Positions 1-64,000 of a stretch of 64,000 nucleotides of DNA are shown here, one piece after another (positions within the stretch are counted from its first letter, which is position 1; every line of letters starts with the position of its first letter). The notes below the pieces were generated by a model. The model saw only the letters and a program-made list of their open reading frames with translations, did no database searches and was not told the origin of the DNA. The DNA lies in the IMG/VR virus record IMGVR_UViG_3300029615_000411, positions 119,874 through 183,873 of that record. One strand, written 5' to 3'. Source of the DNA: a virus. Its lineage: Duplodnaviria; Heunggongvirae; Uroviricota; Caudoviricetes. The translations under genes were made by a program, and so were the position numbers.

Positions 1-630
1 CCCCTCTCCATAGTGCCACAAAGCGGGATGATTTCCACCCCAATTCATAGAACCGTTATTGAACGCCAAACATTCGTGTAAAGGAAAATCACGCGTATTA
101 TGCACGATATTAAAGCAGCTTAAAAAACTGCCGCCATTGGAAAAACCGGTTGATTCACGCATCGTAAAAAGACCGTTTGCTGGCACATAACAATTAACTG
201 AGTTATAGCCTCGTTCTCCGTCTTGATTCCAAGTTTCGATGGTAATAAGTACGCCGGAATCCAGATTCGCCCATACATCAAAGATATTGTCTTTATCAAT
301 GTCTTCTTTGTATTCATGTGCAAAACCGAGCTCCTGTAAAATACGAGTCAGTTCCTCATACGGAACAGCCTCTACTTCACCAGTTTTTTCGTTGTATTCC
401 TCGTAGAAGTCATAAGGAACATTCTTCATCGTGGCGAGAATGCAGTTTTCTCTGTTTTCAAAGGAAACCACTTTGCCATATCCTACATGAAGGCTCTTCC
501 AATTTTTGATGATAATAACCTTCCCGTACTCGTTATAAGAAATGAGCTTACCATTCTTTTTGGACCTCCGGATACGGTAGACATTATCTGCGCTGATTCC
601 GCTCAGGTCAATAGTATCGTTCATATTCAT
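1..630 (-). CDS. hypothetical protein, C-terminal part runs off window start (ATG at 630; about 210 aa seen)
   Basis: Manual translation of reverse strand 630->1 gives an uninterrupted ORF (MNMNDTIDLSGISADNVYRIRRSKKNG...). It is absent from the ORF track, which appears to omit ORFs lacking an in-window stop. Confidence 0.5.
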   Translation of the reverse strand, partial: MNMNDTIDLSGISADNVYRIRRSKKNGKLISYNEYGKVIIIKNWKSLHVGYGKVVSFENRENCILATMKNVPYDFYEEYNEKTGEVEAVPYEELTRILQELGFAHEYKEDIDKDNIFDVWANLDSGVLITIETWNQDGERGYNSVNCYVPANGLFTMRESTGFSNGGSFLSCFNIVHNTRDFPLHECLAFNNGSMNWGGNHPALWHYGEG

Positions 631-655
631 AAATCTTACCTCATTTCACTTTTTG

Positions 656-964
656 TCAAGTTGTAGATACAACCGTTTGAATTTTCTCGGCAATCATAGT
701 CGCCATATGCTTTGCTTCTTTTTTCGCACATGCGTCCCAGACCTCAAAATACTGGTAACCATAATAGCGACCATGAATTTCGGAATCACTCCCGCTTTGG
801 TGGAACCAGATAGCTGAACCTTTTTTATCTTGCATTGCCTGCCGCACAGCGACCACAAAGTTCGTTGCATCAGCATCCCAGAAGGGCCGCTCATAATTGA
901 AGTCAATGCCCCAACCGTGGCAAGAATCTGGCTTGTGAATTCTAATAGGAGAAATAGCTGTCAT
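656..964 (-). CDS. hypothetical protein (start moved to ATG 964, MTAISPIRIH...)
   Basis: ORF 656..1000; upstream extension overlaps a terminator hairpin; AAAGGAA-type RBS before ATG 964. Confidence 0.5.
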   Translation of the reverse strand: MTAISPIRIHKPDSCHGWGIDFNYERPFWDADATNFVVAVRQAMQDKKGSAIWFHQSGSDSEIHGRYYGYQYFEVWDACAKKEAKHMATMIAEKIQTVVSTT

Positions 965-982
965 TTTCAATTCATTCCTTTC

Positions 983-1019
983 GCAAAAAATAGCGGCCAT
1001 CTCTGACGAGATGGTCGCA
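983..1019 (-). terminator. leader hairpin plus T-tract downstream of promoter A (GCGACCATCTC-gtca-GAGATGGCCGC TATTTTTT)
   Basis: 11-bp stem, 4-nt loop, U-run; shares CCATCTC/GAGATGG core with the 7386 hairpin. Confidence 0.5.
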
Positions 1020-1084
1020 ATGTAACTTGATTTTAAATTAAGATAATAGAAGCTAACAAATAGCGCTTTTTATTTATCTTAGTG

Positions 1085-1120
1085 CTTTTATTGTAGCTAC
1101 TTTGCAGCAGTTTGCAAGAA
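1085..1120 (-). promoter_or_regulatory. class I promoter A (TTGCAA-16-TACAAT, spacer ACTGCTGCAAAGTAGC)
   Basis: Reverse complement gttcTTGCAAactgctgcaaagtagcTACAATaaaag. Confidence 0.45.
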
Positions 1121-1133
1121 CGGTGTCGTCTTC

Positions 1134-2540
1134 TTAAGCATGTTCAGGCAACCACTGCTGCGGGTAGGCTCGAAGTTTGTTGCGTGGCACACAATCGTTC
1201 AGAGCGGAGTTTTCAGCGAGCGCCATATCGATGATGTAATAGTCATCACCATTACGCATCACATCAATACTCCACTGCCCTACCAGTTCGACAGCAGGAA
1301 GAATCTTCTTAATTTCCTCCAGAATCATCCGAGCACTGTCATCGTATCGAGATTGCAGGATATCCTCGTGCATCTGATAGATGACATAGTCGTGGCGTTC
1401 CTGCGGAGTGCTTGCGTTCTTGAACTTACCCTTCATTACATCGGCTCGCCAATAAGGGCTGATACCCAGCACCTCATCAGCGTCGAAATCGACGAATACG
1501 CGGTACTCAGTATGCAGCGGCAAACCGTTGTAGATGGTCGGGTTGTGTTCCTTGTCCTTGATATATTCCCTGAGCACCCACTCGTTTGTGGTATTCGCAC
1601 CATAGAAGCAGGTATTGTTCAAAGGCGAAGCCATAGAACAGGTCAGATGATTCAGGAACAGGAAATACTCGCCCATCTCATTGATTTCCTTCGGGTCATG
1701 GATATGAGCGTTGCGAAACTCATACTTGGAAGAATAAGTTCCGGTCTTGATGAAGTAATCCTCGTGCTCATCCAGCTTGAATATCCGCTTGCAATAACGG
1801 TTTACGATTTCCTTGGTTACGGGATTCAGGGTTTCAAAACCAAGGCGAGTGAGCTGCAGCATCGGCAGCGGAACACGCAAAATCTTGGTATCAGGAATCC
1901 TGAAGAATTTGTTCCCGCACAACGCTTTTGCCAGCGGCGGAAGCCAAAATCCCATCGTGTTGGGATTCATTTCGAGCATCTGGTAGGTGAAGTCGTCGAG
2001 GTCAAGAATATCAAGACCCTGACGGAACTGGTTGTAGTAGAACTTTTTCATGCGGTCATCGCGTACATCCTTGTACTCGGCGTAATTCTGAAGCAGAATC
2101 TTATACGACGGCTCCGAAATATCGACCTTCACGAGATTTCCTGTCAGCTGAGGTCTGAGCTCTTCCGGGTATTTTTTCAGGTCATTGTTCGTTACCGGCA
2201 CAGCGTATCGAGATGCTGCATAGTTTACATAATATCCGCCGCGTTTATCATTGTAGATGTACAGGCGAGTACCATCTGTTAACTCACCTACGATACGGTC
2301 AATGAGTGTTTCAAGGTCCCGCGTAAACGGCACCCTCTTGTCAAGCATAGCTTTGACAGTAGCGGTATCCCACTGTAAAAAGTTCTCGGATAATGCCCCG
2401 CTGTCCAGCACCTGTTTCTTGTAGGTGTCCTCGAATGTTTTGAGGGCATCAGGGCTGGTTTTCAGCATTGCGGCAAGTTCTTCGTAGGAAAACGATTTAT
2501 CTTCCCTTTTGGTCATCATTTTACCAATTTTGGCAATCAT
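1134..2540 (-). CDS. hypothetical protein (about 468 aa); possibly ATP-grasp-like, unconfirmed
   Basis: Track start 2597 is TTG; in-frame ATG at 2540 is preceded by AAGGAGG. Confidence 0.5.
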   Translation of the reverse strand: MIAKIGKMMTKREDKSFSYEELAAMLKTSPDALKTFEDTYKKQVLDSGALSENFLQWDTATVKAMLDKRVPFTRDLETLIDRIVGELTDGTRLYIYNDKRGGYYVNYAASRYAVPVTNNDLKKYPEELRPQLTGNLVKVDISEPSYKILLQNYAEYKDVRDDRMKKFYYNQFRQGLDILDLDDFTYQMLEMNPNTMGFWLPPLAKALCGNKFFRIPDTKILRVPLPMLQLTRLGFETLNPVTKEIVNRYCKRIFKLDEHEDYFIKTGTYSSKYEFRNAHIHDPKEINEMGEYFLFLNHLTCSMASPLNNTCFYGANTTNEWVLREYIKDKEHNPTIYNGLPLHTEYRVFVDFDADEVLGISPYWRADVMKGKFKNASTPQERHDYVIYQMHEDILQSRYDDSARMILEEIKKILPAVELVGQWSIDVMRNGDDYYIIDMALAENSALNDCVPRNKLRAYPQQWLPEHA

Positions 2541-2566
2541 ATTTTCGATTTCCTCCTTTTTGGGAA

Positions 2567-3598
2567 TCAGGTGTTTGCAAAATTCGGATTCTTCCAAATC
2601 AACTTATTCCCGTAATAGACTTCGGGAATGTACTTGATGGGAATTCTGCGATTGTCTTCGAGTTGCGAATCGTTGTTCGCGATAAACTCCTCGATGCGAT
2701 TTTCTTCACTGCGCGGGGTGATGTTGCAAGTCGAGAAACCTCCACCGTACAGGATATCACTGTTCATCATACCTTTGACCGGATACTTTACTTCGGTCGT
2801 TTTACCGTTGATGTTCAGGACAAGGCGAACGGTTTCGTATTGCTTATATTGCTTAGCAAGTTCCACAAGAAGCCTGAACATGATTTCCTGAGTGTTCGGA
2901 CTATTGTACTTTCTCATATACTCTTCCGTCAACTCTTCCACCACAGCCAATGTAATCCCGTATAGGCGTCCAGACCGCCCGGAATTTGCCTTTTTGATTT
3001 TCTCCATCGTCCGTTCAGCCCAGCCGGTGGGATTAGCAAGATAATCCACTACCAGTTCATCGGCATTTGTGGATGTCAGGCCAAAGCAAGACCCGTTTCC
3101 AATCTCATCGACAATGCTGTCAATAGGGCTGCGATAATTCTTATACCCCTTTATTATGCGACAGAAAGCGTTCTGCCGTGCTATCTTGTCGTAATGACTG
3201 CCCTTGAGAATTTTCTTGTCTTCTTCCGTCACATTCTCTCGGAACATATCGAACAGCTTCTGTGCCATTTCCTCTATGACAGAATCCGAGGTAAAAGAAG
3301 AACGGCAGAAAATCGTTTTGAAGTCCTGTGTTTCATTGACGGTTTTGGCATTGTCGACAACGAGGCAAAGGAAGCGTATCTCTTGGTTGAATGTTACGGG
3401 TTTCTTTTCCAAGATTCCATAAAACCGCTGCCCGTACAAGGCATCTACCTTGTGCTCGCCATTGGCGAGCGGCACACGAATGAAACGGTAGTAGCGCCCG
3501 GACGGTTTTCCGGTATCGGGAATTGTGTTGCCTTCGAACACGGATGCGCCGGATTTGATAGCCTGCTCAAAATCCTCACGAGTTAAATTGATAGTCAT
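2567..3598 (-). CDS. hypothetical protein (about 343 aa)
   Basis: ORF 2567..3649; ATG 3598 (MTINLTREDF) with GAAAGGAAG RBS. Confidence 0.5.
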   Translation of the reverse strand: MTINLTREDFEQAIKSGASVFEGNTIPDTGKPSGRYYRFIRVPLANGEHKVDALYGQRFYGILEKKPVTFNQEIRFLCLVVDNAKTVNETQDFKTIFCRSSFTSDSVIEEMAQKLFDMFRENVTEEDKKILKGSHYDKIARQNAFCRIIKGYKNYRSPIDSIVDEIGNGSCFGLTSTNADELVVDYLANPTGWAERTMEKIKKANSGRSGRLYGITLAVVEELTEEYMRKYNSPNTQEIMFRLLVELAKQYKQYETVRLVLNINGKTTEVKYPVKGMMNSDILYGGGFSTCNITPRSEENRIEEFIANNDSQLEDNRRIPIKYIPEVYYGNKLIWKNPNFANT

Positions 3599-3627
3599 AA
3601 TTTCTTCCTTTCTGTTTTTATTATTTT

Positions 3628-4392
3628 TTAGCTGTTTTCTTCGATGCACAATTTGCTGCTACGAATGTTTTCCAACCATTTTTCATCCATAACATTGCCA
3701 ATACGATACTTCCTCTGGGATTCATAGGACCAGTCACAACCGACGACAGCATCACCGATGGCATTCAGATACAGTTCTCCATCAGTGATATTGATTCCGG
3801 CTTCATTTCTCGGTTTACAATCTCTCTCATATTCAATCACAAGTTCCGAAACTATAGGTTCTCTCTTTAGAATCTGATTTGCGTTGATAGTTTTGGCACG
3901 ACCCTCGTTAATGAGATATTGCTTGCGAAAATCCGTTACTTTATCATTACGATTATATCTCAAACCGCTAAGAATACTCGCACTTTCGCGGGGAATTTCT
4001 TCATGAAAATCATCGCTGCTGATACAAAGACCACACGAATAGTCATCCTTGTCATCGCAATAATTCCACCATTCGAGGCTCGCCAAAGCGAGTTCTACCA
4101 TCTTATCGACGGCTTTCCCGTTGGTTACCATATAAAAACTCCCAACGGAAATGTTTCGCTCTCTTACGGCGTTCAAAGTATAGCGGATAGCAGGAATATT
4201 CAAAGAAATCTCTCCACCCGTGAAGGTCAAGGAACTGATGTATCCTGCATTAGCAAAACTGTCAAGAAACGCATCGATATACTTTTCCTGAATATCGACC
4301 GCCTCCGCATCACCGCGTAAACAATGCGCACAGCACATATTGCAGCGACGCGTAACCTCGATTACCACATTACAAGCGTTTGAAATATACAT
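3628..4392 (-). CDS. radical SAM enzyme (CX3CX2C plus GGE motif) with extra C-terminal cysteines, possible auxiliary Fe-S (twitch/SPASM-like)
   Basis: RRCNMCCAHC = CxxxCxxC; TFTGGEISL SAM-binding motif; 5 further Cys in C-terminal half; AAAGGAG RBS before ATG 4392. Confidence 0.65.
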   Translation of the reverse strand: MYISNACNVVIEVTRRCNMCCAHCLRGDAEAVDIQEKYIDAFLDSFANAGYISSLTFTGGEISLNIPAIRYTLNAVRERNISVGSFYMVTNGKAVDKMVELALASLEWWNYCDDKDDYSCGLCISSDDFHEEIPRESASILSGLRYNRNDKVTDFRKQYLINEGRAKTINANQILKREPIVSELVIEYERDCKPRNEAGINITDGELYLNAIGDAVVGCDWSYESQRKYRIGNVMDEKWLENIRSSKLCIEENS

Positions 4393-4406
4393 CCTATTTA
4401 CTCCTT

Positions 4407-4718
4407 TCACCAATTCTCGTCCGCAAAGCTCTCATTGCGGTCAACGATGATATCCACATCCAGTGGTGTAATTTTACCCAGACCGTAATTCAAGAAGAAC
4501 GAGCCGGGAATGTCATCGACATCGCCCCAGTTCCAGCAACCACAGTTAATTTCAAGCTGTCGTTTGCCTTCGTCCGTCTTGAGATAATCTTTGATTGCGC
4601 CGCGCAGGACGCTTTCCGGGTCATGGATTTGCTCCGGATTATAGCTAAACTGAATCAGTGTGCATTCCACTGCACGGTCAACAATCTCATTAGCAACAAT
4701 TGTAAAAACCTTTGTCAT
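4407..4718 (-). CDS. hypothetical protein (about 103 aa)
   Basis: GAGGAGG RBS before ATG 4718 (MTKVFTIV...). Confidence 0.45.
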   Translation of the reverse strand: MTKVFTIVANEIVDRAVECTLIQFSYNPEQIHDPESVLRGAIKDYLKTDEGKRQLEINCGCWNWGDVDDIPGSFFLNYGLGKITPLDVDIIVDRNESFADENW

Positions 4719-4740
4719 AGTAATCCTCCTCAATAAACAG

Positions 4741-5196
4741 TCAGGCACAACGAACGCGAATGACATTATCATCATTCGACAAGCAAACAATCACGTCCAC
4801 ATCCGGTCCCTCTTTCTCAAGAGCACCTTCAAGGATTGGCTTGATTTTGTGCCATTGATTTTCTGTGATTTTACAGCCGGGGCTCATAAGCAGAATATTT
4901 GCTTCGGCCAGCTTTGCTTTCATGACCACTTGTAGGAAACAACCGTATAAGTATCCGTAATTCACCTTGTTATTTTCAAGACAAATCATATCTGCTATTA
5001 CGGTCCTTTTATTACCATAGCAGTTCACAACATGTCCCAAGTGATGTTCAGATTTGTCATACCGTACCTTGGCATCCGGAAACATGCTTTCAATAGATTC
5101 GTTTTTGAAAACACCACTGCTATCACAAAAAACACAAACGATATTTTTGCCGGGAAACTCCTGACTTGATAAACAGCTTTTTGTCTTTTTTATCAA
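4741..5196 (-). CDS. hypothetical protein (151 aa); start uncertain (TTG at 5196)
   Basis: ORF track; sits downstream of class I promoter B and a leader hairpin. Confidence 0.4.
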   Translation of the reverse strand: MIKKTKSCLSSQEFPGKNIVCVFCDSSGVFKNESIESMFPDAKVRYDKSEHHLGHVVNCYGNKRTVIADMICLENNKVNYGYLYGCFLQVVMKAKLAEANILLMSPGCKITENQWHKIKPILEGALEKEGPDVDVIVCLSNDDNVIRVRCA

Positions 5197-5222
5197 TTTT
5201 TCTTCATCATCCTTTCGGCGAT

Positions 5223-5261
5223 AACAAAAAATACCGCCACCTCTTACGAGATAGCGGTATG
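5223..5261 (-). terminator. leader hairpin plus T-tract downstream of promoter B (ATACCGC...GCGGTAT TTTTTTG)
   Basis: 7-bp stem, 16-nt loop, T6. Confidence 0.4.
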
Positions 5262-5302
5262 TTGATTTTGAATTGTAATTGTATTTTATCTATCGAATAT
5301 AC

Positions 5303-5334
5303 TTAGTATATCGATTTTGCAGCAATTTGCAAGC
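5303..5334 (-). promoter_or_regulatory. class I promoter B (TTGCAA-ATTGCTGCAAAATCGA-TATACT)
   Basis: Conserved TTGCAAATTGCTGCAAA core. Confidence 0.45.
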
Positions 5335-5389
5335 GCAGCTATTTAGTGGCGCTTCAACTTTTTCCGGGGGTTTTATTTTTTCGCTTTAC

Positions 5390-6187
5390 TTACAGCAAAC
5401 TCATCTCTGCACGATACGCATTGGCGTCGTAGCCCCAGATATTACAAGCAAAATCGATTGCTGCGTTACCTTTGCTGGGATAACCGTCGTCAACAAAATC
5501 TCCTTTGCAAAGCGCATACCAGCCACAATTACTTCCGATATCCTCATCCGCGTATTTTACACGAATATTGGCGTGTGGAAATTTACGGCTCAGTTCGACA
5601 ATGGCGCATGCAGGTGTATTCCAAGGGGTTTTAAAATTGATGGCAATTTTCGTATCATTTATTCTACGGATATTCACATCAAAAACATCCCACTTTACGC
5701 CCCAGTTTGCGACACGCCAATAATACCATGAAGCATATCCATATTTTACGGCATTTTCCAAAGCACGCTCCGCTACAGTATCGAACTCTTCGACATTATA
5801 GGGGATACGTTTCAGGTTGATGAGTTTGCTATCTTTCACATGTTCCAGTTTGGAGCGAGCTTCCGCAGCTTCCTTGCAAACACCAACCATATCTGATGCA
5901 GTAAGTTTTTCCTTCCTGTGCAGGAGAAAAGTTTCTCTGCAAATAGCCTTTCTTACGTTTTCCGGATACTTCTCCGGGTCAATTCCATATTTATTTACGG
6001 CCGCCCATGCGAGCATCCTGTCACATGGCGATACGATTTGCAGTGATTCCGGCATAGGAACAACAGACTGAAGCGAAAAATCTTTTTCGCCATCATCGTC
6101 TTTTCCCTTGACACGATTCAGAAAATCCTCCAACTCTGACTGAGAATTGAAAGAAACAGACATGATATTCATGATATTGTTTGCCAT
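5390..6187 (-). CDS. hypothetical protein (265 aa)
   Basis: ATG 6187 with AAGGAG RBS at 7 nt spacing. Confidence 0.5.
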   Translation of the reverse strand: MANNIMNIMSVSFNSQSELEDFLNRVKGKDDDGEKDFSLQSVVPMPESLQIVSPCDRMLAWAAVNKYGIDPEKYPENVRKAICRETFLLHRKEKLTASDMVGVCKEAAEARSKLEHVKDSKLINLKRIPYNVEEFDTVAERALENAVKYGYASWYYWRVANWGVKWDVFDVNIRRINDTKIAINFKTPWNTPACAIVELSRKFPHANIRVKYADEDIGSNCGWYALCKGDFVDDGYPSKGNAAIDFACNIWGYDANAYRAEMSLL

Positions 6188-6204
6188 TTATTTTCTCCTT
6201 TGTC

Positions 6205-6393
6205 TTACGCGGGTACGCGTACGCAAGAATAGTGGCAAGCTCCACAATTCAGGAACTTTGCCCGCTTCATCGCCTCATCCAAGCTGAACCGCGTCGCTTC
6301 GTTAATGTTGGCAGTATCACTCTTACACTCTACGTAAAAACGCACATCTCCAAAAAACGGGTCTTTACGGCTTAGCGCATACATATTTTCCAA
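6205..6393 (-). CDS. small Cys-containing hypothetical protein (62 aa), TTG start
   Basis: GAGGAGG RBS 6 nt before TTG 6393. Confidence 0.4.
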   Translation of the reverse strand: MENMYALSRKDPFFGDVRFYVECKSDTANINEATRFSLDEAMKRAKFLNCGACHYSCVRVPA

Positions 6394-6405
6394 AATAAGT
6401 CCTCC

Positions 6406-7146
6406 TCAAATGTATCTCTCCCAGAACTTTTCGAATTCCTCGCTCGGCATCTGTGCTTCCGTTTCATCCAACAGTCTTTCGTAAGAATCACTGGAAACAT
6501 CGGTGCCAATAAAATCGGCAACGGCATCATGACCGCGCTGCATCAAGGCGTCTTTCAGAATCGCCCAACGACATTCGTGAATGGCATCATCCAGCGTTTT
6601 GTTGCCATCAGGCTGCCAATACTCGCCTGTCTGCTGAATTCTATAAAACTCATCCAGCGCATCATCAACATTGTTTTCGAGAAGAATATCGTCAATAAAA
6701 TTGACAGGATAATCCTTGCCGTTGATTTCCACTTCTGCATAACTGAAACAGTCGTCGTCACACGGCATTGCTGCACAGGTGACATCGAAAATTTCGTGCG
6801 TTTCCTTGTTTACCTTGCAAGGCAACTGGAATGTTGCTCCGGACTCGAAGTAAGAAAAGACAACCGCTTCCTCAACATCGTTGTCGGGGCATTTCGCAGA
6901 CTGGATGAATTCCGGCATAGACAGCACATCAATACTCTCTCTTCGGTCGCCCATGGCAGGATAAACCTTCATGATTGTATAACCATCATGCTGCAGCTTT
7001 CGGATAGCACGGCACAGGTCGAGATGCATTTCATGAAGACTGATGCCACTACCTCGTCCGTCTTTTTTGGTATAGATTTCGACAACTACATCTTCAGAGG
7101 TTGTCTGAACAACATAATAAGTCTTATCATTACAAATCTTAAACAT
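6406..7146 (-). CDS. hypothetical acidic protein (about 246 aa)
   Basis: ATG 7146 (MFKICNDK) with AGGGAG RBS. Confidence 0.5.
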   Translation of the reverse strand: MFKICNDKTYYVVQTTSEDVVVEIYTKKDGRGSGISLHEMHLDLCRAIRKLQHDGYTIMKVYPAMGDRRESIDVLSMPEFIQSAKCPDNDVEEAVVFSYFESGATFQLPCKVNKETHEIFDVTCAAMPCDDDCFSYAEVEINGKDYPVNFIDDILLENNVDDALDEFYRIQQTGEYWQPDGNKTLDDAIHECRWAILKDALMQRGHDAVADFIGTDVSSDSYERLLDETEAQMPSEEFEKFWERYI

Positions 7147-7167
7147 AGCACTTATCTCCCTTCTCAA

Positions 7168-7365
7168 TCAAACAAAAGCCAGAAAATCGTTGGCCGGAAT
7201 CTGTCGCTGGGCATCGTAAGCGGTGCCGTAGACATCATCACCCCAACTGATTTGCACATCCTTCGTCCACAGAGCAAGCTCAGACATTTTTGCTGCCACG
7301 GCTTTTGCGGAGCTGCAGATATACTTCTTGACGGCGTTGTTTTCTTTTACGTTAATTGTAAACAT
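7168..7365 (-). CDS. small hypothetical protein (about 65 aa)
   Basis: AAGGAGG 8 nt before ATG 7365; the longer track ORF overlaps a terminator hairpin. Confidence 0.45.
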   Translation of the reverse strand: MFTINVKENNAVKKYICSSAKAVAAKMSELALWTKDVQISWGDDVYGTAYDAQRQIPANDFLAFV

Positions 7366-7385
7366 TTCAATTTCCTCCTTAACAC

Positions 7386-7419
7386 AACAAAAAACAGCCA
7401 TCTCGATTGAGATGGCTGC
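7386..7419 (-). terminator. leader intrinsic terminator downstream of promoter C (CAGCCATCTC-aatc-GAGATGGCTG TTTTTTG)
   Basis: Perfect 10-bp stem, tetraloop, T6. Confidence 0.6.
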
Positions 7420-7479
7420 ACGAACAGATTTTGAACTAAAACAAGTCAAGGAATTGATACTTTGATTTATCTTAGTTCT

Positions 7480-7512
7480 TTAATTATATCTACTTTGCAG
7501 CAATTGACAAGA
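7480..7512 (-). promoter_or_regulatory. class I promoter C (TTGTCA-ATTGCTGCAAAGTAGAT-ATAATT)
   Basis: Conserved core, 17 nt spacer. Confidence 0.45.
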
Positions 7513-7538
7513 TAGCCACAACAGGTGCGACATCATAT

Positions 7539-7760
7539 TCATGGTACTTTTTCAACGATGTCTTCACCATAAACCACGAATAGACCAGAGCCGTTATCCC
7601 AGCGAACCATGATACTGCCGGTATCGTCTATACCTGAAACTGTGCCGAGTGTTCCAATAGGCGGAGCCTGAATATCATCCATCTTTAACAGTTTCACGCG
7701 TGTTCCGGCTGGATATTCGGCACGGAGCGCAGCAACGATTTCTCGATTTGGAAAAATCAT
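7539..7760 (-). CDS. DUF4314-like small protein
   Basis: RVKLLKMDDIQAPPIGTLGTVSGIDDTGSIMVRWDNGSGL matches the DUF4314 signature common on Firmicutes mobile elements. Confidence 0.55.
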   Translation of the reverse strand: MIFPNREIVAALRAEYPAGTRVKLLKMDDIQAPPIGTLGTVSGIDDTGSIMVRWDNGSGLFVVYGEDIVEKVP

Positions 7761-7776
7761 AAATACACCTCGCCTC

Positions 7777-8325
7777 TTAGTATGTCACGGTGTCAAAGAA
7801 CTCCTGACATTCCTCATCGTTCAACACAACGCCAAAGTACGCAACACGCTCGACGGTAGTTTCCCACACCTTAACGGTACGCGTCATAGGCTGAACGACC
7901 CACGAATGCTGTCGCCAAAGGCCATCTTCACTTAAAGCGTACCCGGTTGCAATCTGACATCTGCCACGATTTGCATCCCACAGATAAGCAGCGTTCTGAT
8001 GACAACGACAATCTTCGCCCTTCTTCATGTACTTGGAGCCATAGAAGAACTGTCCTCGTTCCAGCACTTTCTCCGCATCTTCGTCACGGGTATTGAGCAA
8101 AACCTCATCACCGCCGAAAGTTAAAATTCTATCACGCAGAGCACGCAAAGTCTTTTTCATTTCGTTTGTGAGCCAAGGCGCGGTGGCGTCCTCGTTGTAC
8201 AGCTGCATTGCCTCTACTCGTTTTTTCCATTCCTTATCCATTGGATTCCAGCGGACATGGTTCGCAACCATATCAGGAGAGGTCATGGGCGTTTTGGCAT
8301 TCCAACTAAATTTCTTATTTGCCAT
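7777..8325 (-). CDS. hypothetical protein (about 182 aa)
   Basis: AAAAGGAG RBS before ATG 8325 (MANKKFSW). Confidence 0.5.
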   Translation of the reverse strand: MANKKFSWNAKTPMTSPDMVANHVRWNPMDKEWKKRVEAMQLYNEDATAPWLTNEMKKTLRALRDRILTFGGDEVLLNTRDEDAEKVLERGQFFYGSKYMKKGEDCRCHQNAAYLWDANRGRCQIATGYALSEDGLWRQHSWVVQPMTRTVKVWETTVERVAYFGVVLNDEECQEFFDTVTY

Positions 8326-8339
8326 TATAATACTCCTTT

Positions 8340-8376
8340 TCAACAAAACCGCTTACCTTTTTCAGGTAAGCGGTTA
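8340..8376 (-). terminator. intergenic hairpin (AACCGCTTACC-tgaaaaa-GGTAAGCGGTT TTTGTTG) before gene 7777..8325
   Basis: 11-bp stem. Confidence 0.45.
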
Positions 8377-8384
8377 TATTTTGA

Positions 8385-9047
8385 TTATGCGAGCATGGGA
8401 TATATTTCTTTCTTTACCGCCCTCATAAGAGCGGCAGCATGTGCGGCGTTTTGTGCATTGCCAACACCTGCGCGAGATATTTTTGGATTCACACGCTCAA
8501 TGAAATTTTTCTTATACGGAGCAGAAATGCTCCTTGCAGCATCGATAATCTGTTTCATGTTTTCAGCGTCGATTTTTTGCTGAACGCATAATTTTTGTAA
8601 CCGTGTGCAAAAAGCGTCTTTGTTGTCCCGTACAGAAGTAGAATGATTTTTTGTTTCTTTATGTGGGATGACTGCCTCACAGGCTATCCGTTTAACGCTT
8701 AACCCTTTACTGCACATGGTCTGAATAAGCCCGTCATATCCCTTGTCTGCCGACACGATGATATAATTGCTTTTCTTTCCTGTTGTGCAAAGACTACCAA
8801 GTTTAGCAACAACGTGGAAATCCATGCTGTTTTTCCCTGCATTGGAGACGCAGAACTCTACTTGGTTGACTGGGTACTTTGCCAGAAAAACCTGCAATTC
8901 TTTAAGTGACATGTATGTGGCTTCCGGACCGATGAAGATAATCAGCTTGTCCTTTTTGGTTTTAAAATGCACTACATTTAGCCATTTTTTTTGGACATTC
9001 TCGGTATCTATCAGCCAAACGGTTCGAGTGCGGCTCACACATTTCAC
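8385..9047 (-). CDS. NYN-domain (LabA-like) putative RNase; GTG start overlapping upstream stop as GTGA
   Basis: WLIDTENV ... NAGKNSMDFHVVAKLG ... IIVSADKGYDGLIQ resembles NYN motifs; GTG at 9047 overlaps TGA of the 9044..9340 gene. Confidence 0.5.
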   Translation of the reverse strand: MKCVSRTRTVWLIDTENVQKKWLNVVHFKTKKDKLIIFIGPEATYMSLKELQVFLAKYPVNQVEFCVSNAGKNSMDFHVVAKLGSLCTTGKKSNYIIVSADKGYDGLIQTMCSKGLSVKRIACEAVIPHKETKNHSTSVRDNKDAFCTRLQKLCVQQKIDAENMKQIIDAARSISAPYKKNFIERVNPKISRAGVGNAQNAAHAAALMRAVKKEIYPMLA

Positions 9048-9340
9048 CCCCACACTTCGGTGACTTTTCTGGGGATTCCGTGCTTGTCGATACACTGCCG
9101 GTAAATTGTAAACTTACTGTTCGGGTGCGCCTTCATATAGTCAGCGCGTGCCGCGTCCGTGTTCGCAATCAGTAGATTTTTATCGGCAATAAGAACGCTT
9201 TCCCATCCGGAATCGAGAAGCGTACTGGCAACATCTTTGAAAGATACGTCTGCAGGCGTATCGCACTTACAAACACCTCGTGCGATAGGATGCGCAGTGG
9301 CAATGATTTTTGCTGCCGTCATCACAGTCTCGTAACTCAT
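9044..9340 (-). CDS. hypothetical protein (98 aa)
   Basis: AGGAGG RBS before ATG 9340. Confidence 0.5.
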   Translation of the reverse strand: MSYETVMTAAKIIATAHPIARGVCKCDTPADVSFKDVASTLLDSGWESVLIADKNLLIANTDAARADYMKAHPNSKFTIYRQCIDKHGIPRKVTEVWG

Positions 9341-9352
9341 AGTGTCCTCCTA

Positions 9353-9604
9353 TCACGCCACCTCGAAATACTTTTCGACATCGCTGTTGATAGAACGCGC
9401 AGGAACACCCTTGGTCTTCTCACTGTAGTAGCCACGCTTTTTCAGCGTGTTCTTAACAATAGAAATGCTCTTGTCGCTGCGCATGGTACGCTTTCTCTTT
9501 TCGATGCGTGCAGAACGAATGCGCTTTTCGTACTTCTGCATACGCACAACATCCATGATGATAGGAGCAGTAGTCTCCGCGATATACTCATTAAAAGTTT
9601 TCAT
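9353..9604 (-). CDS. small basic hypothetical protein (about 83 aa)
   Basis: GGAGG RBS; ATG 9604 (GTG alternative at 9610). Confidence 0.45.
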   Translation of the reverse strand: MKTFNEYIAETTAPIIMDVVRMQKYEKRIRSARIEKRKRTMRSDKSISIVKNTLKKRGYYSEKTKGVPARSINSDVEKYFEVA

Positions 9605-9639
9605 ATTCACATATCCTCCGTAATATATTATTTTTCTAA

Positions 9640-9675
9640 ATAAAAAAGGCAGCTATTTTTTCAAAAATAGCTACC
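9640..9675 (-). terminator. leader hairpin downstream of promoter D (GGTAGCTATTTTT-ga-AAAAATAGCTGCC TTTTTT)
   Basis: Near-palindromic 13-bp stem, U-run. Confidence 0.45.
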
Positions 9676-9761
9676 TTTAGTACATTGTGATTGGCGATAA
9701 TTCAATCATACACGCCCATAAAACTCTGGTGCGATGCATTGTGTGATTTTATTTATCGGAT

Positions 9762-9796
9762 AACTATATATTATTAACTTTGCAGCAATTTGCAAG
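9762..9796 (-). promoter_or_regulatory. class I promoter D (TTGCAA-ATTGCTGCAAAGTTAA-TAATAT)
   Basis: Conserved core; flanked by terminators on both sides. Confidence 0.45.
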
Positions 9797-9805
9797 CGCA
9801 GCATA

Positions 9806-9840
9806 CAATAAAAAGCGCCTCCCGTATTACGGGGAAGCGC
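9806..9840 (-). terminator. intrinsic terminator after membrane-protein gene 9852..10451 (GGCGCTTCCC-cgtaatac-GGGAGGCGC TTTTTATTG)
   Basis: GC-rich 9-bp stem plus U-run. Confidence 0.6.
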
Positions 9841-9851
9841 CTTAGTGTTAT

Positions 9852-10451
9852 TTATTCTTTGTTATCCGAAGGAATTTTCGGAGACTTCTTCTTCTCAACG
9901 AAAGCATCAATCGTTCGGCCGAAACGATTAAGAAGCATTGCGCCAAGATAAAGAATGATGCCGCTAATCATGATACCAACATCAAGCGTCTCAAATCCTG
10001 CGAAACTCTTGCAATAAATAGAACTGACTGCGAGAGCGCCAAGCGTTGGCAGCGAAGCAATCGTTACCGTAAGTGCCGCATACACAACACTATTCAGAAC
10101 AGTACCAATACTTGCAATGATGCCGCGCTTTTTAAAAGTGCGCTGCTTATCGTAGGACATCTGATAAGCCCCGATAAGACTTGGTTCACGAATAATGTCG
10201 CGCAGATGCAGCAGGCACCACGCCAAAACAGCACACCCGATGCCGCAGCCGACCTTATAGGCACTCATGCGAGAACCCCACAGGTCATTTGCGTTGGCGG
10301 GAACGACGAACGCCAGAATGTTGAACAGGACGGCAAACAAGACGAACATTGCCATGTGGGGATTCTTGGCAGTGTTGCGAGCCTCGTTCTTTGCCTTACT
10401 GGCGACTTCCTCGGTCTGATTGTGAATTTTTACATTGAGAATCTTTTCCAT
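9852..10451 (-). CDS. integral membrane protein (about 4 TM)
   Basis: Hydrophobic segments; ATG 10451; strong terminator follows. Confidence 0.5.
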   Translation of the reverse strand: MEKILNVKIHNQTEEVASKAKNEARNTAKNPHMAMFVLFAVLFNILAFVVPANANDLWGSRMSAYKVGCGIGCAVLAWCLLHLRDIIREPSLIGAYQMSYDKQRTFKKRGIIASIGTVLNSVVYAALTVTIASLPTLGALAVSSIYCKSFAGFETLDVGIMISGIILYLGAMLLNRFGRTIDAFVEKKKSPKIPSDNKE

Positions 10452-10496
10452 TTTTTTACCTTTCCTTTCGTGTGGACGATTTAGTTGTAAATCGTT

Positions 10497-10814
10497 TTAA
10501 TCTCTGTGATAGCGTTGCATCATACCGAACATAGCCGCAAGCGCCAATGCAAGGTAGATGTAAGTGTATCCCTTTTCAATCATGTTCAGAATCACGATGG
10601 TAAAGCTCGAAAAAGCACCACAATAAAAAGCGGCACCAAGTTTATCGACCAAAAACATCAACATCTGGGCAACGACTGCCGCAGGAACAAGAAGCTTGAG
10701 ACGCTTGGCCTCAATGATTCCGTCCCAGTCAAGAACAGCAATGAAGCTGGCTCCCATGCAGATGACCCAAACAAAAGCGAAAATAAGGGTTGCTGTGTCA
10801 AAAAAGTTACTCAT
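10497..10814 (-). CDS. small 3-TM membrane protein, paralog A; holin-like topology, function unproven
   Basis: GGAGG 8 nt before ATG 10814; about 50% identical to the next gene; ends KRYHR. Confidence 0.45.
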   Translation of the reverse strand: MSNFFDTATLIFAFVWVICMGASFIAVLDWDGIIEAKRLKLLVPAAVVAQMLMFLVDKLGAAFYCGAFSSFTIVILNMIEKGYTYIYLALALAAMFGMMQRYHRD

Positions 10815-10869
10815 ATCAGTTACCTCCAAAATTACTGATGGTTTACGGGTTTATGGACATCGAATCGCA

Positions 10870-11184
10870 TTATCTGTGATAGCGCTTTGTCATGCCAAAC
10901 ATAGCTGCAACCATAATCGCCAAATATGCGTACAAATACAAGTTCTCAATCATTCCAAGAACTGAAATTGTAAGGCTGGCGAACATACCGCAATACAGAA
11001 CAGCACCAATTTTTTTGATGATGAACAGCGTGGCTTGCGCAATGATGGCGACAACGAGAAAAACTTTGATGTATTTAGCCTCAAATAAACCATCCCAATC
11101 GATGGCAAGGAAGATACAAGCCCCCACAGCGAGAGCCCAAACCAAAGCAGCAACAGATGCAACAGCGTCAAAGAAGCTTAACAT
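10870..11184 (-). CDS. small 3-TM membrane protein, paralog B (tandem duplicate)
   Basis: GGAGG 8 nt before ATG 11184; DWDG, AKxxK and MFGMxxRYHR conserved with paralog A. Confidence 0.45.
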   Translation of the reverse strand: MLSFFDAVASVAALVWALAVGACIFLAIDWDGLFEAKYIKVFLVVAIIAQATLFIIKKIGAVLYCGMFASLTISVLGMIENLYLYAYLAIMVAAMFGMTKRYHR

Positions 11185-11237
11185 AGCGAATACCTCCATG
11201 TTTTAAATAGGTTAATGTTCGGACATCTATATAAACA

Positions 11238-11273
11238 GCAAAAAGCCGCCAATGGGACAATCCACTGGCGGCT
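11238..11273 (-). terminator. hairpin plus T-tract after sortase operon / promoter E (GCCGCCAGTGG...CCATTGGCGGC TTTTTG)
   Basis: GC-rich stem plus T5. Confidence 0.55.
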
Positions 11274-11324
11274 CAGTTGCCGATTGCAATAATACAGTTA
11301 AATCATTTGATTTATGTTATGTCT

Positions 11325-11356
11325 CAATTATATTAACTTCGCAGCATAATGCAAGA
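11325..11356 (-). promoter_or_regulatory. class I-like promoter E, divergent copy (TTGCAT-TATGCTGCGAAGTTAAT-ATAATT)
   Basis: Degenerate copy of the core downstream of the sortase gene. Confidence 0.35.
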
Positions 11357-11362
11357 GCTTTT

Positions 11363-12334
11363 TCAGAAGACTTCGTCAAGTTTTGCACATACAATAAAAC
11401 GAGTATCGTAATTATCACTGCCTGAACAGGTGGACAAAATCAAAACCTTATCATTCAATCCAACTTCTGTGGCATACTGATTGTAAGAGTAAGCTTTCAT
11501 ACTTGCAATCTCTGTCAGGAAATACGAATCATCCGGATTCGCAATGGTATAACTTGGGTCAATAGGATAATCGGCAACAGCAAAGATTTTCCATCGTGTC
11601 TGTTGTTCACCCAAAGTAAGATAAATATACCGATGTTCCTTTGCAAAGTTGACATCGCGGAAGTATTTCAAAACACTGAATTTCTTGTGCATACTGTTTC
11701 CGTTGCTATGTCCAAAAATAACAGTTACTCTGTACATGTCATCAACATTGCTGACATTCCATTCGGAGGGAACAAAATAAGCGCCCCAGATACTTTCCCT
11801 ATCGAACTCATTGTGAGTCAGGTAATAATCATCGTCTGTGGGATGCTGCAAAATGGGCTCATCTGTAACATCAACGCCGGGAACGGTTAAGTAACCAACG
11901 GTGTTTTTGGAATACGCTGGCTTTGGTGTCGGTTCCGGTTCTGAATCACTCTCACTTGAATTAGAAGACGGGATAAGAATCGAGGGAGTAGAAACGGGTT
12001 CTTCTACATCGTCGGAGATGTTTCCTGTCTCATATGCAGGGATATGATAGTAATCATACGTCTTCCATCCAATATAGCCAATCATGGCAATAAGAACGAT
12101 GCAGATTACGACCAACAAAACTGTCCAGATGGAAAATCGCCGTTTCTCTTTGTCCTCTGACGCGTCCATCGCATCCATCGATTCATTGTCATCCTCGTCA
12201 TGACTTGCCTTTTGATGAGGGAAGTTTTCACCAGTTCCATCATCCTCATCATTTGGAATGTAATTGTACGCACCAAGTTCCTGCTCGAAATGTTCTTCTT
12301 CAGGCAGTGGTGGAATAATAGGTGTTTTTGCCAT
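11363..12334 (-). CDS. sortase family transpeptidase, class-B-like, N-terminal TM anchor
   Basis: Catalytic LILSTC motif, His in TVIFGHS, conserved Arg in TRFIV; TM RRFSIWTVLLVVICIVLIAMIGYIGW; last gene of the secY operon. Confidence 0.75.
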   Translation of the reverse strand: MAKTPIIPPLPEEEHFEQELGAYNYIPNDEDDGTGENFPHQKASHDEDDNESMDAMDASEDKEKRRFSIWTVLLVVICIVLIAMIGYIGWKTYDYYHIPAYETGNISDDVEEPVSTPSILIPSSNSSESDSEPEPTPKPAYSKNTVGYLTVPGVDVTDEPILQHPTDDDYYLTHNEFDRESIWGAYFVPSEWNVSNVDDMYRVTVIFGHSNGNSMHKKFSVLKYFRDVNFAKEHRYIYLTLGEQQTRWKIFAVADYPIDPSYTIANPDDSYFLTEIASMKAYSYNQYATEVGLNDKVLILSTCSGSDNYDTRFIVCAKLDEVF

Positions 12335-12345
12335 AATACATCACC

Positions 12346-13509
12346 TTATTCAGCTGCGGCAGACCGCTCGTACACATCAATGCAGTAGTTGCCCATAATC
12401 TTGTTGTACATGCACTCCTGTGCCAAAGGACCTGCCCCATAGGTATCAACGGCGTTATCATAGTTACTGCCAATATAAGCTTTCACTTCATCGACAGACG
12501 GTTTATAGTCCTGTTCCTCTGCCAGATACTGCGCAACAAGGCTCAGTAAAACATTTTCTTCCGTCTGACTACGAAGACTTTCTGAATACTCCTCCGAGGT
12601 CTTATAATTGCTGTATGTCTGAACGAATGTCTCCAAGTCCATATTGTAGGCAGTTGCTTCGTTTTCGACATACTTCAAGTTGGTTTCAAGACTCAGGATG
12701 ACAAGGTCTGTCGTATCCTTTTTGAGTTTTACATTGTCAATGAAATACTGTTCAATCTCATTCTGAATCTTATTCATACGAAGATTCTCTTCAACATATT
12801 CACGAAGCAGGTCTACTGTAGTTACAGCAGTGCCGTCTTGCAGCTTGTAGCCACTCATGATACCGGCAACATCAGCATCTGTCATGCTATATTGAGAAAT
12901 TTTATTAAGCGTTACATGGAAAACAGCTTCCTTGTTGGCGAGTTCGATAGTCTGCTCGCCTGTAGTTCTATCTGTTGTACTGCTATATCCATCAGGGAAT
13001 GTTACCGTAACATCAAACGAATCCCCCGTGTTATGCCCGACGATTTGCTCTTCAAATCCGTCAATAAAGGTATTGGAACCGAGTTCCAAATCGTAGTCTT
13101 CTGTTGTTCCACCGGTAAAAGCAACACCATCAACCGTACCCTCATAGTCAATGTTCACAACATCGCCTTCCTGTGCGGCGCGGTCTGTTACCTCTGTCGT
13201 CAGCTTGTAATTGGACTGAAAATAATCCAACTCGCTTTGAATCTCCTCGTCTGTAACGGCGTATACATCTTTGCTGACCGTATACTTCTTATAATCCTTG
13301 GGCATCTTTATGTATTTGGACGCAGTCACATCACGAAAATACCCGTCATCATCAAGACCGAGGTCATACTCAACAGCGGAAGCTGTTTCGGAGGTGGCTG
13401 TTTCCGCAGTCTCAGATGCACTTGTATCGGCCGTATCTTTACTGCACGCGGTCAATGCAATACATGCAGCACTGATGACCGCCAGAATCATTTTTGCGTT
13501 TTTCTTCAT
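12346..13509 (-). CDS. lipoprotein with FKBP-type PPIase / trigger-factor-like domain; candidate extracytoplasmic foldase
   Basis: MKKNAKMILAVISAACIALTAC signal plus lipobox; GDVVNIDYEGTVDGVAFTGGT...LELGSNTFIDGFEEQIVGH is the trigger-factor/FKBP PPIase signature; AAAGGAG RBS. Confidence 0.65.
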   Translation of the reverse strand: MKKNAKMILAVISAACIALTACSKDTADTSASETAETATSETASAVEYDLGLDDDGYFRDVTASKYIKMPKDYKKYTVSKDVYAVTDEEIQSELDYFQSNYKLTTEVTDRAAQEGDVVNIDYEGTVDGVAFTGGTTEDYDLELGSNTFIDGFEEQIVGHNTGDSFDVTVTFPDGYSSTTDRTTGEQTIELANKEAVFHVTLNKISQYSMTDADVAGIMSGYKLQDGTAVTTVDLLREYVEENLRMNKIQNEIEQYFIDNVKLKKDTTDLVILSLETNLKYVENEATAYNMDLETFVQTYSNYKTSEEYSESLRSQTEENVLLSLVAQYLAEEQDYKPSVDEVKAYIGSNYDNAVDTYGAGPLAQECMYNKIMGNYCIDVYERSAAAE

Positions 13510-13565
13510 GAAAATCTCCTTTATAAAAAGACCCCGGCAGACAGGTTGCCTACCGGGGCAGTATT

Positions 13566-13817
13566 TTAAACGAACAGGAACGGAACGTGAAGCAACAGAG
13601 CGTATGCCGCATCCATAATGCCAATAATAACGGCGGATACAGCACTCACAACAAGAACTGCTCCAGTTCGATGGAGCGTGTTGTGCATACTCGGCCAAGT
13701 CACATTTTTGGGTGCAACCAAATTGTGAAGCTTCTTAGGCGTGCTCTTGACGAAAGAAGGAATTGCCTTCACGAAATTCGCAATAGCCGTTCCTACCTTT
13801 TTCAGTTTATCTTTCAT
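13566..13817 (-). CDS. secE: SecE-like preprotein translocase subunit (accessory copy)
   Basis: KNVTWPSMHNTLHRTGAVLVVSAVSAVIIGIMDAAYALL parallels SecE KKVxWPxxKE...T.VV..V....D; ATGA overlap with upstream secG-like gene. Confidence 0.55.
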   Translation of the reverse strand: MKDKLKKVGTAIANFVKAIPSFVKSTPKKLHNLVAPKNVTWPSMHNTLHRTGAVLVVSAVSAVIIGIMDAAYALLLHVPFLFV

Positions 13818-14068
13818 GCCGCACCTCCTACTCCGGTTACTACGAACATGATGATTGCGATAACAAGCAGAATAGCTGTACATACAGCAACCAGTTTATT
13901 TGCGGACGTTTTCGTGCTGTCTTTAGCATTCGAGCGCATTGTATCACTGATTCCGGTGATAACACTAAGACTGTTCTTGTCGGCCTTATCCATGGAAAGC
14001 GTAACCGCACAAACCAGAACAGAAACCAACAGAATCAAGATGCACAGAATGATTTCATAAATTGCCAT
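13814..14068 (-). CDS. secG: SecG-like translocase subunit (accessory copy)
   Basis: 84 aa, two TM with Gly/Ser-containing loop (LSVITGISDTMRSN...) as in SecG; immediately downstream of secY, translationally coupled to secE-like. Confidence 0.45.
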   Translation of the reverse strand: MAIYEIILCILILLVSVLVCAVTLSMDKADKNSLSVITGISDTMRSNAKDSTKTSANKLVAVCTAILLVIAIIMFVVTGVGGAA

Positions 14069-14083
14069 TGTGTTGCCCTCCCG

Positions 14084-15424
14084 TCAATTCAAGAAACCCT
14101 TGTGATGGCGAACCACCAAATGGCTGTTAAGAGAATCGATAACTTCAAGCGTAACACCTGTGACAATCAACAGACTGGTACCGCCAAAGTGCATGTTCAG
14201 ACCTGTAACCGCAGTTGCCAAGATAGGCACACATGCAATAACCGAAAGAACAAATGCTCCCGAACCGGCGAGAGAATGGCAAGCATTGCGCAAATAATCA
14301 CTGGTAGCTTTGCCTGCTCGAATACCGGGGATACTGCCGCCGTTCTTGCGCAGGTTGTTTGCCATTTCGATGGGGTCGAATGTGATGTCGATGTAGAATA
14401 AGTTGAATGCGAAAATCAGGGCTACATACGCAACATCATAAATCCAATTCCGCGAATTCCAAGATGCCAGCGCCATATACAGGCTGGGGTGCTTGTTGTA
14501 ATCGAGGAACATCGTCACGAGAGACGGCATACTGCAAATGGTGGACGAGAAAATAATAGGCATAACACCCGACATAATCAGTTTGATGGGGATATAACTG
14601 GACTGACCAGTGGATGCTTTGTTCCCCACATTTTTACCGGCATACTGAACAGGAACGCGGCGCTCTGCATCGCTTGCGAAAACGACATAGAAGGTGGCCG
14701 CCAAAACAAAGAGGATGACGCCGGGAATCATCAGATAATACCACCATCCATTTTCTTTGCCCATTGCAATAGAGTTCTGGAACAACGAGATGACAGCATC
14801 CCATCTGGAAATGATACCGATAAAGATGATAAGGGAAATACCGTTGCCAATACCTTTTTCGTCAATCAGCCATCCAAGCCAGATGACGATTTGAGAACCA
14901 GCAGTCAGAATGGCAATAACAGTAATGGCTTCCACGACCTGCGAAATGCCGGAAGTGTATTTCATCGCACCGTAGTTCTTCATAATAAAGAAGTACCCGA
15001 TAGCTGTTACGACCGCCAAACCACAACCAACATACTGCGTGATTTTATTGATTTGCTTCTGCCCGCCGATGTCCTTGCTGATTTCTTCCAGTTTCGGAAT
15101 CGCAACAGTCAAAAGCTGGATGATGATGCTTGCGTTGATGTATGCAGATACGCCAATCGCAAATACCGCACACTGAGAAAGTGCGCCACCGGAAACCAGA
15201 TTGTAATAATCCAGTACAGAGGTGCTTCCGAACATAGTCTGAAGCGCAGCGGTGTTTACGAACGGAATCGTAATACCGCAACCCAGACGATAAATCAGAA
15301 GACAAAGGATGGTGAAGAGAATCTTGTTGCGAACATCATCCACCATCAGCTTCTGGAAGATGGTGCTGTTCGAATAAGACTTTTTGAGTTTCGGCTTTTT
15401 CGCCGGATTTTTAATGTTGTCCAA
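14084..15424 (-). CDS. secY: SecY family protein-conducting channel, second non-ribosomal-context copy (SecY2-like)
   Basis: GITIPFV, SQIVIWLGWLIDEKGIGNGISLIIF, VPVQYAGK, YIPIKLIMSGVMPIIFSSTI, NLRKNGGSIPGIRAGKATSDYL, FGGTSLLIVTGVTLEV; TTG start with GGAAGGAG RBS; no rplO/adk/map neighbours. Confidence 0.85.
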   Translation of the reverse strand: MDNIKNPAKKPKLKKSYSNSTIFQKLMVDDVRNKILFTILCLLIYRLGCGITIPFVNTAALQTMFGSTSVLDYYNLVSGGALSQCAVFAIGVSAYINASIIIQLLTVAIPKLEEISKDIGGQKQINKITQYVGCGLAVVTAIGYFFIMKNYGAMKYTSGISQVVEAITVIAILTAGSQIVIWLGWLIDEKGIGNGISLIIFIGIISRWDAVISLFQNSIAMGKENGWWYYLMIPGVILFVLAATFYVVFASDAERRVPVQYAGKNVGNKASTGQSSYIPIKLIMSGVMPIIFSSTICSMPSLVTMFLDYNKHPSLYMALASWNSRNWIYDVAYVALIFAFNLFYIDITFDPIEMANNLRKNGGSIPGIRAGKATSDYLRNACHSLAGSGAFVLSVIACVPILATAVTGLNMHFGGTSLLIVTGVTLEVIDSLNSHLVVRHHKGFLN

Positions 15425-15448
15425 TGCTTACTCCTTCCGCGACTGAGA

Positions 15449-15724
15449 TTATCGAGCAAAGAAAGCAACGATGATTCGCATCAGAAAGGCTACAACGGCC
15501 AACTTCGTTGCAAGCCACATGAACCAATCGAGTTTGTCGATACCTTCGTCGAATACATTTGTTGCGGCAGCATCTTTTTTGTTACTGTCGCAATCCCCGT
15601 CAACATGGTTTTTCTTGATTTTGTTGCGATTAAGCACAAACAAAGTTCGAAACAAAGCCCATGTTGCAATACAGAATCCGTATACGATTAGAAGCTCGAT
15701 ACAGAAACTGTGCAAAGACGACAT
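15449..15724 (-). CDS. small 2-TM membrane protein; possible extra translocon subunit
   Basis: 91 aa, two hydrophobic helices; TAATG overlap with upstream gene; directly precedes secY. Confidence 0.4.
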   Translation of the reverse strand: MSSLHSFCIELLIVYGFCIATWALFRTLFVLNRNKIKKNHVDGDCDSNKKDAAATNVFDEGIDKLDWFMWLATKLAVVAFLMRIIVAFFAR

Positions 15725-16401
15725 TAAGCGGATGCGCCGTTGGCGTCAGGAGTCGTATTGGAGGCGGTCTCGGCAACGGCCTCTACCGGAGTTTCCGTGA
15801 CAGTCTCTGCAGGAGAAGTGATATCCCCGGTGATTGTGGGGACGTTGGCATCTTCTGCGACCGACTCATTGACGGGCGCTTCAATAACCGCATCCTTGAC
15901 TCCATCAGCAGTCACTTTCTTTGCTGCGATTTTTGCGAAGTGCTCATTGCGCTTTTCACGGCAAGCCTTGCAGCGGGTGGGGAACTTGTAGTCATGGACG
16001 ACATACCAGTACAGCTCGCGATTGGTAAACTGCAGCTTCTGACCGCAATCTGCGCAGGTGTCTTCCAGACCGATGTTATCCAGCCCGCGCTTCACGAAGT
16101 CGCGATGAATTTTGCGGCATTCCGGGCAGCGGTTCGGCAGAGAATAACCGTGACTCTCGAAGAAATCGCGGTCACGATTGGTGATGTCGAATTCATGACC
16201 GCAGTCAACGCACTTGCGGGTCTCAAACACCTCATTGCTCTTTGCATCAGCTTCCTTGCGAGCTTCATCCTCTGCGCGGCGTTTTGCGAAATCGTCACGC
16301 ATACGACACTCGCGGCACAGCACCTCGCTCTCATTGGCGGTGCTGAACGGCTTGTTGCACTTCTCACAGGTCTTGCGGAACTTCTTTGCTGCATCTTTCA
16401 T
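15724..16401 (-). CDS. zinc-ribbon protein with five CxxC...CxxC units and acidic tail
   Basis: CEKCNKPF..CREC, CVDCGHEF, CPECRK, CADCGQK, CKACREK. Confidence 0.5.
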   Translation of the reverse strand: MKDAAKKFRKTCEKCNKPFSTANESEVLCRECRMRDDFAKRRAEDEARKEADAKSNEVFETRKCVDCGHEFDITNRDRDFFESHGYSLPNRCPECRKIHRDFVKRGLDNIGLEDTCADCGQKLQFTNRELYWYVVHDYKFPTRCKACREKRNEHFAKIAAKKVTADGVKDAVIEAPVNESVAEDANVPTITGDITSPAETVTETPVEAVAETASNTTPDANGASA

Positions 16402-16444
16402 GGTTTAAGTCTCCTTTATGGTAAAAAATTAAAATAATGATTGA

Positions 16445-16960
16445 TTAGGCGTTGGGACCAGAAAAAGAATCGATAATTTCATCGATGTGGACGTTCAAGT
16501 CGGACTTGTCATCATCTTTCTTGGCGGGCTGTTTTACAGGAACAACGATATCAGGCTCATTCTTCTTTTCCTCCGCCGCCTTTTCTTCAACAGGCTTCTC
16601 TGCGGATTCATCCTTGGCCTCAGTGACCTCGGACGCGCTATCGGAATCCACCTTGCCGGATTCATCCTTATCGGCATCAGGATTCGCCTCGGTTGCCTTA
16701 TCAGTATCCTTTTTCGTCTCATCATGCTTGCGTTCTACGCGGATGACATGAACGGCAGCCACGGGCGCGTGATGAATATCATCGATGCGCTCATCACAAC
16801 CGCAGCACTCATCACAGTCATCACAATCGTCGTCATCATAAAGATAACCGTCATCCTCCAACTCTTTGATGACCTCGTTCTTCACATACTTGGTCGTGAG
16901 TTTCAGGGCAACGGCTGCAACAGTGGCGGCACCAATAACGGACAGAATGTTCTTCTTCAT
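16445..16960 (-). CDS. secreted or membrane-anchored acidic protein with poly-Asp/Cys cluster (DDDDCDDCDECCGCDE)
   Basis: N-terminal signal/TM MKKNILSVIGAATVAAVALKL; first gene after class II promoter P1. Confidence 0.5.
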   Translation of the reverse strand: MKKNILSVIGAATVAAVALKLTTKYVKNEVIKELEDDGYLYDDDDCDDCDECCGCDERIDDIHHAPVAAVHVIRVERKHDETKKDTDKATEANPDADKDESGKVDSDSASEVTEAKDESAEKPVEEKAAEEKKNEPDIVVPVKQPAKKDDDKSDLNVHIDEIIDSFSGPNA

Positions 16961-17004
16961 AAATTTCTCCTTTGACTAAAAAGCAATGTTTCGCTTGGAA
17001 TGTT

Positions 17005-17036
17005 TATATTATACCACATAAATATAATGTGGTCAA
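17005..17036 (-). promoter_or_regulatory. class II promoter P1 (TTGACC-17-TGgTATAATATA) for the secY-sortase operon
   Basis: Reverse complement TTGACCacattatatttatgtggTATAATata; spacer palindrome ACCACATaaatataaATGTGGT. Confidence 0.5.
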
Positions 17037-17048
17037 TACAAATTGCGA

Positions 17049-17080
17049 ATAAAAAAATGCCCCGCCGAAGCAGGGCATGT
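17049..17080 (-). terminator. intrinsic terminator after gene 17098..17751 (ATGCCC...GGGCAT TTTTTTT)
   Basis: aaaaaaatgccccgccgaagcagggcat read on minus strand. Confidence 0.55.
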
Positions 17081-17097
17081 GAAATATCAGAAGTGCC

Positions 17098-17751
17098 TTA
17101 TCGAATACCGTATCCCATATCTTGTCGCACGAGTTTTATTTCTGAAGTGTTTTTCAAACTATCGGGGAACATTTCTTTAGCGTAATCCTGATAGCGTTTC
17201 GTAACATACTTTACGCCGAGTTCTTCCGGTTTGATATCTGCTGCGGTTTTTCTGATACGTTGATTCGATGCGCGAGAAGAACATTTCTTGCATAAGCAAA
17301 GCGCGACATTAGAAATGCCTTCATTCCCGCAGACGGCGCATTTTGCATGCGTCTTATCTCTATCCCATTCCTTTATTTCTTTTCCGTTTTCCGGGTCTAT
17401 TACAAGGCGGTTGCGCTTACAGCGGCGCACATAGAACACGCTTTGGCAGCAGGCAACGCATAAGCCTAAATCTTTGCGGTAGTGAGAAGAGAGACCATCT
17501 GTGACTTCACCGCACAAAAGGCATTTATTTTGAGAAACAATATTCTTGTACTTATTAGCCTTGTTCTCTAATAGCTTTTTTATGATTTCACCGGTCTTAT
17601 CGGGTTCAGGAGGATACGCATCCCATCCGTTTACAGGAAAAAAGCTGGAAAAGTCGTTCCATTCATCATCAGAAAACGAACAGCCAACAGGTTTGAGTAT
17701 CTTAGGGAGTTTATTGGACCATACTTTTTCTGCATTAGACTTCTTCGGCAT
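17098..17751 (-). CDS. Cys-rich (multi CxxC) hypothetical protein
   Basis: AAGGAGGAG RBS before ATG 17751; CLLCGE, CVACC, CAVCGNEG, CLCKKC. Confidence 0.5.
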   Translation of the reverse strand: MPKKSNAEKVWSNKLPKILKPVGCSFSDDEWNDFSSFFPVNGWDAYPPEPDKTGEIIKKLLENKANKYKNIVSQNKCLLCGEVTDGLSSHYRKDLGLCVACCQSVFYVRRCKRNRLVIDPENGKEIKEWDRDKTHAKCAVCGNEGISNVALCLCKKCSSRASNQRIRKTAADIKPEELGVKYVTKRYQDYAKEMFPDSLKNTSEIKLVRQDMGYGIR

Positions 17752-17782
17752 ACAGGCTCCTCCTTTGGAAGGAGTGACAGAA

Positions 17783-19207
17783 TCAATATTCTGCCACGAT
17801 GTTATCATCGGGTTTCTTCTTTATCAAAGAGTCCCCAAATCGATTTACATGTTCTTTCGGCGGTTCAATGACCTCGATGTCGGTATCCTCCACTTTTTCG
17901 ATTTCGTCAGAGGAATCGTCGTCTTTTTCATTCTGAACCTTATCCGATGGATTGGTGATTTGTGCATCCTCTTTTGCAACATCTGAAAGCAAATCAAATG
18001 TCAACTGAGAATTTGAGGACGCTGGTTTCTTTTCTCTTTTCTTGGTTGTTTGGCGTTTTTTGGAAGTTCTTTTTGACTTTACAGGTTCATTGGAACCACC
18101 ATCGCTTGTTTTTGCACTTGCTGTGTTTGAATCAGCAACCGCATCCGCTGAAGCCTTATCCTTGTTTGTTTCTGTGACGGGTTCCTGAACCTTTTTGTTT
18201 TTTGATAAATCATCTTTGTCGGATTGTTTTGATTCCAAAGCAGAAGACTCTTGTGCGTTTGAACCTTGTTCTTCTTGCACAACAGATTCTTCCTTTACTG
18301 GAATCTTAGCAGTTCCCTTCTGCAAAAGACCGTCGATTGCTACAACGGCCTCAGACTTCTTTTCTTCGGACTCTGCCTTCTGTACTGCACGGCGAATCGC
18401 CTCGGTTTTTTCTTTCTTTTCTTTTTCTGCTGATGCGGTATTTTCGCTTTCCTTTATCTCAGCAGGCACATTCATGTCAGATTTCGAATTCCACCACTTC
18501 TCAATAGTAGTAATCGTTCTTTCTACTAATATTATACCACAAAATTTGTGGTTTGACAACTTACGGCTCGGCACAAAGCATACAATACCGCACAGAGAAA
18601 CAACCAGTAAAACAATAGCAAGTCCTGCATCAAAAATAAAACAGATAAACGACACCGGAATCAGCAGCTCGCAGATACCGCGCATGATAAATACTGTTTT
18701 ATCTCCTTGGTCTTTTCGGTTTTGCATAAAACTGTCTCTCCCCTTCTGCGGGTGATAAGACAAACCACTTGACAAGCCGTTTGTTGCCCAATCACAAGGT
18801 ATCTCGTAAGTCTTTTCTCCTAAGCTGTCTGTGTACTGAATTACAGCAATATCAAAATACTCACCATTCTTCTGTGATGCCAAGAATGCGCGTAAGAATT
18901 CATTTCCAACAGACCGCGCAGGAACAATAATCGTTTCGATGCCGTCAGAATCTTTTGCGGCAATATCTACTACATAGGTATCATCTTCACCGCGCCATAC
19001 GTTCTGCACAATACCGCGCACCAATATACCGCGCTTATGAACACGCCTTCCCATAAAAGTAAAGGAGTTTTCAGAATACCACGTGTTTACCATGCAATAC
19101 GCAGCAATAATAAGCAATGTAAGGTACTTAACATTTATGGAGATAATGCTTAAAGAAAAAATATACGGAACGAGCATCAGCAAGACGAATGATACAAAGC
19201 TATTCAC
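17783..19207 (-). CDS. membrane protein with long K/E/S-rich disordered C-terminal half; contains an internal consensus promoter
   Basis: GTG start overlapping upstream TGA; TM helices in N-terminal half; low-complexity acidic/lysine tail. Confidence 0.45.
18529..18560 (-). promoter_or_regulatory. class II promoter P2 inside the 474-aa ORF (TTGTCA-17-TATAAT, extended -10)
   Basis: Reverse complement TTGTCAaaccacaaattttgtggTATAATatt; perfect palindrome ACCACAAA/TTTGTGGT in spacer. Confidence 0.45.
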
Positions 19208-19878
19208 TTTGAATCACCGCCTTCGCCAAATCCGTCCAAAAAGACAAGATTTTCTTTTGTGTGTTTCTTTTTTTGTTCAATAACTTCTTTTTCAGCTTCT
19301 TGTTTGACTTTATCGTACGCTTCCAACGGGCTCATGGAAGGTACTGATTTCTGCGTATCAGCAGGGACAATAGTATCATCGTTTTTGACGGCTGTCGTTA
19401 CACGACTGCAGGTTACGAGATTTCTGTCATTAAACGCAGTTACGCCATCCTCATTTGATTTAAAAATAAAGTCATACATAGCACCAACGAAGAAAGAGTT
19501 TTTAACGTTTTTCTTTGATTCGTTGACGCTGAGGAAAAAATCGTATTTTCCGTTTTTGTCGATAAACTCTCCATCCTCATTGACAGGGATGATTCGATAG
19601 GTTGAAATCTGCTGGCGAATCATATTTTTGCTGGACTCATCGGATACAACAATTCCCTTAACAGTCTTATACCGTTCATTTTTTTCATCATTATGAATCT
19701 CATAAATTTGAAAAATAAAATAAGCGGCGCACATCAAGCCGATAAGAAGAATCTTCCACTCCTGCATTACAACAACACCGAAAATAGAAGCAATCAAGAA
19801 CAGAATAGCGATAAGCCCATTCTTCACATACATAGATGTGATAAGAGATTTGCAATCCGGATGATAAATCTTAGACAT
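19204..19878 (-). CDS. membrane protein (2 TM near N-terminus)
   Basis: ATG 19878 after AAGGCGGTG. Confidence 0.45.
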
Positions 19879-19879
19879 T

Positions 19880-20866
19880 TTATTCACCGCCTTCTACGTT
19901 AGAATCTTTATCTGCGCTGTTTGTCGTACTGGCAGACTGTAAAATGCTTGCACCCTGCTCATTCAGAACATCCTCGATTGTCTTGTCGCGTAGTTTAATG
20001 CTGGACAAGACGACATCGTAAGACTCCCCAGACGAAGTAGTTACCCGTGCGATATATTGAATGGTCGTATCCCCCGCAAGCAATGCGCCATCTATTGTTT
20101 GCTTCTGACGATTTCCGTCCTTATCTTCGGTCTCAACCACATACATATCCTGTGACGCTTTTTGTGCAGATACAGAAGACGTCATAACAATATCTCCGGC
20201 CTTCATATCAGAGGTCGCGAACTTGTTTACGATAGAACCTGTTCTATCCACAAAGAACACGGGAGTATCCTGCTGCATCTTCCCGTCGCCGTCTACGAAA
20301 TGCGAACCGCATAAGGATTCGTATTCGTTGACACTCAAAGTCTTATAGCTGAGTTCTGAATCCTCGATGGTATCCCCGGAAGGAATATCCACATTTACGA
20401 CAGCAACTTTATATTCTCCGGTAAGCTGTCCACTGATTTGGACCCAGTTTGTGTATACGAAGAAGCCAATAGCGATGGCGACAACGGCAACAATGAACAT
20501 TGCGATACCGATATTACGCTTGTTATTGTTTTTAATGATTTGTGCCTGTTCTAGGATTTCCTTACTGGCATGCTTAGTATCTTTAAGCGTCTGGTTTGCT
20601 TCATCCAGTGTATCGCTTGTCTTTGTAAGCACTTCGTAAGCTTTGGTCTCTCTATGGCCGACATTCACATTCAGCCCTTTTGCGCCATTGTTGTTGGCAG
20701 ACTTTGCGTTGTTGTATTCGGCGCGAAGCGTTTCCACAACGGAATCGTCAAGCGTCATCTGTTCCCCGTTAGGCAGAATTACCGTACCATCATCATAGAC
20801 ATCGAAAACACGTTCCTTGCCTTCATACATGGCGCGTACCTGACCGATAACATAATGTTCGTTCAT
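19880..20866 (-). CDS. bitopic membrane protein, possible SAF/CpaB-like extracytoplasmic domain
   Basis: AAGGGGTG RBS before ATG 20866; TM IGIAMFIVAVVAIAIGFFVY; VAVVNVDIPSGDTIEDSEL resembles SAF domain. Confidence 0.4.
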   Translation of the reverse strand: MNEHYVIGQVRAMYEGKERVFDVYDDGTVILPNGEQMTLDDSVVETLRAEYNNAKSANNNGAKGLNVNVGHRETKAYEVLTKTSDTLDEANQTLKDTKHASKEILEQAQIIKNNNKRNIGIAMFIVAVVAIAIGFFVYTNWVQISGQLTGEYKVAVVNVDIPSGDTIEDSELSYKTLSVNEYESLCGSHFVDGDGKMQQDTPVFFVDRTGSIVNKFATSDMKAGDIVMTSSVSAQKASQDMYVVETEDKDGNRQKQTIDGALLAGDTTIQYIARVTTSSGESYDVVLSSIKLRDKTIEDVLNEQGASILQSASTTNSADKDSNVEGGE

Positions 20867-20880
20867 GTTTATCACACCCC

Positions 20881-21375
20881 TTATCTCTTGTACTTTTCGA
20901 ACACCTTGCGCGAAGGAGCTCTCGGACCACACATTTTGCACTTTTTACTCTGCTCAACATAATCAATGAGCATCTGACGTTCCCATGCAAGGTATTCGTC
21001 CATATTTTTTTCTTTCCATGAATCGAATTTGCCGTATGAAACACCGAGATAACTGGCGAATATGCTGACAGCATTCAGCATATAATCATTCGGGATTACA
21101 ACCCTTTTCCCGTCCAGATTGTAAGCATGTCCCGTAGTGATTTTATTTCTTGTCTGTCCTATCTTCATTCGCCTCGTTTCTGTGTTCTTCTTTACCTGAG
21201 TTTCTCTTCTTAGGGTACTGCAGGACTTGCAATATTGAGTATTTTTGGCGGTAGAATAAAAAATCCTGCCGCATTCCTTGCATTTGCGTTCGTACGTTAT
21301 GGTTTTAGGAGTTGTACTTTGTTTTTGGGTTTCTGTATGGTTGCTGTTTTCAGAAGTACAATGATTCCGAGCCAT
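20881..21375 (-). CDS. zinc-finger (CxxC) hypothetical protein
   Basis: CKECGRIF...CKSC, CKMCGPR. Confidence 0.45.
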   Translation of the reverse strand: MARNHCTSENSNHTETQKQSTTPKTITYERKCKECGRIFYSTAKNTQYCKSCSTLRRETQVKKNTETRRMKIGQTRNKITTGHAYNLDGKRVVIPNDYMLNAVSIFASYLGVSYGKFDSWKEKNMDEYLAWERQMLIDYVEQSKKCKMCGPRAPSRKVFEKYKR

Positions 21376-21391
21376 AATCTGTACCTCTTAT

Positions 21392-22453
21392 TTAAACGCG
21401 AGCGTCAATCAGGCAATTCAGCAGCCCGTTCGCGTCACAGCCAAACAATAAGCATCCGAACACACCAATGGCATGTCCTTTTCTGGTAGAGAATGTTCCT
21501 GCCGTAACACCAAGATGCCCGGCAATCTGCTCATCTGTCCAGTTGTACTTTTTCCCCTCAATCATTGCAAGGATAACGTCATAATAACGTTGACCAAGCG
21601 GAAACTGTTTCATGATTTCGACAGCCCCTCGTATGAGTTTCACATACTCCACAATGAGATAGGCATCGCTTCTGTTTTTATCAGAAACTTTGATTTTACT
21701 CAAATCTTCGTACGAAGAAGACCCAAGCAGTTTCATGGCGGGGTCCTTTGACCGTGAGGCACGATACAGAATACGCGTGTATTCCGTAAGAAGCAGCGGA
21801 ACATTATGATAAAGGCTTGCTTCTTCTACCCCGTCCACATCACTGCTTGTCATCAGGATTTTATAATATTCCTTGATAACACTACCTGCTGTATTGTAAA
21901 CGGATTCAATGCACCGCTCGCAATACTTCATGATTTTGATGCGTCCATTCTTCGGAAGAACGGCGGGATTCAAAAAGCAATCAAACACCTCCCGCATGCT
22001 GGAACAATAATCGACTTCGTACAAGAGTTCTAACCGCGACTCCTCAATGGCGTCAAGAAGCATCTGACAACTTTCGAAGTATTCTTTGCGTTTCCTGAAA
22101 TGCAAAGACTCTTCCTCAATATTCGGAGCCAGCCAGCTCTGAATACGGCGCAGACGGGAAATGGCTTCGACATCGCACATCTCATCGTCGTGAACGTTTT
22201 CACAGTTCTGCATCATGACATCAAGGTCTTGTGCCTGCATCATCCATTTGAGTGCCGGATACAATATCATCAGAACAGCCGCTTCTTTCAGTTCCGGCCG
22301 CTCTTCCACAACACGGTTTACGCACTTTGTCAGCACATAAGAATTGGGGATGTCTCCGCCAAAACTTCTACGCAGAACAATGTTGTCCTGCATAATAGCA
22401 TCGAGCAATGCGTAAAGCTGCTGTTCTTGGGCTTTATTCAATGCTTCGGACAA
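21392..22453 (-). CDS. hypothetical regulator with sigma-70 region-4-like C-terminal HTH; TTG start
   Basis: WTDEQIAGHLGVTAGTFSTRKGHAI resembles sigma region 4.2; AAAGGAGGGAAGG RBS before TTG. Confidence 0.35.
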   Translation of the reverse strand: MSEALNKAQEQQLYALLDAIMQDNIVLRRSFGGDIPNSYVLTKCVNRVVEERPELKEAAVLMILYPALKWMMQAQDLDVMMQNCENVHDDEMCDVEAISRLRRIQSWLAPNIEEESLHFRKRKEYFESCQMLLDAIEESRLELLYEVDYCSSMREVFDCFLNPAVLPKNGRIKIMKYCERCIESVYNTAGSVIKEYYKILMTSSDVDGVEEASLYHNVPLLLTEYTRILYRASRSKDPAMKLLGSSSYEDLSKIKVSDKNRSDAYLIVEYVKLIRGAVEIMKQFPLGQRYYDVILAMIEGKKYNWTDEQIAGHLGVTAGTFSTRKGHAIGVFGCLLFGCDANGLLNCLIDARV

Positions 22454-22893
22454 TTTGCCTTCCCTCCTTTCGCAAGATTCGTTTCAATATGAATATGCGT
22501 GTTATCATGTACGGTTTCGGACAAAAGGCCACTATAATGGAACATGACCTTGTACTTCTTTGCGCTACAGGCATATTTGAGTCGCGCCCAAAGGTCTTTG
22601 TTATGACTGGGCTCAGTATCGCTGTCCTCTACGCCAAAAGAAGCACCAGTACGCGCAATCGCATTATCGCTGCTGAATACGACAATCTGAGACCCTGTTG
22701 GCAAACCGATGTTCTCGATAATGCGGCAGAGCTCTGCCAATTTCAGCCTTGTATAACCAATTGGAGTAGCCATAAAATAAGTATCCTTCTGTCTATCCGA
22801 CTTGGCGGAAGGATTTACGACAAAACTGTGAACGCACACCTCCCCATTCAGTTCCGGCGTTTTGACGATATCAAGATAAATAATAGCGGCCAT
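22438..22893 (-). CDS. hypothetical protein (151 aa)
   Basis: GGGGGAG RBS before ATG 22893. Confidence 0.45.
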   Translation of the reverse strand: MAAIIYLDIVKTPELNGEVCVHSFVVNPSAKSDRQKDTYFMATPIGYTRLKLAELCRIIENIGLPTGSQIVVFSSDNAIARTGASFGVEDSDTEPSHNKDLWARLKYACSAKKYKVMFHYSGLLSETVHDNTHIHIETNLAKGGKANCPKH

Positions 22894-22919
22894 AAATCGC
22901 TCCCCCTAATGTACAGTAA

Positions 22920-22950
22920 TTGACTTTTTCGCGTTTTTGTGGTATTATAT
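22920..22950 (+). promoter_or_regulatory. plus-strand class II-type promoter (TTGACT-17-TGgTATTATATA) for the 23048 regulator; divergent region with an 11-bp inverted repeat at about 22966-23012
   Basis: ttgactttttcgcgtttttgtggtattatata; TTATATTACCG...CGGTAATTATATA. Confidence 0.45.
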
Positions 22951-23047
22951 AAGTGCAGTAAAGGTATAATTTATATTACCGGTTACAAAAATTGTTGTTT
23001 TCGGTAATTATATAAACTTGTCTGTTAAACCAAGCAGGAGGGAAATT

Positions 23048-23710
23048 ATGAGTAACAATATCAACAACAACCACGAATCGGTAGAGAATATCTTCAATGC
23101 TTTCTTGATGGGAGGCAAAATGAACACTGCTTCCAAGCAAGAACGAGCAAAAATTGTAGATACCTTTATGGAACAGGCAAAATCTTGCTTTGTTGACACG
23201 GAGAATACCGTGAAATATCTAAATGTTCTGATGGAACGGACGAGACTCCGTTATGGGTTTACCGCTGATGAATTTGCAGCAATGTTGGGATACAGCAGCA
23301 CTGCCGCTTACAACAAGACATTCATGCAACCAAATGCAAATTTTGGAACTGTAGTATTTCCTTATGTGGTTCAGTTTTGCTATCTGTTTGGCTATAATTT
23401 GTCAATTCCTGATTCCGTGTCTGCTCCGCAAACAGTGGCAGACCTATACTCTTTGGAACTGGCTTCTTTTCTGATTTCTCTTGGCCCCGATGCAATGGAT
23501 GATATTTCAAGAACATTGGTCGGTGCCGAATACCTTGACCCGAATTTAAGAAAAACAAGTTCTCAAATACTTTCAAAGGCAAAGAAATACTTCTATGGTA
23601 ATGATGGTGAAGCGTTACCCAATGAAGTTCAGTACCGCAACAGATTAGATAACGCTGAGAATAAGATTAAGCGTCTCGATAAAATAGAGAAAGCCAATCA
23701 CGACAAATGA
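23048..23710 (+). CDS. HTH-containing putative transcriptional regulator (plus strand)
   Basis: AGGAGGG RBS 6 nt before ATG 23048; GFTADEFAAMLGYSSTAAYNKT helix-turn-helix-like; own TTGACT-17-TATTAT promoter. Confidence 0.55.
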   Translation: MSNNINNNHESVENIFNAFLMGGKMNTASKQERAKIVDTFMEQAKSCFVDTENTVKYLNVLMERTRLRYGFTADEFAAMLGYSSTAAYNKTFMQPNANFGTVVFPYVVQFCYLFGYNLSIPDSVSAPQTVADLYSLELASFLISLGPDAMDDISRTLVGAEYLDPNLRKTSSQILSKAKKYFYGNDGEALPNEVQYRNRLDNAENKIKRLDKIEKANHDK

Positions 23711-24175
23711 TTAGCCGCCAAACATATCGGCTAACTGTAATGCAAGCATCGCTTCTTCTGAAATAGGAGGCGGTGCTTCTTCTGTTTTTGGAGTTGTGTT
23801 GATGGTTTGTGTGTCTGTAATGTTTTGGGGGGAGTAATTTGAAGCTGGCGCAGCTACCGCAATCCCGTTTTTCTGAATGCTGCTTGTCACTGCATCTACA
23901 ATCTGAGGGATACAGCTTCTGATTTCTTCTGCTATTGTGTTTTGCAGTTCCTCTTTTAAGATGGACTGCGCTTCTTGCATCTCATGTTGTTTTGTAGCCT
24001 TGTCGATTATAGCATTTACAACCGCATCGGTTTTTCCGCCGCGTTGCAAACTGTTCAGATAATCATATACAAGTACATGATTGTCTTTGCTTAAATCAAA
24101 AACAAGTGTGGTTCGTACCGTCGTGCCAACGGTCTCTTTTTCTGTTTCATTCTTTTTGGGACGTCCACGCGGCAT
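23711..24175 (-). CDS. parR: ParR-like small DNA-binding partition adaptor (ribbon-helix-helix-like N-terminus)
   Basis: MPRGRPKK basic N-terminus then beta-alpha-alpha pattern; immediately downstream of the ParM-like gene. Confidence 0.4.
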   Translation of the reverse strand: MPRGRPKKNETEKETVGTTVRTTLVFDLSKDNHVLVYDYLNSLQRGGKTDAVVNAIIDKATKQHEMQEAQSILKEELQNTIAEEIRSCIPQIVDAVTSSIQKNGIAVAAPASNYSPQNITDTQTINTTPKTEEAPPPISEEAMLALQLADMFGG

Positions 24176-24208
24176 TCAGTGCTCACCACGCTTTCGAAAA
24201 CGGTGCTC

Positions 24209-25168
24209 TTAAATTTCACCGCTCATGGTCAGCTTTGCACGAGCCATGATTTCATATCCTTTTGCATTTGCGGTTACATCCGTCAAGAAGAAAAGGTTCT
24301 TGGTGTCAATGGCTCGCTCGATGCTTTCGCGCATCATAGCAGAACCACCGCCCATAAAGATGAAATAGGATGTTTTGAAATCGTCCTTGATTTTTTCGGA
24401 AATCGTACGAATCAATGCTGTTGCATAATTGTCTGCGGTTTCCTTGGCAATTTTCACGGCGTTTTCATCGACCAGCATGTTGTTGTTCCCTGCAAGGATT
24501 GCCTCAGCCATGTAGTCATCGACCGACAAGGAACAATGGACACGCAGCTCGCTCTCGACAGTGCTCAGGAGTTCAATGACTCCACGGTCATAGCTTTCGC
24601 AGAAAGAAAGGTCCGGAGCATAAGTGTTGCCACGACCAGAGAAACGAATCACATCCGTGGTATACCCGCCGATGTCTACGACATAAGAACGGGGATAGCG
24701 CTTGATTTCCTTCTGAATCTCGCTTGCTGCCGTAATAGAAAAGCCCTGAGGATAGACAAAGACATGCTTGACAGTAATCTCAAACGGGATATCTTTGTAC
24801 ATGAAATTGATGAGTTTCCCGCTTTTGCCGAAATACTCATCATACTTCGCTTTCAGGGACATATGCTGCGGGGGCAAGCCCATCGCGAGGCATACATCGT
24901 ATTTGTAGAATTTCTGATTGGGATACTTCTTTATAAGGTTCTTTGCTACGGCAATCAGCGTCAGCAAAAAGTAAGTGTCATCCTTCGTCTTATCCTGCTG
25001 ATAAGGCGTACGGCTGTCATTGAGGGAATAATACTTCCCCATGTAGCACATCGTCTCTCCCTTGATAGCCGGTTCAGTCGTACCATGACGAACAAGACCA
25101 GTGGGAAACGGCTCACAGCCAGGCGTCTTCATTGCCTTGTTTCCGGTATCTACTCCAATAATCTCCAT
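24209..25168 (-). CDS. parM: actin-like ATPase, ParM/StbA/Alp family plasmid segregation protein
   Basis: MEIIGVDTGNKAMK (phosphate-1), VVDIGGYTTDV (phosphate-2), IFMGGGSAMM (adenosine) motifs; GGAGGA RBS before ATG 25168. Confidence 0.65.
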   Translation of the reverse strand: MEIIGVDTGNKAMKTPGCEPFPTGLVRHGTTEPAIKGETMCYMGKYYSLNDSRTPYQQDKTKDDTYFLLTLIAVAKNLIKKYPNQKFYKYDVCLAMGLPPQHMSLKAKYDEYFGKSGKLINFMYKDIPFEITVKHVFVYPQGFSITAASEIQKEIKRYPRSYVVDIGGYTTDVIRFSGRGNTYAPDLSFCESYDRGVIELLSTVESELRVHCSLSVDDYMAEAILAGNNNMLVDENAVKIAKETADNYATALIRTISEKIKDDFKTSYFIFMGGGSAMMRESIERAIDTKNLFFLTDVTANAKGYEIMARAKLTMSGEI

Positions 25169-25264
25169 AAAAAATCCTCCGAACGAGTCGCAATATAGTT
25201 GAAAGTACGAATTTTGGGATACTCTGCGTGATAAAATATAAGTGTCTACCAGATAACAATGGGA

Positions 25265-25395
25265 CTCACTGACTGATGCATAGCAGTTGTTAAAACGGAA
25301 AGAACAACTAATATACAACTACCTGTTGTTATCATGATACCACACATGCAGTTGTCCAGCAACGAACTTTTGTTCGCATAGACAACAAAAAAGAA
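25265..25395. promoter_or_regulatory. iteron cluster (at least 7 copies of CAGTTGT/ACAACTG-like 7-8-mers, both orientations) between the ParM-like gene and the XRE gene; candidate parC centromere or operator
   Basis: agCAGTTGTt, gAACAACTa, tACAACTAc, cTGTTGTTa, gCAGTTGTc, tTGTTCGc, GACAACAa within about 120 bp. Confidence 0.4.
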
Positions 25396-25406
25396 AGGAG
25401 TTATTT

Positions 25407-25637
25407 ATGCCATCCACCTTTGATACCATGGTAGGAAAGCGAATCAAAAAGCAACGAATGGAAATCAATTACAGCCAAGAACAGTTGGCGGCAAGCACGA
25501 ATTGTTCCTATCGCTGCATCCAAAAATGGGAGTCAGGAAAGACGATGCCGCGAGCACAAATGCTATGCAATTTAGCAAAAGCCTTACATGTTTCGTCTGA
25601 CTGGCTGCTTGGTATTTCCAATGACAGGAACGGTTAA
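25407..25637 (+). CDS. XRE-family HTH transcriptional regulator (Cro/CI-like)
   Basis: GKRIKKQRMEINYSQEQLAASTNCSYRCIQKWESGKTMPRAQMLCNLAKALHVSSDWLLG; AAAGGAG RBS. Confidence 0.7.
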   Translation: MPSTFDTMVGKRIKKQRMEINYSQEQLAASTNCSYRCIQKWESGKTMPRAQMLCNLAKALHVSSDWLLGISNDRNG

Positions 25638-26983
25638 TTGTTTACCGGAAAAACCAGCGTCTTAGCGATTGTCTCAGCAAGGTCTTGAAACTCGCTCTCA
25701 ACGTGCTCCGGGATAAAACCGATAGCAGCTTCCCTCTTCAAAACGTCGATAGCCTTCGTAAACTGAGAACGGGTGTACGAATACCCCCAACGAAGACCAT
25801 CGGCGTTTTGCTGTAGAATTTCGCAAAGCGGGTCCAGTACAACAAACATGATTTCCTTCACGTTGTTTTCCGTGCAGATACGCATAGCCTCGATAGCTCC
25901 GGCAAAGCCGTACTCCCATTCATCGCTCGTGTGTCCACACATACCGTGGATGATTCGCTTGTCTCCCATATCTACCACGATACCGTAAGCGCCTTCACGC
26001 GTCTCGTCGTTGTAAACGCAAGTGAGGAATACATTCGTACGGAATGCATTCGAAGCCTTCATGGCGGAATCATATTTTGAACCACGGTCGCTCTTCATCG
26101 GAACAATGCCGGTAATAGAAAGCTTGTCTGTCTTAGGCTTCTCCATCTGCATACCGGACTGTCCACGAGCCATGATTGCACTATTCCCTTTCTGAGGAGA
26201 TTCTGTGCGCTGTGCAGGCTGTGAAACAGGCTTCTGAACGGGTTTCGCCTCTGACTTCATTTCCGGCGCAGAAACCGTCTTATCCGTCACGGGCTTTTTA
26301 TCCTTAACCGGAATGACAGGAGGCTTGGGCTGTTCCGAAATCTGTTCGGAAACAGAAGGCTTTGCAATCACTGGAGCAACCTTCTTCTGTTCCGGTTCGG
26401 CATCTTTCGGCCCTTGTTCGCTTTCTTCCGTTTTGTTCAGAACCGTTTCAAAAACATGGAGCGCTTCCTTCGTTTTAGACTCGGTAGCCTCATTCTTGGA
26501 TTCGTCCTTTACAGGAAGAGATTCTTCTTTTACGGGTTCATCCTTTGTTGCAGGCTTGACGACGGGATTTGATTGCGGTTTCGGCTCTTTCTTAGCGGTG
26601 ACACCGAAAAGATTTGCGAGACGTTCTTCCTCTTTCTTCTTCCTTTCAGCTTCCTGTTTCTTGCGTTCTTCCGCAAGCTTACGTTCCTGCTCTGCCTTTT
26701 CGGCTTCTTCCTTTTCAATTTGCTTGCGCATCTTTGCGCGGCGAGCCTCCTCAATGCGCTTTGCTTCTTCTTCTTCTTTCTTTTTCTTTTCGAGATACTC
26801 AGAGTGAATCGGACGAGATATCGTGGGAGCTGCCTGCAGAGGCTTCTTTGCTTCCACCTGTTCCCCCTTATTCTCCTCCTTCTTGAGTTTTTCCTTTTCT
26901 GCGGCATCAACTTTGCGCTGTGTCATATTGTTGAACAGCTTATTCAACGCCTCAGACTCGGCGATATAAGACTCCTTACTCAT
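25634..26983 (-). CDS. K/E-rich coiled-coil protein with C-terminal RNase-H-like domain
   Basis: C-terminal VFLTCVYNDETREGAYGIVVDMGDKRIIHGMCGHTSDEWEYGFAGAIEAMRIC...IMFVVLD resembles viral-type RNase H fold. Confidence 0.4.
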   Translation of the reverse strand: MSKESYIAESEALNKLFNNMTQRKVDAAEKEKLKKEENKGEQVEAKKPLQAAPTISRPIHSEYLEKKKKEEEEAKRIEEARRAKMRKQIEKEEAEKAEQERKLAEERKKQEAERKKKEEERLANLFGVTAKKEPKPQSNPVVKPATKDEPVKEESLPVKDESKNEATESKTKEALHVFETVLNKTEESEQGPKDAEPEQKKVAPVIAKPSVSEQISEQPKPPVIPVKDKKPVTDKTVSAPEMKSEAKPVQKPVSQPAQRTESPQKGNSAIMARGQSGMQMEKPKTDKLSITGIVPMKSDRGSKYDSAMKASNAFRTNVFLTCVYNDETREGAYGIVVDMGDKRIIHGMCGHTSDEWEYGFAGAIEAMRICTENNVKEIMFVVLDPLCEILQQNADGLRWGYSYTRSQFTKAIDVLKREAAIGFIPEHVESEFQDLAETIAKTLVFPVNN

Positions 26984-28646
26984 TACCGGTTGCCTCCTTT
27001 TTCGTGATGAGTGTATAGATTAACTCCTCTGTAAGAGGAATAGATGTAACATTGGGCAGATGCTCGAATCGAATACCACGAGCCTTACAAATCTGCTTCG
27101 CCTTTCCGTACAAAGAATGACTCATCTGTGTAACACGGAAAATAACAATGTCACTGTTTGCGATAAGCGCATCGCAGGTAGCCAGATTACACTGGTCAAC
27201 ATACGAGATGTCCGGCTGTGCATTACGAAGCATGTTGACAAAGTTCTGCTGTCCACCGCAGAAAACAATTTTCTTGTTCTTTGCCATCTGATTCAGCTCT
27301 TTATGATAGTCTATGACTTCTGTTTCCTGTTCACAGATACCTGCATCGGAATCATCAAAGTCATCAAACTCGGAAGTTTCTGGCCGAAGCTGAATGAGCT
27401 TTCGCTCTGCGTTCGCCAACAGCTTTTCCAGTTCATGGATTCTACTCTCGGCATCATCGTTCTTTTTGCGCAAAGCCGTTTCTCGTTTCATGGATGTGGC
27501 CTTGAAATCGTAAAGTTCTTTTTTGACCTTTTCCAGTTTGGCGTTTGTGCTTGCCTCAGCCACTTCCTTTTTGACTTCGGAAGCCTTTTGCTTTAGCTGC
27601 TCCTCGTATTTTTTGTTTTCGAGTTCGCGTTTTCTCAGCTTTCTCTGGTTATAGATTGTAGTGCTCTTTTCGAGAATTGCATTCTTTTGCTGCTTTTCTC
27701 CAAAAGAAGAAACAACATATTGCCAGACAAGAGCAATATAAGCATCACGAATTCCTCTGTCGATAGACGCTCTATGTACCATCTTTCTCGGGTCTACTGT
27801 GCAGCTCATTGCCATAATTGCGCAAATTCGCTCTTTCATTTTCTCCGTGATGGGGAACTTATAAAGCGAATGATGATTGACACCGATACTGGTGGAAATC
27901 CGGAAAGAACTCATACACATATCGATACGCGGACGACTGGACATATTTAACGGAGGCGCTGGAGCAACGCCATTCTTGACGGCTTGCGTAAAGAAATCCG
28001 CCATTTCCGGCATATCCCAGCTGTTACAGTCACTGTCGTATCGCAGCGCATAAATCATATCGCCGAGTGTGGCGACATCCCAGATATCGGACACTGCTTC
28101 TTTCACAAAGGCCATCATCGCTTCCGTGCCGCTGTCAGAGAAGGAGTTATCAAAATCTTTGACGATTTTCCTGATACTGTCTCCGTCCTTCACGGATGCT
28201 GCCTGAAAAATGTCCAATGCAGCCTTAAATCCACGCGTAATGGTTCTCTTACTCAAATCATTCTCGTGGAACATCTTTTCGAATAGCTTATCCGATTCGC
28301 CGTCGATTTTCTTTACAATCTGGTACAGCGTGGGATTCGTCTTATCGGCTTTGATGACCAGATACGAAAGGATGTCAAGTGCCGTATCTGTCAATCCATC
28401 ATTCCCTGCAAGAATGATGGTAAGGTCATTTTCGCCTTTAAGGATTTTCCTTTTCATCTTCTGGCAATCGTTGTCTGACTGAGCCAGTTCAATGATTTCC
28501 TTCCTCAAAGGGAAGCACTCGATTAGAAAAGCAATCCGCTGATACACAAAATCAACGGTGCTGATTTTAAATTCTCGCGGGAAATCCCTGATTTCAGCAA
28601 TATCATCAGGAATCACAAAGCCGTTAATCACATTCTGTGTAACCAA
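26976..28646 (-). CDS. hypothetical protein with central coiled coil (556 aa), TTG start
   Basis: AAGGAG RBS 8 nt before TTG 28646. Confidence 0.45.
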   Translation of the reverse strand: MVTQNVINGFVIPDDIAEIRDFPREFKISTVDFVYQRIAFLIECFPLRKEIIELAQSDNDCQKMKRKILKGENDLTIILAGNDGLTDTALDILSYLVIKADKTNPTLYQIVKKIDGESDKLFEKMFHENDLSKRTITRGFKAALDIFQAASVKDGDSIRKIVKDFDNSFSDSGTEAMMAFVKEAVSDIWDVATLGDMIYALRYDSDCNSWDMPEMADFFTQAVKNGVAPAPPLNMSSRPRIDMCMSSFRISTSIGVNHHSLYKFPITEKMKERICAIMAMSCTVDPRKMVHRASIDRGIRDAYIALVWQYVVSSFGEKQQKNAILEKSTTIYNQRKLRKRELENKKYEEQLKQKASEVKKEVAEASTNAKLEKVKKELYDFKATSMKRETALRKKNDDAESRIHELEKLLANAERKLIQLRPETSEFDDFDDSDAGICEQETEVIDYHKELNQMAKNKKIVFCGGQQNFVNMLRNAQPDISYVDQCNLATCDALIANSDIVIFRVTQMSHSLYGKAKQICKARGIRFEHLPNVTSIPLTEELIYTLITKKEATGNE

Positions 28647-28670
28647 GTTATCAACTCCTTCACCGGCAGT

Positions 28671-28952
28671 TTAAGTTCGATGAACTTTGTTTTTCATACA
28701 ACAAGGAAGGCAACAGACACCGTATGTGTTATTGCCCCACTCGCAATGCGCTCGACTACAAATAACACCGCGTTGGGCTTTGACGGTTTTCTTCTCTTCT
28801 TTCTTCTTTTCGATTTCGCCTTCCCGAAGAATGGTCTTTACTTCCTTTGTTGTGATACCATACTTTCTGGCAATCTGAACGACCGTTTTCCCTCCGTTGA
28901 ATTCCTCTACAGCCTGTTCATGTGTTACGCCACAGCCAAATTTTCCGTACAT
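28671..28952 (-). CDS. small HTH DNA-binding protein with C-terminal Cys cluster
   Basis: TVVQIARKYGITTKEVKTILR HTH; CSRAHCEW...CCLPCC. Confidence 0.45.
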   Translation of the reverse strand: MYGKFGCGVTHEQAVEEFNGGKTVVQIARKYGITTKEVKTILREGEIEKKKEEKKTVKAQRGVICSRAHCEWGNNTYGVCCLPCCMKNKVHRT

Positions 28953-28989
28953 GATTTAACCCTCACTCTAAATACGGCAAAAAGGCCAT

Positions 28990-29032
28990 GCGCTCTATTT
29001 CCTATAAGAAATGGCGGTATGGCCTGTTTGCC
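28990..29032 (-). terminator. terminator after Dam methyltransferase gene (GGCCAT...ATGGCC TTTTTG)
   Basis: 6-bp stem, long loop, T5. Confidence 0.4.
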
Positions 29033-29036
29033 TCGC

Positions 29037-29555
29037 TTAAATAATCGAGAACTTACGCTTTTTGTTTGTGAACTCAACAATCATAGAAGGACGACGACTG
29101 CCGATAGTCTCTTTCCGATTCTCAGAGTCAATGAACAGATAAGGGTTCGTCATCTTGATTCTGGCAGGCAGAAACTTTACCCTTACTCCCTGCTGTCCAT
29201 AAATGTATCTCTGGAACCAGTCAGAGTCCGTAGAAACGGGTAAAAGCATGACGACCGTGGTATTCTTTTTCCTTGACTCCTCGTACGCCTTGCGCACCCA
29301 CAACTTAAAGGACTTATGCCCTGTCGGGGGATTGCAAAATACTGTTTCACCTTTCCAGTCCTGCAAGAGACCATCGACACGCTCCGTGTAATATTTCTTG
29401 CATTTATGATTTTTGTCCGATGCAGCCGCATCCAGAGTGAAACCGTATTCCTTGTTCAGGTCATCGAAAAGCCCCTGAGGCGTCTCCCATTCCTGTTTGT
29501 GAGTATTCTTGACTGCATAAGTCTTATCCGTTGTTTTCGTTTCTACGCTGTTCAT
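29037..29555 (-). CDS. phage-type DNA N6-adenine methyltransferase (Dam family), orphan
   Basis: WETPQGLFDDLNKEYGFTLDAAAS...YYTERVDGLLQDWKGETVFCNPPTG matches phage Dam signature; motif IV is NPPT rather than NPPY/DPPY. Confidence 0.7.
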   Translation of the reverse strand: MNSVETKTTDKTYAVKNTHKQEWETPQGLFDDLNKEYGFTLDAAASDKNHKCKKYYTERVDGLLQDWKGETVFCNPPTGHKSFKLWVRKAYEESRKKNTTVVMLLPVSTDSDWFQRYIYGQQGVRVKFLPARIKMTNPYLFIDSENRKETIGSRRPSMIVEFTNKKRKFSII

Positions 29556-29584
29556 GGCAATCTTCCCCTTACGATTGATGATGT

Positions 29585-30223
29585 TTATTTCGTGGTTTTT
29601 GGGCCTTTTAAAAGCCCCTTGGTTCTGAGAATGTTCCGCACATATGCAAGGCGTCTTCTGCCAAAGCCATGTGCATTCTGCTTACTTTTGTTTTCGGCAT
29701 AAGCCATATCAGAATACTTGATGCCGTCTTTGTAATGCTTCAAGAGATAATCTGTAACAGTCGTATCTCTGATTGCAAGAATAGCATCGACAATTCTCGC
29801 TTCTTCTTTTTTCGAATAAGGATAATCGTCGATGTTATACCTGACCCCGTCCAGCCCGCAAATGATATTCACGGGCCAACCCTTGCGGAAGGCAATGTTT
29901 GCTTCGCGGATATTCCGTTCTGTCATGACATCACCGGTCTTATCTCTTCTGTGCCTGTACAATGTTCGCTGCGCACAGGCTTTGCATACACCCCGCGCAT
30001 ATATGATAGAAAGCCTATTACAAATAGGGCATTCTTCGATTCGGACATGTTTTCCGGACTTAACGGTTTGATAATCCAATCCGTTGATGTAAGTCTTGTT
30101 GTTAAAGGTGATTGTTTCTGCACCCTTATATTCAGGGAACTCATCTCCTGTATAAATTCCCTTCATCTCTGCGGGGAGAGTATCTGCGTCGCTTTGAAGT
30201 ACGTAGAATTTCTTTTTGCTCAT
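29585..30223 (-). CDS. hypothetical protein with CxxC zinc ribbon (212 aa)
   Basis: CPICNRL...CKAC. Confidence 0.45.
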   Translation of the reverse strand: MSKKKFYVLQSDADTLPAEMKGIYTGDEFPEYKGAETITFNNKTYINGLDYQTVKSGKHVRIEECPICNRLSIIYARGVCKACAQRTLYRHRRDKTGDVMTERNIREANIAFRKGWPVNIICGLDGVRYNIDDYPYSKKEEARIVDAILAIRDTTVTDYLLKHYKDGIKYSDMAYAENKSKQNAHGFGRRRLAYVRNILRTKGLLKGPKTTK

Positions 30224-30242
30224 GGTCTACCACCGTTTCTGT

Positions 30243-30962
30243 TTATCCTGCGATGCTGCTTTTAGCAACCTCGAATGGCTTTACATCAACAAGCCTTACA
30301 GAAACAATGGTAGCAAGCAGGTCTTTGGTGCTATTGAAGATGATGTTCTTCTTCTCGCCAAAGGTATCATAGAACTGAGCAGAGCAGCGATTCGGATTGT
30401 CATCGGTATCCAGCATTTTGAATCCGCTCTCTCCTCTGCACAGCATCGTGGTAATATAACTACCCATGTTGCAGAAGAAATCGGTTGTAGTGAACCGGAA
30501 TACCGGAGGCGTTTTCTTACGGATGGTGATGTACCGCTCGTAAAGCTCTCCGTTGATTTCCGTAACCATCAGAAGTTCAAAGGTACAGATGAACTGCCCT
30601 GCTGTCGGTGACGGAATTCCGTGCGTAGGAGTTCCCTTGTGCTGCGCCGCACTCTCCGCCTCGTACATGATTCCGTACTGTGTAACGTTGACGGTGCCGA
30701 GATTGTCAATCTTCTTGACAGTCTGATGTTTGACGAGATAGCCGTCGTACATAAGACGGTCAATAATTCTCTCGCCCTTGGCTTTCAGATTGTCGCCCTC
30801 AATCGTTGAAACGACTTCGTCAGAACCCTCGTACTGATAGCCAACGACACGACCAAAACATGCAGGCGCATCGTTTTCACTTTCTACTTTCAGGGACATA
30901 ACTGACCCGAAAGGGCAATACTCCGGAATTCTTTTCTTTGCTACATAACGTTTTTCTACCAT
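30243..30962 (-). CDS. hypothetical protein (239 aa)
   Basis: Class II promoter P3 upstream. Confidence 0.45.
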   Translation of the reverse strand: MVEKRYVAKKRIPEYCPFGSVMSLKVESENDAPACFGRVVGYQYEGSDEVVSTIEGDNLKAKGERIIDRLMYDGYLVKHQTVKKIDNLGTVNVTQYGIMYEAESAAQHKGTPTHGIPSPTAGQFICTFELLMVTEINGELYERYITIRKKTPPVFRFTTTDFFCNMGSYITTMLCRGESGFKMLDTDDNPNRCSAQFYDTFGEKKNIIFNSTKDLLATIVSVRLVDVKPFEVAKSSIAG

Positions 30963-31124
30963 TGAATCTGTCCCCCGTATTTGCTTGTTAATTCGTATGA
31001 TATTGCCTATTTATTCTAATATAGTCAACATCAAAAAACTGCGTAAAAAATCGCACAGATGTTCTTCTGCGCTGTTCCACCATAGAAATATCACCGATAT
31101 TCCCTGTTCATCTTGAACATATCT

Positions 31125-31158
31125 ATATTATACCACATTAAAACAAGGTAGTCAACGA
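31125..31158 (-). promoter_or_regulatory. class II promoter P3 (TTGACT-17-TGgTATAATATA)
   Basis: Reverse complement TTGACTaccttgttttaatgtggTATAATata. Confidence 0.5.
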
Positions 31159-31199
31159 CAAAAACCGTCGCAAATGTTAGTTTTCGCATTTACGACGGC
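31158..31199 (-). terminator. terminator after flotillin gene (CCGTCGtAAATG...CATTTgCGACGG TTTTTG)
   Basis: Extended interrupted stem plus T-run. Confidence 0.5.
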
Positions 31200-31223
31200 T
31201 GAAGTTATATTTTTTTGAGCAAA

Positions 31224-32759
31224 TTATTTTATATCGCTTGCGTTTTCGTCAGGTTCGATGTGCGCATTGTCATCAGCCTTCTCGATTGCAGGCAAACCGT
31301 GAATGTTGATATTGCGGTCGGTCTTAGCATTGATACTGTTCGCACGAACGATATCGGCCATATCAATACCGGTAGCTTCCTTGACGGTCTGCATGGTCTG
31401 TGCCATCAGCACGGGAACATTCCCAGACACGCCGGAAACGCCAGATGCATCGCCGCCGATAATAGATACCTTATCGATTGCGGACAAGGGCTGAGCCACA
31501 TTCTTAGCAATATCAGGCAGGACCTTGATAAGCATTTCAGCGACAGCGGCATCGTTGTACTGCTTGTAAGCCTCCGCTTTTTGCTTCATAGCTTCGGCTT
31601 CAGCAATACCCTTCTGACGGATAGCCTCAGCTTCTGCCTTACCTACAAGGGCAATACCTTCGGCTTCCTGTTGCTTTGCAAATTTCTGAGCCTCAGCAGC
31701 GCGTTCGGCTTCGTATTTTTTTGCTTCTGCTTCTTTTTGGCGTTTATACAATTCGGCATCCGCAGCTTTGCGAACCTCTGCATCCAGTTTTCTCTGCTGA
31801 ACCTCGGCTTCCTGTGCAGCAAGGTCGACCATCTTCTTCTGCTTTGCAATTTCCGCATCAGCTTCGGCTTCTTTGATTTCCTTGGCGCGAAGATTTGTCT
31901 GAATCTGTCCTGCAGCGTTGGCATCGGCAGCAGCCTTGTCAGCCTCGGCCTTCAATTTGGCCTTTGCCAGCTGCAATTCATTGTTGCGCTGTGCAATAGC
32001 AGTCTGGGCTTCAACTTCCTTTTCATTGGCTGCCATTTCAGCGTCAGCCTTTGCGCGAGCAATATCACGAGCGGCTTCGGCGCGAGCAATCTCTGCGCGT
32101 TTCTTGACGGCTTCTTCCTGCTCAATACCAATAGCCTCAATGACGCCGTGATTGTGACCCTGCGCATCGACGGCGTCTTTTACATCCTGCACATTGAAGG
32201 TCACAACTTCAAGACCCATTTTTGCAAGGTCAGGACGGGCATTTTCGATTACTGACAGCGCCATTTGTTTACGATTTGTGAGAATCTGGTCAACCGTCAT
32301 ATCCGAAACGATTTCGCGCAGGTTGCCTTGCAAGACATCATTTACTTTGTCATTGATGCCTTTTTCGTCCATGCCAAGGAAGTTCGAAATAGCCGACTGC
32401 TGACGACCCGTAATATATTCCTTGACATCCTTTGCACCAGATGCCTGAACCTCAGAGTCGAGAACAGTAGAATTATCGCTGTATACCTGAATCGTTACAA
32501 CAGAATCAATCCAGAGCGATACGCCTTCTTTTGTCTTGACACCTGTCTCAGGGGTTTTGACATCAATTTTCAGAAGACGCATATTCAGCTTATCTGCACG
32601 CTGCAGCACAGGGATGACGAATGTACCCTTTCCGCAAACGACTTTTGGCTTTTTCAAGCCAAATCCAGTCACAACGATGGCTGCTGTGGGAGGCGCTTTT
32701 TTGTAGCATGTGAATGCGAACAAAACAAACAATACGACAATGATGATTCCTAAAAACAT
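31224..32759 (-). CDS. flotillin-like SPFH/band-7 protein (FloT-like) with Ala/Glu-rich coiled-coil repeats
   Basis: N-terminal TM, SPFH domain, then long AEAxxKxxAEA flotillin-type repeats; terminator follows. Confidence 0.75.
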   Translation of the reverse strand: MFLGIIIVVLFVLFAFTCYKKAPPTAAIVVTGFGLKKPKVVCGKGTFVIPVLQRADKLNMRLLKIDVKTPETGVKTKEGVSLWIDSVVTIQVYSDNSTVLDSEVQASGAKDVKEYITGRQQSAISNFLGMDEKGINDKVNDVLQGNLREIVSDMTVDQILTNRKQMALSVIENARPDLAKMGLEVVTFNVQDVKDAVDAQGHNHGVIEAIGIEQEEAVKKRAEIARAEAARDIARAKADAEMAANEKEVEAQTAIAQRNNELQLAKAKLKAEADKAAADANAAGQIQTNLRAKEIKEAEADAEIAKQKKMVDLAAQEAEVQQRKLDAEVRKAADAELYKRQKEAEAKKYEAERAAEAQKFAKQQEAEGIALVGKAEAEAIRQKGIAEAEAMKQKAEAYKQYNDAAVAEMLIKVLPDIAKNVAQPLSAIDKVSIIGGDASGVSGVSGNVPVLMAQTMQTVKEATGIDMADIVRANSINAKTDRNINIHGLPAIEKADDNAHIEPDENASDIK

Positions 32760-32774
32760 GGTATACTCCTTTTC

Positions 32775-33005
32775 TTATCTGCAATGGGATTTGCAATACT
32801 TTGACACTTTGCTGGCGACCTCTTTCTTGAATGCATATTCATCACATTGTGCCAAACGCATTTTATATATCTCCTGTTGTTTGGCAACACGAGCCGAATA
32901 GCCTTCGCATACGGAATGACATCCAGCTTTGCGATGTGGGCATTGATAACAGGTTCTAAAAATGTCGTGTTCGCTCGCACTTCCAGTATTGCTGTTCGAT
33001 GTCAT
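32775..33005 (-). CDS. small Cys/His-rich protein (76 aa), co-transcribed upstream of flotillin
   Basis: CYQCPHRKAGCHSVC...CKSHC. Confidence 0.4.
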   Translation of the reverse strand: MTSNSNTGSASEHDIFRTCYQCPHRKAGCHSVCEGYSARVAKQQEIYKMRLAQCDEYAFKKEVASKVSKYCKSHCR

Positions 33006-33042
33006 AAATGGAATTCCCCCTGTCTTTCCAATTGATATATTA

Positions 33043-33076
33043 TATTATACCACAAATAAGCAAAAGAATCAATTAA
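33043..33076 (-). promoter_or_regulatory. class II promoter P4 (TTGATT-17-TGgTATAATATA) for the small Cys protein and flotillin
   Basis: Reverse complement TTGATTcttttgcttatttgtggTATAATata. Confidence 0.45.
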
Positions 33077-33105
33077 AAAGACGAGCAAGATACTTCTCGC
33101 TCGCC
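33075..33105 (-). terminator. terminator after secreted protein gene 33124..34212 (CGAGC...GCTCG TCTTTTT)
   Basis: Short stem plus T-run abutting P4 -35. Confidence 0.35.
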
Positions 33106-33123
33106 TTCTGCTTTTCTGTGTTG

Positions 33124-34212
33124 TTAGGTTTCTTCGCTGTCTTCGCTATCTTCTTCTTTGCGGCTATCCTTAGAGAACCCGACAAAACCGCATGCGCCTG
33201 CGGAAATTCCGAAGATTACTGCCATGATGGGCATGATGAGTCTGTTTCGATATACAGCGCCTACAATGAAATTGGCGTTAGCTACCTGCTCCAATACATA
33301 GTGCGCAATCGCGCAAATCGTAAGTTCAGAAGCGTTACCGAACGATTCATCAAGACCGATGCTGAGCAACGACATGGAATAGGTTGCGCTGGCTACATAC
33401 TTAATTTCGATAGGTGCAGCGGTTTCATATACAGCTACATAACTCTTGCCGGTATTCTTTTGACCGTAGATAGACAGTGTGCGGTAGAATCCGCCTTCTG
33501 CCCTTGCTACTGGGTCGCTTGTCCACTTACCGCCTGTGATTTTATAGGAATCACTGTTCAGACCGATGGCAGACATCAAATCGCTCTTATAACCATCCCA
33601 AAGCGGTGTGGCGGGATTGTATGTGTGGACTTTTCCGAGATAGACATATGCGGTGGCACCTTCCGGAATTACGACTTGTCCATCAATCGTGAAATCGACC
33701 CATGTATCGGTGTCCTCGACTTCATTGACCTCTTTCAGAACGCCTTCAACTTCCGTACCATCATCAAGAGTGAAGGTCTTGTTTTGCGGGGCGTTCGGTT
33801 TCTTGTCTTCGCCCTTGTACTCTACTGTCATTTCTGTGGGAATATCGGCTTGCTCTTCCGTGTACTGAACATCTTCGAGCGGCAATTCATACTGTTCTCC
33901 GCCCAGCGTTACAGTATAGGTCTGAGGAACTTCTTTTACAGTCAAATCCGTATATTCTACGGTTTCTTGATACTTGGTATTGAGTTCCCTTTGCTGATAA
34001 TCTACGCTGTCTTCGTCGAGGACATAGGTATTACCGTTCTCCTCAATTTCCTTCGGAAGAGGATTGGCATCGGCTTCTTCTTGGTCCTTGTAATTGAACT
34101 CACGAGTGATATCAATATCAATATCACCAAGAGAAGTCAACGCTTGTGTAGAAATACATCCTACACAAAGCAGCGCACTTACAAAAGCAAGCACTCTCAT
34201 TACATTTTTCAT
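33124..34212 (-). CDS. secreted acidic protein with C-terminal hydrophobic anchor and charged tail (no xKTG motif)
   Basis: MKNVMRVLAFVSALLCVGC signal peptide; C-terminus IMAVIFGISAGACGFVGFSKDSRKEED. Confidence 0.5.
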   Translation of the reverse strand: MKNVMRVLAFVSALLCVGCISTQALTSLGDIDIDITREFNYKDQEEADANPLPKEIEENGNTYVLDEDSVDYQQRELNTKYQETVEYTDLTVKEVPQTYTVTLGGEQYELPLEDVQYTEEQADIPTEMTVEYKGEDKKPNAPQNKTFTLDDGTEVEGVLKEVNEVEDTDTWVDFTIDGQVVIPEGATAYVYLGKVHTYNPATPLWDGYKSDLMSAIGLNSDSYKITGGKWTSDPVARAEGGFYRTLSIYGQKNTGKSYVAVYETAAPIEIKYVASATYSMSLLSIGLDESFGNASELTICAIAHYVLEQVANANFIVGAVYRNRLIMPIMAVIFGISAGACGFVGFSKDSRKEEDSEDSEET

Positions 34213-34274
34213 AGCTTTTTTGGGCGTCTTAGCAGCTTGTCTGCCTGTACGCCGCCTCCTTTCGAATTCTCCTT

Positions 34275-34307
34275 TTATTGTATCTACTTTGCAGCAAATA
34301 GCAAAGA
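34275..34307 (-). promoter_or_regulatory. class I promoter F (TTTGCT-ATTTGCTGCAAAGTAGA-TACAAT)
   Basis: Upstream of the 33124..34212 secreted protein gene. Confidence 0.4.
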
Positions 34308-34351
34308 AAAAAGCCGAGCGGCTTATCACCGCTCGGCATCCCCATCACATA

Positions 34352-34906
34352 TCAATCTTCATCGACGTCTTCGTTGACAGTCGTGTTTACTCGTTCCTCT
34401 TTCGGAATGTACTTAGGTGTGGGCTCACAACGACATTTGAGTACATATTCACTATCGCCAAACGCAAGTTCCTTTAATGCTAACGGATAGGCAAAAAACA
34501 GCTTCTTGGCAAATGCTTCATCCTTATCAAACGCTTTTGCCAGTTTCTTGTAGAAGAACCAGCAATAAGCAGACAATGCAAGAGTGTAAGCAATAGAATC
34601 AAACTGAAACATCGTGAATCCAGTTCCCAACTCAACATGGTTCATAAAATACCATACCCAAAGCCAAGACGGAACACACTGAATGATAGAGCCTACACCG
34701 TATACCAGTGGATACACGCCATAGGTACCATAGGCGAAAATGAGCGGAGAAGCTCCCTTCTTATATGCCTTATAGGACATTTTCATAACACAAACAAAAA
34801 TAAAAAGAAGTGTTACGGTAGTCAGCAGATTAGCAATGAAGTGTAAGAAGCCAAGCCCCTTCGTACAAAGATGTAAGGTCAATCCTAAATAAAGAATAAT
34901 CGGCAT
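34352..34906 (-). CDS. polytopic membrane protein (about 184 aa)
   Basis: GAGGAGG RBS; ATG 34906 gives 7 nt spacing. Confidence 0.45.
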   Translation of the reverse strand: MPIILYLGLTLHLCTKGLGFLHFIANLLTTVTLLFIFVCVMKMSYKAYKKGASPLIFAYGTYGVYPLVYGVGSIIQCVPSWLWVWYFMNHVELGTGFTMFQFDSIAYTLALSAYCWFFYKKLAKAFDKDEAFAKKLFFAYPLALKELAFGDSEYVLKCRCEPTPKYIPKEERVNTTVNEDVDED

Positions 34907-34926
34907 TTTCATTCCTCCTCTTTTCT

Positions 34927-34958
34927 ATATTATACCACATTTTGCCTTAATGGTCAAC
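34927..34958 (-). promoter_or_regulatory. class II promoter P5 (TTGACC-17-TGgTATAATATA)
   Basis: Reverse complement TTGACCattaaggcaaaatgtggTATAATata. Confidence 0.5.
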
Positions 34959-34967
34959 TTGTATAAT

Positions 34968-35009
34968 ACAAAAAAAGATAGCCACCCATTTCTGAGCGGC
35001 TATCTGAAG
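34968..35009 (-). terminator. terminator after lipoprotein gene (AGATAGCC...GGCTATCT TTTTTTTG)
   Basis: 8-bp stem plus T7. Confidence 0.55.
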
Positions 35010-35155
35010 ATTTGAGGTCCGCATTCAGTGCCTAAACACTGTTTTGCTTCCCTGATGACTGGTTTTATCGTTGCTCGCCAACCGCAGGTCTATACATCCT
35101 GCATCACACTTTGAGAAAATAATCGAGTTTATGTGCCAGCCTCACAAGGCGTCTT

Positions 35156-35815
35156 TTAGCCTACTGCGGTTTCGTCAGCAGGGGCCTCGGACTCAGCAGC
35201 AGAATCAGCCTCGGCAGTATCCTCAGAGGAAGCCTCCTCAGTGGATTCGGCGGCATCGCCATCAGTCTCGGTGCTTTCAGCCTCGCTGTCAGAAGCCTCA
35301 CTGTCAGCAGCTTCAGATTCAGCAGTGCTCTCAGCCTCGGATGCGGCCGCTTCCTCAGCAGGCACGGAGGTAGCCACCAGCAGATTGCCCTCGGCATCAG
35401 CCTGACCACAGTTGTACAGATATGCGAACGCGGCGCTCAGATTGTCGAACTTGGACAGGTCAGGAACCTCAACAGTAGAACCGTCATCAGCGGTCTTGGT
35501 ACCGTCGAAATGAACGCTGCCGTCCTCGTCATAGCGAACGGTGACGGTATAGCCATCGCTTGCCAGAGCCTCGGTCATATAAGCGGCATAAGCGTTCATG
35601 GTGGTCTTCATCTGGTCCTCACTCAGAGAAACACCATCGGGCATCTCAGTCAGCTTGCTGTTATCCAGAACCTCAACTGCGGACTCACTGGTCGCGCCGC
35701 TTGCACTGGCAGCATCATCCTTCTTGCCACAACCAACAAATGCAGTGCAGGCCATTGCCATAGCAAGACACAGCGCAGCACCCTTCTTTACAGAACTCTT
35801 GTTAACCTTCTGCAT
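35156..35815 (-). CDS. lipoprotein with highly acidic A/E/S-rich C-terminal tail
   Basis: AAGGAG RBS before ATG 35815; LAMAMACTAFVGC lipobox-like signal. Confidence 0.5.
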   Translation of the reverse strand: MQKVNKSSVKKGAALCLAMAMACTAFVGCGKKDDAASASGATSESAVEVLDNSKLTEMPDGVSLSEDQMKTTMNAYAAYMTEALASDGYTVTVRYDEDGSVHFDGTKTADDGSTVEVPDLSKFDNLSAAFAYLYNCGQADAEGNLLVATSVPAEEAAASEAESTAESEAADSEASDSEAESTETDGDAAESTEEASSEDTAEADSAAESEAPADETAVG

Positions 35816-35880
35816 GAGTAACTTCTCCTTTTTCATGTGTGTTTGTTTGATGTGCATAAACAAGCTTCATGCACTATGCT

Positions 35881-35913
35881 TATATTATACCACCAAAAAC
35901 ATAAATAGTCAAC
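35881..35913 (-). promoter_or_regulatory. class II promoter P6 (TTGACT-17-TGgTATAATATA) for the acidic lipoprotein
   Basis: Reverse complement TTGACTatttatgtttttggtggTATAATata. Confidence 0.5.
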
Positions 35914-35952
35914 AAAGAATAGCGCCCCACAGATTTACCTGCGGAGCGCTAT
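35912..35952 (-). terminator. terminator after giant adhesin 1 (TAGCGC...GGCGCTA TTCTTTG)
   Basis: 7-bp stem, weak U-tract. Confidence 0.4.
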
Positions 35953-35991
35953 ATGTTATCTCTTACGCGGAGTAGAGATTATTTCAGTTGG

Positions 35992-38900
35992 TTACTGCTT
36001 CTTTTCCTCGGTTTTATCCTCAGTCTTTTCAGCAGCTTTTTCTTCGCTATCGCCCTTCTTCTTCTTGACGATGACAAATGCGCCAACGCCAATCAGAGCA
36101 ACAACAACGATAACAGGAACGATGATGTCTGCGCCAAAACCAACGCCAGTCTTGTAGTTAACTACAACAGGTGCCGGAGTGGGAGCGGGTTCATTCTTAA
36201 CTACAGGAGTCGGAGTCGGTCTGCTTTCTTCCGGAGGATTCTCCAGCTTAACACTTGCTACCCGAACATCACCGTAGTTGCCTGCCTTATCGACTGTACG
36301 GGTCACAATGTAACCAGTCCAATCGGGACTCAGCTTGAAGGTAACGTAACCGTTGTCCTTATCAATGTTTGTGACATTGACAGTCTCGAACTTGGTTTCG
36401 TCGAAGGTGTAATCGCCCTTAGCACTCTTGGCAATAGCAGAACCATTGACCTTGTAATACTGAATCTTAGCGACACCGGAGTTGTACTCGCCATCCAGAG
36501 CGGAAATAGCAGGAACGGAATCCTTGACCTTTACAACAGGCACGAAGTCAGGGTCTTCGGTATCGTCCTTATCACCGTTTTCGTCGGGAGTAGCAACGCC
36601 ATCGTTACCGTTTTCATCACCGGTCTCGTCGCCGGTTGTGAAGAGAGCGGGCTTACCATGAGCAATACGAAGCGTAGTGGCTTCGGTCTTGTCATCGGTT
36701 GTTTCGGTCTTCTCGGACTCGCTGGGAACTTTCTCCTCGGTACCGGATTCGGTTTCATCCTTCTTGTCGGAATCTTCCTTCTTATCGGTATCGTCGGCAT
36801 CGTCCTTCTTGTCGTCTTCCTTCTCAGGTGCCTTGCCGGTCTCTTCACCAGTAATGAACACATTGATGGTGCTCTCGAACTTGACGAACTTCTCGTTCAG
36901 CAAATCTGTCTTATTGGTGGAATCAACCTTATCGGCAGCGAAAGCAGAAGCAACGACAGGAGCTTCGGTATCAACAGATGTGGTGATAGTTCCCATCTCG
37001 GTAATGGCACCGGTCTTCAGGTCAATCAAGTAATAGGTAGAAGTAACCTTCTCACTATTAGCGGAAATGACCATCTTCTCGGCCCACTCAGCATCGGTCA
37101 GGGAATCGCTGGTTCCGATTGCGTAACCCTTAGGAGCGATAACTTCAACCTCAGAGTTGAAGTACAGGTCACTCAGGTCATCAGTCGTCTTCTTGGTAAC
37201 CTCAACAGGCTTACCGGTCTTTTCGTCAGCCACAGTACCAACGATAGTTGCGGGTTCTACATCGGCAAGATGCAGACGCTGGACTTCGATGTCTCCGGTG
37301 GTAGGCAGGTAATTGTAGTTGTCGTAAGCGCCGCCAACATACTTGAAAGCGTCCTTCGTCAAGCCAACATTACCGAAGATACCATCGATGCTGGAAGCAA
37401 CAATGAGTTCGAAGGAAGGCAGCTTAACGGTTTCAGCAGTCTCGTCGAAAGCGTAACCACTGGTCTTGATTTCGGGAATCTCCGTCTTAGTGCCATACAG
37501 CTTGACGACGGGGTTCGGGTCGAGAGTAACCGTCAGGTCTTTACGAGCGATAACGAACTGACCATCGGCTTCGTTCTTATCGGCATCGACGACATTGATT
37601 GTTACTGCGTAATTCTGCTCAACAGCAGCATCGTAATCAGAGGTAACGGTGTAGGTGTAAGTACCAGCGTTCTTGACATTCTCAGTCTTGAACTGGCTGT
37701 CGCTCTCCACGCCGTCATCGCCGCTGGCGATGTCAGGAGTCAGAGTCGCCTTTGCATCAGCAGTCAAGGGAGCAGTCTGTGCATTGTCGGTGGTCTTATC
37801 GTTCTCGAAAGGAGTATAAACAAGTGCCATCTTCAGGCCCAGAGAATCAGGTTTGACAGCTGCACCGTGTGTACCGTCGCCATTGGTGGCAACAGCATTT
37901 ACGGTGAAGTCGGGGTTAGTGGTATCGCCATAGACGATATCCTTGGGCTCGGTGACAGTGACTTCGACCAGACGTTCGCCAATGGTATAAACGCCATTAA
38001 CAATCGTAATCAGGTAATCGTCATTGTCGTAAGAACCGACCATGTCGTATGCACCGTAATTCTTGACAGATTCGGGCACGCTCTCCGCAACCAGAGAAGC
38101 AGCACCGTCAGCAGACTTCATGGAAATCTCTTCGGCAACCGCATTCTCAACATCCTTCTGAGTGATGCTGATAATAGCTTTCAGGTCATCGCCATTTACG
38201 ATGGTCTTCTTATCGGCATCGCCAGTATAGGTAAGAGTATTGCTCAGTTCAGCCATTTCATTGCCGTAGACAGAACCAACAGTTCCGATGGTCCAAGTCA
38301 GAGGACGCTGAGTGACCGTGTAAGTGCCGTTCATAGCAGTTACTAGATAATCCTGATAAGAAGCCTGACCGACGCGGTGAGCCAGACCGGAGAAGGAAGG
38401 AACAATGTCATAGCCTCCGACATGGCTTGCAGAAGTGACGAGGCACAGGTTCGTGCCTTCCAGAATATCACCATTGACCAGAGCTGCCTTGGCAGTGTCA
38501 CCAGTGTATTCCAGAACGTTCACGGTACCGTAATCAGACCAATCTTCAACAGCAACATCGTCGCCATAGATAGAAGTCTGGGGTTTAGCGGTGACAGTGA
38601 TGGGACGCTTGTCGATAACAAAATCAACGGGAGCGTAAACAAAGGTGTAGTTGTTTGCTGCGGCATTCTCAACATTTGCAGGAACGACCTTGCCGGTACC
38701 AGCGTGAGAAGCTACCGTTGCGGGAGCTCCCTCAGCATCGGTAAAGTTGAAGGTCAGGTTTGCAATGCTCAGGACACCAGCATCATCGGGAGTGGTGTTG
38801 CCCTTGACGGGTTTCACAACGAATCCATCGAAAATCAGGTCATCGCCGGAGAGAACAGGGTTCTCATCGCCGTAAATCTTGCTCTGAGCTGCCAGAGTGA

Positions 38901-41900
38901 CATTCAGAGTAGCAGGAGTGATTTCGAAGGTGTTGTTTACGCGGGTGATGTTGAAGTTGACATCGTCGCCCTCGATAATCATCGGGTGCTTGCCGACATC
39001 TTCACCAGCATCGGTGCCAGCGTCAGGACGAACAACCTTCAGGTTTGCAAGGTCACCTGCATCTTCGCTTACATAGTAAGCGCCGTCGCCAGTTGCAGTC
39101 CAAGTCAGTTCGGGGTCAGCCTCGCCGTAGACCTTCTTCTGGCCTTCGTCAACAACCACGATTACATCGCGCTTATCGACATGCAGAGAACCATCAACAA
39201 AGACGATGGGGTCATAGTTCTTTGCGCCCTTGTTTTCCAGACCGCTCATGGTGATGACATAATCGCCAGCAGCAGGACGAGCAGGAATCTCGGACAGAGA
39301 ACCGTCAGCATTCTTGATGTTGTAGACAACCGAGCCAGTAAATGCGGAAGCAACGGTGTCATTGTTCTTCAAGCCAGTAACGGTGTAGCTGAACGTGGGA
39401 ACGGTGCCGCCATAAATCATGGAGTAACCGCCAGCCACGGTAAAGGTGACCTTAACGGGCTTGATGGTCAGAGTAGCAACTTCCAGAGCCTCGGGCTCAG
39501 TGGTGGAAGAACCAACGTCGACGGAAGTGCCGGAGCCAGTCACGATGGTGATGGCGTAGTTGCCGTACTTGTTGTACAGAGTAGAGCTGATGTGGTATTC
39601 ACCGACATCCTCACCGGCTTTGCGAGTAACAGAGCCGCTCAGAGCACCAGTAGTCAGTTCCAGCGTATTCTTCTTCAGACCATCGTTGGAAATGTTGCCG
39701 GAAATCTCGCTGTAAGAGAATGCGGGGTCTGCATCGCCGTAATCCTTCTCGTAGTTGGAGAAAGTCAGGGTGATGGGACGATGAGTGATGGTGATGGTAG
39801 AATCAATCACCGTCAGGTCGTAGTTGGCAGGCTGTGCGTAGATAGCTTTCAGAGCATAAGTGCCAACGCTTGCGGAAGCAGAAGTTGCACCGGAAGTCAG
39901 GGTAATGCCCTTAAGAATCTTTTCGGCTTCTGCTGCCTGAACATCAGTAGTAGTCAGCAGACCAGTGCCGCCCTTGATGTAATCCTTCACGTTCATAGAA
40001 GTGAGGGTCTCACCATAGGTCTTTTCGGTTTCAAGCAGGTTGATAACGGCAGTACGCTTATTGATGGTGAAGCGAACATCATTGGTGAAGCTGATACGAT
40101 AGTTCTTTGCCATCGTCTGCTCATAGATGTTACCGCTGTAAATCGGATAAGTGCCAGCGTTCTCGCCTGCTTCACGGCTCAGACGAGCCTGTGCGAAGTC
40201 GGCCTTGGGTTCTGCGAAGCTGGTGGTATTGTAGTCGAAGATGACATAGGTATCGTTGACTGCAAAGCTGGGGTCAGTCTCGCCGTAAGTCTTGGACAGG
40301 CCATAGCGAGGAGTGATGGTCAGGGGCATCTGATGAACAATCAGCATGTTCTTGCCATCGGGCTCAGACAGCTTAACGCTGTTTGCGGGCTGGTTATCCA
40401 GACGGAAGGTCAGGTTGTAAGAACCTGCATCGTACAGACCAGAAGCGTTCGCAGTAGCCTCAACGGCGATACGAACAACGCCCAGAGAAACATCCTTGCC
40501 GTCCATCTTGATGTTGACGGTTTCGCCATCGTGGTAAATCTGAGTGCCATCGGAGGTATTCACATTGACGGAAACTTCCTTGGCGATGGTATCGGGCTTC
40601 TTCTCACCGTAAGTAGTCTGCAGTGCGTTGAAGGTGACAGAGACATCAGCCTCGGTGACTTGGAACGTAGCCTGCGGGGCAATCGTTACGATGTAGTTGG
40701 GGTTCTCATCATAAGAGATGGTAGCCTCATAGTTGCCGACAACCGTAGTGGGGTCTTCCCACTTGGTCAGGTCGATGTGGATGTTCAGCGGGCTGCCCTG
40801 CGGGTCAACCACATTGATAGCCTGAGAACCGGTCTCGTCATACAGCGCATAGCTGGGGGTGTTCTTACCGGCAACGCCGTACTTACGGACGCTGTTGGTA
40901 GTACCCTTGATGGTGACAGGCAGTGCATTGATAGTCAGCGTACCGCTTGTACCATCGCTGTAAGTGCCGGTGTAAACGATGTTGTAGTTGGGGTTGGTGT
41001 AACCGGAAACAACAATAGGATAGGTACCAACACCAGTCAGCTTACCAACGGTATTGTCAACGCCATACTTGATGGTGACAGTGCCGCCCAGAGAAGCGAC
41101 GGTATCATGGATGCCAATTTCATCGTTGCTTGCGAAGTTCTTGTATTCCAGTGCGCCGGTAATATCGGCATCGCTGGGATTCTCTGCGCCATACAGACGC
41201 TCACGGTTCGGAACAGTGATGGTCAGAGTACGCTTGGTGATAGTGTACTTATCGGGAGCATTGAAGGTGATGTCGTAGTTCTTGGCGATTTCAGCAGTCT
41301 GGAACTGTGCATCGCTGTAAGCGTAAGAGCCAACAGTCTCGCCGACCTCACGAGTCACAACGCAGCCAGCAAAGTCGGAGCCAACACGGCCGCCCTTGCC
41401 ATTGACGGGGTCAAGAGTAAAGGCAACGCCGCCCTTGGCATCACTGTCGCCGTAAACCTTCGTCTGACCACCCATCACATTGATGGCGATAGGACGCTTG
41501 GTGACGGTCAGCTTGCTGTTGACAAAACGAACCAGATAGTTGTCGTAACGGTCGTAGTTCTTGCCATCGGCATTGGGGTCCCAGTCAGAAGACCAACGCT
41601 CCTGAGAAGCACCCTGCACAGATGCGCTGACGGTGTATTCGCCAACATTGGCAGTTGTAGGAGTGCCGCTGTTGCCAGCCGCATCTACCATAGTAAAGCC
41701 AAGCTTGTCCTCGGTCAAACCGATGCTTGCCTGTGTATCGTTCAGCTTGAAACCTTCGATGGATTTAATCTTGCCGGAACGAGCAGCGCCATACATTGCG
41801 GACAGGTCATCGAGAGTGACAGTCAGCATTGCAGGATGGATGATGTACTTGCTGTTGATGACCTTGACGTCATAGTAAGCAGTGCATGCAGGGGGAACTT

Positions 41901-43944
41901 CGACAGTCATCGGATATTCGCCAACATTCTTATTGTCGATATCCTGACGCTGTGTTGTCAGAACCATGCTGACCAGCTTGTTCACACCGTCATCAGCGGT
42001 GATGTCAGAACCGGCGACAATACGCTTGTCGGAGGCCACTGCCTGAGCAGCACCGTTATAAGCAACAGCGTCGAAGGTGATGGTGGAAGACTTGCCCTTT
42101 TCAGCCTCACCATAGATGGCATCAATCTGGTCATTGGTGATGGTTACGTTACGCTTGGTAATTTCAAACGTTGCGGTAGCAAGGTTGATGTTATAACCAT
42201 TGATAGGCGCATTCGTCTGGATATTGCCGATTGTAACAGTGTAGCCACCGGGAGCAGAGGTGATGCTGGGCAGAACAACGGTGGGTTCACCGCTCAGACC
42301 AAGCATCTCTTTCAGAGCAACTGTGTTGGACTTGTGCTCGTTGTTGGTCTTATACTCGAAATTCGTCTTATCGGTATCAGACCAGCCGGTAATCACGAAG
42401 TCAACCTGAGGATTCTGCTGACCATACTGACGAGTGGCTTTGCTGCCGGTCGTCTGTACGCCATCATTGCCCTTGAAGACAAATACAGGAGTCAGGGTCA
42501 GAGTCTTTTCAGAAACGACAACATACACATCGCCGGTATTGGGCTGAATGTCGATGTTGTAGTTTGTGTTGCTCTTCGCGGAGGAACCTAAGATGATTTT
42601 GTAAGAACCGGTAGTGTCCTTATCAAAGTTCTCTGTGGTCAGAACATCCGCAGGAAGCAGGTCGCCGTCAACCAGACCACCATTGGTGTCCATGACTGTG
42701 TAGTTAATCTGGCTGATGGTATTGCCCTTCGTAACATAAGTGGTATGAGGGACAATGTAAATCTGACGCTTGTTGATAGTCACGCCCGTGTCATTGCGGA
42801 TATCCTTAGAAGAATCCAAGTTGGAACCGTCAATGATGGTGTAATTCAGACCATTCACAGTAACGCTTATGGCACCTGTATCAACATAAGTCGGATAAGT
42901 ACCGGCATTGCAATGAATGTCTGTGGGATTCTGGCCGTCGCCGTCAGCCGGAGCGTACATAATGAAGCTCAGACCGTCGATAGCTGCCTGAATATCCTTT
43001 TCGACTTCCTGAGAAGTACGGGAATCAGCAGTGCTGTATTCGATGGTCAGACCCTTAGACTTGAAGGAGTCACCGTATGTGTAGGTAACAGTCTGAGGCA
43101 GAATGTGAATAACATTCTCCTGACCGCTAATCTTGGTATACTGAATACCAGTGCCTGCGGCAATCTGCTTACCAGTCTCAGCAGCGGTGATTGCCTGATA
43201 GTCCCCGATGACAGTCGTAGAACCGCCGCCATCAAACGCGCTGGCACCGCTGTTGTCTACGGGGTTTTCCTGACGGTCGCAAACCTGCAGATACAGGTCA
43301 GACATATCAAGGTATGCACTCATGACGGGCTCGGCGACCTGCTCATCCTCGCTCAGAGAATAATACATGTCCTCAATGGGTTCCCAGTCATAAACTGCAT
43401 CCAATTCCTCAGTGCGACGCGTGACCATCGCATCAAGAACCGCATTTTCCTTGTCAGCCTGCCATGCCTTGCTTGCAAGACCGAAGTTGTTTGCAGCAGT
43501 CAGAATTTCATCTTTACGGCTTACAAGGGCGTTAGCCGCATCGATAAATGCCTGTGCTGCTTCACTGATGCTGCCAGTGGTAGAAGCTTCGCTGGAAGTG
43601 CTGGTGCTTGCACCAGTATCAGAGGCAGCACTGTTTGCGTAGGCAGTGGTCGTTTCAGACCCCGCCTGACTTGTAGCCTCAGAAGAAACATCGCTCGTCA
43701 CAGAAGTGTCGCTGGACGCGGAACTTGCTGTGTCGGTAACATCGCTTTTCGGCGCGGGAGTAGTAGCGGAAGAGTCGGAGTTTGTTGTCGTAGTGCTGAG
43801 TGCATCAGTTTCCTTCGGAGCTTCTTCACTCTGCGTGATTCCACTCGCGCTCTCCACTGCATAAGCAGTGACAGGAGCAAACTGAGACAGGCACATTGCT
43901 ACGGCGACAATCGCACTCAAAAACCGCTTACGAGGTTTCTGCAT
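35992..43944 (-). CDS. giant secreted cell-wall adhesin (2650 aa): signal peptide, S/T-rich N-terminal region, many MBG-like repeat modules, C-terminal NYKTG sorting signal
   Basis: AGGAGGG RBS before ATG 43944; signal peptide MQKPRKRFLSAIVAVAMCLSQFAPVTAYA; recurring YG...KVYGD.DP...NY.IT repeats; ends NYKTG + TM + KKKKGD. Confidence 0.8.
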   Translation of the reverse strand: MQKPRKRFLSAIVAVAMCLSQFAPVTAYAVESASGITQSEEAPKETDALSTTTTNSDSSATTPAPKSDVTDTASSASSDTSVTSDVSSEATSQAGSETTTAYANSAASDTGASTSTSSEASTTGSISEAAQAFIDAANALVSRKDEILTAANNFGLASKAWQADKENAVLDAMVTRRTEELDAVYDWEPIEDMYYSLSEDEQVAEPVMSAYLDMSDLYLQVCDRQENPVDNSGASAFDGGGSTTVIGDYQAITAAETGKQIAAGTGIQYTKISGQENVIHILPQTVTYTYGDSFKSKGLTIEYSTADSRTSQEVEKDIQAAIDGLSFIMYAPADGDGQNPTDIHCNAGTYPTYVDTGAISVTVNGLNYTIIDGSNLDSSKDIRNDTGVTINKRQIYIVPHTTYVTKGNTISQINYTVMDTNGGLVDGDLLPADVLTTENFDKDTTGSYKIILGSSAKSNTNYNIDIQPNTGDVYVVVSEKTLTLTPVFVFKGNDGVQTTGSKATRQYGQQNPQVDFVITGWSDTDKTNFEYKTNNEHKSNTVALKEMLGLSGEPTVVLPSITSAPGGYTVTIGNIQTNAPINGYNINLATATFEITKRNVTITNDQIDAIYGEAEKGKSSTITFDAVAYNGAAQAVASDKRIVAGSDITADDGVNKLVSMVLTTQRQDIDNKNVGEYPMTVEVPPACTAYYDVKVINSKYIIHPAMLTVTLDDLSAMYGAARSGKIKSIEGFKLNDTQASIGLTEDKLGFTMVDAAGNSGTPTTANVGEYTVSASVQGASQERWSSDWDPNADGKNYDRYDNYLVRFVNSKLTVTKRPIAINVMGGQTKVYGDSDAKGGVAFTLDPVNGKGGRVGSDFAGCVVTREVGETVGSYAYSDAQFQTAEIAKNYDITFNAPDKYTITKRTLTITVPNRERLYGAENPSDADITGALEYKNFASNDEIGIHDTVASLGGTVTIKYGVDNTVGKLTGVGTYPIVVSGYTNPNYNIVYTGTYSDGTSGTLTINALPVTIKGTTNSVRKYGVAGKNTPSYALYDETGSQAINVVDPQGSPLNIHIDLTKWEDPTTVVGNYEATISYDENPNYIVTIAPQATFQVTEADVSVTFNALQTTYGEKKPDTIAKEVSVNVNTSDGTQIYHDGETVNIKMDGKDVSLGVVRIAVEATANASGLYDAGSYNLTFRLDNQPANSVKLSEPDGKNMLIVHQMPLTITPRYGLSKTYGETDPSFAVNDTYVIFDYNTTSFAEPKADFAQARLSREAGENAGTYPIYSGNIYEQTMAKNYRISFTNDVRFTINKRTAVINLLETEKTYGETLTSMNVKDYIKGGTGLLTTTDVQAAEAEKILKGITLTSGATSASASVGTYALKAIYAQPANYDLTVIDSTITITHRPITLTFSNYEKDYGDADPAFSYSEISGNISNDGLKKNTLELTTGALSGSVTRKAGEDVGEYHISSTLYNKYGNYAITIVTGSGTSVDVGSSTTEPEALEVATLTIKPVKVTFTVAGGYSMIYGGTVPTFSYTVTGLKNNDTVASAFTGSVVYNIKNADGSLSEIPARPAAGDYVITMSGLENKGAKNYDPIVFVDGSLHVDKRDVIVVVDEGQKKVYGEADPELTWTATGDGAYYVSEDAGDLANLKVVRPDAGTDAGEDVGKHPMIIEGDDVNFNITRVNNTFEITPATLNVTLAAQSKIYGDENPVLSGDDLIFDGFVVKPVKGNTTPDDAGVLSIANLTFNFTDAEGAPATVASHAGTGKVVPANVENAAANNYTFVYAPVDFVIDKRPITVTAKPQTSIYGDDVAVEDWSDYGTVNVLEYTGDTAKAALVNGDILEGTNLCLVTSASHVGGYDIVPSFSGLAHRVGQASYQDYLVTAMNGTYTVTQRPLTWTIGTVGSVYGNEMAELSNTLTYTGDADKKTIVNGDDLKAIISITQKDVENAVAEEISMKSADGAASLVAESVPESVKNYGAYDMVGSYDNDDYLITIVNGVYTIGERLVEVTVTEPKDIVYGDTTNPDFTVNAVATNGDGTHGAAVKPDSLGLKMALVYTPFENDKTTDNAQTAPLTADAKATLTPDIASGDDGVESDSQFKTENVKNAGTYTYTVTSDYDAAVEQNYAVTINVVDADKNEADGQFVIARKDLTVTLDPNPVVKLYGTKTEIPEIKTSGYAFDETAETVKLPSFELIVASSIDGIFGNVGLTKDAFKYVGGAYDNYNYLPTTGDIEVQRLHLADVEPATIVGTVADEKTGKPVEVTKKTTDDLSDLYFNSEVEVIAPKGYAIGTSDSLTDAEWAEKMVISANSEKVTSTYYLIDLKTGAITEMGTITTSVDTEAPVVASAFAADKVDSTNKTDLLNEKFVKFESTINVFITGEETGKAPEKEDDKKDDADDTDKKEDSDKKDETESGTEEKVPSESEKTETTDDKTEATTLRIAHGKPALFTTGDETGDENGNDGVATPDENGDKDDTEDPDFVPVVKVKDSVPAISALDGEYNSGVAKIQYYKVNGSAIAKSAKGDYTFDETKFETVNVTNIDKDNGYVTFKLSPDWTGYIVTRTVDKAGNYGDVRVASVKLENPPEESRPTPTPVVKNEPAPTPAPVVVNYKTGVGFGADIIVPVIVVVALIGVGAFVIVKKKKGDSEEKAAEKTEDKTEEKKQ

Positions 43945-44259
43945 GTTAGTTGCCCTCCTAATAATGTGAGTGTTCTGTGGTTTTACCACAGCCGGATTTA
44001 TATACACCCTTACCTACTCCCTAGTGTGCAGCCTCGATTGTAGATAAGAAAGTATATCAAAACACAAGCAATCAAATCGCATATTTACAATATGCCACAA
44101 AAAAGACAGAAAAGTCAATCAAAAATTTTGACACAAAAATGCCACCCATGAACGCATTCTCATATTTCATATGGACATGGATGGTTGAAACATTAACGCA
44201 AAACCTGCTTGACTATAGCTATTATTTGTTCTGAGAAATTTGATGCTGTATTTATATCT

Positions 44260-44292
44260 ATTATATTACTTACTTTGCAGCAACGGTCAATA
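44260..44292 (-). promoter_or_regulatory. class I-like promoter G for giant adhesin 1 (TTGACC-GTTGCTGCAAAGTAAG-TAATAT)
   Basis: Shares GCTGCAAAGTA spacer motif; followed by about 300 nt leader. Confidence 0.4.
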
Positions 44293-44320
44293 ATTATTCT
44301 GAAAATTAGAAGTTTTTTAC

Positions 44321-44359
44321 GCAAAAAAAGAGCGGCAGCTCTTTCGAACCACCGCTCTA
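44321..44359 (-). terminator. terminator after giant adhesin 2 (AGAGCGG...CCGCTCT TTTTTTG)
   Basis: 7-bp stem plus T7. Confidence 0.55.
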
Positions 44360-44371
44360 TTGTTTTACCGC

Positions 44372-47300
44372 TTATTCAGCGGAATCATCCTTATGGTTAT
44401 CTTTGTTGTCGTTTTCGTCCTTCTTGCGCTTGTGGTTTACTACCACCAGAGCAGCGACGCCAATGCCAACCATTGCTACCAGACCAACAATGCTCTGTGC
44501 AAATCCGATACCCGTCTTCTTGTTGCTCGTGAAGATAGAGAAGAGGGAGAAGGGTTTGCCGTCTACCTTGAAGATATCGAGCCATCCAATCGGCGGGGTC
44601 GGAGTAGGCTTCGGGTTGTCAGGAGTCGGAGTAGGCTTCGGGTTGTCAGGAGTCGGAGTCGGCTTAGGCTCGTCAGGCGTTGTGGGAGTAGAGGGCTTCA
44701 CAACAGGGACTTTCACCTCGTTGGAAGGTTTCTCTACATCTTCATCAATCGGCTTGGACGGGTCCTTACCATGACCCGGATTCTCGGGGTCTTCGGGATT
44801 CTGACCCGGAGCCTTAGCGACAGCCACGTTAATGACATCGTGTCCGGCATCCGCGTCAACGGCAACATAAGAATAGGTCAGAGTGAAGGATTCGCCAACA
44901 GGGATACGAACAATAGTGAACGTTGTCGTTGCGCTATTGTAAGTATATTCATCACCGTTCTGGGCTTCAATATGGCTTGCGCCGTCATTGTTGTCCTTTA
45001 CGGTTACATTGACAAGGTCTACTTCACCGGTATTGGTTACTACCACACGATAATTGATGGTTTCACCGACATTGACTTTCGTCTTGTCAGCACTCTTCAC
45101 AATCGTGAGGCTCTTTTCGAGCGGAACATCCGTTTCCGTACCGGAACCCGGAACTTCCACATCGACCTTGTTGGACGGAATATCCGTATCAGGGTCAATC
45201 GGTTTCGTCGGGTCTTTACCCTGTCCGGGATTCTCCGGGTCTTCGGGGTTCGTACCGGGAACATGAATCGTCGCTACGTTTTCAAGAATGTGCGTAGTCA
45301 CATCGGCGATACCGACAGTATAAGCGTAGTGGACAACCACATCGCCGCCAGCAGGAATCGTGTCGATGGTGAATACACCATTCTCATAGTGATAACCAGC
45401 GCCATCCACTGCGAAAATGCTTCCGGAGAAGTTATTCTCATCAGTCAGAGCAGCATTCTGAATATCGTGGTCTTTGCCATTGTGTACCGTTACGGTATAG
45501 GTGACAGTCTCACCCGGCTTTGCGACAGTCTTGTTTGCAGACTTCCAGATGGTGACAACGCCATCATCAGGCTTCTTCACATCGACTGTATTGGACGGGA
45601 TATTATACTGCTCGCCATCGTGCGTGTACTTAATGGTTGCGGTATTTTCCATAACGCTCTCATCGGTCGTCTCTACCGTATAGGTATAAACGATATCAAG
45701 AGCCTCACCGGCATCCAGATAACCGATAGTCCAAGTGCCGTCTCCGTTATAGGTATAGCGGTTAGAACTCTCAGCCGTAACATCACCCGCAAAGTTGTTA
45801 TGGTCTGCGACAGTGATATCGTTTACGGTTTCATCTGTCGTGTTCTTCACCGTAATGGTGTAGGTCACAACATCCGTTACCTTAGCAATATACTTATCGG
45901 CATCCTTTTCAACATCGATAGGCGGTGTCGGGTCTTTCACAACAGCAGCGTTCAGAACCTTAGGAGCATCAGCGGTAACTACCACATAGGTGAAGTTAAG
46001 CGTTACGCTCTCGCCAGCCTTTACAGTGCTGATGGTATAGGAGTTGTCGCCGTTATCCGCAACGCCATCCATGGGCACAAAGTTGAGCGTTCCGTTGCCA
46101 TCGAAGAAGTCTTCGACCACAACATTTTCCGCATCAGCCTTGCCTTTATTGGCGACAGTAACCGTATAGTTGAGCGTATCGCCAACCTTGGCCTCTGCCT
46201 TATCAACGGACTTGGTGATTTCGATTACAGGAATCTCTGTTTCGGTTTCAGAGCCGGGAACTTCCACATCAACCTTGTTGGACGGAATCTCCGTATCGGG
46301 GTCAATGGGTTTCTCGGGGTCTTTGCCGTGACCCGGATTATTCGGGTCTTCGGGATTCGTGCCGGGAACATGGATTGTTGCAATGTTTTCGAGAATCTGC
46401 GTGGGCACATCAGCAATTTCAACCGTATAGGTGTAGTGGATAACCACATCACCGCCTGCGGGAATCTTATTGATTGTGAATTCGCCGTTCTCGAAGGTGT
46501 AATCTGCACCTTCAACGCTTACGATTTCGCCAGCAAAGTTGTTGGTGTCTGTCAGACGAGCGTTTTCGATGTCGTGATTCTTTCCGTTATGAACCGTGAC
46601 GGTATAGGTTACAACCTCACCCGGCTCAGCCTTTGTCTTATCTGCAGCCTTGCGGATGGTGACAACACCATCATCGGGCTTCTCGACATCGACGGGGTTG
46701 GACGGGATATTGTAATCTGTGCCATCCTTGCTGTAAGTCACATTTGCAATGTTTTCGATGACGGTGGCATCCTCAGCCTGCATCGTATAGGTGTAGGTGA
46801 TATAGATGGTCTCGCCAGCGGCAATAGTCGGGATAGTCCACGTCTTATTGCCATTGTAAGTGTACTTGTCAGCGTTTTCGGCCTTGATTTCGCCCTTGAA
46901 GTTGTTAGTATCGGTGACAGTTACATTGTCAACAGACTCAGAAGTGGTGTTCTTCACGGAAATCGTGTAGGTTACAACCTCATCAACCTTTGCAATGTGC
47001 TTGTCGGCTTCCTTCTCGACGTCAACAGGCGGTGTCGGGTCTTTGATTACTGCGGCGTTCAGTACGAGAGGTTCGTCTCCTTCAACTACAACATAGCTGA
47101 AACGAAGCTTTACGCTCTCCCCTGCCTTGACCGTAGAAATAGTGTAGGTGTTGTCTCCGTTATCTGTCACACCATCCATGGCCTTGAAGTTCAGCGTTCC
47201 GTTTCCGTCAAAGAAGTCCTTAATCAGGATATTCTCAGCATCCGCGTTACCGCCGTTCTTGACAGTGACGGTGTAGTTTAGCGTATCACCAATCTTGGCA

Positions 47301-50300
47301 GTAGGCTTATCTACAGACTTGGTAATAGAGATTTCCGGAATCTCGGTCTCAACTTCGGAACCGGGGACTTTCACTTCGACCTTATTGGACGGAATGTCCG
47401 TATCGGGGTCAATAGGTTTATCCGGGTCCTTGCCGTGTCCGGGATTCTCAGGGTCTTCCGGATTCGTGCCGGGCACATGTGCCGTGGCAACATTTTCCAG
47501 AATGTGAGTGGGTACATCTGCAATCTGCACCGTGTAGGTGTAGGTCAGAACAGCGTCTGCACCAGCAGCAATCTTATCGATTACAAAGTGTCCGTCAACG
47601 AACTTGTAGCCGACACCATTCGTGCCGGTAATCGTTCCAGCAAAGTTGTTGGAATCGCTTACGACCACATTGGTGATGTCATGCGCCTTGCCGTTGTGAA
47701 TCGTAACCGTGTAGGTCACGACCTCACCGGGTTCTGCAATCTTCTTGTCACCGCTCTTGACAATCGTAACTTCGCCATCCTTCGGGACAACGACTTCAAC
47801 GGGGTCTGCCTTGATGACATACTCGCCGTCATCGGTCGTGTAGCGAACATCAGCTTCGTTGACCAGCGTAGAGGGGTCGGTAGTCTTCACCGTATAGGTG
47901 TAGAGAATATCGATGCTCTCACCAGCCTTGATGCTGGGGATAGTCCAAGTATGGTTGCCATTGTAGGTGTACTTGGCGTTGTCTTTAGAAGTGATTGCAC
48001 CTGTAAAGTTGTTGGTGTCGCTGACCAGCAGGTCGGTAACGGTCTTATCAGTCGTGTTCTTCACCGTGATGGTGTAGTTGACGACTTCATCGACCATCGC
48101 TACATGCTTGTCTGCGGTCTTCTCGATGTCAACGGGAGGCGTCGGGTCTTTCACAACAGCAGCGTTCAGGACCATCGGCGCATCTCCGGCAACGACCGTG
48201 TAAGTGAAGCGGAGCGTAATGCTCTGACCCTTCTCCACATTCGCAACCGTGTAGGTGTAATCACCGTTATCCGTCACACCGTCCATCGGAACGAAGTTCA
48301 GGACACCGTTACCGTCAAAGAAATCCTTAACGACAGCGTTCTTGACTGCCTGTCCGCCAACATTCGTCAGCGTAATCGTGTAGTTCAGCGTATCCCCAAC
48401 CTTGGCTTCTGCCTTATCTACACTCTTAACGATTTCGAGCTTGCCTTCCGGCACATCAACATGCGTGCCGTCACCGGGAACCTCAACATCGACCTTGTTG
48501 GAAGGAATCTCCTCGTCAGGGTCGCCGGGGTTCTTGCCGGGAACGTGAGCCGTTGCAATGTTTTCAAGAATCTTGGTCGGAACATCGGCAATCTGGACTG
48601 TGTAGGCGTAACGGACCACTGCGTCACCGCCAGCAGGAATCTTGTCAATGACAAATTCGCCGTTGGTGAACTTGTAGCCAGCGCCATCTACGCCTTCAAT
48701 CTTGCCCGCGAAGTTGTTCGCGTCAGTCAGACGGACATTCTTGATGTCGTAATCCTTACCGTTGTGAATCGTAACCGTATAGGTAACGACCTCGTTCGGC
48801 TCAGCCTTGGTCTTGTCGGCAGTCTTAAAGATGGTAACGACACCATCGTTAGGCTTTTCGACTTCGACGGGGTTGGACGGAATATCGTAGTCAGTACCGT
48901 TGTAGCTATAACGCACATCGGCAGTGTTTTCAATGACAGTTTCATCGTTTGCCTGCATCGTATAGGTGTAGGTAATGTCGATGGACTTGCCGGATTCGAG
49001 CGTTGCGATGGTCCAAGTCTTATCACCGTTGTAGGTGTAGCCCTTGCCATCTTTGCCTTCGATTTCGCCCTTGAAGTTGTTCGTATCGCTTACCAGCAGA
49101 TTCGTCAAGGTGTCCTTGGAATTGTTCTTCACCGTAATGGTGTAGGTAACAATCTCATTAACCTTAGCGATATGCTTGTCTGCGCTCTTCACAATATCCG
49201 TGGACGGTTTGGGAGTTGTGATGACTGCCGCGTTCAAAACCTCAGGCGCGTCTCCGTCAACTACCACATAGGTGAAGTTGAGCGTTACGCTTTCGCCAGC
49301 CTTGACGCTTGCAATCGTGTAAGTGTCATCACCGTTATCGGTGACGCCATCCATAGCCACGAAGTTCAGTGTGCCCTTGCCGTCGAAGAAGTCCTTGACT
49401 GTGACATTCTCAGCATCGCCCTTGCCGTTGTTCTTGACAGTAATCGTGTAGTTCAGAGTATCACCGACAGCGGCTTCACTCTTGTCTACACTCTTCGTCA
49501 GAACAAGGTCAGGAATCTTGGTTTCAGTTTCGGAACCCGGAACCTCAACATCGACAGGATTCGAAGGAATCTTCTCATCGTTATCGATAGGCTTATTCGG
49601 GTCTTTACCGTGACCGGGGTTGTTCGGGTCTTCGGGATTCGTTCCGGGAACATCAGCCGTAGCGATGTTTTCCAGAATCTGAGTAGGCACATCACCAATT
49701 TCAACCGTGTAGGTGTAGGTCAGAGTGACCGAAGCGCCTGCGGCAATCTCAGCGATATGGAACTCGCCGTTCTCGAAGGTGTAATCTGCGCCGTCAACGC
49801 CAGTGATTTCACCAGCGAAGTTATTAGCATCGGTTACTACAACATCGTGAACATCGAAGCCCTTGTTGTTAGTAACGGTGACATTGTAGGTGACGACCTC
49901 ACCCGGCTTAGCCATCTTCTTGTCCGCTTCCTTGTGGATGGAGACAGTGCCCTTATCGGGTACGACCACATCGACAGTCGGCGTATCAAGCTTAACGGTA
50001 TTACCGTTCTCGGAATACGTCACATCAGCCTTGTTCTCGAGGAGCTTCTCATCATTGCTCTGTACCGTGTAGGTATAGGTAATGTCGATGGTCTCCCCTG
50101 CTCCGATTTCCGGAATCGTCCAAGTATTATCGCCGTTATAGGTGTACTTGTCTGTATTGGCGGCATTGATGCTGCCAACAAAGTTATTGGTATCCTTGAC
50201 AGTGACATTCGTCTTTGCCTTGGTATCGGGGTTATACACGCTGATGGTGTAGGTCACGATTTCATCGACAAATGCGAACTTCTTGTCAGCCGTCTTGGTG

Positions 50301-53300
50301 GGTTCGAGCGGCGGGTCAACGGGCGGCGTCGTGACGACAGCGGCGTTCAGGACCTCAGGCTCATCGCCTTCCACGATAACATAGGTGAAGCGGAGCTCCA
50401 TGAATGTACCGGCAGGCAGTTTGTTGATAGTGTAGGTGCCATCACCGTTTACTACAACACCGACAGTCGGGATGTAGTTGAGCTTGCCGTGTCCATCGAA
50501 GAAGTCTTCGACCAGAATATTTTTCAGTTCGCCATCGCCAACATTAGACACCTTAACGGTGTAATGCAGCATATCGCCAACAGAAGCACTCTTCTTGTCT
50601 ACGAATTTCTCGACTTTCAACTTGCCCTCGGGCGGGTTGACAGGAACAGGTACATCACTGCCGGGAACCTTGATGGTGACCTCGTTAGAAGGCTTCGTCT
50701 TTTCATTCTCAGGAGTCTGGTCTTCGTCAGCGAACCAGTAATGCAGCGTAGCCACATTCTTCAGCTCGTTGTAAGTATCCTGACCCTTACCGGCATCGGT
50801 GTTCAGCACAATGTAATCATACTCTACCGTGACAGTCTTGCCAGCCGGAATAGTGCCGACCTTGATGACTGCGGAACCGGCAGATGCAGATTCCAGAGTA
50901 CCGTTCTTGACATTCGTGATAACGCCGTTGAAGTTGTTCTTGTCGTGCAGCGCTGCATTCACATAGTCAACAGTGTCATTGTTGTGCATGACGACGGTGT
51001 AATGCACCGTATCGCCGATGTTTGCAATGGCCTTGTCTGCCTGTTTTACAACGGTGGGTCCGACATGTTCCGGCGTGGGAGTATCGGGGATGACAGGGAT
51101 ATCAACCTCATTGGAAGGAATCTTTACCTTGCCGGAATCCGTCACATATGTCATTTCGGCGTTATTGACAAGCATGGTATTGGGAGCATCTTCATTCATT
51201 ACCGTGTAGGTGTAGACAATGTCTACGCTCTCACCAGCGCCGATAGAAGAAATATTCCAGACCTTGTCGCCAATATAGCTTACAACATCAGTGTTTTCGG
51301 CAGGTGTGATAACGCCCGTGAAGTTGTTCGTATCCTTGACCTCAACATTCGTCTTGGTCTCGTTAGTCGTATTGGTAACGGTAATGGTGTAAGTCACCAC
51401 CTCGCCAACCACTACGGTCTGTTTATCTGCCTTTTTCTCGATTTCGGGAATTTCCGGAATCTCGACAGCAGCATTGTTTACGGTGCCCTTGTCGCCTTCT
51501 TGTACGGTATAGGTGACAGGAATCTCAACGACCTCACCAGCCGCAATCTCTGCGATGGTGAAGGAATGAGTCGCTGCGTCATAGGTGTACTTGTCGGAAC
51601 TTGCAGCATTGATTTCACCAATGCCGTCATTGAAGTCGCGTACAACTACATTCTGAGCAGTCATTGTACCGTTGTTGGTAACGGTAATGGTGTAGTGAAT
51701 GGTATCGCCAATCATCACGCTGGATTCAAGAGAAGTCTTCACAACGCGAATATCGCGGTCAGGCACTTCGCCTACATGGACAGTCTCAGTATCGGGGTCG
51801 CTCGTAACAGTCTTGTTGTCGGGGTTCTTGCCCTCAGCAACAGCCGTATTCACGATGTTACCGTTATCGAGGTTCATGTCCTCTGCCACAGCAGTATAGA
51901 CATAAGTGATTTCAACGGAATCGCCTGCGTTCAGCTCAGGAATCATCCACTTGCCGTTTCCGTCATACATCAAATCGCCAGTGTACTCGACAGTGCCGTT
52001 GCCGTTGGATGTATCGGTAACGATAACATTCGTCAGCTTGGTATTGCCGCTGTTCTTGACGGTCAGAGTATAGGTTACGGTCGTGTCATTGCCGTTCATA
52101 TCAACGAAGCTCTTGTCAGCGTTCTTTACGATGGTCAGTTCATCACGGAGCACATCAACCTCAACAGGCTTAGAAGGCTCTTCGATGTCCTTGTCACCCG
52201 GAATCTCAGTATCGGGATTCTTGGGAGCGTGAGCAGTAGCTACGTTGATAATCGTTTCGGGGTCACCGTTCTGCACAATATACAGGTAATTCAGAGTAAC
52301 GGAATCACCGACATTCAGAGCAGGAATGGTGAACAATCTGGTTTCGGGGTTATAGGTATATCCGTCGCCGGTAGAGACGATAAACATACCCAGAGCATTG
52401 GTGTCATCGGAGACGGTAACATTCGTCATATCGACAGTGCCGTCGTTCGTGACAGTGACCTGATACTTGACGACTTCGCCGGGATAAGCGTGGTCGCGGT
52501 CAGCAGACTTGACAATCGTCAGGTGCTTGTAGTACAGCGGCACGATTACTTCGTTGGAATCGACAGGTTTTTCAGGAATAGTCGGGTCTTCGCGAGCAGG
52601 AATCGTTGCGGTAGCAATGTTATCCAGCTTGCCGTTTGCGAGGTCATCTGCGACAACCGTGTACTTATAGGTAATGGTTACGGACTTTCCAACGCCAAGG
52701 CTGGTGATTGTCCATGTTCCATCATCGTTGACACGATAGCCGAAGTGGAGCTTCGTGTTCTCGACAGGCTCGCCCATGAAGTTGCTCGTATCCTTTACGA
52801 CAACATTTTCAAGCTTCGTGTTGCCCGTATTGGTGACTTTCAGCGTGTAAGTGACGACATCACCTACGCCAGCCTCAGTCTTATCAGCACTCTTTTCGAT
52901 GGTCAGATTCTGACGGATGATTTCCACATCAACATCAGGAGTCTCGACCAACCAATCCTTGTTAGGCTCGGTATAGTTCGGAGTCGTGCTGCCATCAGGG
53001 TTTTCAGTATAACTCTCGACTACCTTCATATCGGTAATCTTGGCGTTGTTTTCGAGGATGTCGTTGTTGTTGGTGCCGTGGTCGGTCGGGTCTACCGTGT
53101 AGGTATAGGTGAACGTTACAGCATTGGTATGGGTTTCATCGCGCAGATGGGAAATCTCTGCGATAACGAACTCGCCCTTCTCTGCATCATAGGTCACACC
53201 GTTTGCCTGAGACAGGGCAGGAACACCAACGAAGTTGTTGGTATCTTTAACGATGACGTTGTGCAGGTCATGACTGGTCGCGTTCGTAACGGTAATCGTG

Positions 53301-56300
53301 TAGCGAATCACATCGTAATCCGTAGCGCGTTCACGGTCAGCAGATTTCTCGATAGAGACAATTTCCTTATCGCGAACGGTCAGAGTACCATCCACATACT
53401 TGATGATGTAGTTGGCATTGCTGCCGCTGCCATCTTCTGTGTTGATGATAACTGCATCGCTGGGAACGTTCTTGCTGGAACCCACTTCGGTCTGAGAACC
53501 GGTTACGGTCACAGAATCCATCTTATCGTGAATGCCAAGCAGGTCGTTATCTACGAGTTCCGGAGCGTAGGTATAACCGGGTTCCGTCAACGGAGTGCCG
53601 TCATATACCTTTTCTGCGGAGTTTGCAGTAATGGTTACCTCACGCGGGTCAATGAAGAAATGTCCGGGAGTTACTGTGCCAATCTCAATATTATCTACCT
53701 CTGTATAGGTAGGAACAATGGAATAGCCGGGGTTCTCGGTACGAACATTCTCACCCGGAACACGAGCTGCATCCAGATTCAGGGCACGGTCGATATAATC
53801 GCGCAGGTCCTTATCCGGAGTGTAAGGCTCATCTTTCTCGTTCGTGAGCGTATAGGAAACATTGAACTTATCGGGGTCGTTATCACCGTAGGTCTTGCGG
53901 TCGTCTTCTGCCTTGATGTTAATAATCAAGGGTTTGACGGTCAACTTACCATCGATGTAAACGAAATCGTAGTTCGGGTTATGGAAAGTAGAATCCTTGG
54001 CAGATACAGGATATTCACCAACAGGGCTCCACTTCTCCGCATCAGTCTTGGTCTTGAGCGCATCTTTACCACCGATATCATCGATGGTGTCGCCGCGCTT
54101 ATAGCCGGTAATGGTTACGTTGGGTGTCGGGTTATCTTCGCCGAAATACTTTTCGTCGTCAATAACTGTAACAACGATGGTTGCAGGAACAATGGTCAGA
54201 GTTCCGGGAGTGGTAATGATTTCGTAGTTGCCGGACGGGTCAGTGCCATCAATGGTGATGGGATACTTGCCTACCTGCTCACCGTCATCAGTATCAGCGC
54301 CGGGACGCTTTGTGGTGATATCGAAGAAGTCTTCGTCACCGGGATTGACCAGTTCTTCGGGGTCAGTAATCGTCCAAGTCAGCGGGTCGGGGTCTTTCTC
54401 TCCGTAAACCTTCTGCTGGTCATCTGCCTTCACATGGATAGGTTTCTTACCAATCGTCAGGTCACCGCCAACATAGATAAACTTGTAATTGCCGTTGTCA
54501 GCAACCAACTGCTGTCTATCGTAGTTGATGGGATAATTACCAACTTTCGTCTTATTCGTTACGGGATTGCCAGCGTTATCGTTGCAGTACATTGTAGCAG
54601 TGCCGGAAACCTTGGATTCATCGTCCTTGATACCGGTACCTGTCTCGTCCTTAACATCACGACCGACAAAACCTGTGATGGAATAAGTGAATTCGGGAAT
54701 CTCATCGCCGTAGGTGGTCTTGTATCCGCCATCGACCGTAACAGTGAGCGTTGCGGGGATGATTTTCAGAGAACCATCGTATACGGTAACGGCATAGTTC
54801 TTGTTGTTTGTATCGTACTTTGCGGAAATGAGGTAATCACCATCATAGAGGGTAGTTCCCCACTTATTGAGAGAATCTGCTGCAGTGACATCGCCGCGCA
54901 CAACATTCTCACCCTTGGTGCGGTACAACTCAACATTCAGCGGGCTGTTTTCGGGGTCAATCAGGCCAATCACATTGCCAGCATTGTCTTCGTAATGGAA
55001 GGTAAATGCCGGGTCAGCAGTGCCGTAGGTCTTGACCTTATGGTCAATACGAACAATCAGTTCCTTCGGGTTGACAGTGATATCGCCATTGACATAGCGG
55101 ATAACATAGTTCTTCTCGAAGTTTGTGTTGCTCTTGACTTCGAAAGTGGAGCCGATATGCTCTTCACCGTCTTCCAGAACAACGCAATCCGGGTTCACCG
55201 CATCCTCATTGTTGTTGCCAGCAGTTACGATGTACTTGCCAGCGTCAGACAGGTCGAAGCACAGAGTAGCGAAGCCAAGTTCACCGTTCAGAACGGTTTC
55301 CTTCGTGTCATCACGCTTGAAGCCGGTAATATCGGCATCAAATGCGGGATTCTCTTCGCCATAGGTCTTGGAATAGCCACCCTTTACGGTAACAACCAGC
55401 TCAGCCGGAGTAATCGTAAAGTTGCCGTTCTCCATGGTAATAACGTAGTTGGTGATACCATCCTTGCTGACAGGGCTGATATCGTTGGCGTTGATGGCGT
55501 AAGCCTTGCCAAACGAATGCTCGCCAGTCCAGACATCCTCACCGGGTTCACGAGTCACGCCAGTACCTTCGAGGTCGCCGGGCTGGACAGGCACATCCGC
55601 GCCTTCCTTCTCGGTGAGAACGGGACCGTTTGCGTACTCAATGTAGTAGTTGCCATCTTCGCCACGGACACCGTCATGGAGCGTGTACTTCAATTCGGGG
55701 TCAGCGTCGCCGTAAACCTTGGTGTTATCCTCAGCAATAACGGAAACGGGGCGAGGAATGATAGTCAGGTTGCCAGCGGTAATCGTGATGTCATCATCAT
55801 CATAGATGGTGCTGTGGACACCGGACAGGCTGATGCAATCCTTGTAAGTGCCGCTGGAGCTGGTCTGTGTATCCAGATGGGTAAAGGTAAAGGAATTGGT
55901 GTTGATACCGGCTTCCTCTGCCGTGATTTCAACAGCCTCGCCGTTTTCTACCTTAAACACATGATAGGTGTAATCGGTAGAACCATCGTAGAAGCGGTTG
56001 ACACGGTCGCCGTAATAGCGAACCTTATCATCCACGGTAATCATCAGACCCTGACGCTTGACAATGAGGTCGTTTGCGTAACGGTACTCAAAGTCGTAGT
56101 TCGGGTTATCCAGCTCAAGCTGTTTCTGGTCGTTTGCTGCGAGGTTTCCAATCTGACGGTCCTGCGGCGTGGAGTAGACGGGATAAGAACCGACTTCTTC
56201 ACCCTCTGCACGAACCAGATTGAAGACGATGGGAACCTTATCGGGGTTCACAACAACGCTTGCATCCGTGATACGGCTGCCTGCGCCGAGCTTCTGCTGA

Positions 56301-59300
56301 CCATTTACGGAATTATGGGTAATCATATCGGTCAGGGTGAAATCCTGAACCTTATCAGCATCGCCCAGTTCCTTCTGCCAGCCAGTGACTTCCAGCAGCA
56401 TCGGACGAGGTTTGATAGTCAGAACACCGGGTGTGTAGTTCGCAATCGTATAGTTATAACCGCCATCTGCGTTTTCACGAGGTACGAGAATCGTATGCTC
56501 TTCGCAGTAACTCTTATCGCCATACAGGTAATTGGAACCAACATCGGTGTACTTATTGTAGGTCAGGTTGATGTAATCGCTCAGAGTATTCTTTGCGGTT
56601 TCAAGAACCTTTGCGGTTGCGCCATCGTTATTCTTCAAAGCAACATCAGCAGTATCGCCGTGCTTCAAGCCAACAACGGTCAGCGTGTAGTCATTTTTGT
56701 TATCTTCGCCGTAGTAACGCTCCTGATTACCGAATACGATTGTCAGCGGGACAGGCGTAATGGTCATCTTAGCGTCGTTCGTTTCGACGATATAGTTGCT
56801 TGCTGTGCTCTTTTCGTAAGAGATACGGATGGTATAGCCTTCGTCACGGACATTCTCACCGCTGTCACGAACTGCCTTGATGCCGAGCATTTCGCTGGTA
56901 GGCTTAATGATTTCGCCATCGACAGTCCACTTCAATGCGGGTTCCGTGCCGCCGTATGCCTTCATTGCATCCAGAGCCGCAATGCGAATCAGACGAGGAT
57001 GTACTTTCAGAACATTGGACTCGTAAACGAGTTCGTAGTTGGAAACTACTTGTCCTTCACTGTTCGTGACGGTCTTGATGCCAAGAGTGTTGCCGTAACC
57101 GGTGTTTTCGTTCACGGATACAGGATATCCGTTTACGGGAACATGGGTATGCGGATGGTCATCGTCATGATAATGCTCATGACCCTTGTGCATTTCGTTG
57201 TATTTCTCCAAGCAGTAAGCGCATTCTTCTTCGGGAACATCCGTCTGATAGATTACATCACTGCTCTGTGTGGCAGTTGTCAGATAAGGCAGATTAGAAG
57301 TGCCGTTCTTGAATGCCAGAGCGGTGCGGGAAGCGCCGTTTACGACTTCAACCACATTACCGATGGTATCATTACCAATCAGATGCATGTTGTTGTAATC
57401 AACGGTAGCGTCATCGCCCAGAACGGTCCAGTTGTTCTCGTCCGAAACATCCAGTTCATTGCCTTGGTCATCTGTGCCAAGAACCTTGAAGGTGGAGTTG
57501 AAGAACGGGTTCGTTGTACCGTAAATCTTCTGGCTTTCGTCAACGGAAATCATAATCTTGCGGGGTTTGACCTCGATAGAACCGGGGTCTTCCGTGACAA
57601 CATAGTTCTTCAATACATCATAGTTGAACTCGTTCAGACCAATGTAAGATACAGGGTAAGAACCAGCATCCGTCGTCTCACTCGGTACTACATTGTATAC
57701 GAATTTACTCTGATAATTGTTTGTCTTTTTCGCTTTCAGGTCGAGTTTTTCATCGTCCTGTGCAGCAGTCTTATGGTCTTCGACCAGACCTTCCATGGTC
57801 AGCCAGCTATCAGAACCCTTATTCCAGTAGTAGACATCGTCTGCATACGGAAGCTTGATGTTCTTGAAACCGTGTCCATAAGTGGTGCTTACGCTCTTGA
57901 CCTGCGCACGCAGCGTCGTACGGTAAATACCACCGCTGAAAGTCTTGTCTGCGATATAGTAGTCGTTGTAGTTGTTGTTCACAAGGTACATTTCGTTGTT
58001 CTGCTCAATGTCACGTACCAGTGCGTTCGTATCATCGATATCCTGTACAGTGTACTCAAATTCGATGTTTACGGTACCGCCGACCGGAATCGTGTCAATG
58101 TAGAACTCTGTGCCCTGCTGGTTCATACGAATGCCATTGGTGGATTTCAGAGTGATGGGGCCATTGCCTGCAAATCTGCTCTTCAGACGCAGATTCTGGA
58201 TAGCAACAGGAGCAACATAATTGTTCTGCGCTGCCAGACCATATCCGGTATCCTTATTCGTTACTGCAATCGTAACAGTCATCTTCTGACCAACCTGCGG
58301 GGTGGTCGTGCTGTAGCTGTACTTTACAGAATACGGCAGATGGCGAATCGTATTCGTCGAAAGACCATTGTAACGGTCTTCCTTGATGACACCATTGTCG
58401 CCGTTTGCATCATACCCGGTCAGCTGTTCGCCAGCATTGCTGTCAGCATAAGAACCAACATAGGTCTGAGCATTCAGTTCAACGGAATCGTAGTTGGTGA
58501 TATTATCAATATAGATATTTCCCTGTCCTTCTTCACCGATATTGGCGTTGTAGTAGGAATCATATACCTTGATGTTGTTCGGATTCACTACCGTGTTCTG
58601 GTAGTTATCCTGTTCGGTCTTGGTATAGCGGGTAATATCGATGTTTTCCTGTTTACCAGCAAGAATCATTTCATATGCCTGCTCGATAGTCACATTCTGA
58701 TTATCGTAGACAGTCGTGTCGGTCAAATACTTGCCGTTTCCGATATCATTGGAGTTGCCATCGTAGTTCCATTTGTATTTATTCGTGTCATGGTACTGAC
58801 TGTGAATATACAGAGGACGAGGATTGATGGTACCAGTGAAATCTTCACTTGCAATATAATAGTTGTCAAACGGGTTGTTAATCAGTTCAAGAATCGTAAC
58901 GGTCTTGATACTGTGCAGACCCGTATGGATGGACTCTCTGAAACTCGTTTTTGCGAAGTCCTCAGGAGCATAGTTTTCGCAATAATAGCCGTAAGCCAGT
59001 GTGCTGTTCAGCGCGACAGTATCGCCGTGAACAATACCGGAATCAGCAGTTGCTGCTTTGATTTTAATATCAGATACCTTTGTGGTGCTGATATTGTCGT
59101 AAATCTTATTGTTGTCATAGCTGTAAAGATGCAGCGGGCGCGGATAAATATCGAAGTATACGACATTACCGTTGCCGGATACATATTCATCAGGTGTAGT
59201 GCTTTCTCCACGGACTACATAAGTCTTGCCGGGTTTCGTGTTTTCCCAGCAGAAAGTAACTTCGTACTTGCCCGTGTAGGTTGCCGTAGCAGTGTAGGAG

Positions 59301-62300
59301 CCGGTACGAACGAGAGGCTTCTTCTTGCTATCGGTAGTAGCGTTGGTAGGATATGTGATGTTGGGAGATTCGTTATTTGAATAGGTGATGTTTACACCGC
59401 GCAGGACTTCCTGTTCGTTGATGCCTGCATCGGTATCGCCGTCCCATACAACATGTGCGGTAACAGTCAACTGGTTGCCGTCGTACATCTTGTTAGCAAC
59501 AGTCAGCATGACCTTGGCACGAGTAGGAGTGCATTCATTTGCATCCTCGAAGCCAATATCCATTGCGTTCTTGCCAACGCGACGATACAGACGCTTATTC
59601 AGGTCAACGACCTTGATTTTTGCACGACCAGCCTGACCAACACCGGAACCGGCACCGTCATTCAGCTGGTTTGCACCAGTGACGTTTGCTTTAATGATGA
59701 TGTTGCCGTTGTCAAGGTTTGCACCAACAGAAGCGGCATAAGAAGAACCACGCAATGCACCATCGGTAGAAGCAGACTGCCAACCAGAACCGCCGCCGTT
59801 TTCGTGCAGTGTGTTGTTGTAGTCTTCCTCGTCTTCTCGCTGCATGCCGATATCATGACTGCCGCTGTAACCCCAGCCGCAGATATCGCCATGATGGTAT
59901 TCGAAGCCGTCGGCGAAGACCTTGTCTTCTTTTAAAGCACAGTGATAACGTTGACCACTGTTGTTTGAACCAGAACCGCCGACACCACGCTCGGTGTATC
60001 CATTGCCAGAGATAAGTGCAGCACCGGAACCACCGCCAGCAACGCCGAACATCGACGAGCCGTCACCGTAATTCTTCAGCTGTCCATCACCGATAAGGCC
60101 AAAAGCAACCGTGGTAGCGCCACCGCCGCCGCCAAAGCCTATGGGAGAATTGCTGTGGTAGCTGCTGTCAGGGCCGTTTCCGCCGTCATAGCAGTCATAG
60201 AATACTGCGCCGACGCCACCGGAACCACCACCGTTATAGCCACCGGAGCCACCGGAACCACTGCCGGTAGAACCGCCACCGGAACCACCACCGGAACCGC
60301 CACCGCCTGCACCACCAGCGACAAAGTAGAGGGTCGTGCCTTCCTTGATGTCTGCCGTGATAATGGTGTGGCTACCGGAGTTACCGCTGATACCATCTGT
60401 CATACTTGCATTGCCGCCGCCAGCACCCCACAGGTCAATCTGATAGGTTGCATCAAACGGAGCAGTCCAAGAAGAAGTGGGATGGTTTCCGTCATTGGCA
60501 TTGAACGACTGGTCAGCTGCACGAACATTCTTTTCATCAATATAGAAGAAAACCTGCTCGTTGGTGCCGTCAAACTCTTCCATGTCGTAGCAGTGATACT
60601 GGATAGCATTGCGCCAGAACCACTGCCAGATTTCTTTCGGGTAAGAGTAGGCGGACCATAATGCGTAGCCATGGTCCAGATAAGGCGCATAGTCCTCATT
60701 GTTCTTATCCAGATATCCGCGTTCATCGAGAGAAATGCCAAGTTCAGCCAACGTCTTGCCCTGAACATCAATCTGGGAAGGATTGCCGTTCATGTCATAA
60801 CGGGTAGCCGTTGTCATTTTTCCCTGATACCGGGTACTGAGATTAACACTCAGGTAATCGCTCTGACTGAACACGGTACGAGAAGTATCTCTGTGTTTTC
60901 CGTACGGGAACTCATTGACAATCTGATAACGGGACATAATGTACCGAAGTCCATTAGGTGCCTCAATTGTCAAATCCGGATACATGAAGACAGAGTGTCT
61001 ATCAACACCGCAACTAACAAGATTGCGCTCGTTTGCATGGATGCTGATATTGTAATCCAGCCACAACTCTGCACCTGTGTCGGTGTTATTTTTATCAATA
61101 CCGCCGTTCACATAGTCAAAGTTATGAGCAAGAGTATTTGTGATGGTCTGGCTCTTCAGGTTCGTGCTGTTGTAGCCGCGAATGTATTCCAGATACGGTT
61201 TGCACTGGAAATAGAAGTGCTCAGTACCGAAGTCCATCGGGTTCGTTGCGGATTCAATGTGCAGGCTCGTGGTAATGCTCCACTTAGCATATGCACTGTT
61301 GATGTCAAACGGCTGGCCATTCAACATCGTATCCTCAACAGGTTTGATATCATCAATGGTGATGTAGGCAGTGAACTTGCCGAACGGAGAACCGGAGTGC
61401 TCAGTTTCGATTGCGTCCACGACCTGCTTCATCACAGAACTGTCATCTGTATTGATGTCGTATCTGGTTTTGACGATATTTGCCCAGTCTTTGTAGTTTT
61501 CGGTAGTCAAACCGTTACCGTTGTTAGCGTACCCGTTGATATTGATGGGGTTGATGACGGGTTTGTACTCTGTGGATGCAGAATTCAAGTCGTCTTGGAA
61601 ACCCCACTGCAATACAGGGATAAGGATACGGTTTCCGGATTCTGTCAATTTGCTGGGAGAGAATGTGATAGTCGTTGTATAAACGGCCACGTTCTTATCA
61701 GAAATCAACGGGTTATTGGAATCGCCTCTGCTGGCATTCCAGTTATCTACTTGGTCCTGCGTTGTCTCAACAGACCAGTAATTCTGACCAAAATTGCCAG
61801 TCGCATCGCCCTCGCTGTTATGCTCCTGCATCATCAATGCACGGGCTTCCAGCATAGTTGCGGAAACGAAAGGTGCATCGACCTGCAACAGGCCATAACG
61901 GGAAGTATCGAATCCTGCGTTGTCAGCATCGCCGATTGCGCTGTAGGAGTTCTCGACCTTGGTTCTTTTTTCGTTAAAGCGATAGCTTGCAACGATACGG
62001 AAATAATATCCGGACCAGTTGTAATCTGCCGCGTGCAGGGTAAGAGTGATAGTAGTGTGTTTCTGAGCACACTGCTGGTCAGTGAAACCATCAGGACGCC
62101 AGAAATCAGCAGGCAACCATTTGTTGTCATGAATCATACTTGCGGTCTCTTTCCCCTTTGCGAGGGTATCGACCGTATGTGCTTCAATGTCAACCTTGTT
62201 TACCTGACTATTATCTACGGTATTCAGTGTATAAGTACCACCGAATGTGACGGATGTGGCAAGGGTCTGCCAATCGTCATCATAGGGGTCTTTGTATTGA

Positions 62301-64000
62301 ACATCGTAGCTGTAGCCCTTATCATCAAGGCCCTTCCAGTAATCTGTTTCAAACACGAAGGTGGCTTCGTCCTGAGTCATAACACGCTGATTCGGTGCCT
62401 GCGTCATGGACATAGGGCGTTCTTCGATTTGAATGATACCGGAGGCTTCCGGAGTAATTACGCCGGGGTCGATGGTGGAATAAGTCTTACCCTCAACCTC
62501 GTAGTCTGTACGAAGCTGAATAGCGTTTCCTGTATATGCCAGCATTTGCAGCTGTACATCCACGGAACTGTGCGGGTAATTGTATACACCATCATTGCCG
62601 TCGTGGAATACCGGCGTTTTGATGATACCTGTTACGGCACCGTCTTCGGTAGTGAACTGACCGTAATGGCCAATCTTGACCCAGTCGCTCAAAGCATTAT
62701 TGGTATCGCGCAGGTCAACCACGCGGTAATACCATGTTACGGATTCATTGCTGATGGGCTGATTGTAGATGATACCGGAACCTTCGAGAACCTTGGTGGT
62801 CTCGCCTTCCCAGTAACGGTAGTTCTCAATAGGTGTTGCTTCGATTGTCAGCAGTTCCAGAGGAACCGTTTCGCAGTCGTTCCAGAAATGAGGAGGAACC
62901 TTTGCAACGATAGGACCGTATTTGGTGACCTCATTGCCAGCCTTGTCATATACGCGGGCACGAAGAATCGTTTTACCGCCTACATAGATACAGGGCAGGT
63001 TAGAAATACAATACTGGTCTACGTTGTTGACTACACAGCTAAAATCGTCGCCCGGCTGTAATAGTGCCGTGTTATCCTCGTACCGGATATGAACGGTATA
63101 TCCCTCGTGAACCTGACCATCGTTGAACAACTTTGCGTCGCTCAGCTTGCCGTAGATACGAGCGATACCGGTGGTACGAACGGACGGAGAGCTGTTACCG
63201 CTGTCTTTAAAGACAGTGTCCCAACCTTTCAGTCTGTCAGTACCAAGGTTCCAATCGTTGCCGTCTCCGGTACGGTATGCACCCAAATCACCGGTGGTGT
63301 TATCGAACAGAGCACCGTCTTTGGGGACTTTTACATCGAAGTATTTGCTGTTCCAGTGACCTGTGAAGTTCTTGATGGGCTTCCAAGTCGTGGAATCAAA
63401 GCCCAGCTTCGTCAGGTCGAGGTCTTCCATCAGTTCGTAGCAATCGCTCAGAGGATACCAGTAGCTGCCGCCGTTGGCGAGAGCTGTCAGAATCTTCTTG
63501 GCGTTTGCTGCATTGACACGATGGACGAAGTGCGTCATTTGCTGGTCGGCTTGGTCAGCGGCACAGACTTCACACTGCTTGCGCTGAGAAATCCACATCA
63601 GGGTGTTGACGCAAAGCTGCATTTCCTCAGTAGATGCGTTATTCCAACCACCATTTCCATTATCAATGGGAAGGTGACCAATCTGGTTCATAACAAAGTT
63701 GCCGGAACCAGCAAGATAGAAGTTGTTGGTGCCACTGCGCCCATCAACGGTGGGCTCGTACAGTTTGCCGAGTCCTGCATCTGTGAAATCAGATGCGCAA
63801 CCGTCATACTGAACCCAAATATCGTCGAATGCAACCTGACCATTGCTGTGAGTCAGAGCAGCAGGAACTGTCTGACCAACACTAAACTTATAAGGCCAGT
63901 TGGTCGGTGTACGATGCTTGATATCGGGGTTAACCATAGCCTCTTCATAGGTGTATCCGCCGTTTGCACGGATACGAAGACTACGGCTACCGTAGATTGT
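44372..64000 (-). CDS. giant surface protein (more than 6540 aa; N-terminus beyond window) of DUF11/CARDB-like and MBG-like repeats with C-terminal NKKTG sorting signal
   Basis: Open frame continues past 63937 to window end with no stop; about 30 DUF11-like repeats (LNYTITVKNNGKGDAENVTVKDFFDG... / VTYTITVKNT...VSDTNNF); ends SNKKTG + TM + HKRKKD. Confidence 0.8.
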   Translation of the reverse strand, partial: TIYGSRSLRIRANGGYTYEEAMVNPDIKHRTPTNWPYKFSVGQTVPAALTHSNGQVAFDDIWVQYDGCASDFTDAGLGKLYEPTVDGRSGTNNFYLAGSGNFVMNQIGHLPIDNGNGGWNNASTEEMQLCVNTLMWISQRKQCEVCAADQADQQMTHFVHRVNAANAKKILTALANGGSYWYPLSDCYELMEDLDLTKLGFDSTTWKPIKNFTGHWNSKYFDVKVPKDGALFDNTTGDLGAYRTGDGNDWNLGTDRLKGWDTVFKDSGNSSPSVRTTGIARIYGKLSDAKLFNDGQVHEGYTVHIRYEDNTALLQPGDDFSCVVNNVDQYCISNLPCIYVGGKTILRARVYDKAGNEVTKYGPIVAKVPPHFWNDCETVPLELLTIEATPIENYRYWEGETTKVLEGSGIIYNQPISNESVTWYYRVVDLRDTNNALSDWVKIGHYGQFTTEDGAVTGIIKTPVFHDGNDGVYNYPHSSVDVQLQMLAYTGNAIQLRTDYEVEGKTYSTIDPGVITPEASGIIQIEERPMSMTQAPNQRVMTQDEATFVFETDYWKGLDDKGYSYDVQYKDPYDDDWQTLATSVTFGGTYTLNTVDNSQVNKVDIEAHTVDTLAKGKETASMIHDNKWLPADFWRPDGFTDQQCAQKHTTITLTLHAADYNWSGYYFRIVASYRFNEKRTKVENSYSAIGDADNAGFDTSRYGLLQVDAPFVSATMLEARALMMQEHNSEGDATGNFGQNYWSVETTQDQVDNWNASRGDSNNPLISDKNVAVYTTTITFSPSKLTESGNRILIPVLQWGFQDDLNSASTEYKPVINPININGYANNGNGLTTENYKDWANIVKTRYDINTDDSSVMKQVVDAIETEHSGSPFGKFTAYITIDDIKPVEDTMLNGQPFDINSAYAKWSITTSLHIESATNPMDFGTEHFYFQCKPYLEYIRGYNSTNLKSQTITNTLAHNFDYVNGGIDKNNTDTGAELWLDYNISIHANERNLVSCGVDRHSVFMYPDLTIEAPNGLRYIMSRYQIVNEFPYGKHRDTSRTVFSQSDYLSVNLSTRYQGKMTTATRYDMNGNPSQIDVQGKTLAELGISLDERGYLDKNNEDYAPYLDHGYALWSAYSYPKEIWQWFWRNAIQYHCYDMEEFDGTNEQVFFYIDEKNVRAADQSFNANDGNHPTSSWTAPFDATYQIDLWGAGGGNASMTDGISGNSGSHTIITADIKEGTTLYFVAGGAGGGGSGGGSGGGSTGSGSGGSGGYNGGGSGGVGAVFYDCYDGGNGPDSSYHSNSPIGFGGGGGATTVAFGLIGDGQLKNYGDGSSMFGVAGGGSGAALISGNGYTERGVGGSGSNNSGQRYHCALKEDKVFADGFEYHHGDICGWGYSGSHDIGMQREDEEDYNNTLHENGGGSGWQSASTDGALRGSSYAASVGANLDNGNIIIKANVTGANQLNDGAGSGVGQAGRAKIKVVDLNKRLYRRVGKNAMDIGFEDANECTPTRAKVMLTVANKMYDGNQLTVTAHVVWDGDTDAGINEQEVLRGVNITYSNNESPNITYPTNATTDSKKKPLVRTGSYTATATYTGKYEVTFCWENTKPGKTYVVRGESTTPDEYVSGNGNVVYFDIYPRPLHLYSYDNNKIYDNISTTKVSDIKIKAATADSGIVHGDTVALNSTLAYGYYCENYAPEDFAKTSFRESIHTGLHSIKTVTILELINNPFDNYYIASEDFTGTINPRPLYIHSQYHDTNKYKWNYDGNSNDIGNGKYLTDTTVYDNQNVTIEQAYEMILAGKQENIDITRYTKTEQDNYQNTVVNPNNIKVYDSYYNANIGEEGQGNIYIDNITNYDSVELNAQTYVGSYADSNAGEQLTGYDANGDNGVIKEDRYNGLSTNTIRHLPYSVKYSYSTTTPQVGQKMTVTIAVTNKDTGYGLAAQNNYVAPVAIQNLRLKSRFAGNGPITLKSTNGIRMNQQGTEFYIDTIPVGGTVNIEFEYTVQDIDDTNALVRDIEQNNEMYLVNNNYNDYYIADKTFSGGIYRTTLRAQVKSVSTTYGHGFKNIKLPYADDVYYWNKGSDSWLTMEGLVEDHKTAAQDDEKLDLKAKKTNNYQSKFVYNVVPSETTDAGSYPVSYIGLNEFNYDVLKNYVVTEDPGSIEVKPRKIMISVDESQKIYGTTNPFFNSTFKVLGTDDQGNELDVSDENNWTVLGDDATVDYNNMHLIGNDTIGNVVEVVNGASRTALAFKNGTSNLPYLTTATQSSDVIYQTDVPEEECAYCLEKYNEMHKGHEHYHDDDHPHTHVPVNGYPVSVNENTGYGNTLGIKTVTNSEGQVVSNYELVYESNVLKVHPRLIRIAALDAMKAYGGTEPALKWTVDGEIIKPTSEMLGIKAVRDSGENVRDEGYTIRISYEKSTASNYIVETNDAKMTITPVPLTIVFGNQERYYGEDNKNDYTLTVVGLKHGDTADVALKNNDGATAKVLETAKNTLSDYINLTYNKYTDVGSNYLYGDKSYCEEHTILVPRENADGGYNYTIANYTPGVLTIKPRPMLLEVTGWQKELGDADKVQDFTLTDMITHNSVNGQQKLGAGSRITDASVVVNPDKVPIVFNLVRAEGEEVGSYPVYSTPQDRQIGNLAANDQKQLELDNPNYDFEYRYANDLIVKRQGLMITVDDKVRYYGDRVNRFYDGSTDYTYHVFKVENGEAVEITAEEAGINTNSFTFTHLDTQTSSSGTYKDCISLSGVHSTIYDDDDITITAGNLTIIPRPVSVIAEDNTKVYGDADPELKYTLHDGVRGEDGNYYIEYANGPVLTEKEGADVPVQPGDLEGTGVTREPGEDVWTGEHSFGKAYAINANDISPVSKDGITNYVITMENGNFTITPAELVVTVKGGYSKTYGEENPAFDADITGFKRDDTKETVLNGELGFATLCFDLSDAGKYIVTAGNNNEDAVNPDCVVLEDGEEHIGSTFEVKSNTNFEKNYVIRYVNGDITVNPKELIVRIDHKVKTYGTADPAFTFHYEDNAGNVIGLIDPENSPLNVELYRTKGENVVRGDVTAADSLNKWGTTLYDGDYLISAKYDTNNKNYAVTVYDGSLKIIPATLTVTVDGGYKTTYGDEIPEFTYSITGFVGRDVKDETGTGIKDDESKVSGTATMYCNDNAGNPVTNKTKVGNYPINYDRQQLVADNGNYKFIYVGGDLTIGKKPIHVKADDQQKVYGEKDPDPLTWTITDPEELVNPGDEDFFDITTKRPGADTDDGEQVGKYPITIDGTDPSGNYEIITTPGTLTIVPATIVVTVIDDEKYFGEDNPTPNVTITGYKRGDTIDDIGGKDALKTKTDAEKWSPVGEYPVSAKDSTFHNPNYDFVYIDGKLTVKPLIINIKAEDDRKTYGDNDPDKFNVSYTLTNEKDEPYTPDKDLRDYIDRALNLDAARVPGENVRTENPGYSIVPTYTEVDNIEIGTVTPGHFFIDPREVTITANSAEKVYDGTPLTEPGYTYAPELVDNDLLGIHDKMDSVTVTGSQTEVGSSKNVPSDAVIINTEDGSGSNANYIIKYVDGTLTVRDKEIVSIEKSADRERATDYDVIRYTITVTNATSHDLHNVIVKDTNNFVGVPALSQANGVTYDAEKGEFVIAEISHLRDETHTNAVTFTYTYTVDPTDHGTNNNDILENNAKITDMKVVESYTENPDGSTTPNYTEPNKDWLVETPDVDVEIIRQNLTIEKSADKTEAGVGDVVTYTLKVTNTGNTKLENVVVKDTSNFMGEPVENTKLHFGYRVNDDGTWTITSLGVGKSVTITYKYTVVADDLANGKLDNIATATIPAREDPTIPEKPVDSNEVIVPLYYKHLTIVKSADRDHAYPGEVVKYQVTVTNDGTVDMTNVTVSDDTNALGMFIVSTGDGYTYNPETRLFTIPALNVGDSVTLNYLYIVQNGDPETIINVATAHAPKNPDTEIPGDKDIEEPSKPVEVDVLRDELTIVKNADKSFVDMNGNDTTVTYTLTVKNSGNTKLTNVIVTDTSNGNGTVEYTGDLMYDGNGKWMIPELNAGDSVEITYVYTAVAEDMNLDNGNIVNTAVAEGKNPDNKTVTSDPDTETVHVGEVPDRDIRVVKTSLESSVMIGDTIHYTITVTNNGTMTAQNVVVRDFNDGIGEINAASSDKYTYDAATHSFTIAEIAAGEVVEIPVTYTVQEGDKGTVNNAAVEIPEIPEIEKKADKQTVVVGEVVTYTITVTNTTNETKTNVEVKDTNNFTGVITPAENTDVVSYIGDKVWNISSIGAGESVDIVYTYTVMNEDAPNTMLVNNAEMTYVTDSGKVKIPSNEVDIPVIPDTPTPEHVGPTVVKQADKAIANIGDTVHYTVVMHNNDTVDYVNAALHDKNNFNGVITNVKNGTLESASAGSAVIKVGTIPAGKTVTVEYDYIVLNTDAGKGQDTYNELKNVATLHYWFADEDQTPENEKTKPSNEVTIKVPGSDVPVPVNPPEGKLKVEKFVDKKSASVGDMLHYTVKVSNVGDGELKNILVEDFFDGHGKLNYIPTVGVVVNGDGTYTINKLPAGTFMELRFTYVIVEGDEPEVLNAAVVTTPPVDPPLEPTKTADKKFAFVDEIVTYTISVYNPDTKAKTNVTVKDTNNFVGSINAANTDKYTYNGDNTWTIPEIGAGETIDITYTYTVQSNDEKLLENKADVTYSENGNTVKLDTPTVDVVVPDKGTVSIHKEADKKMAKPGEVVTYNVTVTNNKGFDVHDVVVTDANNFAGEITGVDGADYTFENGEFHIAEIAAGASVTLTYTYTVEIGDVPTQILENIATADVPGTNPEDPNNPGHGKDPNKPIDNDEKIPSNPVDVEVPGSETETKIPDLVLTKSVDKSEAAVGDTLNYTITVKNNGKGDAENVTVKDFFDGKGTLNFVAMDGVTDNGDDTYTIASVKAGESVTLNFTYVVVDGDAPEVLNAAVITTPKPSTDIVKSADKHIAKVNEIVTYTITVKNNSKDTLTNLLVSDTNNFKGEIEGKDGKGYTYNGDKTWTIATLESGKSIDITYTYTMQANDETVIENTADVRYSYNGTDYDIPSNPVEVEKPNDGVVTIFKTADKTKAEPNEVVTYTVTIHNGKDYDIKNVRLTDANNFAGKIEGVDGAGYKFTNGEFVIDKIPAGGDAVVRYAYTVQIADVPTKILENIATAHVPGKNPGDPDEEIPSNKVDVEVPGDGTHVDVPEGKLEIVKSVDKAEAKVGDTLNYTITLTNVGGQAVKNAVVKDFFDGNGVLNFVPMDGVTDNGDYTYTVANVEKGQSITLRFTYTVVAGDAPMVLNAAVVKDPTPPVDIEKTADKHVAMVDEVVNYTITVKNTTDKTVTDLLVSDTNNFTGAITSKDNAKYTYNGNHTWTIPSIKAGESIDILYTYTVKTTDPSTLVNEADVRYTTDDGEYVIKADPVEVVVPKDGEVTIVKSGDKKIAEPGEVVTYTVTIHNGKAHDITNVVVSDSNNFAGTITGTNGVGYKFVDGHFVIDKIAAGADAVLTYTYTVQIADVPTHILENVATAHVPGTNPEDPENPGHGKDPDKPIDPDTDIPSNKVEVKVPGSEVETEIPEISITKSVDKPTAKIGDTLNYTVTVKNGGNADAENILIKDFFDGNGTLNFKAMDGVTDNGDNTYTISTVKAGESVKLRFSYVVVEGDEPLVLNAAVIKDPTPPVDVEKEADKHIAKVDEVVTYTISVKNTTSESVDNVTVTDTNNFKGEIKAENADKYTYNGNKTWTIPTIAAGETIYITYTYTMQAEDATVIENIANVTYSKDGTDYNIPSNPVDVEKPDDGVVTIRKAADKTKAEPGEVVTYTVTVHNGKNHDIENARLTDTNNFAGEIVSVEGADYTFENGEFTINKIPAGGDVVIHYTYTVEIADVPTQILENIATIHVPGTNPEDPNNPGHGKDPEKPIDPDTEIPSNKVDVEVPGSETETEIPVIEITKSVDKAEAKVGDTLNYTVTVANKGKADAENVVVEDFFDGNGTLNFVPMDGVADNGDNSYTISTVKAGESVTLNFTYVVVTADAPKVLNAAVVKDPTPPIDVEKDADKYIAKVTDVVTYTITVKNTTDETVNDITVADHNNFAGDVTAESSNRYTYNGDGTWTIGYLDAGEALDIVYTYTVETTDESVMENTATIKYTHDGEQYNIPSNTVDVKKPDDGVVTIWKSANKTVAKPGETVTYTVTVHNGKDHDIQNAALTDENNFSGSIFAVDGAGYHYENGVFTIDTIPAGGDVVVHYAYTVGIADVTTHILENVATIHVPGTNPEDPENPGQGKDPTKPIDPDTDIPSNKVDVEVPGSGTETDVPLEKSLTIVKSADKTKVNVGETINYRVVVTNTGEVDLVNVTVKDNNDGASHIEAQNGDEYTYNSATTTFTIVRIPVGESFTLTYSYVAVDADAGHDVINVAVAKAPGQNPEDPENPGHGKDPSKPIDEDVEKPSNEVKVPVVKPSTPTTPDEPKPTPTPDNPKPTPTPDNPKPTPTPPIGWLDIFKVDGKPFSLFSIFTSNKKTGIGFAQSIVGLVAMVGIGVAALVVVNHKRKKDENDNKDNHKDDSAE
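44601..44681 (-). repeat. 3 x 27-bp tandem repeat encoding a Pro/Thr-rich stalk (PTPDNPKPT x3) just before the sorting signal of adhesin 2
   Basis: ggagtaggcttcgggttgtcaggagtc repeated, third copy degenerate. Confidence 0.6.
44900..51500 (-). repeat. about 1.1-kb super-repeats (about 5-6 copies) encoding DUF11-like domain triplets plus HVPGTNPEDPENPGHGKDP linker in adhesin 2
   Basis: Near-identical stretches recur near 45190, 46290, 47395, 48470 and 49560. Confidence 0.55.

Follow-up and report, generated by a model that had tools for sequence, protein, structure and literature searches.

Within a 64,000-nucleotide stretch of DNA from an IMG/VR virus record (the window), a short promoter-like motif, termed class II, recurs at the starts of genes, raising the question of what reads it and whether its copies constitute a regulatory system of their own. 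The window was searched for TGTGGTATAATATA with up to two mismatches allowed, and the expected count was taken from 100 shuffles. Seven sites were matched (17005, 18528, 31124, 33041, 34926 and 35881 on the minus strand; 22938 on the plus strand), against 0.25 expected and a shuffle maximum of 2. All of the six minus-strand copies and the one plus-strand copy listed by a sequence-only reading of this DNA were thus re-found. The composite comprises a TTGAC-like -35 box, exactly 17 bp of spacing, (T/G)GTGG, a TATAAT or TATTAT hexamer and a final ATA or ATT; the 17-nt spacing and the GTGG spacer end described in that reading hold at 7/7 sites. Its "invariant" extended -10 is a real motif, but the exact 14-mer TGTGGTATAATATA is found in only four of the seven copies, the other three having a single mismatch (...ATATT at 18528, TATTAT at 22938 and GGTGG at 35881). 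Similarly, the proposed -35 sequence TTGAC(C/T) describes five sites (TTGACC twice, TTGACT three times) but not those at 33.0 kb (TTGATT) and 18.5 kb (TTGTCA). Compared with TTGACA, the -35 boxes match at 5/6 positions at six sites and at 4/6 in TTGATT. The -10 hexamer is TATAAT in 6/7 and TATTAT in 1/7; it is preceded by TGG at every site and by TRTG at all except that at 35.9 kb (GGTGG). A purine occupies the predicted +1 position at six. Scanned for generic sigma-70 matches, the region gave 34 where 32.3 were expected, which is chance level, whilst at least 10 of 12 hexamer matches together with TG were found at the seven class II sites only.

The sites are spread across 19 kb at gene starts, each in the orientation of its own gene (Table 1). 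A hairpin and T-tract lies 5-20 nt upstream of five of the seven, and a Shine-Dalgarno (SD) sequence and start codon lie 16-164 nt downstream, correctly oriented, of six. Because five follow intrinsic terminators and six precede an SD and start codon, we regard the seven sites as real, evolutionarily conserved gene-start signals, promoter-like in their predicted behaviour. The terminator of the 2671-aa gene lies 6 nt upstream of the -35 box of promoter 35881, which is followed by AAAGGAG and an ATG 68 nt past the -10; at promoter 34926 the corresponding GAGGAGG and ATG lie 16-22 nt past the -10. The flotillin/SPFH gene behind promoter 33041 (31224-32759) gave Flot and Band_7 domain matches. 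Promoter 31124 has a 164-nt leader with a hairpin and U-tract at 31053-31072, followed by genes for 239-aa, 212-aa, Dam, 93-aa, DUF2325 and 449-aa proteins; these Dam and DUF2325 genes lie upstream of ParM. Promoter 22920..22951 is the sole plus-strand copy. Downstream of promoter 17005 run genes for a 171-aa lipoprotein/membrane protein, a zinc-finger 'hyp', SecY, ORFs of SecG/SecE size, an FKBP/trigger-factor-like protein and a sortase B-like protein; no terminator was detected within this same-strand run, which we infer to be one operon. The gene sets behind class II (lipoprotein, zinc-finger 'hyp', SecY/SecG/SecE, trigger factor and sortase; flotillin; small lipoprotein/membrane proteins) agree with the earlier proposal that the class serves secretion, flotillin and lipoprotein genes. 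Two weaker members, at 25334-25362(-) and 44089-44118(-), had been missed. At the former, the palindrome CGAACAAAAGTTCG directly adjoins the -35 box and an XRE-type HTH ORF (25407-25637) is divergent; the latter lies downstream of a promoter of a second family, class I, at about 44263-44290.

Table 1. Class II promoters, weaker class II-like promoters and associated terminator-like features (positions in the window).
Feature	Position	Strand	Description
Class II promoter	17005..17036	-	TTGACC-N12-TGTGG-TATAAT-ATA; spacer palindrome ACCACAT-N7-ATGTGGT
Intrinsic terminator	17057..17078	-	upstream of promoter 17005
Class II promoter	18528..18559	-	TTGTCA-N12-TGTGG-TATAAT-ATT; spacer palindrome ACCACAAA-T-TTTGTGGT
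Class II promoter	22920..22951	+	TTGACT-N12-TGTGG-TATTAT-ATA; predicted to drive 220-aa gene 23048-23710 (+)
Weak class II-like promoter of ParM/ALP gene	25334..25362	-	TTGCTG-17-TGTGG-TATCAT
Class II promoter	31124..31155	-	TTGACT-N12-TGTGG-TATAAT-ATA
Hairpin and T-tract, terminator-like	31163..31200	-	-19.2 kcal/mol, then TTTTTG; upstream of promoter 31124
Class II promoter	33041..33072	-	TTGATT-N12-TGTGG-TATAAT-ATA; ahead of 76-aa ORF, then flotillin/SPFH gene
Hairpin and T-tract, terminator-like	33076..33109	-	-21.2 kcal/mol, then CTTTTT; upstream of promoter 33041
Class II promoter	34926..34957	-	TTGACC-N12-TGTGG-TATAAT-ATA; predicted to drive 184/186-aa membrane protein
Intrinsic terminator	34976..35005	-	upstream of promoter 34926
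Class II promoter	35881..35912	-	TTGACT-N12-GGTGG-TATAAT-ATA; predicted to drive 219-aa putative lipoprotein (start 35815)
Intrinsic terminator of 2671-aa gene	35919..35952	-	15-bp stem, 8 GC pairs; -27.9 kcal/mol fold
Degenerate class II-like promoter, 2671-aa MBG protein gene	44089..44118	-	TTGACT-18-TGTGG-CATATT

The window was compared with syntenic relatives (L003, L004, L008/L294, L296, L297 and L298) sharing about 50-80% protein identity. Orthologous sites retained the class II boxes, with spacers and flanks that could not be aligned. An information matrix built from 24 hand-picked sites of the window and relatives put TTGA, GG and most TATAAT positions at about 2 bits and the box positions flanking them at 1.1-1.8 bits; spacer positions mostly stayed below 0.7 bits (maximum about 1.1). 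Among exact TTGAC...TATAAT sites of the element family, 23/23 have a 17-bp spacer. Promoter 17005 has orthologues at 12476 in L003, 16665 in L294, 16286 in L296, 6144 in L297 and 5941 in L298; promoter 22920..22951 has counterparts at the equivalent divergent position in L003, L004, L008, L294 and L296; and both L004 and L008 have an orthologue of promoter 35881 following the giant MBG gene. Those of promoter 31124 (L004, L008, L294 and L296) also possess a leader hairpin and T-tract, of different sequence. In L003 and L008, the ParM promoter shows a GAACAA(A/T)AGTTC palindrome and a T/C-(G/A)-TGG -10 context at the same place.

This pattern bears on whether the copies are simply a dispersed repeat, left by duplication of a promoter cassette or by a mobile element, or else a repeat bound by a protein, as in a partition centromere. 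High identity across 14 nt in all seven copies, together with a ParM-type segregation gene in the region, is what such a repeat might predict, but the similarity ends at the boxes, with nothing common in spacers or flanks. Nor is a repeat suggested by sites distributed over 19 kb at gene starts and oriented with the genes, or by diverged lineages that retain the boxes alone at orthologous sites. This reading was already disfavoured and we consider it very improbable.

The spacer palindromes raise the separate possibility that a dimeric HTH repressor binds operators formed with GTGGT of the extended -10, the family being a co-regulated regulon. The palindromes noted in the sequence-only reading are present at 17.0 and 18.5 kb, and both promoters head adjacent units; given spacer composition, ACCAC at 2/7 sites has a probability of about 0.0025. 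They are, however, confined to these two sites, leaving five without, and two occurrences among roughly 30 family sites is near expectation. Furthermore, the left arms are partly -35 region (ACC of TTGACC at 17.0 kb; the last A of TTGTCA at 18.5 kb), the right arm is supplied by TGG-T of the -15 element, and the palindrome is absent from all orthologous promoters in the six compared lineages (L003, L004, L294, L296, L297 and L298). Operator control through these palindromes is thus improbable.

The promoter at 18528 lies in frame within a 474-aa ORF (17783-19207), and a nearby search for an SD or start codon found none at this intragenic site. It is inside the orthologous ORF in L004, L294, L296 and L297 and intergenic in L003. 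The residues KL..N...CGII are encoded by its boxes, and the spacer-encoded residues are variable. Its intragenic position is a counterpoint to the sigma-A reading set out below.

The nature of the element determines how such promoters should be interpreted. By published description rather than genome alignment, the window matches the surface-module region of Hodor elements, conjugative megaplasmids of human-gut Bacillota (Yuan et al., bioRxiv 2026, PMC12934698). Hodors are 211-389 kb in size with a GC content of about 45-47%, carry ParM/StbA, and have a gene for a giant protein of >7300 aa ahead of one for an MBG/S-layer protein of ~2642 aa (PMC12934698). The window shares the hyp-SecY-SecG-SecE-trigger factor-sortase B module: zf_Tbcl 'hyp' at 15724-16401, SecY at 14084-15424 (1e-86), FKBP/Trigger_C at 12346-13698, and an ORF at 11363-12334 whose homologues possess a Sortase domain. 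Two small ORFs lie between the SecY and FKBP genes, where SecE is called in L294, L296, L297 and L298. A giant ORF (44372-63937), open at the window end and therefore of at least 6542 aa, sits beside the ~2650-aa MBG protein (2650/2671 aa, seven MBG_2 repeats). Also shared are ParM (the ALP/ParM gene at 24209-25168), a GC content of about 45% (40-52% per 2-kb window and about 47% overall), a ~346-kb relative and an erroneous viral classification. A 98%-identical ParM gene is found on a 345,980-bp IMG/VR contig, and ParM relatives occur in genomes of Oscillospiraceae, Lachnospiraceae and other Clostridia. Hodors also carry a Rep_3 initiator, ParA/ParB, a T4SS (VirB4, VirB6 and VirD4) and a MOBH-like relaxase (PMC12934698); the window ORFs that were scanned included none of them, and presumably they lie beyond the 64 kb. 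From metatranscriptome coverage, the giant gene and three neighbours were inferred to form one operon (PMC12934698), whereas the terminator-plus-promoter junctions described here would predict separate units. That operon inference counts against the separate-unit reading.

Phages such as SPO1 and T5 carry clusters of early promoters that are near-consensus for the host polymerase. The same arrangement, TTGAC(A/T)-N12-T(G/A)TGG-TATAAT-(ATA...), repeated and often beside hairpins, was found in IMG/VR contigs L124, L126, L217 and L270. These viral arrays contain 7-17 promoters per 7.6-14.5 kb locus, with TTGACA, on contigs that IMG/VR calls viral, whereas class II comprises seven in 19 kb, heads ordinary-sized operons and lies on what the evidence suggests is a conjugative plasmid. 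Given this plasmid setting and lower density, the temporal 'early' meaning of viral arrays is not transferable. A phage early-promoter array was rejected on the megaplasmid match, the low density and PHROG searches in which no structural or lytic function was found.

Taken together, we favour class II being near-full-consensus promoters for the host housekeeping sigma factor (sigma-A / sigma-70 type) on a Hodor-type megaplasmid, with a probability of roughly 80% on the sequence evidence. Sigma region 4 would contact the -35 TTGAC(T/C), region 3 the Firmicutes '-16' TRTG extended -10 motif and region 2 the TATAAT box, with the TGGT '-15 element' and its G at -13 providing a further sigma contact. 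The 17-bp spacer would be of optimal length, and an A/T-rich discriminator would lead to a purine start site about 7 nt downstream. TRTG is the extended -10 form frequent in Firmicutes, for which a 17-bp spacer is preferred and transcription starts about 7 bp past the -10 (PMC12641261, PMC6570832); the '-16 region' TRTGn is credited to Voskuil & Chambliss as quoted in PMC6570832 and PMC12641261. The sigma-70 '-15 element', with consensus TGGT and a conserved G at -13 whose function has been tested, is that of Djordjevic as presented in PMC3526299. Every conserved class II position is a described consensus position of sigma-A/sigma-70 extended -10 promoters. There is no structural difference from these, though class II is unusually uniform and its sixth -35 base is T or C rather than A; T is also the commonest sixth base in other Clostridia loci. 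IMG/VR contigs yielded at least 120 stretches with an exact TTGAC-N13-TGTGGTATAATATA, their GC contents ranging from 24 to 54%, and contigs arraying 7-17 of these promoters within a 7.6-14.5 kb locus had no tblastx similarity to the window. The arraying of the same composite motif in unrelated viral contigs therefore indicates a generic optimal promoter. The likeness among class II copies would then reflect convergence on, and upkeep of, one optimum rather than recent duplication.

Some features could instead point to a plasmid-specific factor. G at -13 is present in 23/23 sites of the element family but in only 16/58 exact TTGAC-N16-18-TATAAT sites in 1.23 Mb of other Clostridia loci (Fisher p = 4e-10), and the three bases past the -10 vary by lineage (ATA in the window and L003; AAC, AGC or AAT elsewhere). 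Were a plasmid-encoded sigma-70-family factor to read class II, making megaplasmid transcription host-independent, the fixed G and lineage-specific discriminator would reflect co-evolution with it. A 345-kb contig, L299, carries a divergent RpoD/SigA-like sigma adjoining a 51%-identical sortase, but this sigma has no relative in the viral contigs searched. Moreover, the motif in the unrelated viral contigs is identical, down to G at -13, and the published sigma-70 consensus already contains that G.

A candidate factor, the 353-aa protein at 21392-22453, is found in this element family only (5 homologues), and on visual inspection its C-terminal end looks like a sigma region-4-like HTH. Its earlier description as "sigma-like" found no support in any sequence or fold search. 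Seven family members gave no sigma hits in Pfam, NCBIfam or PHROG even at E <= 10, and phmmer and profile searches against the PDB yielded no sigma match. Alignment with the L299 sigma by hhalign gave a probability of 0.8%, and the low-confidence AlphaFold model (pLDDT 56) had a best Foldseek sigma hit with an E of about 3. As neither region 2 nor region 4 domains were detected by profile or fold, the protein was rejected as a sigma-70-family factor. No sigma domain was found in any window protein tested. We consider a dedicated plasmid sigma unlikely.

The class I family has a TTGCAA-like -35, a near-invariant spacer TGCTGCAAAGT and 16-bp spacing, without TG or TGG; 6/7 copies have a conserved 5' box (GATAAAT), with a terminator hairpin ahead of the RBS. 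Both classes have sigma-70-like -35/-10 boxes, lie on the same strand and head operons, but no sigma contact explains TGCTGCAAAGT. The proposal of two promoter classes is therefore borne out by a distinct class I, though not its confinement to the left arm, as copies at 34296 and 44282 are interleaved with class II. Temporal partitioning presumed a phage and is at odds with a window that fits what is described for a conjugative megaplasmid. It is plausible that the two classes are regulated differently; the basis would be the operator-like spacer and leader terminators of class I, with nothing special in class II.

The Hodor preprint contains neither "promoter", "sigma" nor any word starting 'regulat' in its main text, and reports 38 curated genomes, with paired metatranscriptomes for some (PMC12934698). 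On this element, class II promoters would open separate transcription units, mostly directly past the terminator of the preceding unit. Recognition by sigma-A, high strength and constitutive activity are what we infer from their composition: since every recognition element is near-optimal, they would be expected to fire strongly in any Bacillota host, with no activator required. Class II is real yet ordinary, adding further members to a known kind of promoter rather than a private regulatory code.

The class II motif, TGTGGTATAATATA, was searched for across the window with up to two mismatches allowed. Seven sites were recovered, against a chance expectation of 0.25 (maximum 2) in dinucleotide-preserving shuffles, and these are the same seven that the sequence-only reading had listed. 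Its description of the motif as invariant was slightly overstated: four copies are exact and three differ by one base. Likewise, the proposed TTGAC(C/T) -35 box was found as TTGACC twice and TTGACT three times, the other sites carrying TTGATT and TTGTCA. A 17-nt spacer ending in GTGG is present at all seven. When the whole window was scanned generically for TTGACA-N16-18-TATAAT, the same sites ranked top. A sigma-70 scan of 16.4-36.1 kb returned 34 matches where 32.3 were expected, which is chance level overall; at least 10 of 12 hexamer matches together with a TG before the -10 were found only at the seven class II sites.

Coordinates of promoters, terminators and the contig-borne sigma gene (window positions unless a contig is named)
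Feature	Position	Strand	Description
Class II promoter	17005	-	First gene 171-aa lipoprotein or membrane protein; then, on the same strand, zinc-finger protein, SecY, two small SecG/SecE-size ORFs, FKBP/trigger-factor-like, sortase B-like
Class II promoter	18528-18559	-	Intragenic
Class II promoter	22938	+	220-aa protein, plus strand
Class II promoter	31124	-	239-aa protein, then Dam, DUF2325 and others upstream of ParM
Class II promoter	33041	-	76-aa ORF, then flotillin/SPFH protein
Class II promoter	34926	-	First gene 184-aa membrane protein
Class II promoter	35881	-	First gene 219-aa putative lipoprotein
Weaker class II relative, not previously listed	25334-25362		TTGCTG-17-TGTGG-TATCAT, upstream of ParM-like gene
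Weaker class II relative, not previously listed	44089-44118		TTGACT-18-TGTGG-CATATT, upstream of 2671-aa gene
Class I, TGCTGCAAA	1109, 5324, 7502, 9787, 11346, 34296, 44282	-	Promoter spans about +8 to -19 of each
Strong terminators, giant-gene/2671-aa/small-gene region	44329-44358, 35919-35952, 34976-35005, 34313-34337	-	Promoters follow
Sigma gene of contig L299	L299:10840-11892		ENA contig NODE_16_length_345480; directly after sortase

TTGACA and TATAAT boxes with a preferred spacer of 17 bp are standard for housekeeping sigma promoters. The extended -10 that is common among Firmicutes places TRTG two bases before that box, and transcription start is centred 7 bp past the -10 (PMC12641261; PMC6570832). 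The sigma-70 "-15 element" has the consensus TGGT from -15 to -12, with a conserved G at -13 that has been tested by mutagenesis (PMC3526299). Compared with these promoters, each conserved position of class II is an element already described; TGTGG-TATAAT arises because TRTG, TGGT and the -10 hexamer all match their consensus definitions. The class II family is unusually uniform and unusually complete, though along known axes. The simplest reading, and the probable one, is a set of promoters that the host housekeeping polymerase would use at maximal strength and with no activator.

The surroundings of the sites are those of promoters. A Shine-Dalgarno sequence and start codon lie 16-164 nt downstream in the correct orientation at six of the seven, and a purine is found 7 nt past the -10 at six. 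Five are preceded, 5-20 nt upstream, by a strong hairpin with a T-tract, the copies without this terminator being the divergent plus-strand one and the intragenic one. No terminator was detected within the run from the 171-aa gene to the sortase B-like gene.

Conservation was followed through a graded series of homologues of the ParM-like protein, encoded on contigs syntenic with the window. Three proteins were measured (ParM, a 353-aa protein and the sortase), and they are between 79% and about 52% identical to their window counterparts. In every lineage compared, orthologous positions hold promoters of this type: behind the MBG giant gene, ahead of the 239/250-aa gene, at the divergent gene, within the 474-585-aa ORF and ahead of the zinc-finger/SecY operon. 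When the orthologous regions were aligned, only TTGAC and (T)GTGGTATAAT(A) were conserved, with spacers, flanks and leaders essentially unalignable. In a matrix built from 24 hand-picked sites in the window and its relatives, TTGA, GG and most of TATAAT reach about 2 bits and the flanking box positions 1.1-1.8 bits; the spacer mostly stays below 0.7 bits and never exceeds about 1.1. The triplet after the -10 is ATA in the window and mostly so in the relative L003, and AAC, AGC or AAT in other lineages, so that its general part is the first A only. The class II feature is real, conserved and functional-looking. That the copies are a dispersed repeat or partition site is highly improbable, as similarity ends at the promoter boxes and every site is oriented with its own gene. 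An origin as a duplicated cassette was rejected, the copies having no common flanking homology.

The copy at 18.5 kb sits in frame within a 474-aa ORF (17783-19207, minus strand), between a membrane domain and a low-complexity tail. This full-consensus promoter stays within the orthologous ORF of four further lineages and is intergenic in L003. The residues encoded by the boxes (KL..N...CGII) are retained across lineages while those encoded by the spacer vary; therefore, constraint acts on the DNA signal. It may drive the gene that follows (17098-17808) or yield a C-terminal isoform. It provides an example of an intragenic promoter maintained in frame across lineages.

Several further features were observed near these promoters. 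The 164-nt leader of the 31124 promoter holds a hairpin and U-tract at 31053-31072 (minus strand), ahead of the first gene, and a hairpin and U-tract of other sequence lies in the same place in relatives L004 (after 4865) and L008/L294 (after 4910/2304). This hairpin may serve as a conserved attenuator placed before the Dam/DUF2325 genes, which lie upstream of ParM. The minus-strand operon beginning at 22893 encodes a 151-aa protein, the 353-aa protein and others; no promoter could be recognised for it in 22894-23047, and a bidirectional terminator at 23692-23778 should stop upstream read-through into it. A palindrome, CGAACAAAAGTTCG, at 25363-25376 (minus strand) abuts the -35 of the weak promoter of the ParM-like gene and adjoins a divergent gene for a 76-aa XRE/RstR-type helix-turn-helix protein (ORF 25407-25637, plus strand). 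Close variants occur in L003, L008 and L294, and a degenerate version in L296. The palindrome is likely the operator of a predicted autoregulated partition operon.

The class II motif is not private to this element. Exact TTGAC-N13-TGTGGTATAATATA, with 19 specified bases, was found in at least 120 stretches in IMG/VR, and contig GC among the listed matches runs from 24 to 54%. Arrays of 7-17 TTGACA-N12-T(G/A)TGG-TATAAT-ATA... promoters per 7.6-14.5 kb locus occur on L124, L126/L173, L217 and L270, contigs with no tblastx similarity to the window. On L126, many of the promoters are each set in a short hairpin that straddles the -35 box; neither L124 nor L126 had a cultured-phage match.

This wide use by unrelated viral contigs counts against a plasmid-encoded sigma factor as the reader of class II, as does the lack of any detectable sigma factor in the window. 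The idea draws on the G at -13, which is fixed in the element family (23/23) and present at 16/58 strong TTGAC/TATAAT sites in other Clostridia loci (1.23 Mb; p = 4e-10), where that position shows no base preference. Strong TTGAC/TATAAT promoters number 9.9 per 100 kb in those loci versus 10.9 in the window. The discriminators, moreover, are lineage-specific, and a divergent RpoD/SigA-like sigma gene is carried by the 345-kb contig L299, whose sortase is 51% identical. Close to that sigma gene are genes for DNA polymerase III alpha and a topoisomerase; no relatives of the sigma were found in viral contigs. The sequence-only reading had called the 353-aa protein (21392-22453) sigma-like, a label that the searches did not support: no match to sigma was found in Pfam, NCBIfam, PHROGs, PDB sequences or profiles, or by hhalign with a true sigma. 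AlphaFold models it poorly (pLDDT 56) and Foldseek gave nothing significant. The protein is confined to this element family, and its C-terminus appears helix-turn-helix-like by eye. On balance, we consider a plasmid sigma for class II improbable.

Control of class II through palindromic operators is, if anything, slightly less probable still. The spacer palindromes previously reported do exist at 17.0 and 18.5 kb, and their occurrence at two of seven sites exceeds composition expectation (P about 0.0025). However, each left arm is partly the -35 region, the right arm is the TGG-T of the -15 element, and all orthologous promoters in other lineages lack them; an operator role appears unlikely.

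A second, distinct promoter class was also confirmed. Class I has a TTGCAA-like -35, 16-bp spacing and its own near-invariant spacer, TGCTGCAAAGT, for which sigma contacts do not account. Its supposed confinement to the left arm did not hold: two class II units flank the copy at 34296, and the copy at 44282 is upstream of the 2671-aa gene and is followed by a degenerate class II promoter. In six of the seven copies a GATAAAT box is conserved close to where the transcript would start, together with a strong terminator hairpin and U-tract 60-150 nt downstream, before the ribosome-binding site. Rfam returned no family at threshold over the whole window; the leaders could act in attenuation or form a small-RNA family. 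Other IMG/VR contigs bearing class II promoters have class I cassettes as well. The cassette at 5227-5333 (promoter, leader and terminator) is 80-86% identical to L092:4226-4332 and L161:3131-3238, whose flanks have no similarity to the window. Between cassettes, terminator stems differ through compensatory changes (CCGCTATCTC/GAGGTGGCGG versus CCGCCATCTC/GAGGTGACGG), which suggests an RNA module that is constrained or mobile. On the basis of these class I features, the two classes plausibly differ in regulation.

Megablast of window 16-36 kb gave no nucleotide match among PLSDB plasmids or INPHARED phages. IMG/VR contigs of 88.9 and 346 kb carry a 98-99% identical ParM gene, and more distant ParM relatives are encoded in genomes of Oscillospiraceae, Lachnospiraceae and other Clostridia. 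In gene content the window matches the Hodor conjugative megaplasmids of the human gut (211-389 kb, GC 44.6-47.1%), which virus-detection tools routinely call viral; it shares hyp-SecY-SecG-SecE-trigger factor-sortase B, a giant ORF, a ~2650-aa MBG protein and ParM (PMC12934698). The giant ORF (44372-64000, minus strand) exceeds 6542 aa because it is still open where the window ends; its listed ATG is preceded by 21 stop-free codons. Very long stop-free antisense frames (3981 aa) are a by-product of its repetitive, biased composition. Inocle, a giant oral element, was rejected on GC content (24-32% versus about 45% here). Phage identity was also rejected, the PHROG matches being uninformative and the window fitting the Hodor description, and with it went the proposed temporal early/late programme.

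The words "promoter" and "sigma", and words beginning "regulat", are absent from the main text of the Hodor preprint, which uses metatranscriptome coverage to infer a single operon made up of the giant gene and three neighbours (PMC12934698). In contrast, every one of those junctions in the window (about 44.3, 35.9 and 35.0 kb) carries a terminator with a promoter after it, predicting separate transcription units. The outcome is a first map of promoters and terminators for part of the conserved Hodor surface/secretion region.

Tentatively, and with a probability of roughly one in four, we propose that Hodor transcription is two-tiered, class II being host-readable and class I gated by a plasmid-encoded factor. 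The full-consensus class II promoters would be readable by any Bacillota housekeeping polymerase, allowing plug-and-play expression of surface-export, flotillin and maintenance modules right after conjugation. Class I, with its conserved spacer element, conserved leader of ~100 nt and terminator, would be gated by a plasmid factor such as a repressor, antiterminator or small-RNA system. In a stronger variant, the fixed G at -13 and lineage-specific discriminators would mark a plasmid-encoded sigma.

By itself, class II changes little. Its members are strong promoters of textbook type and add further examples of a thoroughly known signal; the element that carries them has been described recently. 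For regulation, class I is the one worth pursuing, its promoter-leader-terminator cassette being the more unusual material nearby. Near-consensus, activator-independent promoters fit a plasmid proposed to move among distant Bacillota and, if the two-tier proposal is true, first-tier expression in new hosts would support a broad host range.

Follow-up and report, generated by a model that had tools for sequence, protein, structure and literature searches.

A ParM/ParR gene pair on a Hodor-class gut megaplasmid and the probable composite control region upstream of it

Among described partition systems, the closest to the locus analyzed here are the ParMRC systems of pSK41 (Staphylococcus aureus) and the pCW3 family (Clostridium perfringens), with which it shares parM followed by parR behind one predicted promoter, an actin-fold ParM, a putative ParR with an N-terminal ribbon-helix-helix (RHH) domain and a C-terminal ParM-binding region, and candidate cis sites that overlap the promoter upstream of parM. 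The pSK41 parC consists of 20-bp repeats and that of pCW3 of four 17-bp direct repeats, and the characterized ParRs all bind direct repeats, not dyads (PMC9426499). In contrast, the locus analyzed here has no direct-repeat array, and what is conserved in cis is a pair of dissimilar inverted palindromes; furthermore, its ParM is only ~15-25% identical, a divergent XRE gene and a putative LexA box belong to the region, and the predicted leader is unusually long (~158 nt).

The element that carries the locus also has a described counterpart, the Hodors (Yuan et al., bioRxiv 2026, PMC12934698), which the preprint presents as circular conjugative human-gut megaplasmids with Rep_3, ParA, ParB and a T4SS (a MOBH-like relaxase is listed with the latter), and whose signature is a module of Sec genes and trigger factor, two giant MBG/S-layer-domain proteins and a size above 200 kb. 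Origin from the human gut, a size of ~350 kb, SecY, trigger factor, giant MBG proteins and classification as viral by databases are all common to the Hodors and our element, whereas the largest ORF here encodes 6521 aa as against 7309-7704 aa in the preprint. ParM/StbA is already among the Hodor partition markers (7 mentions), and the ParMR locus is an ordinary actin-type segregation operon; the ParR adaptor, the XRE gene, the LexA box and the operator dyads find no mention in the preprint text available to us. Taken together, our analysis makes it fairly probable that the locus is a type II ParMR operon of the Hodor backbone and that the 238 bp upstream of it form a composite control region rather than an iteron centromere.

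The parM, parR and xre genes

The genes lie in a window of 64 kb, which is the whole stretch of DNA that was analyzed, and are arranged as follows.

23692..23716, minus strand: terminator-like hairpin, from the consensus scan only
23711-24175, minus strand: parR-like adaptor gene, 154 aa
24209-25168, minus strand: parM-like gene, actin-fold segregation ATPase, 319 aa
25407-25637, plus strand: XRE/Cro-type HTH regulator gene, 76 aa, divergent from parM

Three Pfam models exceeded their curated cut-offs on the ParM-like ATPase, namely MreB-like_C (48.4 bits, cut-off 27.8), ALP_N (31.2, cut-off 26.3) and Alp7A_like_C (25.3, cut-off 22), and its top PDB sequence match was ParM of plasmid R1. When the AF2 model (pLDDT 92.5) was compared with known structures by Foldseek, Ta0583, R1 ParM, CorM, pSK41 ParM, Alp7A, Clostridium ParMs, Alp12 and AlfA all came before MreB, with E values from 1e-17 to 1e-9 for these ParM-family structures. 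The phosphate-1, phosphate-2 and adenosine motifs (D7-x-G9...K14, D165-I-G-G-x-T170 and G273-G-G), all three of which had been claimed in a preliminary description of this DNA, were all found, without variation across an alignment of 48 family sequences; the nucleotide-binding motifs are thus intact, and the protein falls in the ParM/Alp clade of actin-fold ATPases. Its gene has the RBS GGAGG at 25176-25180. The identical protein was found in 2745 blocks of the collection, and the DNA differences between strains within parM fall at 3-nt steps, indicating that they are synonymous.

The parR-like gene starts 33 nt past the end of parM, and in every relative a parR-like gene lies directly downstream of parM in the same orientation. 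From N to C terminus the protein comprises an AT-hook-like PRGRPKK, an apparently RHH-type domain, a long helix, a disordered linker and a conserved amphipathic helix, EEAMLALQLADMF, and this architecture and C-terminal motif were kept in every syntenic partner of the ParM homologues. The sequence family is tiny, with approximately four clusters at 50% identity in an exhaustive phmmer search. Pfam gave no match for the parR-like gene; a profile of the N-terminal region built from eight ParR-like proteins, compared with the PDB, had as its best match 2q2k_A (E = 0.0035), the RHH domain of pSK41 ParR (PMC3074162), ahead of the next PDB matches by a factor of 100. The AF2 model (single-sequence, low confidence, pLDDT 62) places helices at 33-45, 49-103 and 140-152, and the RHH beta-strand was not seen in this monomer model. 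Because both a Pfam match and the beta-strand in the monomer model are lacking, support for reading the 154-aa protein as a ParR-type adaptor with an N-terminal RHH DNA-binding domain is moderate. The C-terminal motif and the predicted helix 140-152 are consistent with binding to ParM filament ends.

These results bear out the parMR layout proposed in the preliminary description, as both the gene order and the family assignments (by Pfam, Foldseek and the N-terminal profile) hold. Of the "small basic RHH-like protein" named there, the RHH-like part is upheld by the match to 2q2k_A and the basic part is not, the overall pI being 4.9 and only the N-terminal 62 residues being basic (pI 9.45). As a side observation, the hairpin at 23692..23716 is situated where parR and a plus-strand gene for a 220-aa protein converge.

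The third gene, transcribed divergently from parM as had been described, encodes a 76-aa protein that matches Pfam HTH_3 (51 bits, cut-off 23) and has no peptidase domain; its closest NCBIfam models are those of RstR and DicA-type repressors, both under cut-off. The xre gene was conserved, although often uncalled, in lineages whose ParM is 79, 69, 69 and 63% identical to that of the window, and was missing from a lineage with a 44%-identity ParM.

The region between parM and xre

The intergenic region of 238 bp contains the following elements, of which the two palindromes are referred to as P1 and P2.

25286-90 (GTTGT), 25304-08 (ACAAC) and 25382-86 (ACAAC), unstranded: extra half-sites of the pentamer field, exact pentamers
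25315-25329, unstranded: P2, perfect dyad ACAAC-N5-GTTGT spanning the predicted parM transcription start, candidate operator
25334-25362, minus strand: predicted parM promoter, -35 TTGCTG (25362..25357), 17-nt spacer
25342..25334, minus strand: extended -10 of this promoter, TGgTATCAT
25351-55 (GTTGT): extra half-site, right half of a degenerate dyad inside the parM promoter spacer
25363-25376, unstranded: P1, 14-bp palindrome CGAACTTTTGTTCG, exact CGAAC-N4-GTTCG, the Gram-positive LexA (Cheo/SOS) box consensus

A field of at least seven CAGTTGT/ACAACTG-like iterons had been proposed for this region. The cluster itself is real: six exact GTTGT/ACAAC pentamers (starting at 25286, 25304, 25315, 25325, 25351 and 25382) stand against 0.87 expected, AGTTGT occurs four times against 0.16 expected, and the pentamer density at 25286-25386 is the highest in the whole 64 kb. 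The count and the arrangement are different, however, since there are six strict copies, exact CAGTTGT occurs twice, and the copy reading 'TTGTTCG' is part of the separate palindrome P1. Instead of tandem direct iterons, we found one perfect inverted dyad and four orphan or degenerate half-sites (~0.85 expected, p ~0.01), and no direct-repeat or other repeat array was detected near parMR within the window.

Transcription of parM is predicted to start at ~25327, and a consensus promoter scan chose a weaker hexamer pair overlapping the predicted parM promoter; no convincing location was found for the xre promoter. In an alignment of four such intergenic regions the invariant columns were confined to P1, P2 and the extended -10, and a fifth lineage agreed with the same three blocks, the extended -10 (TGnTATnAT) being invariant in position and sequence in all five.

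P1 abuts the parM -35 and ends 30 nt ahead of the XRE start codon, and GAAC-N4-GTTC occurs nowhere else in the 64 kb. Its match to the consensus CGAAC-N4-GTTCG (PMC4551915, PMC4234289) suggests a LexA box to which LexA would bind, the consensus being the Gram-positive one, which may not be that of the host. The palindrome is perfect in lineages L014 and L015, has one half-site changed in L025 and a symmetric change in both in L022 (CGAAT-N4-ATTCG); because it is degraded in the latter two, SOS control would not be universal in the family. The nearest precedents are LexA-controlled promoters of mobile elements (dinBox1 of GIL01 in Bacillota; RstR and LexA in CTXphi), which likewise have the 14-bp CGAAC-N4-GTTCG in the promoter region and are also under a small element-encoded repressor (PMC4551915), and the XRE protein here is closest in NCBIfam to the RstR type. 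Unlike in those systems, control here would fall on a plasmid partition operon, on its regulator or on both, and the box is degraded in two of five lineages.

P2 is the sole exact ACAAC-N5-GTTGT in the 64 kb, and strain SNPs within it fall at spacer positions 25321 and 25324, sparing the half-sites. Across five lineages there are seven perfect and two imperfect dyads of this kind, with invariant half-sites and varying 5-nt spacers; L015 and L025 have two dyads each, with all four half-sites in phase, and the positions of the orphan half-sites of the window are not kept in other lineages. XRE, P1 and P2 occur together in the lineages of the window type, whereas the 44%-identity lineage lacks all three, has parM 18 nt after the upstream gene and keeps ParMR.

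Searching IMG/VR for tandem P2 dyads gave 39 loci; approximately 15 of these, on unrelated viral contigs, have an XRE-type HTH ORF flanking or overlapping the dyads at a distance of up to ~500 bp (13 within 300 bp), as against ~2 expected from background HTH density. In 7 of these loci Pfam recognized CI-like and Cro/YdaS-like genes; where such genes diverge, the tandem dyads lie across the intervening -35 and -10 elements. One of the CI-like proteins is homologous to the XRE protein of the window (tblastn 4.6e-5). As a scan of viral contigs is biased to phage immunity regions, it tells which kind of protein usually binds such dyads and not which protein binds here. Because the same tandem dyad marks CI/Cro regions in unrelated phage contigs, P2 is more likely an XRE operator than parC, with XRE as the favored binder and ParR as the alternative. 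The window thus resembles the CI/Cro operators of temperate phages (434-type ACAA-N6-TTGT logic) in having the same dyad over a promoter with a Cro-sized XRE gene adjoining; in contrast to them, the operon regulated here would be a partition operon instead of lytic genes, the window lineage has one perfect dyad only, and there is a single small XRE protein with neither a CI partner nor a peptidase domain. The preliminary description had offered the repeats as parC and/or as the operator of the XRE regulator; with a putative LexA box at P1 and a CI/Cro-type dyad at P2, the operator half is the better supported, and the parC half is not favored.

The main alternative, which we regard as possible yet rather doubtful, is that the GTTGT/ACAAC field is parC after all, with ParR RHH dimers binding each pentamer in either orientation, one dimer per helical turn in the manner of omega, to form a segrosome and auto-repress parMR, while XRE acts elsewhere or solely on its own promoter. 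The field is in the canonical place for parC, upstream of parM and overlapping its promoter (PMC9426499), no other repeat array lies near parMR within the window, and the six pentamers are the densest cluster in the 64 kb. The sites at 25304, 25315 and 25325 are spaced 11 and 10 bp apart and so would lie on one helix face, and the half-sites of L015 and L025 are likewise in phase. Such multiplicity would be more in keeping with an array for ParR than with a simple operator, an HTH dimer would not be expected to give orphan half-sites, and the beta-strand motif R-x-T/S-x-x-F of ParR is kept in the same lineages as the half-sites. Half-sites that are inverted and separated by one helical turn can also be bound by RHH tetramers, Arc among them, and the omega (RHH) heptads of pSM19035 and the Arc/Mnt operators show how ParR might recognize the pentamers, as they too are short units, direct or inverted, spaced by no more than a helical turn. 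Omega arrays consist of 7-10 contiguous heptads, whereas the pentamers here are dispersed, with 4-6 per locus. Against parC, a single perfect dyad is positionally conserved and the additional sites vary by lineage, the characterized ParRs use direct repeats (PMC9426499), the identical tandem dyad typically occurs in CI/Cro operators beside XRE-type genes, and the dyads track the XRE cassette and not ParR, the 44%-identity lineage having ParMR without dyads.

On the preferred reading, that of a composite control region, the 238 bp would primarily control the divergent parMR and xre promoters. The LexA box at the parM -35, approximately 30 nt upstream of xre, may place one or both of them under the host SOS response. 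Since XRE lacks an autocleavage domain, it is through this box that DNA damage would enter the circuit. The ACAAC-N5-GTTGT dyad and the weaker copies nearby would be CI/Cro-type operators through which XRE most likely represses parMR. As the true parC, ParR may bind either these pentamers or short lineage-specific repeats within the ~158-nt leader. A more elaborate version, which we put forward as tentative, is that SOS (through LexA) and the Cro-like XRE jointly gate parMR and that ParR may compete with XRE for the pentamers, so that the operator would also be the centromere. If this is true, both the host SOS response and a phage-style switch feed directly into plasmid segregation in an abundant gut element, expression of the partition operon shifts with DNA damage, and the locus is an unusual type II system whose centromere consists of inverted pentamer dyads instead of direct iterons.

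The replicon and the role of the operon

The exact ParM protein was found in contigs of 354,221, 355,152, 349,731 and 343,059 bp and in a 345,980-bp IMG/VR contig, at ~131, 149, 296, 182 and 208 kb, respectively, from the contig start in the ParM orientation. These differing positions fit circular permutations of one molecule, and the element was absent from 185,579 GTDB representative genomes. The parMR operon is thus carried by an autonomous extrachromosomal replicon, putatively of low copy number. Genes for SecY (291 bits) and for a trigger-factor-like protein are also in the window, as is a 2671-aa MBG-domain protein next to the 6521-aa ORF, with ParMR between the SecY/trigger-factor block and flotillin and giant-protein genes. 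Pfam did not recognize SecG, SecE or sortase B among the scanned window ORFs, and the Rep_3, ParA/ParB and T4SS genes expected of a Hodor would lie beyond the window. By these matching features, as set against the portions of the preprint available to us, the element is a Hodor-class megaplasmid of ~350 kb from the human gut. The claim that the secretion and giant-protein module rides on an autonomous replicon is borne out by the circular permutations of 343-355 kb and by this gene content, while the term phage-plasmid is not supported: IMG/VR files the element as viral, but the Hodor authors explicitly set these elements apart from phage-plasmids and blame the viral label on a pipeline error (PMC12934698).

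As a type II partition operon, parMR would be a conserved part of the backbone of a circular, low-copy Hodor of human-gut Bacillota. By analogy with the family, ParR dimers would bind plasmid DNA via the N-terminal RHH domain, probably with help from the AT-hook-like arm; the growing ends of ParM-ATP filaments would be captured by the conserved amphipathic helix at the C terminus, and these filaments would push sister plasmids apart.

It is improbable, in our view, that ParM and ParR have instead been repurposed as a CorMR-like cytoskeletal or positioning system, possibly organizing the adjoining Sec, flotillin and giant-surface-protein module, with plasmid partition left to ParAB. Such a role has a precedent in cyanobacterial CorMR, and CorM is among the close structural matches; CorR, however, uses a membrane-binding amphipathic helix (10.1101/2025.06.27.661541), whereas the ParR here keeps a basic RHH-type domain like that of pSK41 ParR and an AT-hook-like arm. 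ParMR does sit amid SecY/trigger-factor and flotillin/giant-protein genes and not by replication genes, a convincing centromere was not found, and Hodors are reported in the preprint also to encode ParA and ParB near Rep_3 (PMC12934698). An extrachromosomal and putatively low-copy element is nonetheless the exact setting in which ParMRC works. Two partition systems on one large plasmid are common, pB171 and R27 being examples.

Least probable of all is a jumbo phage or phage-plasmid whose prophage state is maintained by ParMR: although IMG/VR lists the 345,980-bp contig and one of 88,901 bp as viral genomes, relatives of this ParM occur in human faecal 'Bacteriophage sp.' records and the operator dyads resemble those of phages, the scanned ORFs contained no structural gene of a phage, and the Hodor preprint describes circular plasmid genomes with a T4SS and a Rep_3 replicon, TerL being confined to prophages embedded in a minority of them (PMC12934698). 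Lastly, the block in which ParMR lies was syntenic with the deeply diverged relative L016.

The ParM-like ATPase and its small partner

Three genes occupy positions 23711-25640:

23711-24175, minus strand: parR-like gene, 154 aa, 33 nt after parM
24209-25168, minus strand: parM-like gene, 319 aa, with an ATG start 7 nt after a GGAGG ribosome-binding site
25407-25637, plus strand: XRE/HTH_3 gene, 76 aa (Pfam HTH_3 51 bits, cut-off 23)

All three nucleotide-binding motifs that the preliminary description attributed to the ATPase are present, with D7-x-G9...K14, D165-I-G-G-x-T170 and G273-G-G invariant across an alignment of 48 ParM family sequences. The ParM/Alp profile check was likewise passed, the protein exceeding the curated cut-offs of three Pfam actin-like models (MreB-like_C, ALP_N, and Alp7A_like_C), and in the PDB its sequence comes closest to ParM of plasmid R1. 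The AlphaFold model obtained from the 48-sequence alignment was confident (pLDDT 92.5) and was grouped by Foldseek with Ta0583, R1 ParM, CorM, pSK41 ParM, Alp7A, Clostridium ParMs, Alp12, and AlfA, with MreB ranking behind all of them. Membership of PRTRC protein D was rejected (NCBIfam match of 37.6 bits vs. a cut-off of 214.8). The nearest plasmid-borne ParMs are ~31% identical and reside on Oscillospiraceae and Lachnospiraceae plasmids, and a ParM search of GTDB representative genomes showed the element to be absent from them, the only relatives (29-31% identity) being in one Oscillospiraceae MAG and one Mobilitalea MAG.

The 154-aa protein had no match in Pfam or NCBIfam; every fetched ParM relative has a co-oriented small gene at the same position. 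The encoded proteins have a common architecture, comprising a basic, AT-hook-like N-terminal arm (often PRGRPKK), a beta-strand with R-x-T/S-x-x-F followed by two helices (VYDYL..LPYG.KTD.IV.AI), a long helix, a low-complexity linker, and a conserved amphipathic C-terminal motif, [DE][DE]AM.AL.LA[DE]MF. A profile built from the N-terminal domains of eight such proteins retrieved the pSK41 ParR ribbon-helix-helix (RHH) domain (2q2k_A; PMC3074162) as top PDB match at E = 0.0035, with the runner-up 100-fold worse, which upholds the earlier view of the protein as RHH-like. Its description as a small basic protein holds for the DNA-binding domain (residues 1-62, the only basic part) and not for the whole, which is acidic (pI 4.9). 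A single-sequence AF2 model reached pLDDT 62, below what a fold search needs. By its architecture and profile match, the 154-aa protein is a predicted ParR-type adaptor.

Three chimeric products in the Logan assemblies (P0022, P0063, and P0068) carry ParM fragments of 98-99% identity fused to a Dam domain (PF05869), a ParB-like nuclease domain (PF02195), and sequence with no Pfam domain, respectively; they could have arisen during assembly or could represent rearranged variants of the plasmid.

The replicon and its gene content

The assembly collection contains 2745 blocks with the exact ParM sequence, all of human-gut origin among the matches listed. The longest contigs carrying it measure 343,059 to 355,152 bp, IMG/VR holding one of 345,980 bp, and the distance of ParM from the contig start, in ParM orientation, is ~131, 149, 296, 182, and 208 kb; such near-equal total lengths with differing break points are as expected of circular permutations of one ~350-kb molecule. 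Megablast of window positions 20000-30000 against PLSDB plasmids and INPHARED phages returned no near-identical DNA. A ParM of 36% identity (P0114, longest contig 355,056 bp) was considered as a possible second ParM of this element class and was ruled out, its three fetched loci (39-45-kb contigs) belonging to an unrelated integrase-rich element.

Genes that bear on the identity of the replicon are:

11363-12334: 323-aa gene downstream of the trigger-factor-like gene, no Pfam match at E <= 0.01
12346-13698, minus strand: trigger-factor-like gene (FKBP_C and Trigger_C)
14084-15424, minus strand: full SecY paralogue (291 bits)
31224-32759, minus strand: flotillin/Band_7 protein
35992-44007, minus strand: 2671-aa protein with five MBG (YGX)/MBG_2 domains
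44372-63937, minus strand: 6521-aa ORF adjoining the 2671-aa gene, its start at most ~60 nt from the window end

In gene combination, size, habitat, and misclassification as viral, the element matches the Hodor class of conjugative megaplasmids of the human gut as described in the main text of a 2026 preprint (PMC12934698). In that text the gene downstream of the trigger factor is a class B sortase, and the giant protein has 7309-7704 aa; the largest ORF here, at 6521 aa, is shorter and might represent a variant, a frameshift, or a gene split in two. Of the earlier proposal of a plasmid or phage-plasmid, the plasmid half is retained as a Hodor-matching replicon of ~350 kb; the phage-plasmid half is not, as Hodor elements are explicitly argued there not to be phage-plasmids (PMC12934698). 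The proposal that the Sec/giant-surface-protein module rides on a self-segregating replicon is borne out by the circular-permutation contigs and the Hodor match, and the same conclusion has since been reached independently in the preprint (PMC12934698).

Taken together, the ATPase, the adaptor, and the replicon indicate a type II ParMR partition locus, as predicted from sequence, on a presumably low-copy megaplasmid. A repurposed ParMR with a CorMR-like role is unlikely because ParR keeps its DNA-binding domain.

The parM-xre intergenic region and its candidate binders

Divergent transcription of the XRE regulator, as originally proposed, was confirmed; the intergenic region measures 238 bp. 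It holds six GTTGT/ACAAC pentamers between 25286 and 25386, where 0.87 would be expected in 238 bp, and six per 130 bp is reached nowhere else in the 64 kb. The supposed iteron field consists of real repeats, which are not iterons. We compared the region in four further lineages (L014, L015, L025/26, and L022, with ParM 79, 69, 69, and 63% identical); xre is present in all four, though often uncalled as a gene. In a MAFFT alignment, mean column identity is 56% and invariant columns are confined to three blocks:

25363-25376: Block 1, palindrome CGAAC-N4-GTTCG (P1), perfect in three lineages
25342..25334, minus strand: Block 2, extended -10 TGnTATnAT of the predicted parM promoter, with its -35 17 nt upstream at 25362..25357
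25315-25329: Block 3, dyad ACAAC-N5-GTTGT (P2), starting 4-9 nt past the -10 and lying over the predicted parM start

In Block 1, L025 has one half-site altered and L022 both, symmetrically. Dyads number seven perfect and two imperfect across the five lineages, with half-sites kept and spacers variable, even between the near-identical L025 and L026. Among 10 window-type strains, the intergenic SNPs likewise lie within the spacer of the dyad (25321, 25324) or at bases next to it, with none in pentamer cores. Exact P1 and P2 each occur once in the 64 kb, and the position of the remaining four pentamers is not conserved across lineages. The parM transcript is predicted to start near 25327 with a leader of ~158 nt, and an Rfam scan of 22800-25800 gave no matches, so this long leader corresponds to no known RNA element.

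A candidate xre promoter is the face-to-face extended -10 TGTTATCAT (25327-25335, plus strand), which is not clearly conserved. The palindrome TGTTATCATGATACCA at 25327-25342 reads as an extended -10 both ways, TGgTATCAT for parM and TGtTATCAT towards xre, raising the possibility of face-to-face overlapping parM/xre promoters; other lineages do not clearly conserve this arrangement. Upstream of a 220-aa gene, at 22918-22948 (plus strand), lies a further site that strongly resembles a promoter, TTGACT-N17-TGTGGTATTAT; it has the extended -10 style TGTGGTAT.AT in common with the parM promoter, which suggests a promoter type used plasmid-wide.

A first working model, with P1 as the XRE site and the multi-copy pentamers and P2 as ParR sites, was given up once viral contigs had been scanned and P1 had been seen to match a LexA box. 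IMG/VR was scanned for pairs of ACAAC-N5-GTTGT dyads 3-9 nt apart, which yielded 39 loci. About 15 of these are intergenic and have an HTH ORF of XRE type no more than ~500 bp away (13 of them within 300 bp), which flanks the dyads or, as called, overlaps them, vs. ~2 expected from the HTH density of the same loci; the other matches are coding or non-coding tandem repeats. At seven of the ~15, Pfam confirms the flanking genes as CI-like (Phage_CI_repr/HTH_3) or Cro/YdaS-like, these being divergent wherever both flanks were examined, and at the CI/Cro loci the dyads overlap the -35 (GTTGTTGACA) and the -10. The XRE of the window is homologous to one CI-like protein from this set. By sequence, the dyad is a predicted CI/Cro-type operator. 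Tandem CGAAC-N4-GTTCG was found at no fewer than 120 loci, and this palindrome corresponds to the Gram-positive LexA (Cheo/SOS) box, whose consensus is CGAAC(n)4GTTCG for Bacillus and GAACnnnnGTT[C/T] for Clostridia (PMC4551915, PMC4234289); P1 is accordingly a putative LexA box.

The most economical reading is that the upstream region would be a composite control region, with host LexA on the box abutting the parM -35 and ~30 nt before xre, and XRE on the dyad that covers the parM start, as well as, probably, on a degenerate dyad at 25341-25355 in the promoter spacer. The LexA box would be the route by which DNA damage enters the circuit, since XRE has only 76 aa and no peptidase domain. In L016, a syntenic, deeply diverged locus (ParM ~45% identical), ParM and ParR are retained and XRE is absent, as is the upstream intergenic region, with parM starting 18 nt past the preceding gene; this suggests that the palindromes travel with the XRE cassette and not with ParR.

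The element class, and ParM/StbA on such elements, are already in the literature, while the main text of the Hodor preprint makes no mention that we found of the adaptor, the XRE gene, the LexA box, or the operator dyads (PMC12934698). Two things are added here: the ParR that partners the Hodor ParM, in which an RHH domain is recognisable and a tail predicted to bind ParM is conserved, and a conserved promoter architecture that places a predicted host LexA box and phage-type XRE operators on the partition operon. The mechanism is not new, and the putative SOS and XRE wiring is a modest, testable curiosity. If true, it would provide a concrete case of plasmid segregation under stress-responsive control, in an element that is very prevalent in the gut, and the operators, promoter, and ParMR cassette would be usable as handles for vectors in hard-to-culture gut Clostridia.

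Centromere candidates and neighbouring genes

It is possible, if doubtful, that ParR also reads the pentamers, which would make them parC, the centromere. The field lies at the canonical parC position, orphan half-sites in the window number four vs. ~0.85 expected, and sites 25304, 25315, and 25325 are phased by 10-11 bp; L015 and L025 have their four half-sites in phase. The same lineages keep the beta-strand motif of ParR, and inverted half-sites one helical turn apart are bindable by RHH tetramers. Against this reading, direct repeats are what every characterised ParR binds, as stated in a review of ParR-parC systems (PMC9426499). Among 1.8 billion representatives searched exhaustively with phmmer, only ~4 distant ParR-related clusters emerged, all from the same plasmid lineage, so they include no relative that lacks XRE while sharing the DNA-reading residues, by which the pentamer binder might be told; a word-seeded search returned only copies of at least 88% identity.

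No further repeat arrays were found near parMR within the window. The intergenic region 22894-23047 and its equivalents were considered as an alternative centromere and rejected, having no repeats common across lineages. L016 alone carries four or more copies of a motif resembling CACTATATATTGTGG, in both orientations (6232-6389), in a 450-bp intergenic region ~800 bp downstream of parR; this set has no equivalent in the window lineage and could be the centromere of the L016 lineage or another operator set. Distant plasmid ParMR loci from Vescimonas, Subdoligranulum, and an Oscillospiraceae MAG (L009 5960-5990, L023 ~2440-2470, L010 ~2820-2860) have a similar short upstream region; it contains a -35-like TTGTTG and, immediately ahead of the RBS, a pair of 11-bp direct repeats (e.g., GTATAAACACA/GTATAAGCACA), which resembles a more classical parC arrangement. 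Some lineages have weak 12-bp direct repeats before the RBS (e.g., AGGAC...AAAC twice in L022), none of them convincing.

Other genes recognised in the window are:

3628-4413, minus strand: radical-SAM/4Fe-4S protein
5390-6187, minus strand: DUF1281_C (Api92-like) protein
8385-9095, minus strand: PIN7/NYN nuclease-like protein
25634-26983, minus strand: 449-aa protein, conserved in its C-terminal domain and containing a long low-complexity stretch rich in K and E
26976-28646, minus strand: 556-aa protein with a weak C-terminal DUF2325 match
29037-29555, minus strand: Dam-family methyltransferase, 52% identical in L016

The 449-aa and 556-aa genes upstream of parM are conserved, and the C-terminal domain of the former is also kept in L016, where parM directly follows the gene. 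Stop-free ORFs run antisense to the giant genes at 47435-59380 (plus strand, 3981 aa) and 38377-42591 (plus strand, 1404 aa), presumably as a by-product of the repetitive, biased codon composition of those genes; GC content there is ~50% vs. 43-46% in the rest of the window. Finally, a 367-aa IS605-family TnpB gene (OrfB_IS605/Cas12f-like) is found at 18203-19306 in L002 and L008, two of the fetched ParM loci, at a site equivalent to window ~16960-17098 between the 217-aa and 171-aa genes; its presence in some samples, and not in the window or others, indicates an insertion polymorphism within the plasmid population.

Follow-up and report, generated by a model that had tools for sequence, protein, structure and literature searches.

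Two giant surface proteins and their C-terminal ends

The window, which is the whole stretch of 64,000 nucleotides analyzed here, carries two adjoining genes for giant surface proteins on the minus strand. Giant surface protein 1 (35992..43944; the frame was translated over 35992-44007) has 2,650 residues with MBG_2 (YGX-type) repeats, recognized by Pfam in five stretches (E = 9.8e-49), and an identical protein is present on the ENA gut contig k119_69034 (231,880 bp). Giant surface protein 2 (44372..64000) has its N-terminus beyond the window and is 7,321 residues long in the source contig; Pfam finds about 22 DUF11 repeats in its last 3,000 residues, and MBG_2 is also recorded on one of its relatives (P0057). 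Inspection of the translation revealed a signal peptide in protein 1, MQKPRKRFLSAIVAVAMCLSQFAPVTAYA (43858..43944, minus strand), with a basic n-region, a hydrophobic core, and an AxA signature; the probable cut lies after AYA and before VE. It looks Sec-type, as stated in the sequence-only reading of this DNA, and is what a sortase substrate is expected to carry. Inspection of the full-length protein 2 relative P0054 (7,323 residues) also indicated a Sec-type signal peptide, MQKGKTWQRVASAVLAVMMTMSTFSSTIAYA, followed by AE.

According to bases and translation, protein 1 ends with PAPVVV-NYKTG-VGFGAD-IIVPVIVVVALIGVGAFVIV-KKKKGD-SEEKAAEKTEDKTEEKKQ and the stop codon. The pentapeptide NYKTG, a proposed sortase B site with a proposed cut between T and G, is encoded at 36145..36159 (minus strand), exactly where the sequence-only reading had placed it, and the last sense codon ends at 35995. 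It is followed by VGF and a GAD spacer (36127..36144), by a predicted membrane-spanning core of 20 residues, IIVPVIVVVALIGVGAFVIV (36067..36126; mean Kyte-Doolittle hydropathy of the best 19 residues, 3.14), by a basic stop-transfer cluster, KKKK (36055..36066), and by a presumably cytoplasmic tail of 20 residues, GDSEEKAAEKTEDKTEEKKQ (35995..36054). The 23-residue segment between VGF and KKKK that had been described earlier is present, including one Asp, and the motif does lie 50 residues from the C-terminus if one counts from its G; its N is 55 residues from the stop. The tail had been called acidic. KKKKGD and a charged tail are there, but the latter is of mixed charge, with nine K/R and eight D/E past the membrane core.

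NYKTG is not a canonical LPXTG motif, yet the pentapeptide ends with T-G close upstream of a hydrophobic segment (six residues ahead of it), and this segment is followed by at least two basic residues, as in sorting signals. What differs is the position. A published substrate search required the motif to lie 17 to 45 residues from the C-terminus and to have a short basic tail (PMC4155245), whereas the distance from motif start to C-terminus is 55 residues for protein 1, 62 for its counterpart in another group, and 50 for protein 2, because a mixed-charge tail of 21 to 31 residues comes after the membrane segment. No NCBIfam sorting-signal model reached its cutoff on protein 1: TIGR01167 (LPXTG_anchor) scored 13.7 bits against a cutoff of 15.9 and covered the membrane part only, and no model of a class B signal came up at an E of ≤1. 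The earlier statement that the protein has no LPxTG anywhere does not hold, since LPTTG occurs at residue ~2213 (37294-37308). However, this copy is 438 residues from the stop and has no hydrophobic segment after it, and it is therefore not a sorting signal.

Protein 2 ends with a matching arrangement, NKKTG-IGF-AQS-IVGLVAMVGIGVAALVVV-NHKRKK-DENDNKDNHKDDSAE (44375..44524, minus strand). In the real frames of both giant genes, TG[VI]G occurs only three times, and only the two C-terminal copies are followed by F; judged from these sequences, the C-terminal pattern common to the two proteins is more than chance. Furthermore, seven diverged variants have the pattern [N/Q]-x-x-T-G-[V/I]-[G/S]-[F/L] in common: NYKTG-VGF, QAPTG-VGL, and NYKTG-VSL in protein 1 and NKKTG-IGF (two groups), NKQTG-IGF, and NWKTG-IGF in protein 2. 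The peptide stretches spanning the candidate signals are VVVNYKTGVGFG, FTSNKKTGIGFA, AAQAPTGVGLSA, VVVNYKTGVGFGAD, FTSNKKTGIGFAQS, and AAQAPTGVGLSAN. Six of the seven pentapeptides are without proline, and in all seven variants [V/I]-[G/S]-[F/L] directly adjoins T-G and a membrane segment, a K/R cluster (KKKGGKK, RRK, NHKRKK, or KKR in the other variants), and a charged tail follow. Hence, the conserved element is the general pattern of the proposed motif VNYKTGVGF and not its full length.

Within groups, not a single substitution was found in the eight-residue block (n = 97 sequences), and T-G is invariant in the seven variants as well as in the 97 sequences. Spacer, membrane segment, and tail do vary within groups: in the three groups showing any variation, 0 of 24 block columns but 21 columns outside the block are variable. 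Between groups, the tail of protein 1 is identical in 15 of 19 positions, a level of conservation close to that of the folded domains, compared to 16 of 20 in the membrane core, 7 of 24 in the preceding linker, and 2 of 5 in the pentapeptide. One would not expect this of a peptide destined to be discarded. A word-indexed protein search with a profile of the tail gave 47 candidates, none of which scored; an alignment of the C-terminal domain to GTDB species genomes gave no relative; and a match to the tail profile, P0058 (INPATGVDF...KKRKK), proved spurious, as it is a complete chromosomal membrane protein of 44 residues. Other proteins with a candidate sorting signal were not found in the window and the flanking sequence examined.

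A divergent class B sortase in a Sec gene row

The gene at 11363..12334 (minus strand) encodes a class B sortase of a divergent subfamily with 323 residues, as established by model matches, an invariant catalytic triad, and the fold. It was located via orthologous loci and has the cysteine context I-L-S-T-C. Pfam gave no match to the window protein, although an orthologue (L005) scored 30.9 bits against the Sortase cutoff of 26.6; NCBIfam, PDB, and fold searches were therefore needed. TIGR03064 matched with an E of 5.7e-22, but its 78.2 bits stay below the cutoff of 153.75, and SrtB chains of the PDB match the sequence down to an E of 5e-12. The protein consists of an acidic cytoplasmic N-extension of 66 residues, a membrane helix (predicted at residues 69 to 96, with a charge-free hydrophobic stretch from residue 67), and a catalytic domain (approximately residues 135 to 323). 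H209 (IFGHS), C303 (LSTCS), and R312 (TRFIV) are the same in all 27 relatives compared and align with the catalytic residues of 5b23. The catalytic domain of the AF2 model mostly has a pLDDT of >90, and ranks 1 to 19 of a Foldseek search against the PDB are all class B sortases (E = 1e-15 to 5e-11), with the first class A sortase at 2e-7. As is typical of class B, the model has a helix (residues 269 to 282) between the strands ahead of the catalytic Cys.

Next to the sortase gene lies a gene (12346..13509, minus strand) for a trigger-factor-like FKBP foldase with the lipoprotein signal peptide MKKNAKMILAVISAACIALTAC, followed by S; the foldase probably helps the giant proteins as a chaperone outside the cytoplasm. 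The translocon genes follow at 13566..15424 (minus strand). SecY (14084-15424) is clearly recognized (Pfam, E = 1.1e-86; TIGR00967, 330 bits, above cutoff), SecE (13566-13817) scores above cutoff with 33.4 bits, and the SecG-like protein (13814-14068) gives a weak match of 18.8 bits, but over its full length. The order SecY-SecG-SecE-foldase lipoprotein-SrtB is the same at orthologous loci, and this row is found together with both giant genes in all three diverged groups examined.

Other genes deserve mention as well. In the row of the adhesin genes, a membrane protein of 401 residues (33124-34329) has an acidic tail at its end. The window contains a ParM/Alp7A-like gene, and a flotillin gene is encoded on the element.

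Possible fate of the C-terminus

Taken together, we consider it moderately likely that the C-terminal 55 residues of protein 1 and the C-terminal 50 residues of protein 2 serve as a cell-wall sorting signal of the class B type. The earlier claim of a sortase-type signal other than LPXTG is thus supported, as far as sequence comparison can tell, by the partner sortase, the range of class B motifs, the invariance of the block, and the co-occurrence of the genes. The sorting signal, supported though unproven, had been predicted before in an independent preprint (PMC12934698). In our model, the giant precursors would be exported by the Sec route, possibly via the element's own SecYEG-like channel, and the lipoprotein foldase may aid their folding outside the cell. 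The hydrophobic segment and the K/R cluster would hold the C-terminus in the membrane until the element-encoded sortase B cuts [N/Q]-x-x-T-G between T and G and transfers the Thr carboxyl to a peptidoglycan precursor. In this way, the giant protein would end up covalently linked to the wall of a Gram-positive (Bacillota) host.

The long charged tail in every group and the lack of proline in six of seven variants are atypical of a sorting signal and keep a permanent membrane anchor alive as a rival. The C-terminus may be an uncleaved type I anchor, with TG-[V/I]-G-[F/L] as a membrane-interface or partner-binding element. A tail of this length past the membrane segment in seven of seven variants, its conservation in protein 1 relative to linker and pentapeptide, features such as IGVG/VGIG that are kept in the membrane segment, the likewise acidic tail of the membrane protein at 33124-34329, and the lack of a sorting-signal model at cutoff all point in this direction. 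Nevertheless, a sortase B accompanies the giant proteins in each group that was examined. Exactly T-G, with N/Q three residues ahead of it, is what stays invariant, in keeping with class B signals, and the block does not vary while membrane segment and tail do. It is also mechanically less plausible that a single helix would hold a protein of 7,300 residues beyond a thick Gram-positive wall than that a covalent link would. We therefore regard the permanent anchor as unlikely. It is imaginable that the charged tails direct the giant precursors to the translocon and sortase of the plasmid itself, or time their release, within a private microdomain for export and sorting; taken to the extreme, the proteins would remain tethered to the membrane and the motif would have another role. 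This idea is prompted by both tails, the acidic N-extension of the sortase, the acidic-tailed membrane protein, the element's own SecYEG, and flotillin, but it is speculative and rather improbable.

The enzyme could also be a different one, with a class A sortase of the plasmid (reported in the preprint) or a host sortase processing the signal and the linked SrtB serving other substrates. Consistent with this, the sortase gene is ~24 kb away from the protein 1 gene in the window, and some SrtB relatives (38 to 51% identity) occur in contexts with no SecY or giant genes in view. However, class A sortases recognize LPXTG (PMC11987632, PMC8225981), and L-P is absent from all seven variants. A leading N/Q is the hallmark of class B motifs, the window and the flanking sequence examined offer no other candidate substrate, and the few genes common to both Hodor groups include those for SrtB and the two giant proteins (PMC12934698). 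Processing by another sortase is improbable on these grounds. Least probable, and in our view hardly to be expected, is another C-terminal sorting system of the exosortase, archaeosortase, or rhombosortase type, or a likeness that reflects nothing but the shared ancestry of paralogous tails. A motif, a membrane segment, and a basic cluster are common to several systems, and such patterns match easily, as seen from the unrelated 44-residue protein found with the tail profile. Loki-CTERM reached 16.1 bits against a cutoff of 19.9, on the membrane segment and KKKK only, and the other known CTERM sorting domains were also rejected as subthreshold matches to the membrane segment. Against such systems stand the lack of a CTERM model at cutoff and of a corresponding processing enzyme in the window, the fact that their signals end a few residues past the basic cluster, and the invariance of the motif block across 97 sequences.

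If the class B sorting signal is real, a conjugative megaplasmid of human-gut Bacillota would bring along its own kit for wall decoration, consisting of translocon, foldase, sortase, and two giant surface proteins; the adhesion targets of the host cell would probably be altered, and perhaps plasmid spread too. Furthermore, the class B repertoire would gain a long-tailed signal that lacks proline, N-x-K/Q-T-G-[V/I]-G-F. Substrate predictors of the standard kind would overlook it because they seek LPXTG-type patterns 17 to 45 residues from the end.

Relation to known elements and class B sortase systems

The window matches, by published description, the Hodor conjugative megaplasmids of the human gut (211 to 389 kb; GC content, 44.6 to 47.1%), which encode giant secreted proteins of 7309 to 7704 and ~2642 residues with MBG domains and the gene row hyp-SecY-SecG-SecE-trigger factor-class B sortase (PMC12934698). 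The mean GC content of the window is 46.7%, and the element contigs (231,880, 345,980, and 389,222 bp) come from Hadza and other human-gut assemblies. The gene row lies at 11363-15424 (minus strand), and the giant proteins have 7,321 and 2,650 residues, with DUF11 in the former and MBG_2 in the latter. A ParM-like gene, the signal peptide, and the C-terminal signal are further points of agreement, and nothing essential differs from the published description. Hodor elements are also marked by Rep_3, ParA/ParB, and type IV secretion genes; for this part of the gene set, the window contains only the ParM/Alp7A-like gene. The 2026 Hodor preprint already describes both proteins as putatively sortase anchored, with a sorting motif, a membrane helix, and a charged or positive tail, and reports a class A sortase encoded elsewhere on the plasmids (PMC12934698). 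The prediction of a sorting signal for both giant proteins is thus published. In the main text of the preprint, the signal is not attributed to class B in particular, and neither the long tail nor the lipoprotein character of the "trigger factor" nor the flotillin gene comes up. The remaining value of the present analysis is the specific assignment of enzyme to motif.

A huge phage, as suggested by the membership of the record in IMG/VR, was dropped in favor of the megaplasmid reading of PMC12934698; PHROGs, applied to ten window proteins, gave one family of unknown function and no phage structural genes. A megablast search with 25 kb gave no match among PLSDB plasmids and INPHARED phages. The Inocles of oral Streptococcus (PMC12340149) are also extrachromosomal elements of ~350 kb in a Gram-positive host with their own sortase and candidate substrates, but an Inocle identity was rejected: their GC content is 24 to 32%, compared to 47% here, their sortase is of class A with LPXTG-like motifs, in contrast to the class B signal proposed here, and "SecY" is absent from the main text of the Inocle paper.

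Among the known class B systems, SrtB of Clostridioides difficile (4ux7, 5gyj) is among the top matches of the window sortase in both fold and sequence. It recognizes (S/P)PXTG, cuts SPKTG/PPKTG between T and G, and is a general anchor for adhesin-like proteins (PMC4155245). It failed on NVQTG and NPQTN in vitro, and an N-initial motif can therefore not be assumed for every class B enzyme. Motifs with a leading Asn are nevertheless known from class B, such as NPXTG (including NPKTG) and NPQTN (PMC11987632) and the proline-free NAKTN (PMC8225981). The heme-uptake signals (NPQTN in IsdC of Staphylococcus aureus, NPKTG in Bacillus anthracis, and NAKTN/NPKSS in Listeria monocytogenes) resemble the signals described here in that they start with Asn, have Lys or Gln in position 3 and Thr in position 4, continue with a hydrophobic segment and a basic cluster, and have a cognate class B sortase whose gene belongs to the same locus or element, and NAKTN indicates that proline is dispensable (PMC11987632, PMC8225981). 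However, the substrates of the heme-uptake systems are small NEAT-domain heme binders and not repeat proteins of 2,650 and 7,321 residues. Here, Y, K, or W occupies position 2, a conserved [V/I]-[G/S]-[F/L] comes after the G, the tail has 21 to 31 residues instead of a few, and the sortase, with its acidic N-extension of 66 residues, stays below the NCBIfam SrtB cutoff.

The signals of Streptococcus pyogenes SrtC2/Spy0129, QVPTG(V)/EVPTG/VPPTG, come close in another way. QVPTGV is named as the motif of the class B sortase SrtC2 in the title of Barnett et al. 2004 (cited in PMC7900414), and QAPTGV of the other-group protein 1 is one residue away from it; Spy0129 (3psq) is also among the top fold matches of the window sortase (E = 1e-12). 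SrtC2/Spy0129 mainly polymerize pilins and need SipA, though, and protein 1 of the window reads NYKTG and not QAPTG. In sum, comparison of the motifs suggests that N-x-K/Q-T-G and Q-A-P-T-G-V are both covered by the range of motifs described for class B sortases.

Putative C-terminal sorting signals of the two giant proteins

Protein 1, a giant surface protein with MBG_2 repeats, is encoded at 35992-44007 on the minus strand, and its likely start Met at 43944 gives a translation of 2,650 aa. It ends ...PAPVVV-NYKTG-VGFGAD-IIVPVIVVVALIGVGAFVIV-KKKKGD-SEEKAAEKTEDKTEEKKQ*, with the last sense codon ending at 35995. The NYKTG pentapeptide lies exactly where the sequence-only reading had placed it (36145-36159, minus strand, read from the bases), which confirms that observation. 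Over its best 19 residues, the hydrophobic core averages a hydropathy of 3.14. The residues beyond it, previously called an acidic tail, do include 8 D/E, yet with 9 K/R they are of mixed charge. The N terminus, by inspection only, resembles a Sec signal peptide (basic stretch, hydrophobic core, AYA|V). Contrary to the claim that LPxTG is absent from the protein, an internal LPTTG is present at residue ~2213 (37294-37308, minus strand), 438 residues before the stop; no hydrophobic segment was found after it, and it is therefore irrelevant to sorting. This LPTTG recurs as LPTTG or LPATG in the related proteins P0003 and P0006.

The gene of protein 2, immediately upstream on the same minus strand (44372 to beyond the window end; 7,321 aa in the source contig), specifies a matching terminus, ...FTS-NKKTG-IGF-AQS-IVGLVAMVGIGVAALVVV-NHKRKK-DENDNKDNHKDDSAE*. 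When the two tails are aligned, N, K, T, G, G and F are identical. In their real reading frames, the two giant genes contain just three TG[VI]G strings, and only the two C-terminal copies continue with F.

Related IMG/VR contigs, human-gut metagenome contigs and an exhaustive profile search provided seven diverged variants of the signal: NYKTG-VGF, QAPTG-VGL and NYKTG-VSL in protein 1, and NKKTG-IGF (two groups), NKQTG-IGF and NWKTG-IGF in protein 2. All seven keep [N/Q]-x-x-T-G-[V/I]-[G/S]-[F/L]; the string VNYKTGVGF, proposed earlier as the motif, is present in the window copy and is not conserved in full across the variants. The tail profile also matched (E=3.5e-4) P0058 of loci L021/L022, a complete chromosomal membrane protein of 44 residues (MEVINIINPATGVDFSNEIIIAGIALVVLIGVGILSVVLKKRKK), which was rejected as not being a surface-protein tail; it carries an NPATG-like string, a warning on pattern-only calls.

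Protein 1 shares 86% of its residues between the two main groups when taken as a whole, with 7/24 identical residues in the linker preceding the motif, 2/5 in the pentapeptide (T and G only), 16/20 in the membrane core and 15/19 in the tail, which also differs by an 8-residue insertion. The within-group comparison covered 97 sequences, some of them from the same contig present in two collections. The three groups showing any variation contribute 167 C-terminal columns, 24 from the 8-residue block of the signal and 143 from the spacer, membrane segment, basic cluster and tail. Variable columns numbered 21/143 outside the block and 0/24 inside (chance ~0.02 at the background rate). Since the sequences are related, the support lent by this invariance is modest.

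The sortase and its gene neighborhood

SrtB (323 aa; 11363-12334, minus strand) was spotted via orthologous loci, in which an ORF ending ...VLILSTCSG...TRFIVCAKL directly follows SecY and a trigger-factor-like gene. It matches the NCBIfam class B sortase model TIGR03064 (E=5.7e-22; 78 bits, under the 153.75 cutoff) and PDB class B sortases of C. perfringens, L. monocytogenes, C. difficile and S. aureus (down to E=5e-12). By sequence, SrtB is a member of a divergent subfamily, because a Pfam search of the window copy gave no match. His209, Cys303 and Arg312 are invariant among 27 aligned relatives. The catalytic domain of the AlphaFold2 model is mostly above pLDDT 90, and in a Foldseek search against the PDB, ranks 1-19 were solely class B sortases (E 1e-15 to 5e-11), the first class A sortase appearing at 2e-7.

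Residues 1-66 of SrtB form an acidic cytoplasmic extension (20 D/E, 6 K/R); 33-73 residues precede the membrane helix in its closest relatives versus 4-8 in distant or canonical ones. A relative with 42% identity, on locus L015/L016 (GCA_020047415.1 contig; SRR11235433), lies upstream of two Peptidase_M73 (camelysin/TasA-like) genes and of one for a >2,100-aa protein running off the contig, so that the subfamily also occurs in another gene setting. Further relatives (38-51% identity) are found on L011, a 345-kb gut contig, and L013, a 127-kb termite-gut contig, with neighbors including DNA polymerase III alpha, a topoisomerase, a sigma-70 factor, a RepB-type primase and Band_7, and with no adjoining SecY. 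The subfamily may extend to other giant elements outside the human gut.

SrtB closes a minus-strand row of SecY (14084-15424; TIGR00967, 330 bits, over cutoff), a SecG-like protein (13814-14068; weak, full-length match), SecE (13566-13817; 33 bits, over cutoff) and an FKBP/trigger-factor-like protein (12346-13509). SecY scores as standard SecY (accessory SecY2 type: 146 bits versus a 249.6 cutoff), and the window showed neither SecA2 nor Asp genes. Hadza gut contigs share the row order, as does a third diverged group, whose contig L066 (77,628 bp) has both giant genes with the signal; the longest contig carrying that group's sortase, P0020, is also 77,628 bp. The "trigger factor" has a lipoprotein signal peptide (MKKNAKMILAVISAACIALTAC|S) and FKBP_C and Trigger_C domains, and the domain search reported no ribosome-binding N-domain; judged by sequence, it seems to be an extracytoplasmic PrsA-like foldase rather than a cytosolic chaperone.

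Downstream of the protein 1 gene, also on the minus strand, a 401-aa membrane protein (33124-34329) ends in a membrane segment and acidic tail (...GFVGFSKDSRKEEDSEDSEET) and is followed by a FloT-like flotillin (31224-32759; E=1.7e-77, under the equivalog cutoff); there may be a link to how the export module is organised in the membrane. Strong minus-strand terminator-like hairpins follow both giant genes (35919-35952 and 44329-44358; 15- and 13-bp stems plus T runs), the first succeeded by a near-consensus promoter-like site on that strand (35884-35912; TTGACT-17-TATAAT with TG, 11/12 matches). However, PMC12934698 reports that the >7300-aa gene is co-transcribed with three downstream neighbors. 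Family matches, all on the minus strand, were further obtained for a ParM/Alp7A-like actin (24209-25318), a Dam-type methyltransferase (29037-29555), a PIN7 nuclease (8385-9095), a radical SAM protein (3628-4413) and a DUF1281_C protein (5390-6187); most remaining window ORFs gave none.

Proposed class B assignment and its alternatives

Established sortase chemistry suggests, by analogy, that Sec would export the precursor, that the hydrophobic segment and K/R cluster would retain it, and that SrtB would cleave it between T and G and transfer it to a peptidoglycan precursor. We assign the signal to SrtB because no variant has L-P, while the leading N/Q, the K/Q in third position and T-G agree with class B motifs; because no other candidate substrates or sortases were seen in the window or fetched flanks; and because PMC12934698 counts SrtB and both giant proteins among the few genes common to both groups of Hodor, the human-gut element discussed below. 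Class B motifs are given as NPXTG or NPQTN (PMC11987632), Listeria has the proline-free NAKTN (PMC8225981), and C. difficile SrtB cleaves SPKTG and PPKTG between T and G (PMC4155245). The motif given for S. pyogenes SrtC2, QVPTGV (PMC7900414), differs by one residue from the QAPTGV of a protein 1 variant. A B. anthracis study found that residues flanking the pentapeptide on either side matter, which fits the conserved [V/I]-G-[F/L] block.

Among the alternatives, an uncleaved type I membrane anchor ranks first, and several features fit poorly with a cleaved class B signal. The protein 1 tail is about as conserved as the folded domains, and such conservation is not expected of a peptide thrown away after cleavage. 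The proline is missing from the pentapeptide in 6/7 variants, and the motif lies 50-62 residues from the C terminus versus the usual 17-45 (PMC4155245), because in every group a charged tail of 21-31 residues follows the membrane segment. Moreover, C. difficile SrtB left both NVQTG and NPQTN uncut in vitro, and therefore an N-initial motif is no guarantee of cleavage. Processing by another sortase and an unrelated sorting system are lesser rivals; against the latter, none of the CTERM models passed its cutoff, and the window yielded no enzyme of such a system. A non-LPXTG sorting signal, as first predicted, is the best-supported reading, and we regard SrtB-dependent wall anchoring of the giant proteins as somewhat favored.

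Relation to the Hodor megaplasmids

A protein identical to protein 1 is encoded on a 231,880-bp human-gut contig, relatives sit on 346-389 kb contigs, and no phage structural genes were seen among the window proteins examined. A preprint of February 2026 (PMC12934698) describes "Hodor" as human-gut conjugative megaplasmids, whose giant proteins "conform to" a paradigm that pairs a signal peptide with a sorting motif, a membrane helix and a positive tail; it names these proteins putative sortase-anchored surface proteins and does not decide between class A and class B as the enzyme acting on them. The sorting signal is thus an already published prediction for these very proteins, re-discovered here. 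What we add is the explicit cross-group motif, a class B assignment backed by the fold and the catalytic triad, the atypically long tail and the lipoprotein nature of the "trigger factor" (the word "lipoprotein" is absent from the preprint's main text). Compared by published description, the window fits Hodor at every point testable here: 211-389 kb elements with a GC content of 44.6-47.1% (window, 46.7%), a class B sortase within a hyp-SecY-SecG-SecE-trigger factor region, as in the window, and two conserved MBG-domain giant proteins of 7309-7704 aa and ~2642 aa, as against 7,321 and 2,650 aa.
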